Positions 1 through 17,619 of a stretch of 17,619 bases of DNA are shown one piece after another. Each line of letters starts with the position of its first letter. Positions within the stretch are counted from its first letter, which is position 1. This stretch comes from Candidatus Thorarchaeota archaeon (lineage in GTDB: Archaea > Asgardarchaeota > Thorarchaeia > Thorarchaeales > Thorarchaeaceae), in NCBI GenBank assembly GCA_016933575.1, contig JAFGAR010000169.1, positions 1 through 17,619 on the forward strand. Direction: 5' to 3'. Under the pieces are notes generated by a model. It did not search any database and had not been told where the DNA came from. It worked only from the letters and a program-made list of their open reading frames with translations. Made by a program: the position numbers and the translations under genes.

Positions 1-178
1 ATATTATGGTTTGTGGTCAGAGGATATGAAACAATGAAGCCATCTCATTTTTCCATAGGCATGACAGATTTGAGTAAATGTTAACATCTTTCCACCTGAT
101 CCAGTGATTCATCAACCCATTGCAAGTGCGTGTGATCAAGGAGCTTCTCGGAACAGAAGCGAAGCCCTTACAGCTCGA

Positions 179-559
179 TTATAGGACCGCAATCGCCTCG
201 ATTTCTACACCAACGTCCTTTGGAAGTCTTGCGACCTCGACTGCGGCCCTTGCTGGTGGCTTATCTGTGAACCAATTGGCATACTCTGCGTTCATCTCTG
301 CGAAGGTATTCATATCTTTAAGAAAGACAGTTACCTTGACCACATTCTCCATGGATGAACCCGCAGCCTCGATCACCCCTTTCACGTTTGCCAGAGATTG
401 TCTTGTCTGCTCAGTGATTGAGCCTGTGACCAATTCTCCAGTGCTGGGATTGGCAGGTAGTTGTCCTGAGCAGAAGACGAATCCATTCGCTTTGATTCCC
501 TGTGAATAGGGTCCAATAGCCTTTGGGGCCTTGTCTGTAGCAATTACTTTGCGACTCAT
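179..559 (-). CDS. ridA: RidA (YjgF/YER057c/UK114) family reactive enamine/imine deaminase
   Basis: 126 aa with family signatures [29 protein letters not shown] and [24 protein letters not shown] (catalytic Arg and Glu present). Confidence 0.95.
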
Positions 560-996
560 TTTAGTTCATGCCTGTCTGGAACGGACTTCTGCATTAATGT
601 AGCGGTTTCATAATTCATACACATGGACTTCCATCATTCACACAACTTACAGATATATTTGTGATTTTATTTTCATGTGTCCACTGTCTAGCGAAAATAA
701 AAGCGATGAAGACTCCTGCAGAATCTTTGTGATTATTTGCTTTGTGTCTTCACTGAGGTCGTTATTGCAGGTAAATGTTCTTAGTTCTTGGGCTCTGTAA
801 CTGACTATCTCTTCAAGACTAGGTTGATTCTTACCAGTATGCTTTAGTTGATGGTCTTCGTCTGTCCAATCATGAAGAGCCTCTAGGAGATTCCCGAGTT
901 CTTGCGCAACTTCGTCTGCATCATCCTCTTTCTTTTCAGGAAGAGGGGCAATTACTACTTCAAATCAACAGCACTCGAAAACGTTACCTTACTGTT

Positions 997-2628
997 TCAT
1001 GAATGTACGTTTTCAGATGCTGATTCCACTTCATGTCGTATTATCTCTTCACTAATGAATTGGCGAACAGCTGTCTTCAGATCCGCACTGACATACAAGC
1101 TCGGTGCCTTTTGGATATGTTCCCGTATCATCAAGATCGAACTCCTAGGAATGGAGAATGGCAAATATCGATTGATGAGGAAAAGAGCATCTTCGGATCC
1201 ATTGCCAGCTGCCTGCACCAAGCTCGACATGAAACTGCCGATAGGAATGAAGAAGGTATCTTGAATCGTCTTTAGAGAAGATGCGCCTTGAAGCGAAAGG
1301 TGTGACACTGTGCCACAGGTATAGTTGTCTATTGGTGCTGATGTTCCTCTACGTTGAATTGTCGATGGAACGGAGTCACTTTTTATCGCATTGATGGATT
1401 CGCGGACATCTATGATGCCTGTTCCTTCCTTCATTGGATCCAAACCAATGCTCTTTGCTGTTGACATGAATGCTCTCTTCACGAAATCCGGAAGCTCTCT
1501 CCCCCCGAATTCAAGCCCCTTCTCTTCAATAGCATTGAGTACGAGAGCGCAGGCCCCCGCTACATGAGGTGTTGCCATGCTTGTGCCCTGCATTCCAATG
1601 TGATATGGCTCAAAGGTGCATGTATTTCGATTGCATCTTCTTGATCTCAACGATATGATAGCACTTAGACACCCACCGCCACCGCCTCCCGGAGCAAGTA
1701 TGTCCGGTTTACATTGCATACCCAATACAGGGCCTTTTGAAGAGAAATCAGAGAGTGTTTTACTCTTTGTACAGGACCCAACTGTAAGAACACTCTCAAT
1801 GCATCCGGGACTCCCAACGGTCCCCCATCCCTGTCTGCCTTCATTTCCTGCAGCCACTACGCAGATGATTCCAGCAGATACGATCGCCTCCATGACATGA
1901 GCCAAAGTAGATGGTTCAGTGGTTTTTCCACCCAGGCTTGCATTGACGATCTGTGCTCCGTTATCTGCTAGCCACTTTGCACCTTTTGCTATAGTCGAAT
2001 CCCAAGAGGAGCCTCCATCATTTCCAAATATCTTTGCACTGATTAGCTTGGCTTTCGGTGCTACTCCCATATATTTAGAACCGCCACTCGCACATATTCC
2101 TGCGACATGTGTACCATGCCCACAGCCATCCTCTGTGCCTTCACCATCAATGAAACTTGTTTCATTGACAACCTGCAGCTCTGAAAACGAGCTATCAACA
2201 CCTGTATCAAGTATACCAATCGTTACACCCTTTCCTTGATATCCTTCATGCCATGCCTCTGGTGCGTGTATCTGACCCACGGATACATTGAGGCAGTGGA
2301 ACATTGGTATGTCAAGTGATGCTGAAGATGCTTTGCTATTCCCAACGAGTTGGGGCACTTCTGGAAGATATTTAGCTTCCATCTGAACTGAGACCCGACT
2401 CATTCCTTCGATGATTACCGCATCCCTTCCAACATCTCCCAGAGGGCTGGAACGTAATCCTGTTGACTCTATTGCAGATTGTGTCTTTTGGTCATGAAGA
2501 CCACCTGAATAATCGATTCTCTCTGCAACTCTGCTGCCACTGAATGCTATGGACACAATTGTTTCTGGATAGTCCTTTGAGAGCGCAGACGCTGCTCGTC
2601 TGATTAATTGGATCCCAATATTATTCAT
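997..2628 (-). CDS. S8 (subtilisin-family) serine protease with N-terminal pro-region and C-terminal extension, no signal peptide
   Basis: Intact triad motifs IGILDTG (Asp codon 2206-2208), GHGTHVAG (His 2116-2118) and GTSMATPHVAG (Ser 1579-1581), plus oxyanion AAGNEG and FSSKGP...KPDILAPG. The ORF track starts at 2712. I prefer the ATG at 2628 (MNNIG..., 543 aa), which lies 4 nt after the upstream stop and follows AAGGGGGA. Confidence 0.93.
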   Translation of the reverse strand: MNNIGIQLIRRAASALSKDYPETIVSIAFSGSRVAERIDYSGGLHDQKTQSAIESTGLRSSPLGDVGRDAVIIEGMSRVSVQMEAKYLPEVPQLVGNSKASSASLDIPMFHCLNVSVGQIHAPEAWHEGYQGKGVTIGILDTGVDSSFSELQVVNETSFIDGEGTEDGCGHGTHVAGICASGGSKYMGVAPKAKLISAKIFGNDGGSSWDSTIAKGAKWLADNGAQIVNASLGGKTTEPSTLAHVMEAIVSAGIICVVAAGNEGRQGWGTVGSPGCIESVLTVGSCTKSKTLSDFSSKGPVLGMQCKPDILAPGGGGGGCLSAIISLRSRRCNRNTCTFEPYHIGMQGTSMATPHVAGACALVLNAIEEKGLEFGGRELPDFVKRAFMSTAKSIGLDPMKEGTGIIDVRESINAIKSDSVPSTIQRRGTSAPIDNYTCGTVSHLSLQGASSLKTIQDTFFIPIGSFMSSLVQAAGNGSEDALFLINRYLPFSIPRSSILMIREHIQKAPSLYVSADLKTAVRQFISEEIIRHEVESASENVHS

Positions 2629-2632
2629 GAAA

Positions 2633-2965
2633 TCAAATTCCCCCTTGATGCTCGATGCGAGATATGTGTTTGATTTCTTTGACAAAGCTCTGTTTGCTAA
2701 GATCTCTGACAATATCTGGATGCGCCTTGGCGAAGATAATTGGTAATGTGATCTTACCTTCTCTGGTCAGATAGTCATCAATATTCTGAAGTCCTAGTTT
2801 CGTCATTTCTATCTTGATATCATCGAGTTCTGATTGAGTCTTGTAGTCCAAGGTGATCGATAGTCCAATCAACATGTCTACAGCATCAGTATCTATAGCT
2901 TCTAGACTCTTTAGAATCGATTGCAATGTGGAGTCTATTTTTGAGTCTGATTTCAACTTCTTCAT
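2633..2965 (-). CDS. Small stand-alone protein resembling a subtilisin propeptide / inhibitor I9 domain
   Basis: 110 aa. Its ATG abuts the upstream TAG (2966) and it ends 4 nt before the protease ATG. The C-terminal IIFAKAHPDIVRDLSKQSFVKEIK follows the strand-helix-'VK.I' pattern of S8 propeptides. The CDS is well supported; the function is inferred. Confidence 0.65.
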   Translation of the reverse strand: MKKLKSDSKIDSTLQSILKSLEAIDTDAVDMLIGLSITLDYKTQSELDDIKIEMTKLGLQNIDDYLTREGKITLPIIFAKAHPDIVRDLSKQSFVKEIKHISRIEHQGGI

Positions 2966-3808
2966 CTATCCTGGAATTAGTCTATTATTCTCGAGGCTTA
3001 GTTTCAGTGGAAAATCGGCAAAGAAATGACGATAGGCTCTCAGAGTGACTATCAACAACTCTGGGGGTATCTCCTCAATATCCACAGATTCCATGGATTC
3101 AACAGCCTGAGCAATTCTTGATTCTATTGCATCAGCATGCCTGGAATACTTATCCCAAAATGCAACTCGATCTGATAAGACATCATCGGGAGTTACTGAT
3201 TCTGACAACTTTTCGATCAAGTCATCCAAGGTATTTTGAAGCTTCCCTGTATATCTTCCATTGAGCTTGAGAGCTGATAGTTTCTTTATGATTTGGGATT
3301 CTGATGTAGCCGCATCCTCAATTCCAGATTCATCTGAGCCTTCTTGTATGCTCCTTTCTAATGCATAGGATCCATTCGAGAGCTTGATAATATCTGGAGC
3401 TTTCTGACCTAATTGATACGAATTTATGCACTCATCATAGTATTTGTTCAGTAAATCTATAATCTGTTTGTCTGTTTCGCTGTTCCGTAGTCGATCTATT
3501 CGATCAACGACCTCACCAATTCTTAGGACTCTATCAGCTTCCTCCAAGGCAGGTAGGAGCATCGCATTGATGCTGCCAATATTCTCAAGAATTTTCTTCT
3601 CATTCGTTTCTTTTTGTAAATCATCGATTTTTTTCAGGATGAGTCCAAGAGCATCAACCTCAGTAATCCGTGAACCCTCAGATGAGAAGTAGTTCTTGAT
3701 TGGTCTTAGGTGGTTCTTGTGATACCAATACCATAGATTGCTTTGACTGGAAAGATCTGCTCTTGCCTTTTCTACCCTCTCTTTAAGTAAGAGCAGTTCC
3801 ATCTTCAA
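2966..3808 (-). CDS. Hypothetical all-helical protein with an acidic linker and a MIM1-like helix
   Basis: 280-aa ORF in the operon. A strong SD (GGAGGTGA) precedes TTG 3808, with an alternative ATG at 3802. No catalytic motif recognised. Confidence 0.8.
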   Translation of the reverse strand: MKMELLLLKERVEKARADLSSQSNLWYWYHKNHLRPIKNYFSSEGSRITEVDALGLILKKIDDLQKETNEKKILENIGSINAMLLPALEEADRVLRIGEVVDRIDRLRNSETDKQIIDLLNKYYDECINSYQLGQKAPDIIKLSNGSYALERSIQEGSDESGIEDAATSESQIIKKLSALKLNGRYTGKLQNTLDDLIEKLSESVTPDDVLSDRVAFWDKYSRHADAIESRIAQAVESMESVDIEEIPPELLIVTLRAYRHFFADFPLKLSLENNRLIPG

Positions 3809-3828
3809 TCTCTCACCTCCAACATATA

Positions 3829-4488
3829 TTAGGCTTCATCTTCGAAGCTAATCTTTGTGTCCTCTTTTTCGTCTCTCTTCGCTGGAGTTCCCTTGGATTT
3901 CCTGTATGCATCAAGCTTCTTTTGCCAATCAGGATGTAATTTTGCGCCTCTTGCCTCCAAACGGATGAGATGATCAATTGATGGTTCTTTGCTTTCGCTC
4001 CTAGATGGCACCGAGCTTATTATAGGTGTCACACCTCTTGCAGCTTTGTACTGCTGACGAGCTTCACTGAGTATCTCTCCAACCTTGGCTCTGTCTGCCA
4101 ATGTTTTTCCGGTCTTCTTCAGCTGATCCTTTACAATAGTCATTATCTCTCCGTCTTTAGCTCCTAGTCTTTTTTCGATGACCTTGATATCTCTTTCACT
4201 TTCCTTGATGTAGCGCTCTGTAACCAGCACAGCTTTGTTTTGTTCTAATCTATCGATAGTGTCTTCCAATTCAGGTGGGGGAAGAATTCCCTTCATCGTG
4301 TAGTCGTTTATCTCTTTCAATGCTAGGTCAATCTCGTGTTGAACTTGGGCAATGGATTTTGATAAGAAATGGATCTCATCTGCATGCCTTAGTATTACAT
4401 CATTAGCTTCTTCACAACGTTTACGAATCTCTTTGTCTTTGAAATCATCACAGTCCATAGTTCTGTCTAACATTCTTTCACTTCCCAC
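3829..4488 (-). CDS. Hypothetical coiled-coil protein, possibly a second divergent ESCRT-III/PspA-like subunit
   Basis: 219 aa. The GTG start overlaps the ATPase stop by 1 nt (TAGTG). Two long heptad-like helices are joined by KGILPPPE, followed by a disordered charged tail. Confidence 0.75.
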   Translation of the reverse strand: MGSERMLDRTMDCDDFKDKEIRKRCEEANDVILRHADEIHFLSKSIAQVQHEIDLALKEINDYTMKGILPPPELEDTIDRLEQNKAVLVTERYIKESERDIKVIEKRLGAKDGEIMTIVKDQLKKTGKTLADRAKVGEILSEARQQYKAARGVTPIISSVPSRSESKEPSIDHLIRLEARGAKLHPDWQKKLDAYRKSKGTPAKRDEKEDTKISFEDEA

Positions 4489-5651
4489 TAATTTGTCTTC
4501 ATTGACGCATGTGTCTTTGCGAACTTGTCATATCGTTTCTTCATTTCAGGAGTTACTGTTGGCTTTATTTTATGTATGGCATCCTTGAAATGTTTCATAG
4601 TGATGGGCAAGTCCGTTACCCCTTTCTTGTCCTGTTCTCTCACAACCGACTTCTTTGTGATTGTACAAATTTCAGTAATTGCAGCTGAGCTGTATTCGTA
4701 CCCTCCGACTGGCCTTGTCATTGTAACTAGATCATTGTAATCCACGCCCTCAATTTTATTGCCTCGTAGCCCGATTTTGAACACCTCTTTTCTGGCTGCA
4801 TCATCTGGAGCTCCAACATAGATGATCTGTGATACTCTACCTGGTCTGATCAATGCTGGGTTTATGTTCTCAGGCTCATTAGTAGCTGCAATAAAGATGC
4901 TCTGTTGCTCATGGCCACTGAACCCATCCAATTGGGTGAGAAACTCATTTGTCGTTCGTGTCATTACTTGCGTTGAGTCCGATCTTGATGATTCGGATAG
5001 TAGTTTGTCAATCTCATCAACGAACAGAATTGATGGAGCTAATTTCCTTGCACAGACGAATGACTTCTCTGCTTTCTTTTCCGTAGCGCCAACCAGTGAT
5101 TCAAGTAGCTGACTAGCTGAAACGATTACTGCCGGTAGACCGAATTCGCCTGCCAAGCATTTGACAAGATATGTTTTGCCACACCCTGGAGGTCCGAACA
5201 ATAGAATTCCTGTCTGAGATGGGATACCTCTTCTCTTGAACTCATCTGGATATTTCAATGGCAACTCGATTGCATCCCGGAGTTCCATTTTCACTTGTTC
5301 CATACCAGCGAGGTCATCAAAACAGAATTTCGAGAATTCGACATATCCACCTGACTCCTTGCAAATATCTGGGATTTCCTTTGACCGTTGAAATCGGTCA
5401 ATCTCGATGGAATCAAATTCATCTCCTTCTTGTATTTGCGCACTACCAGATATCTCATTCATGATTTTGAGAATTTTCTTCATTATATTCTGCGCTACCA
5501 CTCTTTGCTCGGAGTTAGCTGATTTGGCATAGATTTTCAAAGCACCAATAGCGCGCTGATAGTGCATCCTTGCAAGTTGCTTGTTACCTTTCTTCCTAGC
5601 AGCATCGCCAAGCTTCTTCTCTTCCACTGCCTTTTGATATGCCGTACTCAT
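4488..5651 (-). CDS. MIT-domain single-ring AAA+ ATPase (Vps4/CdvC-like architecture)
   Basis: N-terminal three-helix MIT-like segment (AYQKAVEE...GNKQLARMHYQRAIGAL), Walker A GPPGCGKT, Walker B ILFVDEID, sensor-1 AATNEP, arginine finger ALIRPGR and a Vps4_C-like tail (HFKDAIHKIKPTVTPEMKKRYDKF); 387 aa. Confidence 0.9.
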   Translation of the reverse strand: MSTAYQKAVEEKKLGDAARKKGNKQLARMHYQRAIGALKIYAKSANSEQRVVAQNIMKKILKIMNEISGSAQIQEGDEFDSIEIDRFQRSKEIPDICKESGGYVEFSKFCFDDLAGMEQVKMELRDAIELPLKYPDEFKRRGIPSQTGILLFGPPGCGKTYLVKCLAGEFGLPAVIVSASQLLESLVGATEKKAEKSFVCARKLAPSILFVDEIDKLLSESSRSDSTQVMTRTTNEFLTQLDGFSGHEQQSIFIAATNEPENINPALIRPGRVSQIIYVGAPDDAARKEVFKIGLRGNKIEGVDYNDLVTMTRPVGGYEYSSAAITEICTITKKSVVREQDKKGVTDLPITMKHFKDAIHKIKPTVTPEMKKRYDKFAKTHASMKTN

Positions 5652-5671
5652 ATCAAAGCCCTCGACCTAAA

Positions 5672-6319
5672 TTATTGAAATCCAAAATCCTCGTCAGCTT
5701 GCTTTTGCGACTTCTTGTCAGGTTGGTTATCAGCTGTGTCTTCCTTTTCATCACCCAGATCCGCATCGATTTCTCGATAGAGCTCTTCTAGTTCCTCTTC
5801 TTCGAATTCATAATCGATTTCCTGATACTCTTTCTTCATCTCTTCTTCAGTAATTTTTTGCATCTCATCAATCTTTCTGAGCTCCTCTGTTTGCCGAAGA
5901 ACCAGCTTCATCAGCTCACCATCTGCCTTCTTGATAGTACGATAAATTCCTCTATCTACCTTTGCAACCTCCTTTAGAATTGGCATGACCTTGGTCATAT
6001 CAGGAATGATTCCTTCATTCAAGAAATCTCGTCCTTCCTCAAGATTATCAAGATGTGTTTCAAGCTTCTCACGTGCATTTCTTACTGCGGAGTAGTAATT
6101 CTCAATGACCCTTTCTGCCTGCTTTCGTGCCTTATATTCTACGACATCAGAAGGAGTAGGTCTTCGCTTGGCCTCTCTAGCCTCTATCAATCTGTTCCTT
6201 GTTCTGGTCAATCTGATACGATTATCGATTTTAGCATCACGAAGTGCATCTTCTTGGCTTTCTAAGCTATTCACTTTCTTTCTTAGATCTCGCTTCTGCA
6301 ATAATTTAATACGTGCCAT
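5672..6319 (-). CDS. ESCRT-III (Snf7/CdvB/PspA superfamily)-like helical protein
   Basis: 215 aa, a typical ESCRT-III size. Basic N-terminal helical hairpin, acidic C-terminal half with a helix-5-like EFEEEELEELYREIDADLG, and a disordered tail. It lies 20 nt upstream of the MIT-AAA gene. The CDS is clear; the family call is inferred from pattern and context. Confidence 0.68.
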   Translation of the reverse strand: MARIKLLQKRDLRKKVNSLESQEDALRDAKIDNRIRLTRTRNRLIEAREAKRRPTPSDVVEYKARKQAERVIENYYSAVRNAREKLETHLDNLEEGRDFLNEGIIPDMTKVMPILKEVAKVDRGIYRTIKKADGELMKLVLRQTEELRKIDEMQKITEEEMKKEYQEIDYEFEEEELEELYREIDADLGDEKEDTADNQPDKKSQKQADEDFGFQ

Positions 6320-6345
6320 TCTCTATCTCCCAACCTCAGTTCTTT

Positions 6346-6353
6346 TTATTTAA
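6346..6353 (-). promoter_or_regulatory. Candidate archaeal TATA box for the ESCRT-III-like operon
   Basis: TTAAATAA on the minus strand, about 27-34 nt upstream of ATG 6319, in the AT-rich divergent intergenic region. Motif only. Confidence 0.3.
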
Positions 6354-6594
6354 TTACCTGCATTGTAGAGAATGAGAAACATCCTGCTAATCTTCTATCC
6401 TATGTAGAATCATCATTACACCGACATCTCCTCATTCCCTAAGTGCACAGCTTACAAATACAAGACAACAAAATAAATCCTACTAGTGGATATTTGTTGC
6501 AACAGAAATAGTCCAGATATAACAGGAATCGTTATTATAGACCGATTTCATAGAATACTAGCGGTAGTTGTTCCACTAGAGAGGTGTGCGGTGT

Positions 6595-7599
6595 TTGTCA
6601 GAGGACTTCGATCTAATAGATATCCTAGCAGGATTCATCTTATTTCTCCCGTTTCGGGGAGCAATTACTTTCTTTCAAGCAGTATACGCAGTGGCAAAGT
6701 ACTTCGGTAAGCGAAAGCCAGAGAAGAAGAAAATAGTAGTCGAGAATGCCCTGAACCAGATCAAGGCCAACTTAGATCAGATCGCCAATCTAACGCTGAC
6801 AGATCTTTCATGTCCTATTGATGATATAGTAAAAAGGAACATAGACTTCGAAAATCCACTTGTAAACATCTCAACATCTCTTGAGAACTCAAGTCTTCGC
6901 GGCATTTATATCAAGAAGTATGAATCCGTGCATCCTCATATTGCCTACTGCTATGCTGCATCTGATTTCTCTCGAAAGTTGATCGAGAGTCTTTGTGTGA
7001 GAATCTCCAAATCCGTTGATGATAGACATGTCATTATTGTAATGCTCCAGGTGAAGGAGATACTGAAAACAATTCAAATGGTCACAAAGAGAATCAAAGA
7101 GTTATCTTCAGAGGATGAAAAAGTCAGCTCGGATATCCTTTCCGAACGTTTCCTCAATGAGATTTGCCATCTGGATATCGCGAAACGATTGGTAGAAACC
7201 TATGGCTTCGCATTCATCCCAGCACATCTGACTAATACAGAATATCTTGAGAACCCCCTGGTGCTACGAGCATTGTTCGAAGATCATCTCCTGGAGTTTC
7301 TGAACGACCATCCTCAAACAAATCTGAATCAGCTCGCAAAAGGATTGAATATCAAAGAAGAACTATGCAGGACATTATTCTTATCTTTGGAGTTTGACTC
7401 TGAGGTTCATCCTCTCCTACTCAAGAATGATGAGATTTGGCATAGCGCGATTCTCCTTGAGAATCTAATGAACGAAACTATGAGAAACCCGAAGGAGATA
7501 GTGAAGTGGGCTGATGACCTGGGGATAGACTATGCGCTAGCCTCAAGTCTTTTGATAGATGGAATGATTCAGCAGGTATCAGATTCTCTAGTGAAATAG
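6595..7599 (+). CDS. Hypothetical protein with an N-terminal membrane anchor, helical middle and C-terminal winged-helix-like region
   Basis: The ORF track starts at GTG 6586, but SD GAGGTG (6581-6586) with an 8-nt spacer favours TTG 6595. Hydrophobic ILAGFILFLPFRGAITFFQAVYAVA is followed by basic KYFGKRKPEKKK. LLEFLNDHPQTNLNQLAKGLNIKEELCRTLFLSL...LL..DEIW follows a wHTH pattern. Confidence 0.8.
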   Translation: MSEDFDLIDILAGFILFLPFRGAITFFQAVYAVAKYFGKRKPEKKKIVVENALNQIKANLDQIANLTLTDLSCPIDDIVKRNIDFENPLVNISTSLENSSLRGIYIKKYESVHPHIAYCYAASDFSRKLIESLCVRISKSVDDRHVIIVMLQVKEILKTIQMVTKRIKELSSEDEKVSSDILSERFLNEICHLDIAKRLVETYGFAFIPAHLTNTEYLENPLVLRALFEDHLLEFLNDHPQTNLNQLAKGLNIKEELCRTLFLSLEFDSEVHPLLLKNDEIWHSAILLENLMNETMRNPKEIVKWADDLGIDYALASSLLIDGMIQQVSDSLVK

Positions 7600-7601
7600 A
7601 A

Positions 7602-10523
7602 TCATCCATTATGAGCAAAAATGGTTGCACTCTTCATCTGATTCCACTCTCCACAGAATGGACATTGTATTCTAGCAGTGTCTTCCCTTATTTGAACAAA
7701 TCTTGATAGTTCTGGGTATTTTGCTTCATCCCTGATAGCAGATATCACAAAATCTATCCTATAGCTACCAAGGGGTTTTCCTTCCATTGACCAATTCCGA
7801 ATTTGAGATCTGCACCCTTCGCAACGGTATGGCGATTCATTGAGTCCTTCCAAATAGCTCTTGATGGAATTGAAAATACTCGCTATTCGATCTTTCATTG
7901 CACTAGGTGCATATACCTCACCCTTTACCCACGGCTCAAGTCCTTTGCCTCTCGAGGCAATTTGGATTGTTGTCATTATATAGGATGTCTTCTCAGGAGA
8001 GCTCGGGAAAAGGAGATGTTTCTTTACTGTTTCTGATTTCCCAACTTCAGCTAACGAGATCGAGTTGAATGAAGATAGCTCTCGGTCTACAAGAATTTCT
8101 ATTTCCTCTCTTAGCTCAGCTCGGTCATTAGTTGTTTCAATCATTACTCGTACATCATGAACGCTACGGTCATAATTCTCCGCGGCATATGATATGAAAT
8201 CGGTCAAAGAACGCTTGCCGATATATCTGCTGATCTTCGGGAATGGGAATATCTTCGGACCAAAGGTAGTTTCTCGCCAAGTTCCATCCATAAGAATACT
8301 GTATGTTGCAGATGCTTCAATCTGAATCTCTCCCGATACATATCCATAGATATCAAAGACAATCTTTGCTGTTCCATGAGGTGCAATCCCCCCGATCACA
8401 TGCTCATAGCTAGTTTCGAGATGAATGGGGCTAAGACTTGCTGATATCCCTATCAAATTGGCTATGAACCGGATATTTCCTATCTCCGTTTCTGCGTCAT
8501 TCCTCACCATGAACGTTATCTTTCCATGATTCGCTATTTTTTCGAAGTTCGGTTCGAATGAAACTTCTCCTATCAATCCCTTTCCACATTCAACCTTTTC
8601 ATCCTTGGCTTTATTCTCTATTATCTTTTTGAGGTGGTTATCAAGTTCATATGAATTTCCAAGAATCTTGAAAGCATCTTCTATCGTTTGATCGAATCTC
8701 AGAGTCATTTTTCTATAGGATTCACATACCTCCTGCTGAGTATCTCTTTTCAGAGTCGCTTTATTTCGGTATTCTGAATATACTTGAAATGTTGAGTCTA
8801 GTATGATTCTGTGTTTGTCCATCATTCCAGTAACTAGCTTTGCTGAAAGTAGGTCCTTTACATAGCTCAAGACAACAGCACCTTCTCTCACTGTGTTTAC
8901 CATAGAATTGAATGCTGTTTCGTCTATCTCCTTCGACAGGAGAACCTTGCAATTGGCAATAACATCAGAGATTTTCGAAATGACCAAGGTCAGTATTTTC
9001 TCAACATGTGCATTAAATATGCTGTCGAGTTCATTTGACACATTTTCATGTGAGGATGAAGCAGACTGACGAATCCTCGAACCCAATCTAGAGATGTGAT
9101 TGATTACCTTCTGATAATTGCCCTTGTCCACATTTTCAATCACTTCGACTTCAGTAGAGTCTATCTCATCGATGATGTTCTCCTTGAGATCGGTCTCATA
9201 GCGACTCTGAATTTCATCTATCTGAGCAGTCAATGTCTTTGCTTGTTGAACTTTTATCTGATCGGGATGAATCTTCATGACTTCTCCCCACATTCTTCTG
9301 GCATTCCCGAGTCTGACAAGTACTTCATCCGTTTCCATTCCTGCTGCCCAGCTCATATTGCCATTGAACAAGTTCAAAGCTGTCTTGTAGAGAGCATCTG
9401 GTGATCCTTTCACGATAAGTGCCTGAAGTGACTCCTTGATGAGATCCTCAATATGATAGAAGATAACAGATTCCTCAGTTTCCGGAAGGTAGACTCTTCT
9501 TGAATTTCTGATCATACTCCCTTCAGGCTTGATTTCACACAGTTCGGTTATCATACCCGGGTCTTCTCTACCTGGTGCAATAGCATGTGGGTCAACAATG
9601 AATAGATGGATGTCTCCGTCTCCTGCCCCCAGTGCCAAGTGTAGCTTCTCCTCTCCTTCTTCTTCATGTATCGCTACCAAATCTGCAGTAAAGACTCCAC
9701 AATCAATAATCCTGTGCAGATTCTCAGTCCATTGGAAGGTCTTCTCACCCGTATGATAGATGAATTGCGCTTGCCCTGAGATGTCTACTCCAACTGCGAC
9801 AAATCCCCCTTGACTTAGCATTTTTGCTGAAATACCAGTGATTGGATTCTCAAATTGCATCTCACGGAGTGTGACACTTACCCTGTTGTAATATGTTCTA
9901 ATTTTCGCTTTATGATCTCCACACGCCGCAACAAAGACCACATAATTTCTCTGATTACTGACATCAACGTAGGTCTTCACTACATCATGACTTGTTTCAG
10001 ACCCCTCGAAAATAAGATTTGGCTTTAGACGGATATAATCCTTGGTCGTTTTTTTCTCATCTGTTTGGAAGTATTTCACAGAACCATCTTCTTGGACTAT
10101 CATCAATTCTGCTCTTCTATCTCTATCAATATCGAAGCTCTGAATTTCCATACTTGGTTTCATCGACATTCCAGTGTCGACTCTGATATCCTCAAGGCTT
10201 ATTCCATCGTCCCGAACTATGATTCTCTTCATTAAGACAGATTCGCCAGGACCCTCTAGCATTGCCAGTTCCAAGCTTTGATCGCCATCGAAATCTCCCA
10301 ATGCAATAGAAAAGATCGGTCTATTCACTTGCTCTTCAAACACTTTGTCAAATGAGTGTCCATCTGAAATATACCCCCAGAGAGGATATTTCTTGCGATC
10401 TATTCCCATCTCGATATGTGGTTCTGGAGCGATGAAAACGATGATTCTGTTCGCCTTTGGTTTTGGATCGAAGGCAGCGTCGAATGCCATAATACGAAGT
10501 GGATGCTCATCAGTGGGATCCAA
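7602..10523 (-). CDS. Large multidomain protein: FG-GAP/WD-like beta-propeller, helical region, Ig-like sandwich, alpha/beta platform-like region and C-terminal zinc ribbon
   Basis: 973 aa (985 aa if the CTG at 10559 is used). FG-GAP-like IALGDFDGDQSLELAM and FDIDRDRRAELMIV; WD-like LALGAGDGDIHLF; Ig-like GKITFMVRNDAETEIGNIRF...IAPHGTAKIVFDI...GEIQIEASATY; CEGC and CPFC pairs. Confidence 0.85.
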   Translation of the reverse strand: MDPTDEHPLRIMAFDAAFDPKPKANRIIVFIAPEPHIEMGIDRKKYPLWGYISDGHSFDKVFEEQVNRPIFSIALGDFDGDQSLELAMLEGPGESVLMKRIIVRDDGISLEDIRVDTGMSMKPSMEIQSFDIDRDRRAELMIVQEDGSVKYFQTDEKKTTKDYIRLKPNLIFEGSETSHDVVKTYVDVSNQRNYVVFVAACGDHKAKIRTYYNRVSVTLREMQFENPITGISAKMLSQGGFVAVGVDISGQAQFIYHTGEKTFQWTENLHRIIDCGVFTADLVAIHEEEGEEKLHLALGAGDGDIHLFIVDPHAIAPGREDPGMITELCEIKPEGSMIRNSRRVYLPETEESVIFYHIEDLIKESLQALIVKGSPDALYKTALNLFNGNMSWAAGMETDEVLVRLGNARRMWGEVMKIHPDQIKVQQAKTLTAQIDEIQSRYETDLKENIIDEIDSTEVEVIENVDKGNYQKVINHISRLGSRIRQSASSSHENVSNELDSIFNAHVEKILTLVISKISDVIANCKVLLSKEIDETAFNSMVNTVREGAVVLSYVKDLLSAKLVTGMMDKHRIILDSTFQVYSEYRNKATLKRDTQQEVCESYRKMTLRFDQTIEDAFKILGNSYELDNHLKKIIENKAKDEKVECGKGLIGEVSFEPNFEKIANHGKITFMVRNDAETEIGNIRFIANLIGISASLSPIHLETSYEHVIGGIAPHGTAKIVFDIYGYVSGEIQIEASATYSILMDGTWRETTFGPKIFPFPKISRYIGKRSLTDFISYAAENYDRSVHDVRVMIETTNDRAELREEIEILVDRELSSFNSISLAEVGKSETVKKHLLFPSSPEKTSYIMTTIQIASRGKGLEPWVKGEVYAPSAMKDRIASIFNSIKSYLEGLNESPYRCEGCRSQIRNWSMEGKPLGSYRIDFVISAIRDEAKYPELSRFVQIREDTARIQCPFCGEWNQMKSATIFAHNG

Positions 10524-10555
10524 TAAGTCGAATATTTCCGAATAATGATTTGATT

Positions 10556-13500
10556 TCAGTGCTCTCCCTCCTTCGGATGCTCTAGTTTTCGTGCAGTCTT
10601 ATCTATACATTCTTCCAGTGGTCCTCTCATATCCTTAGGATACGCACCTGCAGTCCTTCTGACCACTTCATGGTAATTGTCGAATCTTCCATCACTGAGC
10701 AATTTGCATGTCTCTTCGAAATACTTGCAGAGATTTGGAATCTCCTTTGTCAGTTCCTCTCTTTGGATTTTTCTCCGCCAGTTGTGCACAGTGATTTCTC
10801 CTGTTGTTCTCAGCGTTTCAATAGTGAAATCCAGACATTTGGCAGGTTCTGTGAATTCCTCTTCCCTTTCTCTCATTATGCTTATCATCTCTCGAAGAAG
10901 AACTATGAGATGTGCGTATCCAGCTATATCTAACGTTTCTTTTTTCAAAGATGAAAGAGAACTATAAATCTCCGAGAGCCAAAATCCTTTCCCAATTTGG
11001 GGATGCAATCTAGGATCCCTTATCAGCTTCTCAAGACTATCAATGACATATCCATCCTGATTTTGACGTCGTAGCAATTTTGAAACTGCGTCTAAGGTAT
11101 GATCATGGAGAGGATTGATGTCCAACATCAAATTGACATAGTCTTGAATGATTGCAAGAACTTTCTCCTTCTCCGCCTTTTGAGTTATAGCGCTCAACGA
11201 ACTGAGATATACCTCCTTTCTATCAGCGGCAAGGTCTTGAACAAATCTGGAGGTCCAATCAATAGACTCCGTTTCCACGAGAACATCAGTGTATATTTCC
11301 ATAATACTGCATAACGTATCGGTAGGTAGAGGAATTTTCCTTATTTCTGAAGTTTCTAGTATGTCTCTGAGGATTCTTGCCTTATCCAGCGGACTATTCT
11401 TTGGATTCTCAAGAAATGATTGGATGACAAGCCTCCCAGCATCTGGAATACTCTCCTTTGGAATATCTTTTATGGTGTCCCGTAGATCCCTCCAAATTTC
11501 CTCACTTCCTTGCCTTTCTATTCTAATACTATCTTTTATTTTAAAGTAGATATGCAGAGCTTTGCCAGGTTCATTTTTGATGCATCTATTGAAGACCTGT
11601 TTTAGCTGCTGTCCAATCTCATGTTTGTAAAGATTAGATGTCTCTTTCCTATCTCTAATCTTGATTAGCCAATCGACTGTGAAATCGAAGCCCCATATTT
11701 CTGAAGTAGACTCGACCAAATTCTCAAGATTCATATCTCTGCTACTTTCAGTCAAAGGAACGATGTACTTGTTCAATTGCTTGAAGTATTGTTCTCTGAA
11801 ATCTTCTGTCAGTCGCTGTTCATCATTAATGGCATCAGTCAGACTGGATAGATATCGTAATGCGAGATGTATCTGTTCTCCTTGAAAATGAGTGCTTTTA
11901 GTGAATTCGAAAATTCTCTTATTTCCTTTCCAAGAATCAGCATTCTCTCTAAGTAGCTTGATTGTAAATGCTATTTCATTTGAATCTCCTATCTCAAGCA
12001 TTCTGAGCAGATATGTTTCTAGAAGAGCATCCCAATTTTGAATTTCAATCGCCTTCGAGTTATGAATTCCAATTGTGTACACAAGCCATTTCAACAATGT
12101 TTCCGAGTCCTTCCCGAAGAATCTGATCAGTGCTTCAGAATCAGTTTGCATTGCTTTCCCAAGATACTTGGGATTGGCTTCGGTCATGAACGATGATAGT
12201 GTGAGTAATAGACTGTAAATGATATTTGCTGATACATGTTCGAATAACTTCTCTCCTTCTTCCATGAAATATTTCCATGATACGATCAGAGTGGATTTCA
12301 ACACTCTTTCTTTAATTACCTCATCCAGTTTTGGATATCTACTCTTTAGTTCTCCAAGTGCCTTCTCGAATCCGTCCACATTTGCTTCAGTAAGCATATT
12401 GAGTGGAGATACTATACTGACAATTGATTCTGTGTTATTTGTTGAGAGGGATTTCAATGATACTAATAACATCTCGTAATTCTTGGGATTTGGAGTATTG
12501 ATGTATTGCTGAACAGCGAGTAACTCAAAATTCGCCAACCAACTATCTGGAGCATTTACCTTAGTAGTTATGATTGGTGATAGATATGACGAATATTCTA
12601 GAAACAAGAAAGGCTTTTCGAGAGATGATAGTGTTTTTTCAGCTACAGCGAGTACATAACTGGGATTATCAGAATTCGATTCAACGAGGAGATTCAAAGC
12701 AGGACCTAAAAAGGATGGGATTCCTGTTTCCAGATAATATAATGCAATCTCCATGAATATCTCTGACACATTCCGGATTTCTTTGAGTCCTTCTGGATGC
12801 TTCTGTGCTATGTCTAGTATTTCATTTGAGAATCTTTCTAATGCTGATGTTCTTACACTTTCGTGTTTCTTGACATGCTTCTCTAGGTTATTCAGGAGAC
12901 TCGCACTATGATTTAACAAGGCTTTGAGTTGCTTCTCGCTGTCCGTCGTCCGAAGTCTTGTGCTGATGAAAGCCAAGGCAATATCATATTGCTTATTTCC
13001 TAACAGCGTTGAACTTACCAAATCGAAGATGGAGTCTGACAGCTCGTCTGGGTAGTTAGTGAAAAAGGAATCAAATATTGGAAAACCATACTTTTCAATA
13101 GCATTCCGATTGTCTGAATATGCGATCTTTTCAAGCGATTGTTCCGCTGAGCTTCTTGGATTATCTAGTATCCTAGCATCCAAAATTCGGGTCATGTATT
13201 CACTCAGTACTTCTAGATCTGGATCTCGTGAACCAATATTCCGAATAAGATTCGATGTTGTTTGGTTAATGATTTCGAGTGTATTCGAATGATAGGTTCC
13301 TCCTAACAAATCTGCTACGATACCTGCGATTCTTTGCCATTCTGATGTTGTTTTTGCTTTGTTAGTGAGGATTCTAAGCTGAGTATTTCCTATTTCAGTT
13401 ACTATCTCAGGAAGTGATGCAATTTCACGCAATCTCTCTAGACTCTTCATATCATCTGTATCAATGAATTGATGTAGGAGACATTCAGAATAGAGTCTTA

Positions 13501-14977
13501 TTGTATTGTCCTGAAAAAGTCCGTTCTCATTCTCAGCAACCTCCCATGCCAATTCCTGAAACACATTCTTTGGAATTGCATCATTCAGCACTCCGATCGT
13601 ATCCATAAGATATTCATCACTCAGTACAAAATCGGCTTGTTCCAAAATAATTCTAGATATCGTAAGTGTTTCATTCATCTCCAGTTTTCTATCATGTTCA
13701 AGAATAAGCCTAATGATACTCTCCTCCATTCCTTCTCTATCCAACAGGAGCGGATGGAATTGCTCTTGCGAAAAGAGGTCCTGAATGATAGTTTGACAAG
13801 TGTCAAGGTAATCGATTGATGCTTCTGAGGAAGCTAACTCAAGAATCTTCTGCACAACAATATAGTATCTCTCGATATCAAGTGTCACCAGCACCCGTGA
13901 GTATCCCTTAAGCAGTGCTTGATGTTTCATCTTAATGAAACTGTCACAGCAATCAGCTGCTTCCAAGAATTTGATCAGCGCTCCGATGGGCGTTCGTTCT
14001 CCAATTTCATTAGCTTCTTCTAGTAGTTCTAAAGCCCTGACGTAATTGTTGATTTCAATTGTCACATTTTGATCATTGATTCCTGCTTCCTCAAAGGCTT
14101 GTTCAATTCTTTTGATTAGAGAAATAGCATCAAATATGGATTGATTCAGCATCTTTAGGAGCATACTTGAGAACGTGGCGTACTTGACATTCAATTTGGA
14201 GTTAGGTCTTGTTAGATCTAATACAGGTGTGGCGGGAGGGAGGCTCATCTCTAGACGACTGTAATTTGCCTGAGGTGTGATCAGTAAATTATAGAATTTT
14301 GATTCTATGTTATAGTCCATACAAAAGGTGTGCAATCCGATTTGGAATCTTATCGGGGCTGGAATCAGCTCGAGAATGATCTCTCCTAAGGTATCAGTGT
14401 CTCTATTATCGTCTGTGACAACTAACACTTGATTACCCTGAAGCAGGCCCTCTATCACATCAACAATCTGCTCGTTTCGAATACCTTCGCTGACAATCTT
14501 TGATGCAAGCTCAGAAGACATTTCAGAAATGATTGATTGTCCTTCCTCGCCCATTCTTTTACTGTACTTATCGATAATCTCTGAGAGGTCGATCGGAGGA
14601 AGTCCTTGATCTGCAATTCTCCTGCTTTCAGCTAGGTCTGCGTTTCGAATGAACGATTGTCGCAAATAGTATGGATTTCCACCCAACTTCTGATACTGGT
14701 TCTTCTTCATAAGAATCGTATGTGCGAAAAGCCGATTTGGTCGGTTGTCCTCATCAACCCCCGCGTTGAAGATATAGGTGATTGCCATTTGAGAATCTGG
14801 AACTTCATATGCAGTCATTGCATCAGTGAAGGTTATCTCCGGTGGGATTTGTCTTCGCAGAGAAGATCTTACAGCCACTAAATCTTGAATAGACTTTCTA
14901 ACACCGGTTTCTGCTATGATTTGAGCACCAGTACTTCTCGCGGTTTTGATTGATGTATAGGCGATTTGATCTATCAC
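10556..14977 (-). CDS. GTPase-associated protein 1 (GAP1-N2-like N-terminus, DENN-like middle) fused to a long alpha-solenoid
   Basis: N-terminal QIAYTS...GAQIIAETG and DEDNRPNRLFAHTILM match the GAP1-N2 pattern as I recall it (QLYYTS...G.Q...D..GR.GNFFAH). About 1200 aa of Leu/Glu/Ile-rich helical repeats follow. The ORF track starts at 15031. I prefer GTG 14977 (MIDQIAYTS, 1473 aa), which follows GGGGAGG plus 9 nt just after the upstream stop. Confidence 0.8.
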   Translation of the reverse strand: MIDQIAYTSIKTARSTGAQIIAETGVRKSIQDLVAVRSSLRRQIPPEITFTDAMTAYEVPDSQMAITYIFNAGVDEDNRPNRLFAHTILMKKNQYQKLGGNPYYLRQSFIRNADLAESRRIADQGLPPIDLSEIIDKYSKRMGEEGQSIISEMSSELASKIVSEGIRNEQIVDVIEGLLQGNQVLVVTDDNRDTDTLGEIILELIPAPIRFQIGLHTFCMDYNIESKFYNLLITPQANYSRLEMSLPPATPVLDLTRPNSKLNVKYATFSSMLLKMLNQSIFDAISLIKRIEQAFEEAGINDQNVTIEINNYVRALELLEEANEIGERTPIGALIKFLEAADCCDSFIKMKHQALLKGYSRVLVTLDIERYYIVVQKILELASSEASIDYLDTCQTIIQDLFSQEQFHPLLLDREGMEESIIRLILEHDRKLEMNETLTISRIILEQADFVLSDEYLMDTIGVLNDAIPKNVFQELAWEVAENENGLFQDNTIRLYSECLLHQFIDTDDMKSLERLREIASLPEIVTEIGNTQLRILTNKAKTTSEWQRIAGIVADLLGGTYHSNTLEIINQTTSNLIRNIGSRDPDLEVLSEYMTRILDARILDNPRSSAEQSLEKIAYSDNRNAIEKYGFPIFDSFFTNYPDELSDSIFDLVSSTLLGNKQYDIALAFISTRLRTTDSEKQLKALLNHSASLLNNLEKHVKKHESVRTSALERFSNEILDIAQKHPEGLKEIRNVSEIFMEIALYYLETGIPSFLGPALNLLVESNSDNPSYVLAVAEKTLSSLEKPFLFLEYSSYLSPIITTKVNAPDSWLANFELLAVQQYINTPNPKNYEMLLVSLKSLSTNNTESIVSIVSPLNMLTEANVDGFEKALGELKSRYPKLDEVIKERVLKSTLIVSWKYFMEEGEKLFEHVSANIIYSLLLTLSSFMTEANPKYLGKAMQTDSEALIRFFGKDSETLLKWLVYTIGIHNSKAIEIQNWDALLETYLLRMLEIGDSNEIAFTIKLLRENADSWKGNKRIFEFTKSTHFQGEQIHLALRYLSSLTDAINDEQRLTEDFREQYFKQLNKYIVPLTESSRDMNLENLVESTSEIWGFDFTVDWLIKIRDRKETSNLYKHEIGQQLKQVFNRCIKNEPGKALHIYFKIKDSIRIERQGSEEIWRDLRDTIKDIPKESIPDAGRLVIQSFLENPKNSPLDKARILRDILETSEIRKIPLPTDTLCSIMEIYTDVLVETESIDWTSRFVQDLAADRKEVYLSSLSAITQKAEKEKVLAIIQDYVNLMLDINPLHDHTLDAVSKLLRRQNQDGYVIDSLEKLIRDPRLHPQIGKGFWLSEIYSSLSSLKKETLDIAGYAHLIVLLREMISIMREREEEFTEPAKCLDFTIETLRTTGEITVHNWRRKIQREELTKEIPNLCKYFEETCKLLSDGRFDNYHEVVRRTAGAYPKDMRGPLEECIDKTARKLEHPKEGEH

Positions 14978-14996
14978 TTCATACTGCCTCCCCAAA

Positions 14997-15893
14997 TCAG
15001 AATGGACCCGAATCTGAAACCCACCCATCATGGTCTATTGGTGTTTCATAGAGATGCATTCCACCTCTGCTGCCTCCGTGTCGGTAGAATGGTTGATTCT
15101 CACTTTCAAGGCGTTGAAACCATATCAGTGGTTCAACGACATTCTTTGGCGCAAGTTCCTTCTTGCATCCCATTCCCTTCTTTTCTCTACCCATAACCCA
15201 TCTGAAGCCCCCGAGGGATGAAATCGGGAAGGTGACAAAACGTGTTCCTAGATGGGCTTTCAATCGTGTTATCAAATCACTGGAATGCTTGAAGAGGTAG
15301 GGATACGTATTATTGACATGTGGAAATGCATCTGATTTTGTAATAAGAAGTGCCACAGCTAGTTTACTCCAATCATCCCCATGAATTTCTTCTAGGGTCC
15401 TAACGATATTCTTTAGAAAAATGGTTTGATTATATCCATCCGCCTTGATGTCTGGATCCCAAAAGAAGATGAAATTCTGCGAAGATTTCATAAGATCCAA
15501 GATGAGCGAATCTTCCATTTTCAATTGAGTTTCATTCTCGTTTCTCAGGTACGCTCGAAGATTTCTGTAATCAGTTCTGAATAGTTGTTCGAGGTCTTCT
15601 CCCGAAGCATCCTTTGTCGAAACCCTCAGGACGTTTCTACCAGTGTGATCCTTCACCAGCATCCCCGCATCGTAAAGGTTACTCCGAAGTGTGGGATCTA
15701 GAAAACCATTCTCTTTTAGCTTCGTTAATTGATCCTTATAGTACATCTCAGAGTCATCACCTTTTGGAAAACTTACCAAGTAGTTTTGATATCGATAGTC
15801 CTCTGTCAATGAATAGTACAGAGCAATCAGATAGGTCGATTTTCCACTTGCAGGTGTGCCTAGAATGCAGACACTATCACTCCTAACCGCCAT
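14997..15893 (-). CDS. TRAFAC-class small GTPase (DO-GTPase-like), copy 3
   Basis: G1 GTPASGKST, G2 LDPT, G3 DASGE, G4 ITKSD, G5-like ISS and C-terminal LAPKNVVEPLIWF. Start taken as ATG 15893 (298 aa) after GGGGAG, overlapping the upstream gene by 11 nt; the ORF track gives 15971. Confidence 0.88.
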   Translation of the reverse strand: MAVRSDSVCILGTPASGKSTYLIALYYSLTEDYRYQNYLVSFPKGDDSEMYYKDQLTKLKENGFLDPTLRSNLYDAGMLVKDHTGRNVLRVSTKDASGEDLEQLFRTDYRNLRAYLRNENETQLKMEDSLILDLMKSSQNFIFFWDPDIKADGYNQTIFLKNIVRTLEEIHGDDWSKLAVALLITKSDAFPHVNNTYPYLFKHSSDLITRLKAHLGTRFVTFPISSLGGFRWVMGREKKGMGCKKELAPKNVVEPLIWFQRLESENQPFYRHGGSRGGMHLYETPIDHDGWVSDSGPF

Positions 15894-16734
15894 TTTTCTT
15901 CTCCCCTTTCTTGCTATCCAATACGATCTTGATAACCCAGAAGAGAGTTTCAGCAACTCCCTTTGGTTCAATTGGTGGATTTGGTTTGTACTCTATCTTC
16001 ACTTCTTGTCCATTATTGGTCTTCACAATTCTGGTCTTACCTACTCCACTGCAATTCATGATTGCGTATGCACCTAGATTCTTTTCATGGATACCCATGG
16101 TCACATGAAGGACCTTTCTGGCATAATTATCAAAATCTGGGAATTTTTCCTGATAGAGATCCCATTGTGTGAAGACAAAAAGGATGGGTGGCATCTTTTT
16201 TGGAGAATCGATGTTCTTTCTACTAATTATCTCATCAATGACCTCAGCACACATTAGATCCTGAGATGTATCGAAAACCAGTCTTTCTGAATTAGTCAGA
16301 TTCCCTTTTGGATCAATGAGAAACATGAACACATTGGATTTGTCAATCAAGCTCACTATCTTTTCTACATAGGGCCGATAGGGATTAAGCTTTCTTCGAT
16401 GCCCATCATGCCAGATAACACCATGTAATCCGGGCATGAATAGATCAGCAATCATCTCCCCTGGAAGATCAATGGTCCGATACGTGACATGGCCTGAGTT
16501 GTCATGCTTGACGATGTCGAATATCACTTGGTCATCTGCGAAGGCCTGTGTCGATGATGGCCATTCTCCACTCTGAAGCTCAGCAACCCTGTCCTCGATG
16601 TAGTCCTCGACGCTCCGAAGGTAGTAGCTACGATTGTATCGTTTCTGGATCTCGTAGACCAAGGCTGCTGCGTAGACAGTCTTGCCCGATGCCTTTTGGC
16701 CGAACAATGCAAGGTCGATGTTGATAGCAGTCAA
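15883..16734 (-). CDS. TRAFAC-class small GTPase (DO-GTPase-like), copy 2
   Basis: G1 GQKASGKT, G2 WPSST, G3 DLPGE, variant G4 FTQWD and C-terminal PIEPKGVAETLFW. TTG start in a TTGA 4-nt overlap, with SD GAGGAG. Confidence 0.88.
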   Translation of the reverse strand: MTAINIDLALFGQKASGKTVYAAALVYEIQKRYNRSYYLRSVEDYIEDRVAELQSGEWPSSTQAFADDQVIFDIVKHDNSGHVTYRTIDLPGEMIADLFMPGLHGVIWHDGHRRKLNPYRPYVEKIVSLIDKSNVFMFLIDPKGNLTNSERLVFDTSQDLMCAEVIDEIISRKNIDSPKKMPPILFVFTQWDLYQEKFPDFDNYARKVLHVTMGIHEKNLGAYAIMNCSGVGKTRIVKTNNGQEVKIEYKPNPPIEPKGVAETLFWVIKIVLDSKKGEKKNGG

Positions 16735-17594
16735 TTGTTCTCCTCATCCCCCTCTCTACTTTCGTCCTTTTTCCTACTATTCACAGAACTGATTATCCAA
16801 AAGAGTGTCTCAGCTACTCCTCTTGGCTCGATTGGAGGATTCGGCTTGTATATTGTCTTTGACCCTGTTCCGTTTCTGATTCTCTCCAGCTTTGCCTTTC
16901 CTATGCCACTACAATTCATCAGTTCATATGAGCCTAAATTTCTGGCATGCGTCCCGAGTGTAAAATGGAGGACCCTTCTAGCGTAAGTTTCGAACTCCGT
17001 GTACCTATTCTCATAAAGGTCCCATTGCGTGAAGACAAAGAGGATGGGTGGCATGTGATTTGATGTAGTCACATTCTTCCTTCTGGTAATCTCATGAATT
17101 ATTTCCATGCACATCAAATCTTGAGCTATGTCCTCGCTTAGTTGCTCGTTCTCATCTTCGCATCCTTTGGGATTGATAAGGAACATGAACGCATTGGATT
17201 TGTCAATTAGATTGCAAATTCGTTCTACATACTCTCGATACGGCCTCTTGCTTCTGAGCTCTTCTTTTCTCCATACAACGCGGTTCTCGCCAGGAATGAA
17301 AAGACCCTCGATGATCTCACCGGGAAGATCGATGGTCCGATACGTGACATGGCTTGAGTTGTCATGCTTCACGATGTCGAACATCACCTGTTCGTCTGCG
17401 AAGACCTGTGTCGATGATGGCCATTCTCCTCTCTGAAGCTCGGCGATCCTATCCTCGATGTAGTCCTCGACATTACGAAGGTAGTAGCTACGATTGTATC
17501 GTTTCTGGATCTCGTAGACCAAGGCCGCTGCGTAGACCGTCTTTCCCGATGCCTTTTGGCCAAACAACGCCAGATCGATATCTATCGAAGTCAT
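16461..17594. repeat. Direct repeat: 5' ends of the two paralogous GTPase genes (16461-16734 vs 17321-17594, offset 860)
   Basis: Manual ungapped alignment gives about 30 mismatches in 274 nt (~89% identity), including a perfect 50-nt run (16616-16665 = 17476-17525). Confidence 0.92.
16731..17594 (-). CDS. TRAFAC-class small GTPase (DO-GTPase-like), copy 1
   Basis: 287-aa paralog of copy 2 with the same G1/G2/G3/TQWD motifs. The ATG is preceded by GGGAGAGTGA. Confidence 0.88.
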   Translation of the reverse strand: MTSIDIDLALFGQKASGKTVYAAALVYEIQKRYNRSYYLRNVEDYIEDRIAELQRGEWPSSTQVFADEQVMFDIVKHDNSSHVTYRTIDLPGEIIEGLFIPGENRVVWRKEELRSKRPYREYVERICNLIDKSNAFMFLINPKGCEDENEQLSEDIAQDLMCMEIIHEITRRKNVTTSNHMPPILFVFTQWDLYENRYTEFETYARRVLHFTLGTHARNLGSYELMNCSGIGKAKLERIRNGTGSKTIYKPNPPIEPRGVAETLFWIISSVNSRKKDESREGDEENN

Positions 17595-17619
17595 GTCACT
17601 CTCCCTACTCAGTCTGAGG

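What the first reader, a model, noticed from the sequence alone, without database searches (positions are those of the whole stretch)
997..17594. Candidate undescribed system: triple GTPase + GAP1/DENN-like scaffold + coat-like protein next to an ESCRT-III/Vps4-like module with a protease
Seen: 12 contiguous non-housekeeping genes in two tightly packed runs (overlaps or short gaps, at most ~30 nt within runs) flanking one membrane-protein gene. Known: GAP1 + DO-GTPase pairs define the GTPase-centred ternary conflict systems described mainly in multicellular bacteria (Kaur, Burroughs, Iyer & Aravind, eLife 2020), and ESCRT-III + MIT-AAA pairs remodel and cut membranes. Inference: both are combined here with a coat-like protein, a membrane anchor and a controlled protease. 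That could form a complete module (switch, exchange factor, coat, scission, proteolytic output) for trafficking or for infection-triggered defence or cell death. I do not know of a description of this combination.
Basis: partly seen in the sequence, partly recalled or inferred. Interest (0 to 1): 0.92.

Follow-up and report, generated by a model that had tools for sequence, protein, structure and literature searches.

The report
Asgard GTPase–GAP1 system with ESCRT-III/AAA/protease
A rare gene cluster in an Asgard archaeon joins a GTPase switch of a family proposed to serve in conflict systems to a divergent ESCRT-III-like protein, a Vps4-shaped AAA ATPase and a cytoplasmic protease; the same set recurs in five families of the phylum and has not been described.

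Summary
The window is a whole contig of an Asgard MAG from sediment, and it carries 12 tightly packed genes.

- **GTPases and GAP1.** There are three DO-GTPases, two of them recent duplicates. The 1491-aa protein has a GAP1-N2 N-terminus, shown through its homologues.
- **973-aa protein.** It has an FG-GAP propeller region, a middle region not examined here, a domain like an adaptin or COPI appendage, and a Zn ribbon.
- **Second run.** It encodes a divergent ESCRT-III-like protein, an AAA ATPase, two proteins of unknown family, a 110-aa protein and a cytoplasmic S8 subtilase. The ESCRT-III assignment rests on a profile chain to Snf7 (93% and 98%, or 88.6%, then 94.7%) and on CdvB/CHMP3 as the top fold matches. 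The AAA has Vps4 architecture but a Cdc48-type core.
- **Linkage.** The two runs lie together in 6 genomes of the 400 sampled from the phylum (5 families), plus four metagenome or MAG sources, in co-directional, convergent and divergent order. Protein identities are mostly 20–70%.
- **Variation.** The third component varies. One variant has a PLD-domain protein and no detected S8.
- **Distribution.** The cluster was not found in 26 other genomes of the genus.

Best reading: a new Asgard variant of the GAP1-N2 GTPase-centred conflict systems, with an ESCRT-III/AAA(/S8) output module. Function is inferred, not shown. The DENN-like idea is untested and the membrane anchor is weak.

The parts
17605..17619 (-). 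Last codons and stop of an upstream 212+ aa gene (p220 family, weakly SPFH/Band_7-like). The rest of the gene lies at the end of contig C152 of the same MAG.
   Evidence: A 22.5-kb contig from the source sample runs on from the window's right end. The end of C152 carries a 46%-identical homologue of L017 p220 with no stop codon. The family links to a Band_7 protein at phmmer 3.5e-7 and to Pfam Band_7 at E = 1.5e-3. That C152 and the window abut is inferred.
16731..17594 (-). DO-GTPase G1 (287 aa), G1/2 type. Walker A is GQKASGKT, Walker B is DLPGE, and the G4 motif is degenerate (FTQWD).
   Evidence: Pfam DO-GTPase1 scores 35.9 bits against a cut-off of 27. Orthologues occur in L017, L018, L038, L080, L099 and L100.
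15883..16734 (-). DO-GTPase G2 (283 aa), a tandem duplicate of G1. It overlaps G1 by 4 nt.
   Evidence: It is 67% identical to G1. Pfam DO-GTPase1 scores 26.6 bits, just under the cut-off. Other loci carry one copy here.
14997..15893 (-). DO-GTPase G3 (about 298 aa from M27; the ORF reaches 15971), the second paralogous type. Its G4 motif is canonical (ITKSD) and its Walker B is TKDASGE.
   Evidence: Pfam DO-GTPase1 scores 36.9 bits and DO-GTPase2 22.8 bits. The alignment with orthologues sets the start at M27. It is 67/32/31% identical to the L017/L018/L019 copies.
10556..15031 (-). GAP1-family protein (1491 aa; the start may be GTG at 14977). A GAP1-N2-type N-terminal region of about 330 aa is followed by about 1150 aa with no match above any Pfam cut-off.
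   Evidence: The protein's own GAP1-N2 match is weak (E = 0.04). Among 20 homologues in 1.8 billion representatives, several pass the GAP1-N2 cut-off and some show GAP1-M. The top protein-language-model feature hits are all GAP1-N2/GAP1-M clusters at 0.92. The conserved motifs YTS...GYQI...NAGxDxxGRPN are seen.
7602..10523 (-). Third component (973 aa). It has an FG-GAP-type beta-propeller region (about residues 1-375), a middle region (about 380-640) not examined here, a beta-sandwich plus alpha/beta subdomain like an adaptin/COPI appendage (about 645-900), and a C-terminal Cys4 Zn ribbon.
   Evidence: FG-GAP_3 is weak here but 29.3 bits in the L018 orthologue. Atlas structure neighbours are propellers. 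The AF2 model of residues 645-973 has pLDDT 81.6. Foldseek top hits are the COPI appendage 9qpq_H (7e-8), the AP2 alpha ear (2.6e-7) and the beta2 appendage (6e-7). VIA gives GAE domains Z 12.2 and BBS9 Z 11.3. The CxxC...CPxC motif is invariant.
6586..7599 (+). Conserved 337-aa protein of unknown family on the opposite strand, with an N-terminal hydrophobic or amphipathic segment that may act as a membrane anchor.
   Evidence: It is 40% identical to the gene in the same position in L038 and weakly similar to L018 p309. The Kyte-Doolittle peak is 1.79 in the window copy only. There is no Pfam match.
5672..6319 (-). Divergent ESCRT-III (Snf7-superfamily)-like protein (215 aa) with a basic N-terminus and an acidic C-terminus.
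   Evidence: It has no direct Pfam Snf7 hit. hhalign gives: p215 family vs the proteins upstream of orthologous AAAs 88.6% (E = 2.6e-6, 165 columns) and 93% (E = 3.5e-7, 176 columns); the second set (xB) vs the first 98.0%; and the first set vs 40 Asgard Snf7 94.7% (E = 6e-8). The AF2 model has a helical hairpin at 2-49/56-94. Top PDB matches are CdvB, CdvB2 and CHMP3, and an Asgard Snf7 cluster matches at TM 0.45.
4488..5651 (-). AAA+ ATPase (387 aa): an N-terminal helical region with a weak MIT/TPR-like match, one Cdc48-D2-type AAA domain, and a Vps4_C-like C-terminal helix. Walker A is GPPGCGKT and Walker B is FVDEID. Pore loop 1 is non-aromatic (SLVG).
   Evidence: Pfam AAA 126 bits and Vps4_C 23.9 bits against a cut-off of 21.3. 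It is colinear with NCBIfam CdvC over 17-380, but CDC48 scores higher. The best PDB sequence matches are p97/VAT D2. MIT is E = 0.14. Orthologues of about 400 aa occur in MAGs labelled Thor-, Odin- and Baldrarchaeota.
3829..4488 (-). Conserved 219-aa protein of unknown family that follows the AAA (start probably 4473).
   Evidence: It is 42% identical to the L038 copy. Profile links to the positional equivalents are weak: 34.5% and 47.9%. There is no support for Snf7 (10.5% or less).
2966..3808 (-). Conserved 280-aa acidic protein of unknown family.
   Evidence: Orthologues occur in L038 (43%), L019, L078 and L080 (20-22%; E = 3e-4 to 8e-9). The weak VPS28 hit (E = 0.015) was not reproduced in homologues.
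2633..2965 (-). Small 110-aa protein directly upstream of the protease. It could be an inhibitor or chaperone of the protease, but this was not tested.
   Evidence: Positional orthologues of 100-125 aa occur in L038, L019, L078, L080 and L084. hhalign to the L084 copy gives 77%. It is absent from the L099/L100 variant.
997..2628 (-). Cytoplasmic S8 subtilase (543 aa from ATG 2628). The Asp, His and Ser motifs are intact (DTGV, HGTHVAG, GTSMATPHVAG). It has no signal peptide and a conserved C-terminal extension of about 120 aa.
   Evidence: Pfam Peptidase_S8 scores 178.9 bits. The sequence is read. Orthologues are 29-51% identical in L038, L019, L078, L080 and L084. There is no N-terminal hydrophobic segment. 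It falls far below the IteS and mycosin cut-offs.

Best explanation
This is one multi-gene system. It is an Asgard-archaeal variant of the GAP1-N2-type, DO-GTPase-centred 'ternary' conflict systems of Kaur, Burroughs, Iyer and Aravind (eLife 2020).

**Conserved core.**
- Two paralogous DO-GTPases: the G1/2 type (duplicated in this window) and the G3 type.
- A giant GAP1-N2 protein.
- A fast-evolving third component. Here it is a protein with a propeller, an appendage-like domain and a Zn ribbon.

**Linked output module, specific to these Asgard systems.**
- One or two divergent ESCRT-III-like proteins.
- An AAA ATPase with Vps4 architecture but a Cdc48-type motor.
- Two proteins of unknown family.
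- In most variants, a small protein plus a cytoplasmic, catalytically intact S8 subtilase.

**Proposed mechanism (inferred, not shown).** The GTPase pair and GAP1 act as a nucleotide-dependent threshold switch. The variable third component supplies recognition of an invader or a damage signal. The switch then licenses assembly of the ESCRT-III-like polymer at the membrane. The AAA remodels or disassembles that polymer through its N-terminal domain, and may also unfold an inhibitor. The subtilase is then released to cleave cellular or invader targets. The outcome would be membrane repair or sealing, or growth arrest or death of the infected cell.

**What is shown.** Gene content, the family and fold assignments, and conserved linkage across families and gene orders.
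For: **Identity of the parts.**
- DO-GTPase1 above the Pfam cut-off, with a DxxGE Walker B.
- GAP1-N2 through homologues and protein-language-model features.
- ESCRT-III-like through the profile chain (88.6% or 93% and 98%, then 94.7%) and CdvB/CHMP3 as top fold matches.
- AAA with a Vps4_C match, colinear with CdvC.
- S8 with an intact triad.

**Linkage.**
- The complete gene order is conserved in L017+L038 at 23-71% identity.
- Convergent order: G349 (C118 plus C15, joined by inference at contig ends), JGI L018+L079/L078, and a MAG labelled Thorarchaeota, L080.
- Co-directional order: G029/L084.
- Divergent order: G116, G055 and G176.
- In total 6 of the 14 GAP1-N2-positive genomes among the 400 sampled from the phylum, in 5 families.

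**Conflict-system character.**
- The 973-aa family was found full-length in only 1 other of the 400 genomes. GAP1-N2 was found in 14 of 400 and in none of 26 other genomes of the genus.
- GAP1 (23%) and the third component diverge far faster than the AAA (71%) between the two closest loci.
- The third component is replaced by a bare propeller (L084), by unrelated 1107-aa proteins (L099/L100) or by a protein with a C-terminal PLD domain and no detected S8 (L103).
- Kaur et al. define such systems as a conserved regulatory pair plus variable effectors (PMC7159879).
- DO-GTPases also occur in some PspA (ESCRT-III superfamily) operons of Gammaproteobacteria (PMC11237479).
Against: - No experiment or expression data bears on function.
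- Several features of the published GAP1-N2 systems are missing. There is no FNIII-repeat protein. The window's three GTPases have the P-loop within about 20 residues of the inferred N-terminus, leaving no room for N-terminal Zn ribbons, and they show no TM segments.
- The window's own GAP1-N2 Pfam score is below the cut-off (14.4 vs 24 bits), so membership rests on transitive homology.
- The ESCRT-III assignment of p215 is indirect. Direct hhalign to Snf7 gives only 9-25%, and structural Z-scores of 11-12 are in the range helical proteins reach by chance.
- The ESCRT-III-like + AAA sub-module also occurs without GTPases or S8 (L081, L083, L085). It can therefore work alone, and the two runs might be separable systems.
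- No clear mobile-element genes or known defence genes flank the window (RidA at 179-559 only).
- The components are also homologues of eukaryotic trafficking parts, so a cell-biological role is not excluded.
Confidence: 0.62

Rival explanations
1. The cluster is an accessory membrane-trafficking or membrane-maintenance machine, not an immune system. The GTPases and GAP1 recruit a coat- or adaptor-like propeller-appendage protein to a membrane. The ESCRT-III-like polymer and the AAA carry out remodelling or scission, and the protease processes cargo or recycles the machinery.
For: - The 973-aa protein carries an appendage-like beta-sandwich plus platform (Foldseek E = 7e-8 to COPI/AP2 appendages) and a propeller, which are adaptor, coat and BBSome building blocks.
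- An ESCRT-III-like protein with a Vps4-shaped AAA is present.
- An SPFH/Band_7-like gene lies upstream, and a gene with a hydrophobic N-terminus lies inside the cluster.
- The host also has the canonical Asgard ESCRT locus, so paralogous specialisation is plausible.
- Makarova et al. 2024 report patchy, lineage-specific ESCRT-related multidomain proteins with adaptin-appendage regions in Asgard archaea.
Against: - The distribution is very patchy: no match in 26 other genomes of the genus, and 6 of the 400 sampled from the phylum.
- The 'coat' component is not conserved. It is swapped for unrelated proteins, including one with a PLD effector domain.
- GAP1 and the third component diverge rapidly.
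- A cytoplasmic broad-family S8 protease looks more like an effector than a trafficking part.
Confidence: 0.2
2. These are two independent systems that happen to lie together in a variable genomic island. One is a DO-GTPase/GAP1 system with its third component. The other is a self-contained ESCRT-III-like/AAA/S8 module, functionally akin to the AAA + S8 defence pair IetAS.
For: - The ESCRT-III-like + AAA core occurs without GTPases, GAP1 or S8 in L081/L082, L083 and L085.
- Short GAP1 + GTPase pairs occur without run B in six genomes of family f29.
- PADLOC IetA and IetS models match the AAA (E = 1e-29) and the S8 (E = 1.6e-15).
- The two runs are separate transcription units in most loci, being convergent or divergent.
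Against: - Adjacency is kept in 5 families and in three different relative orientations, at mostly 20-45% protein identity. Chance clustering in islands would not preserve this.
- The IetA/IetS similarity is generic. NCBIfam IteA scores 93.9 vs a cut-off of 510, and IteS 29.4 vs 900, while CDC48 scores 214.
- IetAS has no ESCRT-III-like partner.
Confidence: 0.13
3. The cluster is a contaminant or mis-binned fragment, for example viral or bacterial, and not part of the Asgard genome.
For: - The MAG has 6.9% contamination and 215 contigs.
- The window is a short stand-alone contig.
- GAP1-N2 systems are mostly bacterial.
Against: - GC content and tetranucleotide usage fit the MAG.
- Orthologous loci lie in other Asgard genomes, some on contigs of 34-55 kb, and in MAGs labelled Thorarchaeota.
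- The neighbouring contig C152 carries the FG-GAP/TSP3 giant proteins seen beside related loci in other Asgard MAGs.
- A RidA gene flanks both the window and L078.
Confidence: 0.03

Closest known systems
GAP1-N2-type DO-GTPase-centric ternary conflict systems (Kaur, Burroughs, Iyer & Aravind, eLife 2020; Pfam PF19975/PF19993, PF20013, PF20014)
   Same: - Two paralogous DO-GTPases with a Walker-B glutamate lie directly upstream of a GAP1 protein with a GAP1-N2 N-terminus.
- A third, rapidly varying component follows.
- The distribution is patchy.
- Effector-like domains vary (S8, PLD).
   Different: - The host is an Asgard archaeon; the paper reports 'a few archaea'.
- The window's GTPases have no N-terminal Zn ribbons or TM segments.
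- There is no FNIII-repeat protein. A protein with a propeller, an appendage-like domain and a Zn ribbon takes its place.
- GAP1 carries about 1150 extra residues.
- The linked 'theme' is ESCRT-III-like + AAA + S8, not the published tubulin, HSP70/GrpE or kinase/PP2C themes.
Archaeal ESCRT-III/Vps4 modules (CdvB-CdvC; Asgard ESCRT-III-Vps4-Vps25 locus)
   Same: - A Snf7-superfamily helical protein of about 200 aa lies directly upstream of an AAA ATPase of about 390 aa.
- The AAA has a helical N-domain and a Vps4_C-type C-terminal helix.
- CdvB, CdvB2 and CHMP3 are the best fold matches of p215.
   Different: - p215 does not hit Pfam Snf7 and is linked to it only transitively.
- The AAA core is Cdc48-D2-like with a non-aromatic pore loop.
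- The MIT match is only E = 0.14.
- No CdvA or ESCRT-I/II genes are present.
- The host keeps a separate canonical ESCRT locus on contig C131.
- The module is coupled to a protease and to a GTPase system.
IetAS anti-phage system (AAA ATPase IetA + S8 peptidase IetS)
   Same: An AAA ATPase and an S8 serine protease are encoded in one operon. PADLOC IetA and IetS models give matches.
   Different: - Scores are far below the NCBIfam equivalog cut-offs (93.9 vs 510; 29.4 vs 900), so the similarity is generic AAA/S8 similarity.
- Three genes separate the AAA from the S8 here.
- IetAS has no ESCRT-III-like, GTPase or GAP1 partners.
psp operons with a DO-GTPase in Gammaproteobacteria (Ravi et al., mSystems 2024, PMC11237479)
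   Same: A DO-GTPase family protein is encoded beside a member of the PspA/Snf7 (ESCRT-III) superfamily. The authors take this to point to membrane-stress functions.
   Different: - That case is bacterial PspA with PspF/B/C.
- No GAP1, AAA of this type, S8 protease or propeller-appendage protein is reported there.
Adaptor/coat appendage ('ear') domains (AP2 alpha and beta2, COPI beta and gamma, GGA GAE) and BBS2/7/9
   Same: - The order propeller, middle region, GAE-type beta-sandwich, alpha/beta platform resembles BBS2/7/9.
- The sandwich plus platform matches appendages at Foldseek E = 7e-8 to 1e-6, and GAE domains at Z 12.2 (rmsd 2.5 over 107 residues).
   Different: - There is no sequence similarity.
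- Two-domain superpositions have rmsd of about 12 A.
- Other Ig-like sandwiches (transglutaminase, CARDB/DUF11) score nearly as well for the first subdomain.
- BBS-named Pfam hits also ring on generic FG-GAP propellers.
- A C-terminal Zn ribbon is present, and no adaptin trunk is present.

Membership tests
GAP1-N2-type DO-GTPase-centric system (Kaur et al. 2020) | DO-GTPase family P-loop GTPase(s) with a conserved Walker-B glutamate, often as two paralogues | tested here: met
   Pfam DO-GTPase1 scores 36.9, 35.9 and 26.6 bits against a cut-off of 27. DxxGE is conserved in both types across loci. Two paralogous types are kept in L017, L018, L099, L100 and L103.
GAP1-N2-type DO-GTPase-centric system (Kaur et al. 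2020) | GAP1 protein with a GAP1-N2 domain encoded directly downstream of the GTPase | tested here: met
   The protein's own Pfam hit is sub-threshold (14.4 bits, E = 0.04, at the right position). Homologues P0003, P0006, P0007 and P0009 pass the cut-off (26.5-47 bits). The top protein-language-model hits are all GAP1-N2/M clusters. Membership is therefore met transitively.
GAP1-N2-type DO-GTPase-centric system (Kaur et al. 2020) | GAP1-M and GAP1-C domains | tested here: inconclusive
   GAP1-M appears only below the cut-off, in homologues P0005 (21.6 bits) and P0008 (19.5 bits). GAP1-C was not examined. The C-terminal 1150 aa have no match above any Pfam cut-off.
GAP1-N2-type DO-GTPase-centric system (Kaur et al. 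2020) | Third component with rapidly evolving FNIII repeats | tested here: not met
   No FNIII Pfam hit in the 973-aa protein or its orthologues. The protein instead has an FG-GAP propeller, an appendage-like sandwich and platform, and a Zn ribbon. The position and the rapid variation are kept.
GAP1-N2-type DO-GTPase-centric system (Kaur et al. 2020) | GTPase with N-terminal Zn ribbons and/or TM helices (usual in the GAP1-N2 type) | tested here: not met
   In the window's three GTPases the P-loop lies within about 20 residues of the inferred N-terminus. No TM candidate was found.
ESCRT-III / Snf7 superfamily (for the 215-aa protein) | Sequence match to the Snf7 family profile | tested here: inconclusive
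   There is no Pfam Snf7 hit at E <= 10. Direct hhalign to 40 Asgard Snf7 gives 9-25%. The transitive chain is stronger: p215 family to the upstream-of-AAA families at 88.6% (E = 2.6e-6) and 93% (E = 3.5e-7) over 165-176 columns, xB to the 'up' family at 98.0%, and the 'up' family to Snf7 at 94.7% (E = 6e-8).
ESCRT-III / Snf7 superfamily (for the 215-aa protein) | Fold: a long alpha1-alpha2 hairpin followed by shorter helices and an acidic tail | tested here: met
   The AF2 model (pLDDT 68.6) has helices at 2-49, 56-94, 109-121 and 123-188. The Foldseek top hit is CdvB 9s9k (E = 9.6e-3). VIA gives CdvB Z 12.4 and CHMP3 Z 11.0 (rmsd 3.0 over 122 residues). An Asgard Snf7 cluster matches at TM 0.45/0.46. 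Caveat: unrelated helical bundles reach Z of about 10-11.
ESCRT-III / Snf7 superfamily (for the 215-aa protein) | Genomic pairing with a Vps4-type AAA ATPase | tested here: met
   The gene lies directly upstream of the AAA in the window and in every orthologous locus read.
ESCRT-III / Snf7 superfamily (for the 215-aa protein) | A C-terminal MIM that binds the ATPase's MIT domain | not testable with these tools
   This needs a binding assay or a structure of the complex. See Tried and rejected for the one prediction job.
Vps4/CdvC AAA ATPase | N-terminal MIT domain | tested here: inconclusive
   Pfam MIT gives E = 0.14 over residues 6-62 against profile positions 2-59 of 66, with weak TPR hits. 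The NCBIfam CdvC model aligns from residue 17. The N-terminal sequence pattern is conserved in three orthologues. The domain was not folded.
Vps4/CdvC AAA ATPase | AAA core of the Vps4/katanin/spastin clade with an aromatic pore loop; the CdvC equivalog score | tested here: not met
   The CdvC model scores 158.7 bits against a cut-off of 650, while CDC48 scores 214 bits. The best PDB sequence matches are p97/VAT/Cdc48 D2. Pore loop 1 reads SLVG.
Vps4/CdvC AAA ATPase | Vps4_C C-terminal helix | tested here: met
   PF09336 scores 23.9 bits against a cut-off of 21.3, over residues 345-379.
IetAS defence system | IetA and IetS equivalog-level matches | tested here: not met
   NCBIfam IteA scores 93.9 vs 510 and IteS 29.4 vs 900. 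The PADLOC matches are generic AAA/S8 matches.
Adaptin/COPI appendage (ear) fold (973-aa protein, residues 645-900) | GAE-type beta-sandwich followed by an alpha/beta platform subdomain | tested here: met
   The model has pLDDT 81.6. Foldseek gives E = 7e-8 to 3e-6 to COPI, AP2 alpha and beta2 appendages over about 260 columns. VIA gives GAE Z 12.2 (rmsd 2.5 over 107 residues), and two-domain alignments of 196-215 residues at Z 11-11.6 with rmsd of about 12. This is fold level only; there is no sequence evidence of homology.

The most novel reading that the evidence does not exclude
The cluster is a GTPase-regulated proto-coat machine of Asgard archaea. On this reading the giant GAP1 protein and the propeller-appendage protein form an adaptor- or BBSome-like scaffold. 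The DO-GTPase pair recruits this scaffold to membranes, and a dedicated ESCRT-III/AAA pair deforms or cuts the membrane, with proteolytic control. It would be a prokaryotic relative, or an independent prototype, of eukaryotic GTPase + coat + scission logic. It could have arisen in a conflict system and later supplied parts such as the appendage domain to the eukaryotic endomembrane system.
Probability: 0.1. Interest if true: 0.95.

Novelty: new variant of a known kind. Interest (0 to 1): 0.72.

Why it matters
- **Taxonomic reach.** DO-GTPase/GAP1 systems were described almost only in bacteria, and their mechanism is untested. Here they are found in the archaeal phylum closest to eukaryotes.
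- **A defined output module.** In these Asgard systems the GTPase switch is tied to an ESCRT-III-like protein, a Vps4-shaped AAA ATPase and usually a protease. This gives a concrete hypothesis to test: a GTPase switch controls an ESCRT-III-type polymer and a protease.
- **A second ESCRT-III/AAA lineage.** Asgard genomes hold a divergent ESCRT-III/AAA lineage besides the canonical one. The canonical-family profiles tried here did not detect the window's members (no Pfam Snf7 match for p215; the AAA scores far below the CdvC cut-off).
- **An appendage-like fold.** The system includes a protein with an adaptin/COPI-appendage-like fold. This bears on whether parts of the eukaryotic trafficking toolkit circulated in prokaryotic conflict systems.
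- **Tractable size.** At 13 genes in about 18 kb, the system is small enough for heterologous reconstitution.

Tried and rejected
- **Structure prediction of AAA N-domain (1-75) with p215 C-terminal half (125-215).** No verdict: score 0.22 against a mark of 0.32, and controls were not run. This says nothing either way.
- **The search for related loci with the 973-aa alignment in genome contigs.** It picked generic FG-GAP patterns and returned only a Bacteroidales propeller. With the GAP1-N alignment it found no usable pattern. With the G3 alignment in metagenome contigs it found nothing.
- **Word-based homologue search of the 1491-aa protein.** It found only the protein itself. The exhaustive search was needed.
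- **Direct sequence tests of p215.** The search against PDB sequences gave only chance L22 hits. Pfam at E <= 10 gave nothing relevant. Direct hhalign to Snf7 gave only 9-25%.
- **p219 as a second ESCRT-III.** Not supported: 10.5% or less to Snf7 or to the Snf7-like families.
- **Vps28 reading of the 280-aa protein.** The hit at E = 0.015 was not reproduced in two orthologues, so I treat it as chance.
- **'BBSome-like' label for the propeller.** BBS2_Mid and Beta-prop_BBS7 also ring on generic FG-GAP propellers. The label is not specific.
- **Atlas shape search with the 973-aa C-terminal model.** Only weak, mixed rows: coatomer beta and CARDB/DUF11 sandwiches.
- **IetAS membership.** Rejected on scores.
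- **Expression.** No RNA holder is listed, and two metatranscriptome runs from the same study gave no contig on the window. This is no evidence on expression.
- **RNA genes.** Rfam and tRNA scans of the window found nothing.
- **Not tested for lack of folding jobs.** The DENN-like idea for GAP1, an I9-propeptide-like role for the 110-aa protein, and the fold of the AAA N-domain.

Full report
**What the window is.** The 17,619-base window is the whole of contig C160 of a 3.47-Mb MAG (215 contigs, 85.5% complete, 6.9% contamination). The source is a sediment metagenome. Its GC content (41.8%) and tetranucleotide usage (r = 0.97 to the genome mean) fit the MAG.

The host carries the canonical Asgard ESCRT locus on contig C131: a Vps28-like match, Vps25, a Vps4-like AAA and Snf7. 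A second Snf7 lies on C5. Of 41 sampled genomes of the phylum, 37 have a Snf7 match, nearly all with two copies. Relatives of the window's proteins are labelled Thorarchaeota or Promethearchaeota. I therefore take the host to be an Asgard archaeon, probably thorarchaeal.

**Check of the observation.** Within runs the genes overlap by up to 35 nt or are separated by up to 32 nt. The one plus-strand gene (6586-7599) sits between the runs. Orthologue alignments refine several starts: S8 at ATG 2628, G3 at M27, coordinate 15893, p219 probably at 4473, and GAP1 possibly at 14977.

The cluster also continues beyond the window. A 22.5-kb contig from the source sample runs on from the right end. MAG contig C152 (22,472 nt) ends in an open gene that is 46% identical to the gene upstream of the GTPases in L017. 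This p220 family is weakly SPFH/Band_7-like.

**Run A.**
- *GTPases.* G1, G2 and G3 match Pfam DO-GTPase1 at 35.9, 26.6 and 36.9 bits against a cut-off of 27. G1 and G2 are 67% identical tandem duplicates. Other loci have one gene of that type plus one of the G3 type, so the conserved state is a pair of paralogues, as Kaur et al. describe for 'double GTPases'. Both types keep GxxxxGK[ST] and DxxGE. In the window's G1 and G2 the G4 lysine is lost (TQWD), but it is present in most orthologues (TKWD, SKWD, TKSD).
- *GAP1.* The 1491-aa protein has only a sub-threshold GAP1-N2 hit of its own (E = 0.04). An exhaustive search of 1.8 billion representatives found 20 relatives, one of them full-length at 25% identity. 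All ten relatives scanned carry GAP1-N2, four above the cut-off, and two show sub-threshold GAP1-M. Protein-language-model neighbours are all GAP1-N2/M clusters. I accept it as a GAP1-N2 protein with about 1150 extra residues that match no Pfam family above cut-off.
- *Third component.* The 973-aa protein has an FG-GAP-type propeller region. An AF2 model of residues 645-973 (pLDDT 81.6) shows a beta-sandwich, an alpha/beta subdomain and a Zn ribbon. Its best Foldseek matches are COPI and AP2 appendage domains (E = 7e-8 to 3e-6 over about 260 columns), then the gamma-COP appendage, GAE domains and BBS9. VIA gives GAE domains Z 12.2 (rmsd 2.5 over 107 residues) and two-domain alignments at Z 11-11.6. 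Other Ig-like sandwiches follow closely at Z 10.4. The appendage-like fold is therefore supported at the level of shape only.

**Run B.**
- *AAA.* The 387-aa ATPase has one AAA domain (126 bits) and a Vps4_C match above cut-off. It is colinear with the CdvC model from residue 17. Its core, however, is closest to Cdc48/p97 D2, its pore loop is non-aromatic, and its N-terminal domain matches MIT only at E = 0.14. It is shaped like Vps4 but is not a Vps4 orthologue.
- *p215.* The 215-aa protein upstream has no direct Snf7 match. The equivalent proteins upstream of orthologous AAAs in four loci match a profile of 40 Asgard Snf7 proteins at 94.7% (E = 6e-8). The p215 family matches that set at 88.6% (E = 2.6e-6, 165 columns). 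It matches a second such set (xB, from L099/L100) at 93% (E = 3.5e-7, 176 columns), and xB matches the first set at 98.0%. The AF2 model has the long hairpin. CdvB, CdvB2 and CHMP3 head both structural rankings, and an Asgard Snf7 cluster is among the Atlas shape matches. I accept p215 as a divergent ESCRT-III-superfamily protein, with moderate confidence.
- *p219, p280 and p110.* These are conserved but of unknown family. The tests for Snf7 (p219) and Vps28 (p280) were negative or not reproduced.
- *S8.* The subtilase has an intact triad, no signal peptide and a conserved C-terminal extension.

1. *L017+L038* (one sample). The two contigs break inside the 973-aa gene. Together they reproduce the whole order, including the opposite-strand gene, at 23% (GAP1) to 71% (AAA) identity.
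2. *G349*, same family but another genus. Contig C118 has G3, GAP1 and a 980-aa gene facing S8, p125, p315 and p184, and then ends. Contig C15 begins with the truncated AAA (44% identical) preceded by a p215-like gene. The join between these contigs is inferred.
3. *JGI L018 and L079/L078.* These show the same convergent layout.
4. *L080*, a MAG labelled Thorarchaeota, shows it on one contig.
5. *G029 (= L084)*, another family. The order is GTPase, a GAP1-like protein of 1013 aa, a bare 405-aa propeller, an opposite-strand gene, a Snf7-like gene, AAA, 218, 269, 115, S8 and a second Snf7-like gene.
6. *G116, G055 and G176*, three further families. The GTPase-GTPase-GAP1-third-component run is divergent from two Snf7-like genes and the AAA. 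S8 follows in G116 and G055.

In all, 6 of the 14 GAP1-N2-positive genomes among the 400 sampled from the phylum, in 5 families, have the ESCRT-III-like/AAA module next to the GTPase/GAP1 genes, in three relative orientations.

The parts are also separable. Six genomes of one family have only a short GAP1 plus one GTPase. The Snf7-like + AAA core occurs without GTPases or S8 in L081-L083 and L085.

**Function.** Several features fit the conflict-system logic of Kaur et al..
- The distribution is very patchy. The 1491-aa protein was not found in 24 other genomes of the genus, and the GAP1-N profile matched none of 26. The 973-aa family was found full-length in one other genome of the 400.
- GAP1 and the third component diverge much faster than the AAA.
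- The third component is replaced by unrelated proteins. In G176 it is a 1331-aa protein with a C-terminal PLD domain (59 bits), and no S8 was detected.

That paper lists tubulin, HSP70/GrpE and kinase/PP2C themes for GAP1-N2 systems. It has no ESCRT, Vps4 or subtilisin theme. The 2024 ESCRT survey of Makarova et al. mentions no protease-linked ESCRT module, and its GTPase mentions do not concern one. The nearest precedent is a DO-GTPase in some gammaproteobacterial psp operons.

I propose the following sequence, none of which is shown. A GTPase/GAP1 switch is set by the variable third component. It licenses assembly of the ESCRT-III-like polymer at the membrane. The AAA remodels the polymer, or unfolds an inhibitor, and the S8 protease is released. 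A cell-biological membrane role remains possible, at about 0.2.

**Verdict.** The compositional reading is largely right. The DENN-like exchange-factor idea and the function remain untested, and the membrane-anchor idea has only weak support. The system is a new variant, a new 'theme' in a new lineage, of a known kind of system.

Noticed in passing
G000 contig C152:10000-22472 (L102), abutting the window's right end: Upstream of the SPFH-like p220 gene, on the other strand, lie proteins of 360, 1014 and 1556 aa with FG-GAP, SBBP, PQQ-like propeller and TSP3 repeats. Similar FG-GAP/TSP3 proteins sit beside the related AAA/Snf7-like clusters in L081 and beside L103, and in G347:C15 next to a 1199-aa protein that shares the 973-aa protein's C-terminal region. 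I cannot tell whether they belong to the system.
   Followed up: partly
L103 (G176:C516:11500-31499): In this variant the protein after GAP1 is 1331 aa with a C-terminal PLD-like domain (PLDc_2, 59 bits). No S8 gene was detected after the AAA. This looks like an effector swap within the same framework.
   Followed up: partly
L081/L082, L083, L085: Orthologues of the AAA (37-38% identical) with recognisable Snf7-like genes upstream occur without DO-GTPase, GAP1 or S8. In L081 and L083 they sit with FG-GAP propeller proteins; an nSTAND3-TPR gene is nearby in L081 and a TPR gene in L083. In L085 a Band_7 protein is present. A wider, undescribed Asgard ESCRT-III/AAA paralogue family seems to exist, whose Snf7-like members carry no precomputed Pfam family in these contig records.
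   Followed up: partly
L105-L109 (G316-G321, one family of the phylum): These genomes have minimal two-gene versions: a short GAP1-N2-like protein of 327-358 aa directly after a single GTPase of about 231-244 aa. No ESCRT-III-like, AAA or S8 gene was seen in the region read.
   Followed up: no
window 15883-17594: G1 and G2 read FTQWD where orthologues mostly read [TS]KWD or TKSD/TKTD. The G4 lysine is lost in both recent duplicates (and is Met in L018), while G3 keeps ITKSD.
   Followed up: partly
window 4488-5651: Pore loop 1 of the AAA lacks the usual aromatic residue (LLESLVGATEK). Pfam AAA_lid_3 is not among the families matched at E <= 0.01 (best 14 listed), although the core is Cdc48-like.
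   Followed up: no
window 179-559 (minus strand): A RidA/Ribonuc_L-PSP gene (155.8 bits) flanks the cluster. A RidA gene also lies about 8 kb from run B in L078/L079, next to an MNT/HepT toxin-antitoxin pair and a PadR gene. This may be remnant synteny among related genomes.
   Followed up: no
window 1-40: The first 40 bases of the window are also found, reverse-complemented, at position 3657 of the 3907-nt MAG contig C182. This may be an assembly-graph overlap that shows the left neighbour.
   Followed up: no
L018:1-5642: In the JGI locus a tubulin-family gene, an 856-aa gene and a WD40 propeller gene lie a few kb upstream of the GTPase run. Tubulin is the commonest 'theme' of bacterial GAP1-N2 systems, but I did not test whether it is linked here.
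   Followed up: no
L038:8681-9511 and L080:931-1782: Extra G1/2-type DO-GTPase genes sit on the far side of run B, convergent after S8 in L038 and upstream of the p215-like gene in L080. GTPase genes therefore bracket run B in some loci.
   Followed up: no

Follow-up and report, generated by a model that had tools for sequence, protein, structure and literature searches.

The window, a stretch of 17,619 nucleotides from a Candidatus Thorarchaeota archaeon analysed here over its whole length, contains a gene for an ESCRT-III-like helical protein (P0001) directly followed by a gene for a Vps4-like AAA ATPase (P0002). Comparison across Asgard genomes shows a rare and patchily distributed accessory system that has this pair as its invariant core. 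P0001 probably belongs to the ESCRT-III (Snf7) superfamily as a highly divergent member, and P0002 is probably its dedicated Vps4-like remodelling ATPase. Co-transcribed with the pair, both in the window and in its closest relatives, are genes for a small protein, two more helical proteins and a cytoplasmic S8 protease. A literature search found no published description of the module.

Layout and distribution of the gene pair

The positions of all features are given in Table 1. The reading frame of P0001 lies 5' of that of P0002 on the same strand, with a gap of 20 nt. Homologues of both are syntenic in other metagenomes, and the best relative locus (L003) shares 61% and 71% identity with the two genes of the pair. 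Given this conservation with synteny, we regard both as real genes rather than chance open reading frames. The original prediction had described a 215-aa helical protein, basic at its N-terminus and acidic at its C-terminus, upstream of an ATPase with MIT, AAA and Vps4_C-like parts, and reading frames, models and profiles agree with this. It had also stated that no cdvA, ubiquitin or ESCRT-I/II genes can be recognised; indeed, family profile searches detected none of them within the window.

Table 1. Features of the window. Positions count from its first nucleotide; L numbers denote related loci.
Feature	Position	Strand	Remarks
P0001, ESCRT-III-like helical protein	5672..6319	(-)	215 aa
P0002, Vps4-like AAA ATPase	4488..5651	(-)	387 aa
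MIT-type three-helix bundle, P0002 residues 3-67	5451..5645	(-)	AF2 + Foldseek
P0003, coiled-coil protein	3829..4488	(-)	219 aa; in the cassette; start overlaps ATPase stop by 1 nt
P0004, cassette protein	2966..3808	(-)	280 aa; conserved in L003, L019, L020
110-aa cassette protein	2633..2965	(-)	directly 5' of protease
S8 subtilase, last cassette gene	997..2628	(-)	Peptidase_S8 E 1.8e-52
337-aa protein, hydrophobic N-terminus	6586..7599	(+)	divergent from P0001 gene
FG-GAP/propeller-like protein, C-terminal zinc ribbon	7602..10523	(-)	973 aa
Helical giant, GAP1-like	10556..15031	(-)	1491 aa; GAP1-N2 E 0.04
Three tandem DO-GTPase1-type genes	14997-15971, 15883-16734, 16731-17594	(-)	PF19975

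The genome to which the window belongs carries its own canonical set on other contigs, with two Snf7 genes and a Vps4 (C131) that adjoins a canonical Snf7. A search of the genome with the Snf7 model retrieved the two canonical genes only and did not match P0001; P0002 is a paralogue apart from the canonical Vps4. A binning artefact was considered and rejected, as the contig falls within the range of contigs of the same size in both its GC content (0.418 vs 0.423) and its tetranucleotide distance.

The ATPase family is present in 11 out of 400 Asgard genomes (about 3%), representing 8 of 85 genera, and in none of the 27 other species of the host genus. A gene of the P0001 family is located immediately 5' of the ATPase gene in 14 of the 15 distinct loci that could be assessed, and the sole exception has an in-frame stop in its ATPase gene. 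The P0001 family is fixed directly upstream of the ATPase family.

Sequence and structure of the two proteins

P0001 has a basic N-terminal half (26 K+R vs 18 D+E in residues 1-100) and an acidic C-terminal half (11 K+R vs 29 D+E in residues 141-215). It matches no Pfam family at E <= 1, including Snf7 (PF03357) and PspA_IM30 (PF04012), and 16 positional relatives yield no Pfam Snf7 or PspA match either (E <= 1 or 0.1). Matches to ribosomal L22 in a PDB sequence search were rejected as spurious (E >= 0.04). Among 1.84 billion representative proteins only three relatives of P0001 were found.

The relation to ESCRT-III emerges when the whole positional family is compared at the profile level. 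The family consists of 17 sequences, in which we distinguish the window type (famA) from another subfamily (famB). Using hhalign, famA is linked to famB with 90.5% (E 1.4e-6) and to the wider family members with 96% (E 4e-9). The 17-sequence family in turn matches 24 Asgard Snf7 proteins with a probability of 94.2%, E 1.1e-7 and a score of 54.4. Controls score considerably lower: 29.2 for the reversed profile and 16.7 +/- 2.7 (maximum 24) for 40 heptad-block shuffles, while none of 13 further helical families encoded in these loci exceeds 23.5. Matches to each of the canonical Snf7 subfamilies reach about 90% over 71-161 columns. The alignment begins at residue 2 in both families, the hairpin tips are in register, both begin with M-x-[FL]-[FL]-x-KKK, and the G[KN]xPP hairpin tip of the family is found at the G-N position of Snf7. 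Judged by these profiles, the similarity of the P0001 family to Snf7 is significant and control-tested. The signal of famA alone is weak (42.8% against all Snf7, 0.7% and 8% against its two subfamilies), and the ESCRT-III membership of the window subfamily would follow from a transitive profile link only. PF04012 was not found among 151 Asgard genomes, and for this reason no PspA profile was available for comparison.

The AF2 model of P0001 is all-helical (helices 2-51, 56-100, 108-189 and 203-211), with a pLDDT of 75.7, a pTM of 0.29 and four helices against the five of the ESCRT-III core. A Foldseek search of the PDB gave no match at E <= 0.001 and a shape search of the ESM-Atlas returned nothing specific. 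VIA-align places the model on CHMP2A/3, Asgard ESCRT-IIIB, Snf7 and Vipp1 at Z 7.0-8.2, values that are no better than those for Bud6, Mediator and other coiled coils, and its register on ESCRT-III differs from that of hhalign. An Atlas feature search produced one Snf7-tagged cluster (rank 14, 16% of its members), which we treat as a lead only. The structural comparison proposed along with the original prediction gives an all-helical model, but at this pTM does not lift ESCRT-III above generic coiled coils. The proposed ESCRT-III identity is supported by the family profile and is not shown by the structure. The suggestion of an accessory, divergent branch is favoured by the separate paralogue, the conserved pairing and the Snf7-like profile, with the reservation that famA itself is linked transitively.

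No canonical MIM1 or MIM2 was recognised in the tail of P0001. The C-terminus is conserved as DPE[LF]..[IL]PEE[IL]KRK in the wider family and as QKQAD[EK]DFGFQ in the window subclade. A complex prediction for the MIT domain of P0002 (residues 1-85) and the P0001 tail (150-215) gave a score of 0.27 (mark 0.32) and counts neither for nor against an interaction.

P0002 is built from an MIT-like N-domain, an acidic, cysteine-containing linker with an invariant P..C, one AAA cassette and a C-terminal Vps4_C helix. Pfam recognises the AAA domain with E 1.5e-36 and Vps4_C with 23.9 bits (cut-off 21.3), and MIT with E 0.47 only. The N-domain is much clearer in structure: the AF2 model of residues 1-90 has a pLDDT above 90 for residues 3-67, with helices 3-21, 24-44 and 47-67, and nearly all of its best Foldseek matches are MIT domains. 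These include VPS4A/B, katanin p60, NRBF2, MITD1 and Sulfolobus Vps4, at an rmsd of 1.3-2.7 A over about 70 residues and, for most of them, a target-normalised TM of 0.72-0.84. With hhalign the N-domain matches the N-terminus of Asgard Vps4 at 50% (E 1.6e-4, against E 0.026 for the reversed control).

The AAA cassette is intact, with Walker A and B motifs and arginine fingers, and GPPGCGKT, DEID and RPGR are invariant across the family. The RPGR is of the Cdc48 type, where the canonical Vps4 of the genome has RSRF. Pore loop 1 is non-aromatic in P0002 and its closest orthologue (SLVGATEK, compared to K-[WY]-x-G-E-S-E-K in Vps4); of 11 aligned family members, six have KY[VIF]GE[SA]EK, and in three others the tyrosine is retained within YVGNTEK. 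In a tree sampled without TACK, euryarchaeal and eukaryotic members, the 17 family members are monophyletic (support 100/99) and sister to 13 canonical Asgard Vps4 proteins (UFBoot 98, SH-aLRT 94), with Cdc48 D1/D2 and PAN outside this grouping. In this phylogeny the family is placed beside the Vps4 clade and not nested inside it. The AAA core is closest in sequence to Cdc48 D2 unfoldases; CDC48 is the top-scoring NCBIfam model, and the CdvC model is matched with 158.7 bits where its cut-off is 650. The MIT, single AAA and Vps4_C-like parts announced for the ATPase are borne out, but the protein departs from Vps4 in its position outside the Vps4 clade, its RPGR region and its non-aromatic pore loop.

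The cassette, its neighbours and other explanations

The original prediction had spoken of a gene pair. The two genes do not form a unit of their own: they head a conserved six-gene cassette with the S8 protease as last gene, and links of the pair to DO-GTPase/GAP1-like genes occur repeatedly. Five loci conserve the cassette with S8 at its end, and the protease has an equivalent position in L003, L019, L020 and L023. An orthologue alignment that runs end-to-end (1-535 on both) supports its start at the ATG at 2628. The 110-aa protein matches no Pfam family; its position is conserved in L003, L019 and L020, where the similarity is weak. P0003 gives no Snf7 signal with hhalign (< 1%) and retrieves only a generic helical hairpin in an Atlas search; we rejected it as a second ESCRT-III subunit, as it also stays at or below 8.6% against the P0001 family. 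P0004 was rejected as a VPS28 (Pfam E 0.015), since its hhalign probability against nine Asgard Vps28 is 0.2% and the true alignment is outscored by the reversed control. Among the small helical families F1-F6 of sister loci none matches Snf7; F1 reaches 39.6% against the P0001 family, a hint only.

Neighbouring genes partly recur as well. The 337-aa protein has an orthologue in an equivalent position in L003 (40% identity), and no family was found for it. Homologues of the 973-aa propeller-like protein adjoin the cassette in L003, L019, L020 and L023, and the 1491-aa protein, whose GAP1-N2 match of E 0.04 (14.4 bits) is under the cut-off of 24, has a weak homologue in L023. The three GTPases match PF19975 with E 3.2e-9, 4.5e-6 and 7.5e-9, two of them above the cut-off, and are the sole DO-GTPase1 matches in the genome. 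DO-GTPase1 genes flank the ESCRT-III-like/ATPase pair in five loci (the window, L003, L019, L023 and G177), four of which are known to carry the full cassette. Pfam finds no FNIII match in any protein of the window.

Most likely the system is a GTPase-switched module, and its output would consist of ESCRT-III-like polymer dynamics together with proteolysis. An alternative that we consider unlikely is an unfoldase-protease module in the style of IetAS, the anti-phage pair of an AAA ATPase and an S8 peptidase. Here the ATPase and the protease would form the core and P0001 and P0003 would be non-ESCRT coiled-coil adaptors, inhibitors or substrates, which the ATPase would unfold so that the protease is released or fed. 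The conserved cassette ending in S8 fits such a scheme, as do the proximity of the AAA core to Cdc48 D2 and the failure of structure searches to separate P0001 from generic coiled coils. PADLOC also reports IetA (E 1.1e-29) and IetS (E 1.6e-15), and the NCBIfam IteA/IteS models match too. However, the NCBIfam scores fall far short of the equivalog cut-offs (93.9 vs 510 bits for IetA, 29.4 vs 900 for IetS), on which grounds IetAS membership was rejected; the PADLOC matches reflect general AAA and S8 folds. The window also differs from IetAS in having four more genes before or between ATPase and protease, and no MIT domain is recorded for IetA. The MIT domain of P0002 itself speaks for an ESCRT-type partner, MIT domains being specific readers of ESCRT-III tails, and the Snf7 similarity of the P0001 family outlasts the reversed, shuffled and in-locus controls. 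The protease is dispensable in sister loci: it is absent from seven of them with readable downstream DNA (L024, L025, L085, L086, L088, L090 and L091). Since all seven keep the pair, the pair, and not ATPase plus protease, is the core.

It is rather improbable that the genes form a eukaryote-like trafficking machine, in which GTPases, a propeller/helical/ear protein and the pair would serve a housekeeping vesicle or cargo-sorting pathway. Such a pathway would agree with the recurrence of the propeller protein beside the module. The distribution of the module, however, is very patchy, the operon includes a dedicated cytoplasmic protease, and the GTPases are of the DO-GTPase family, which has been described from conflict systems (PMC7159879). 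The patchiness suggests that the system acts in conflict or under envelope stress rather than in housekeeping division or sorting.

A chance resemblance, with P0001 an unrelated coiled coil, its Snf7 similarity compositional and the ATPase adjacency without ESCRT-like meaning, would be in line with the missing Pfam match, the weak signal of famA alone and the commonness of Z 7-8 matches for helical models, but is very improbable in view of the family score against all its controls, the alignment from residue 2 with the hairpin tip in register, and the MIT-AAA gene adjacent in 14 of 15 loci.

Relation to known systems

By analogy to ESCRT-III and Vps4, the basic N-terminal hairpin of P0001 would cause the protein to polymerise with itself, probably at a membrane. 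The acidic C-terminal part would provide solubility and offer its tail to the MIT domain of P0002, and hexameric P0002 might then extract or turn over subunits.

According to current reviews, Asgard ESCRT-III is a simple two-subunit system of IIIA and IIIB with one Vps4 (PMC7619361, PMC11804906). The window shares with this canonical system (Souza 2025, PMC11804906; Makarova 2024, PMC10936438) the gene order, in which an ATPase with MIT, a single AAA and a C-terminal helix is directly preceded by a helical protein, about 200 aa long and with basic N- and acidic C-terminus. Shared as well are the profile-level Snf7 similarity and an ATPase family that is sister to Vps4. Differences are found in the P0001 family, which lacks a Pfam Snf7 match and is no closer to the A type than to the B type, and in the ATPase, with its RPGR arginine-finger region and its place outside the Vps4 clade. 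Moreover, the window has no ESCRT-I/II or ubiquitin genes, and an S8 protease and DO-GTPases accompany the pair. The canonical set occurs in nearly all Asgard genomes, whereas the module occurs in roughly 3%.

A comparable arrangement is the 'Halo_adaptin' system of Halobacteriales, where a derived ESCRT-III/PspA-like gene is located 5' of a Vps4-like ATPase (Makarova et al. 2024, PMC10936438). Both have a strongly derived ESCRT-III-like gene ahead of such an ATPase. The 'Halo_adaptin' ATPase, from a different phylum, has VAT-N instead of MIT and is accompanied by a CetZ/tubulin-type GTPase, whereas the window module has MIT, DO-GTPase-type GTPases and an attached protease cassette.

GAP1-N2-type DO-GTPase ternary conflict systems are described mainly from bacteria (Kaur, Burroughs, Iyer, Aravind 2020, PMC7159879); the terms 'ESCRT', 'Vps4' and 'Snf7' do not occur in that paper. 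The window resembles them in its tandem DO-GTPase paralogues next to a giant helical protein, which has a faint match to GAP1-N2, and also in that effector genes vary and the distribution is patchy. Unlike these systems, however, it has no FNIII-repeat component and its GAP1 match is under the cut-off. Some psp operons include a DO-GTPase-family gene as well (PMC11237479).

Taken further, it is possible, though tentative, that some Asgard archaea have a third, so far unrecognised ESCRT-III lineage with its own Vps4 paralogue, gated by DO-GTPase/GAP1-like proteins and with a dedicated cytoplasmic protease as output. The module connects three themes that have been described apart from each other: the variant ESCRT systems of Makarova, the DO-GTPase systems of Aravind, and pairs of AAA ATPase and subtilase. 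If P0001 and P0002 are what we propose, a deeply divergent ESCRT-III-like family and a MIT-AAA paralogue would widen the known range of the superfamily among the archaea closest to eukaryotes, and ESCRT-type machinery would have been recruited as output of a GTPase-switched accessory system. The small set of soluble proteins would also allow a direct test of ESCRT-III/Vps4 recognition without a canonical MIM. Should the third lineage be real, it would represent a GTPase-controlled machine for membrane remodelling or cell fate, combining the switch of a 'bacterial' conflict system with a 'eukaryotic' ESCRT engine.

Gene pair and conserved cassette

The 17.6-kb contig (C160) that makes up the entire window belongs to a 3.47-Mb Asgard archaeal bin, with which its GC content and tetranucleotide usage are consistent. 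Reading of the open reading frames bears out in full the original prediction of a gene for a helical protein (P0001) directly upstream of an ATPase gene (P0002). The P0001 gene, the first of the pair, is preceded by a TATA-like stretch rich in A/T and by a site of GGAG type. The RidA/L-PSP gene is the sole ordinary housekeeping-type gene of the contig and delimits the edge of the system.

Features of the window and their coordinates
Feature	Position	Strand	Remark
RidA/L-PSP endoribonuclease-family gene	179-559	minus	E 6e-46
P0002, 387-aa ATPase	4488-5651	minus	ORF; 20-nt gap after P0001 gene
P0001, 215 aa	5672-6319	minus	ORF
P0001 tail	5672-5704		last 11 residues
Overlaps among GTPase and giant genes	14997-15031, 15883-15971, 16731-16734		4 to 89 nt, as longest ORFs

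Of 15 assessable loci, 14 have an ESCRT-III-like gene (about 190-220 aa) directly upstream of the ATPase gene; in the remaining one the ATPase gene is interrupted by an in-frame stop. The window and the related loci L003, L019 (a Thorarchaeota MAG), L020 and L023 keep one order: ESCRT-III-like gene, ATPase, a coiled coil of about 190-220 aa, a protein of about 270-300 aa, one of about 100-115 aa and an S8 protease. Seven other loci (L024, L025, L085, L086, L088, L090 and L091) retain the first two genes, and their readable downstream DNA contains no S8 protease; other unknown proteins and FG-GAP propellers take its place. The invariant core of the module is therefore the ESCRT-III-like gene with the ATPase, and the pair is not stand-alone.

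On the Baldrarchaeota-type contigs of L024 and L025, three or four ~200-aa proteins are encoded ahead of the ATPase, and only the adjoining one matches the ESCRT-III-like family. After the ATPase come a protein of 390-400 aa, an FG-GAP propeller and a 273-aa protein resembling HTH_Mga; there is no protease.

Domain build and phylogeny of the ATPase

In P0002, Pfam recognises a single AAA cassette (E 1.5e-36) together with a Vps4_C helix scoring over the family cut-off, and finds no MIT domain (E 0.47). When residues 1-90 were folded using an alignment of 11 full-length relatives, residues 3-67 were predicted as three helices (pLDDT above 90), and the Foldseek matches were MIT domains almost throughout (VPS4A/B, yeast Vps4, Sulfolobus Vps4, katanin p60, NRBF2, MITD1, spartin). 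The proposed MIT, single-AAA and Vps4_C-like build thus holds, and the alignment shows the same build in all 11 relatives. Profile agreement between the family's N-terminus and those of canonical Asgard Vps4 is weak (50%, E 1.6e-4; reversed control E 0.026). The main rival explanation, an unfoldase-protease module with non-ESCRT adaptors, is weakened because P0002 carries an MIT domain and sister loci without the protease still hold the pair.

Walker A/B, sensor 1 and arginine fingers are invariant across the aligned family. P0002 differs from Vps4 in three features: its arginine-finger region is Cdc48-like (ALIRPGR, against AL--RSRF in the Vps4 of the same genome), its pore loop 1 reads SLVGATEK, and its top curated model is CDC48, not CdvC. 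Pore loop 1 is KY[VIF]GE[SA]EK in 6 of 11 aligned members, and the Tyr is kept in three more. A Pro-x-x-Cys (IPxEC) in the linker directly ahead of the AAA core is also invariant in the family (P0002 residues 94-97; alignment A3), as are two more Cys, in F-x-C-A after pore loop 1 and in the lid (residues 200 and 329). All are missing from the same genome's canonical Vps4 and could form a redox site, a metal site or a docking motif.

An IQ-TREE tree was built from 46 AAA modules (17 rows of the family, 13 canonical Asgard Vps4, Cdc48 D1/D2 and PAN). The family is monophyletic (100/99) and, in this tree without TACK, euryarchaeal and eukaryotic relatives, sister to the 13 canonical Asgard Vps4 (98/94), with Cdc48 D1/D2 and PAN excluded. 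Relatives with 35-71% identity occur on Thor-, Odin-, Baldr-type and other Asgard contigs. The family is an accessory element; the search recovered it from 11 of 400 Asgard genomes, representing 8 of 85 genera, and from none of the 27 further species searched in the window's genus. A solo copy with an in-frame TAA (L089, G162:C136:48-4157) lacks an upstream helical gene, and the gene next to it resembles succinyl-CoA ligase; the copy is probably a remnant in decay.

Relation of P0001 to ESCRT-III

P0001 has no match in Pfam, NCBIfam or PDB sequences, and a search of 1.84 billion representative proteins yields just three relatives. Its AF2 model (pTM 0.29) has four helices (2-51, 56-100, 108-189, 203-211); structure searches returned CHMP2A/3, Asgard ESCRT-IIIB, Snf7 and Vipp1 at Z 7.0-8.2, amid many unrelated coiled coils. 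The decisive evidence is the genomic context of the ATPase relatives. Judged by profile comparison, the proteins encoded immediately upstream of these genes are one family: the window's subfamily (famA) matches another part of the family, famB (90.5%, E 1.4e-6), and seven further members (96%, E 4e-9).

The profile of the family (17 sequences) matches one built from 24 Asgard Snf7 sequences (94.2%, E 1.1e-7, score 54.4); the alignment begins at residue 2 of both families and takes in the hairpin tip (G-K-x-P-P versus G-N). The reversed-profile control scored 29.2, 40 heptad-block shuffles 16.7 +/- 2.7 (maximum 24), and 13 other helical families of the same loci at most 23.5. Each canonical Snf7 subfamily is matched about equally (~90%). 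Because the six famA sequences alone reach just 0.7-43% against Snf7, the predicted ESCRT-III assignment of P0001 is transitive.

The basic N-terminal and acidic C-terminal halves noted originally are present and consistent with ESCRT-III. The tail QKQAD[EK]DFGF(Q), seen also in P0009 and P0010, is conserved in the window's subclade only; proteins of the wider family end in DPE[LF]..[IL]PEE[IL]KRK instead. The ATPase recognition motif may have been swapped between subclades.

Genomic neighbours and proposed function

The genome also encodes two Pfam-positive Snf7 proteins (contigs C5 and C131) and a canonical 409-aa Vps4 (MIT E 4.5e-5), whose gene is oriented divergently to the adjacent C131 Snf7 gene; almost every relative searched carries this canonical set. 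Pfam VPS28 is matched in 0 of 19 genomes of the genus (G000-G018) and in 9 of the 12 Asgard genomes searched outside it; Vps28 is either lost or strongly diverged in this genus. PspA_IM30 (PF04012) is found in 0 of 151 Asgard genomes at E <= 1e-5, with 9 of 14 control genomes positive.

In the window, L003, L019, L023 and genome G177, the module has DO-GTPase1 genes at its flank, and the window's three paralogues are all those of its genome. Two further proteins of the window are a giant of 1491 aa, which matches GAP1-N2 faintly, and a propeller/zinc-ribbon protein of 973 aa; homologues of the propeller protein recur next to the cassette. The mutual overlaps of the three GTPase genes and the giant gene suggest tight translational coupling, or starts further downstream than the longest ORFs. 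In G177 (L092, G177:C516:23980-28071; also G177:C516:22215-23886), two tandem ESCRT-III-like paralogues precede the ATPase and two DO-GTPase1 genes adjoin divergently; this is a multi-subunit form of the module that is more ESCRT-like.

No published account of the Asgard module came up in our literature search. Variant ESCRT systems of archaea are described by Makarova et al. 2024 (PMC10936438); one of them, the haloarchaeal 'Halo_adaptin', has a derived PspA-like ESCRT-III upstream of its Vps4-like ATPase, with propeller 'adaptin-like' proteins and a GTPase alongside. The authors mention neither a protease nor a DO-GTPase. The terms 'ESCRT', 'Vps4' and 'Snf7' are absent from the text of Kaur et al. 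2020 (PMC7159879), who defined the DO-GTPase/GAP1 systems. A PSP survey reports some psp operons with a DO-GTPase-family gene (PMC11237479).

The analysis shows the domain architecture, the family relationships, the 14/15 adjacency, the cassette and its linkage to GTPase genes. We propose that P0001 would assemble via its hairpin, that its C-terminal region would be read by the P0002 MIT domain, and that the ATPase would turn over the polymer. The DO-GTPases and their giant partner may gate this process, with the S8 protease as a possible co-output. The gene pair is real; most likely it is a divergent pair of ESCRT-III/Vps4 type that serves a rare accessory system linked to GTPases and a protease.

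Follow-up and report, generated by a model that had tools for sequence, protein, structure and literature searches.

The window, i.e. the whole stretch of 17,619 nucleotides of Thorarchaeota DNA that was analysed, carries a gene for a large multidomain protein, here called the target (7602..10559, minus strand), downstream of three GTPase genes and a GAP1 gene on the same strand. The GTPases are two paralogous DO-GTPases of type A (16731-17594 and 15883-16734) and a DO-GTPase of type B (14997-15971), and scored 35.9, 26.6 and 36.9 bits, respectively, with PF19975, for which the cut-off is 27 bits. As they matched DO-GTPase1/2 only, an Arf, Arl or Rab identity is not supported, and the coat-recruiting small GTPases invoked in the initial annotation were not borne out. 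Types A and B are both kept in the related loci L004, L005, L007 and L076.

The GAP1 gene (10556..15031, minus strand) encodes a protein of 1491 aa with a GAP1-N2 plus GAP1-M N-terminus and a long helical remainder. The copy in the window is sub-threshold for GAP1-N2 (14.4 bits, positions 20-122), but among four GAP1 orthologs PF20013 (GAP1-N2) was matched by all four, with a best value of 7.1e-6, and PF20014 (GAP1-M) by three; the ortholog in genome G323 reached 27.9 bits with GAP1-N2 against a cut-off of 24. In each of the loci GAP1 immediately precedes the target, the order GTPase-GTPase-GAP1-target is kept in all of them with overlapping stop and start codons, and GAP1 and the target are translationally coupled. 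The presence of DO-GTPases and of GAP1-N2/GAP1-M upstream identifies the operon as a GAP1-N2 ternary system. In systems of this type the GTPase/GAP1 pair is constant while the non-enzymatic partners vary, and their describers predicted them to be conflict systems (Kaur et al. 2020 eLife, PMC7159879); a conflict role of DO-GTPase/GAP1 systems has the standing of a prediction. DO-GTPase-family genes are also present in psp membrane-stress operons (PMC11237479).

The target reading frame extends from a TTG at 10523 to 7602 on the minus strand (973 aa) and continues open to 10559, where a CTG would give a product of ~985 aa. This CTG, chosen as the start in the initial annotation, is probably the true one, since a GGAGG box is located 7 nt upstream and the codon overlaps the GAP1 stop as CTGA. 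At the same junction two homologous operons have ATGA, while in a third a GGAGG box precedes the TTG start by 8 nt, and the 12 residues upstream of the TTG at 10523 include a hydrophobic-F-x-hydrophobic motif common to all relatives. The target can be aligned end to end with four full-length relatives (937-991 aa, 23-41% identity, 82 invariant columns), and conservation at the sequence level confirms that the frame is a real gene. Neither a transmembrane (TM) segment nor a signal peptide was predicted, so that the protein should be cytoplasmic. No enzymatic motif was detected in Pfam, NCBIfam and PADLOC searches, the latter two giving no match to the target.

The N-terminal part of the target (9468..10559; residues 1-352 and the short N-terminal extension) is predicted to be an FG-GAP-type β-propeller, in agreement with the β-rich N-terminus of ~370 aa with FG-GAP/WD-like motifs recognised earlier. 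FG-GAP_3 matches were found in all four relatives, from sub-threshold to threshold level (35.1 bits for P0004, cut-off 26.9), and a profile match to the FG-GAP propeller of CRTAC1 had an E value of 8e-4. In the ESM Atlas's own model, 328 residues aligned to a 371-aa VCBS/FG-GAP propeller with a TM-score of 0.71 by target. Two DxDxD loops, at residues 77-81 and 131-135, are Ca-loop-like. The propeller is the most conserved domain, with 52% identity to the closest relative versus 33% in the other domains. The Pfam models Beta-prop_BBS7 and BBS2_Mid gave 14.5-16.2 and 11.9-15.4 bits, respectively, over stretches of 28-49 residues (cut-off 27), which is the level of ordinary prokaryotic FG-GAP propellers and does not support membership of the BBS families.

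The following region of ~290 aa (8604..9467, residues 353-640) has no Pfam family match and corresponds to the helical middle of ~280 aa noted in the initial annotation. It consisted entirely of helices in a single-sequence AF2 model of low confidence (pLDDT 50-71 at best); the single-sequence model of the whole target had a pLDDT of 38 and was unusable. Of the two elements of a protocoatomer protein, a propeller and then an alpha-solenoid, the propeller is supported; any solenoid would lie in this helical region, modelled at pLDDT 50-71 only.

In eukaryotes, the adaptors of vesicle coats and the BBSome use ear (appendage) domains as interaction hubs. In the target, a region of this type was predicted at residues ~650-895 by an alignment-based AF2 model (pLDDT 79, alignment of five sequences). 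It comprises a GAE-type immunoglobulin-like β-sandwich (8226..8603, residues 641-766), with strands at 649-761 where an Ig-like segment had been placed at 651-761, and directly after it an α/β platform of TBP-like/helix-grip fold (7839..8225, residues 767-895), with three helices and a five-stranded sheet at 773-893 where an α/β segment had been placed at 774-891. The model thus shows the two subdomains of an appendage, a GAE-type sandwich and then a TBP-like platform. The best structural matches of the pair were the COPI β/γ and AP2 α/β2 appendages, with BBS9, BBS7 and the GAE domain of GGA also among the matches, and not the CARDB-like extracellular Ig domains that the initial annotation had named as the alternative. 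The first 13 Foldseek matches were 11 appendage-domain structures and two COPI coat assemblies, and every one of them spanned the two subdomains with order and connectivity unchanged. GAE and appendage chains also came out on top in an exhaustive VIA search, and a language-model search returned adaptin C-terminal clusters at ranks 10 and 11 (scores 0.75-0.76), a result graded by the tool as a lead only. TM-scores across both subdomains were low (0.22-0.37). The rmsd values of 10-12 Å reflect a relative orientation of the subdomains unlike that of solved appendages.

Sequence searches gave no corresponding signal. No adaptin ear family (Alpha_adaptinC2, Alpha_adaptin_C, B2-adapt-app_C) was matched in the Pfam search of the target, the five-sequence profile retrieved nothing relevant to solved ears from all PDB sequences at E values up to 10, and homology to the adaptin or BBS families was not detected at the sequence level. 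Likewise, no sigma or mu adaptin subunits were found in the locus. The chain ends in a C4 zinc ribbon (7605..7838, residues 896-973; pLDDT 80-92 in the AF2 model), as proposed earlier, whose four cysteines, in CxxC 901/904 and CPxC 954/957, are invariant across all relatives including P0026 (see below). The whole chain is predicted, with good support, to run from an FG-GAP propeller through a helical spacer to an appendage of the adaptin/COPI type, with the C4 zinc ribbon at its end.

Next to the target, on the plus strand, a 337-aa protein is encoded (6586..7599) that begins with a hydrophobic anchor and has a C-terminus of winged-helix/PCI-like character. Homologs occur in L004, L005, G323 and G321, the last with a weak PCI match. 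This protein is co-inherited with the ear-zinc-ribbon module, full-length matches being limited to the three module-carrying genomes out of 391 searched. A linked operon on the minus strand (997..6319), characterised by Pfam, NCBIfam and PADLOC matches, is the putative output; it encodes a 215-aa coiled-coil protein (5672-6319), a Vps4_C-bearing AAA ATPase (4488-5651), a 219-aa coiled-coil protein (3829-4488), a 280-aa protein (2966-3808), a 110-aa protein (2633-2965) and an S8 subtilase (997-2712). The AAA ATPase scored 23.9 bits with Pfam Vps4_C (cut-off 21.3), and a full-length alignment to CdvC was obtained for its N-terminus, while the 280-aa protein has a weak VPS28 match (E 0.015). Homologs of the 219, 280 and S8 genes adjoin the target in L007, an S8 fragment adjoins it in L005, and a 215 homolog is present in L004; other Asgard GAP1 loci have a related AAA ATPase (33% identity) and an S8. 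Examination of the flanking genes of related loci for a defence-island context gave no informative matches.

The C-terminal module was also found outside the GTPase operon. P0026, from genome G321, has an extracellular propeller with TSP3 repeats, a TM helix and then the same sandwich-platform-zinc-ribbon module as the target (hhalign 98.4%). No GAP1 or DO-GTPase was above threshold in G321, yet P0026 is adjoined by homologs of the 337, 215 and 219 families of the window and, weakly, of the 280 family. There is good support that ear plus zinc ribbon form an independent evolutionary module, and also that this module travels with the membrane-anchored winged-helix protein, the coiled-coil proteins, the Vps4-like AAA ATPase and the S8 protease.

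The distribution of the target is narrow. Of 400 Asgard species genomes, two contain full-length members of the family, which is absent from the 27 other genomes of the genus, while GAP1 is present in 13 of the 400; this patchiness was judged on metagenome-assembled genomes that are 70-100% complete. Only three relatives of the target were retrieved from 1.84 billion cluster representatives. A word-indexed homolog search returned the target itself only and profile searches added no new relatives, the sole match in a metagenome scan was an unrelated FG-GAP protein, and a scan of the phylum with the C-terminal profile gave nothing beyond G321 and G323. The only sequencing run found to contain the DNA is a sediment metagenome, its probable source, with no RNA data set among the matches, and a 16S gene was not detected in the genome assembly. 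In other loci the gene after GAP1 is a different one: an unrelated 1107-aa protein in G019/G081, considered as a candidate and found to have no detectable homology to the target; in G144, a protein of 1331 aa that matches PLDc_2 (4.6e-16); and in G001, a propeller of the BBS7/FG-GAP type with 405 aa.

As in the GAP1-N2 ternary systems already described (PMC7159879), paralogous DO-GTPases and a GAP1 with N2 and M regions are followed by a large non-enzymatic partner, the linked genes are variable and include peptidases, and the distribution is patchy. The present system differs in its host, an Asgard archaeon as opposed to multicellular bacteria, in GTPases devoid of N-terminal zinc ribbons and TM helices, in the ~1200-aa helical tail of GAP1, and in its linkage to a Vps4-like AAA ATPase, coiled-coil proteins and an S8 protease. 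Moreover, the partner with FNIII repeats is replaced by the propeller-helical-ear-zinc-ribbon protein; no FNIII match was obtained for the target in Pfam, and its sandwich is single and of the GAE type. Archaeal appendage-like proteins have been published from Vps4-linked loci, with the appendage domains regarded as interaction hubs, and include Meth_adaptin, Halo_adaptin, Asgard Vps28-C/appendage/longin proteins and GOLD-TM-appendage proteins (Makarova et al. 2024 mBio, PMC10936438). Compared by description, they share with the target an archaeal IG plus TBP-fold appendage region and a nearby Vps4-like ATPase; one published type has a zinc ribbon, another an N-terminal WD40/PQQ-like propeller, and a TM-linked version is comparable with P0026. 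In the window all five domains are in one chain, on a propeller protein encoded in a DO-GTPase/GAP1 operon, whereas that paper mentions neither DO-GTPases nor GAP1 in its loci; those loci are ESCRT-linked, while the 215- and 219-aa neighbours of the target have no Snf7, ESCRT-III or PspA sequence match.

BBS2, BBS7 and BBS9 consist of a propeller, a helix, a GAE domain, a platform and a C-terminal coiled coil (Singh et al. 2020, PMC7018513). The first four elements occur in the target in the same order, the parallel on which the initial annotation had drawn, and the propeller motifs are of the Ca-loop type as in BBS2. In contrast, the single dimerisation helix of the BBS proteins corresponds to ~290 helical residues, the chain ends in a C4 zinc ribbon in place of the coiled coil, the GTPases are not Arl6-like, and no other BBSome subunits are present. 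With the AP2 α/β2 and COPI β/γ appendages the target shares the two-subdomain ear, in which the platform after the sandwich has three helices and a five-stranded sheet. It differs from them in the lack of Pfam- or profile-level similarity, in the inter-domain orientation, and in what precedes the ear, a propeller and a helical region being found where the coat proteins have a hinge to a HEAT/ARM-repeat trunk.

The explanation we favour, with moderate confidence, is that the target is a soluble cytoplasmic scaffold or adaptor of a switch-controlled Asgard DO-GTPase/GAP1-N2 accessory system. In this Asgard-specific version its gene would come fourth, after those of GTPase A, GTPase B and GAP1, and be coupled to them in translation. 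The conserved propeller would dock on the GAP1/GTPase switch or on a sensed entity, and the ear and zinc ribbon, as a putative protein-interaction hub like eukaryotic appendages, would couple the GTP-controlled switch to a membrane-proximal output module of coiled-coil proteins, AAA ATPase and protease. Because the system is rare and patchy and the gene position is interchangeable, its most likely role is an accessory one, in conflict or membrane stress, rather than in housekeeping vesicle traffic. Two observations weigh against this explanation. The propeller is the best conserved domain, which is at odds with the rapid evolution proposed for the FNIII component as a sensor of invaders, and the 215- and 219-aa proteins had no ESCRT-III or PspA match, which leaves the output module tentative. 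Given its place in such a patchy gene system, the target is more probably an adaptor under the control of the switch than a forerunner of vesicle coats, a role that has no demonstration behind it.

A reading closer to the initial annotation, and also to the ESCRT systems with 'adaptin' described by Makarova et al., would be a genuine coat or cargo adaptor, in which the GTPases recruit the propeller-ear protein and the GAP1 solenoid to the membrane and the target selects membrane proteins for an ESCRT-like sorting machine of coiled-coil proteins and Vps4-like ATPase, as a counterpart of the BBSome or adaptins. The BBS2/7/9-like domain order, the likeness of the ear to AP2, COPI and BBS ears, the Vps4_C and CdvC relationships of the AAA ATPase, the weak VPS28 match, the Asgard host and the position of the module in G321, where it forms the cytoplasmic end of a membrane protein resembling a receptor, as in the GOLD-TM-appendage proteins, all point this way. 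We nevertheless consider it unlikely, as the GTPases are DO-GTPases, two of 400 genomes is far below the rate expected of core trafficking, the gene position is taken elsewhere by unrelated proteins including a PLD enzyme, the most constant neighbour is an S8 protease, the coiled-coil proteins lack sequence support as ESCRT-III, and homology to BBS/adaptin families was not detected in sequence. The earlier view of a prokaryotic coat-like subunit is thus partly supported: the ear folds and the BBS2/7/9-like domain order stand, while the assignment to coats is opposed by the GAP1-N2 nature of the system, its patchiness, the interchangeable gene and the missing sequence homology.

If, instead, the target is a pure sensor equivalent to the FNIII protein, its propeller and Ig-like domain would bind a viral or foreign molecule and signal to GAP1 and the GTPases, and the ear likeness would have no mechanistic meaning. 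It occupies the same operon position, has no enzymatic motif, belongs to a context where FG-GAP propellers recur after GAP1 (G001, and weakly G295), and shows faster divergence in its Ig, platform and helical parts than in the propeller. Yet the module of G321, which is cytoplasmic in a TM protein, beside the same 337/215/219 families and in a genome with no DO-GTPase or GAP1 detected, argues for a conserved internal partner and not a foreign ligand; this makes the sensor role quite improbable. Both the Ig sandwich and the helix-grip are very common folds, and the ear could be a coincidence at the fold level or a modelling artefact in a protein of unrelated role, e.g. one that the S8 protease cleaves or that regulates this protease. 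The low two-domain TM-scores and large rmsd, the alignment of five sequences and the absent sequence-level signal would agree with this, but it is made very unlikely by the composition of the first 13 Foldseek matches, all across both subdomains, by the first place of GAE/appendage chains in the VIA search, and by the adaptin clusters from the independent language-model search, itself a lead only.

It is highly doubtful that the module and the propeller-helix-ear architecture are true evolutionary kin of the BBS2/7/9, adaptin and COPI ears. If they were, Asgard archaea would already have used a GTPase-switched, ear-bearing propeller adaptor at membranes with a Vps4-type ATPase, and accessory systems of this kind would be the source of the ear in eukaryotic coat adaptors. 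Since the distribution is patchy and the partner gene interchangeable, caution is needed before direct ancestry of coats is read into the architecture. The case nonetheless provides an Asgard propeller-helix-ear chain wired to a GTPase switch beside a Vps4-like ATPase, extends the predicted DO-GTPase/GAP1-N2 systems to archaea with a new type of partner, and offers a small, cloneable protein set for studying the ligands of a prokaryotic ear and a possible control of their binding by GTP.

Last, two other assignments were considered for proteins of the linked operon. The AAA ATPase as an IetA-type protein was rejected, the match being generic (93.9 bits against a cut-off of 510), and an ESCRT-III/PspA identity of the 215-aa family was unsupported by Pfam at E values up to 5 and by a profile search of PDB sequences. 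Both coiled-coil proteins, of 215 and 219 aa, have acidic C-terminal tails with an aromatic residue.

The window represents a complete 17.6-kb contig (C160) of a 3.47-Mb MAG, 85% complete, obtained from a sediment metagenome assembly. The ORF call places the gene for the propeller-ear protein on the minus strand, from a TTG at 10523 to 7602 (973 aa), and its reading frame extends without a stop codon up to 10559. A candidate CTG start at 10559 (region 10556-10575, minus strand) is preceded by a GGAGG box 7 nt upstream and forms a CTGA overlap with the stop codon of the upstream gene. The corresponding junction is ATGA in two homologous operons, and in a third the start is a TTG located 8 nt past its own GGAGG box. 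In view of these junctions and of a motif common to all relatives in the residues between 10559 and TTG 10523, the start at 10559 chosen in the initial annotation is probably right; the CTG would then reflect non-canonical initiation or else an error in the base call or assembly.

Only three relatives, P0003, P0004 and P0005 (41%, 27% and 23% identity, respectively), were found among 1.84 billion cluster representatives. All are alignable end to end, and a near-identical copy of P0005 is present in a MAG labelled Promethearchaeota. Full-length relatives occur in 2 of 400 species genomes of the phylum (G000 and G323), and the remaining 27 genomes of the genus lack one. GAP1 N-termini were detected in 13 of the 400.

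The C-terminal part was modelled with AF2 (pLDDT 79) from an alignment of five sequences, one of them a newly found relative that shares just this part. In the model a beta-sandwich covers residues 649-761, and three helices with a five-stranded sheet make up a second domain at residues 773-893. A C-terminal Zn ribbon follows, the four Cys of which are invariant among the aligned relatives. Among the first 13 Foldseek matches in the PDB, 11 were COPI or AP2 appendage-domain structures and two were COPI coat assemblies, and all spanned both subdomains (E 1.3e-8 to 5e-6); FANCB/FAAP100, BBS7 and GGA GAE domains followed. VIA-align scores were 12.5 for a COPI appendage chain (PDB 9qpq_H, 222 aligned residues), 12.1 for GGA GAE (rmsd 2.5-2.6 Å), 11.3 for BBS9 GAE (15% identity) and about 9 for helix-grip proteins, the last aligned with the platform alone. 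Neither Pfam nor a comparison of the five-sequence profile with PDB sequences gave a sequence-level link to adaptins; a language-model search ranked adaptin C-terminal clusters 10-11 with scores of 0.75-0.76, which serves only as a lead. The sandwich-platform pair and Zn ribbon foreseen by the initial annotation are confirmed at the level of the predicted structure, with segment borders agreeing to within a few residues and COPI/AP2 appendages as the leading Foldseek matches.

The N-terminus was matched by FG-GAP_3 in 4/4 relatives, one exceeding the curated cut-off, and contains DxDxD loops. The N-terminal profile of the relatives retrieved the CRTAC1 FG-GAP propeller, and the ESM Atlas model was superposable on FG-GAP/VCBS propellers over ~330 residues. 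The BBS7 and BBS2 propeller models were matched far below threshold and over one or two blades only, as they also are by ordinary prokaryotic FG-GAP propellers. Residues 353-640 are helical in a single-sequence AF2 model of low confidence and gave no family match. Neither a TM segment nor a signal peptide was found in the protein.

The three genes upstream of the 1491-aa gene encode DO-GTPases of two types (A and B) conserved across loci. Type A is a tandem duplicate here (287 and 283 aa, 15883-17594, minus strand) and single in all related loci. The 1491-aa gene itself is GAP1; GAP1-N2 was matched by 4/4 orthologs and GAP1-M by 3/4. In every locus GTPase A is followed by GTPase B, GAP1 and the propeller-ear gene, in this sequence. 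The operon is the core of a GAP1-N2 GTPase-centric system, a type already described, with an FNIII-repeat protein as third component and a conflict role in multicellular bacteria that is predicted rather than demonstrated (Kaur et al. 2020, PMC7159879). The contig ends at the first type-A start; elsewhere a 209-222-aa gene precedes the GTPases, a position lying outside the contig here. Two G323 contigs also seem joinable. The last genes of C60 (8230-10726) are a member of the 337 family, a gene of 210 aa and GTPase A, and the first ones of C118 are GTPase B, GAP1 and the propeller-ear gene; the joined order is that of locus L005.

The gene following GAP1 differs among the other Asgard GAP1 loci. 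In G019 and G081 its product is unrelated and 1107 aa long. A 1331-aa relative of this product in G144 (C516, 819-4814, minus strand) has a BatD-like Ig region and ends in a PLD-like domain (PLDc_2, 4.6e-16), and looks like an enzymatic effector occupying the same position. In G001 a 405-aa propeller (C112, 3332-4549, plus strand) directly follows a 1013-aa GAP1-like gene and matches Beta-prop_BBS7 (47.7 bits) and Itfg2 (31.1 bits), both above curated cut-offs, while G295 has an FG-GAP-like protein. These loci also hold a related AAA ATPase (33% identity) and small coiled-coil genes, with an S8 protease in one.

The ear module also occurs separately. In G321 the receptor-like P0026 (1199 aa; C15, 930-4529, minus strand) begins with a signal anchor; a PQQ/FG-GAP propeller and TSP3 repeats lie on its extracellular side, and a TM helix leads to the same sandwich-platform-Zn-ribbon module on the cytoplasmic side (hhalign 98.4%, 318 columns). 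In this genome (98% complete) no GAP1, and no DO-GTPase above threshold, was found. The neighbours of P0026 are homologs of the 337-aa membrane/winged-helix, 215-aa and 219-aa proteins of the window, together with a weak 280-family homolog and a counterpart of the 209-222-aa gene found ahead of the GTPases in other loci. Across 391 genomes the 337 family is full-length only in G000, G321 and G323, exactly the carriers of the module. The S8 gene and its upstream companions accompany the propeller-ear gene in both rearranged layouts, the window genes of 280, 110 and 219 aa pairing with L007 genes of 336, 125 and 191 aa, and L005 keeping an S8 fragment. The 215-aa and 219-aa proteins (5672-6319 and 3829-4488, minus strand) and their relatives in other loci are coiled-coil proteins without a sequence match to ESCRT-III or PspA, and carry short acidic C-terminal tails with an aromatic residue; the 219 family has an invariant Phe there. 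The MIT-AAA ATPase or the ear may recognise such tails as ligands.

The initial annotation had read the protein as a protocoatomer-like subunit encoded with its GTPases; the predicted fold stands, whereas the coat role exceeds the evidence, the GTPases being DO-GTPases and the upstream gene GAP1. The best-supported picture is that of a rare accessory system with the protein as its cytoplasmic adaptor, in which the GTPase/GAP1 switch would couple via the propeller-ear protein to membrane-proximal coiled-coil proteins, the Vps4-like ATPase and the protease. These binding steps are suggested by gene coupling, by co-inheritance in two independent contexts and by the known role of ears as interaction hubs (Makarova 2024, PMC10936438). 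The output could be defence, membrane-stress handling or protein sorting; DO-GTPase relatives in psp operons (PMC11237479) would fit membrane stress. As the system is rare and its partner gene is exchanged between loci, an accessory function in conflict or stress is more likely than one in housekeeping traffic. Archaeal appendage-like IG+TBP regions in Vps4-linked loci are already published, including versions with Zn ribbons, N-terminal propellers and TM linkers (Makarova 2024, PMC10936438), and BBS7/ITFG2-type propellers are catalogued as Asgard signature proteins. The searchable literature yielded no Asgard operon that combines these elements with DO-GTPase/GAP1-N2, and no example of the five-domain chain.

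Two neighbours gave additional matches. The C-terminal winged-helix/PCI-like part (residues ~233-330) of the 337-aa protein (6586-7599, plus strand) also matches proteins of ~790-800 aa from a different Asgard family (f22), which may be the DDRGK/UFL1/PCI-type proteins given by an Atlas search. The 280-aa protein (2966-3808, minus strand) has a weak VPS28 match over residues 123-210 (E 0.015); members of its family lie with S8 in the window and in L007, and G321 has a weak case.
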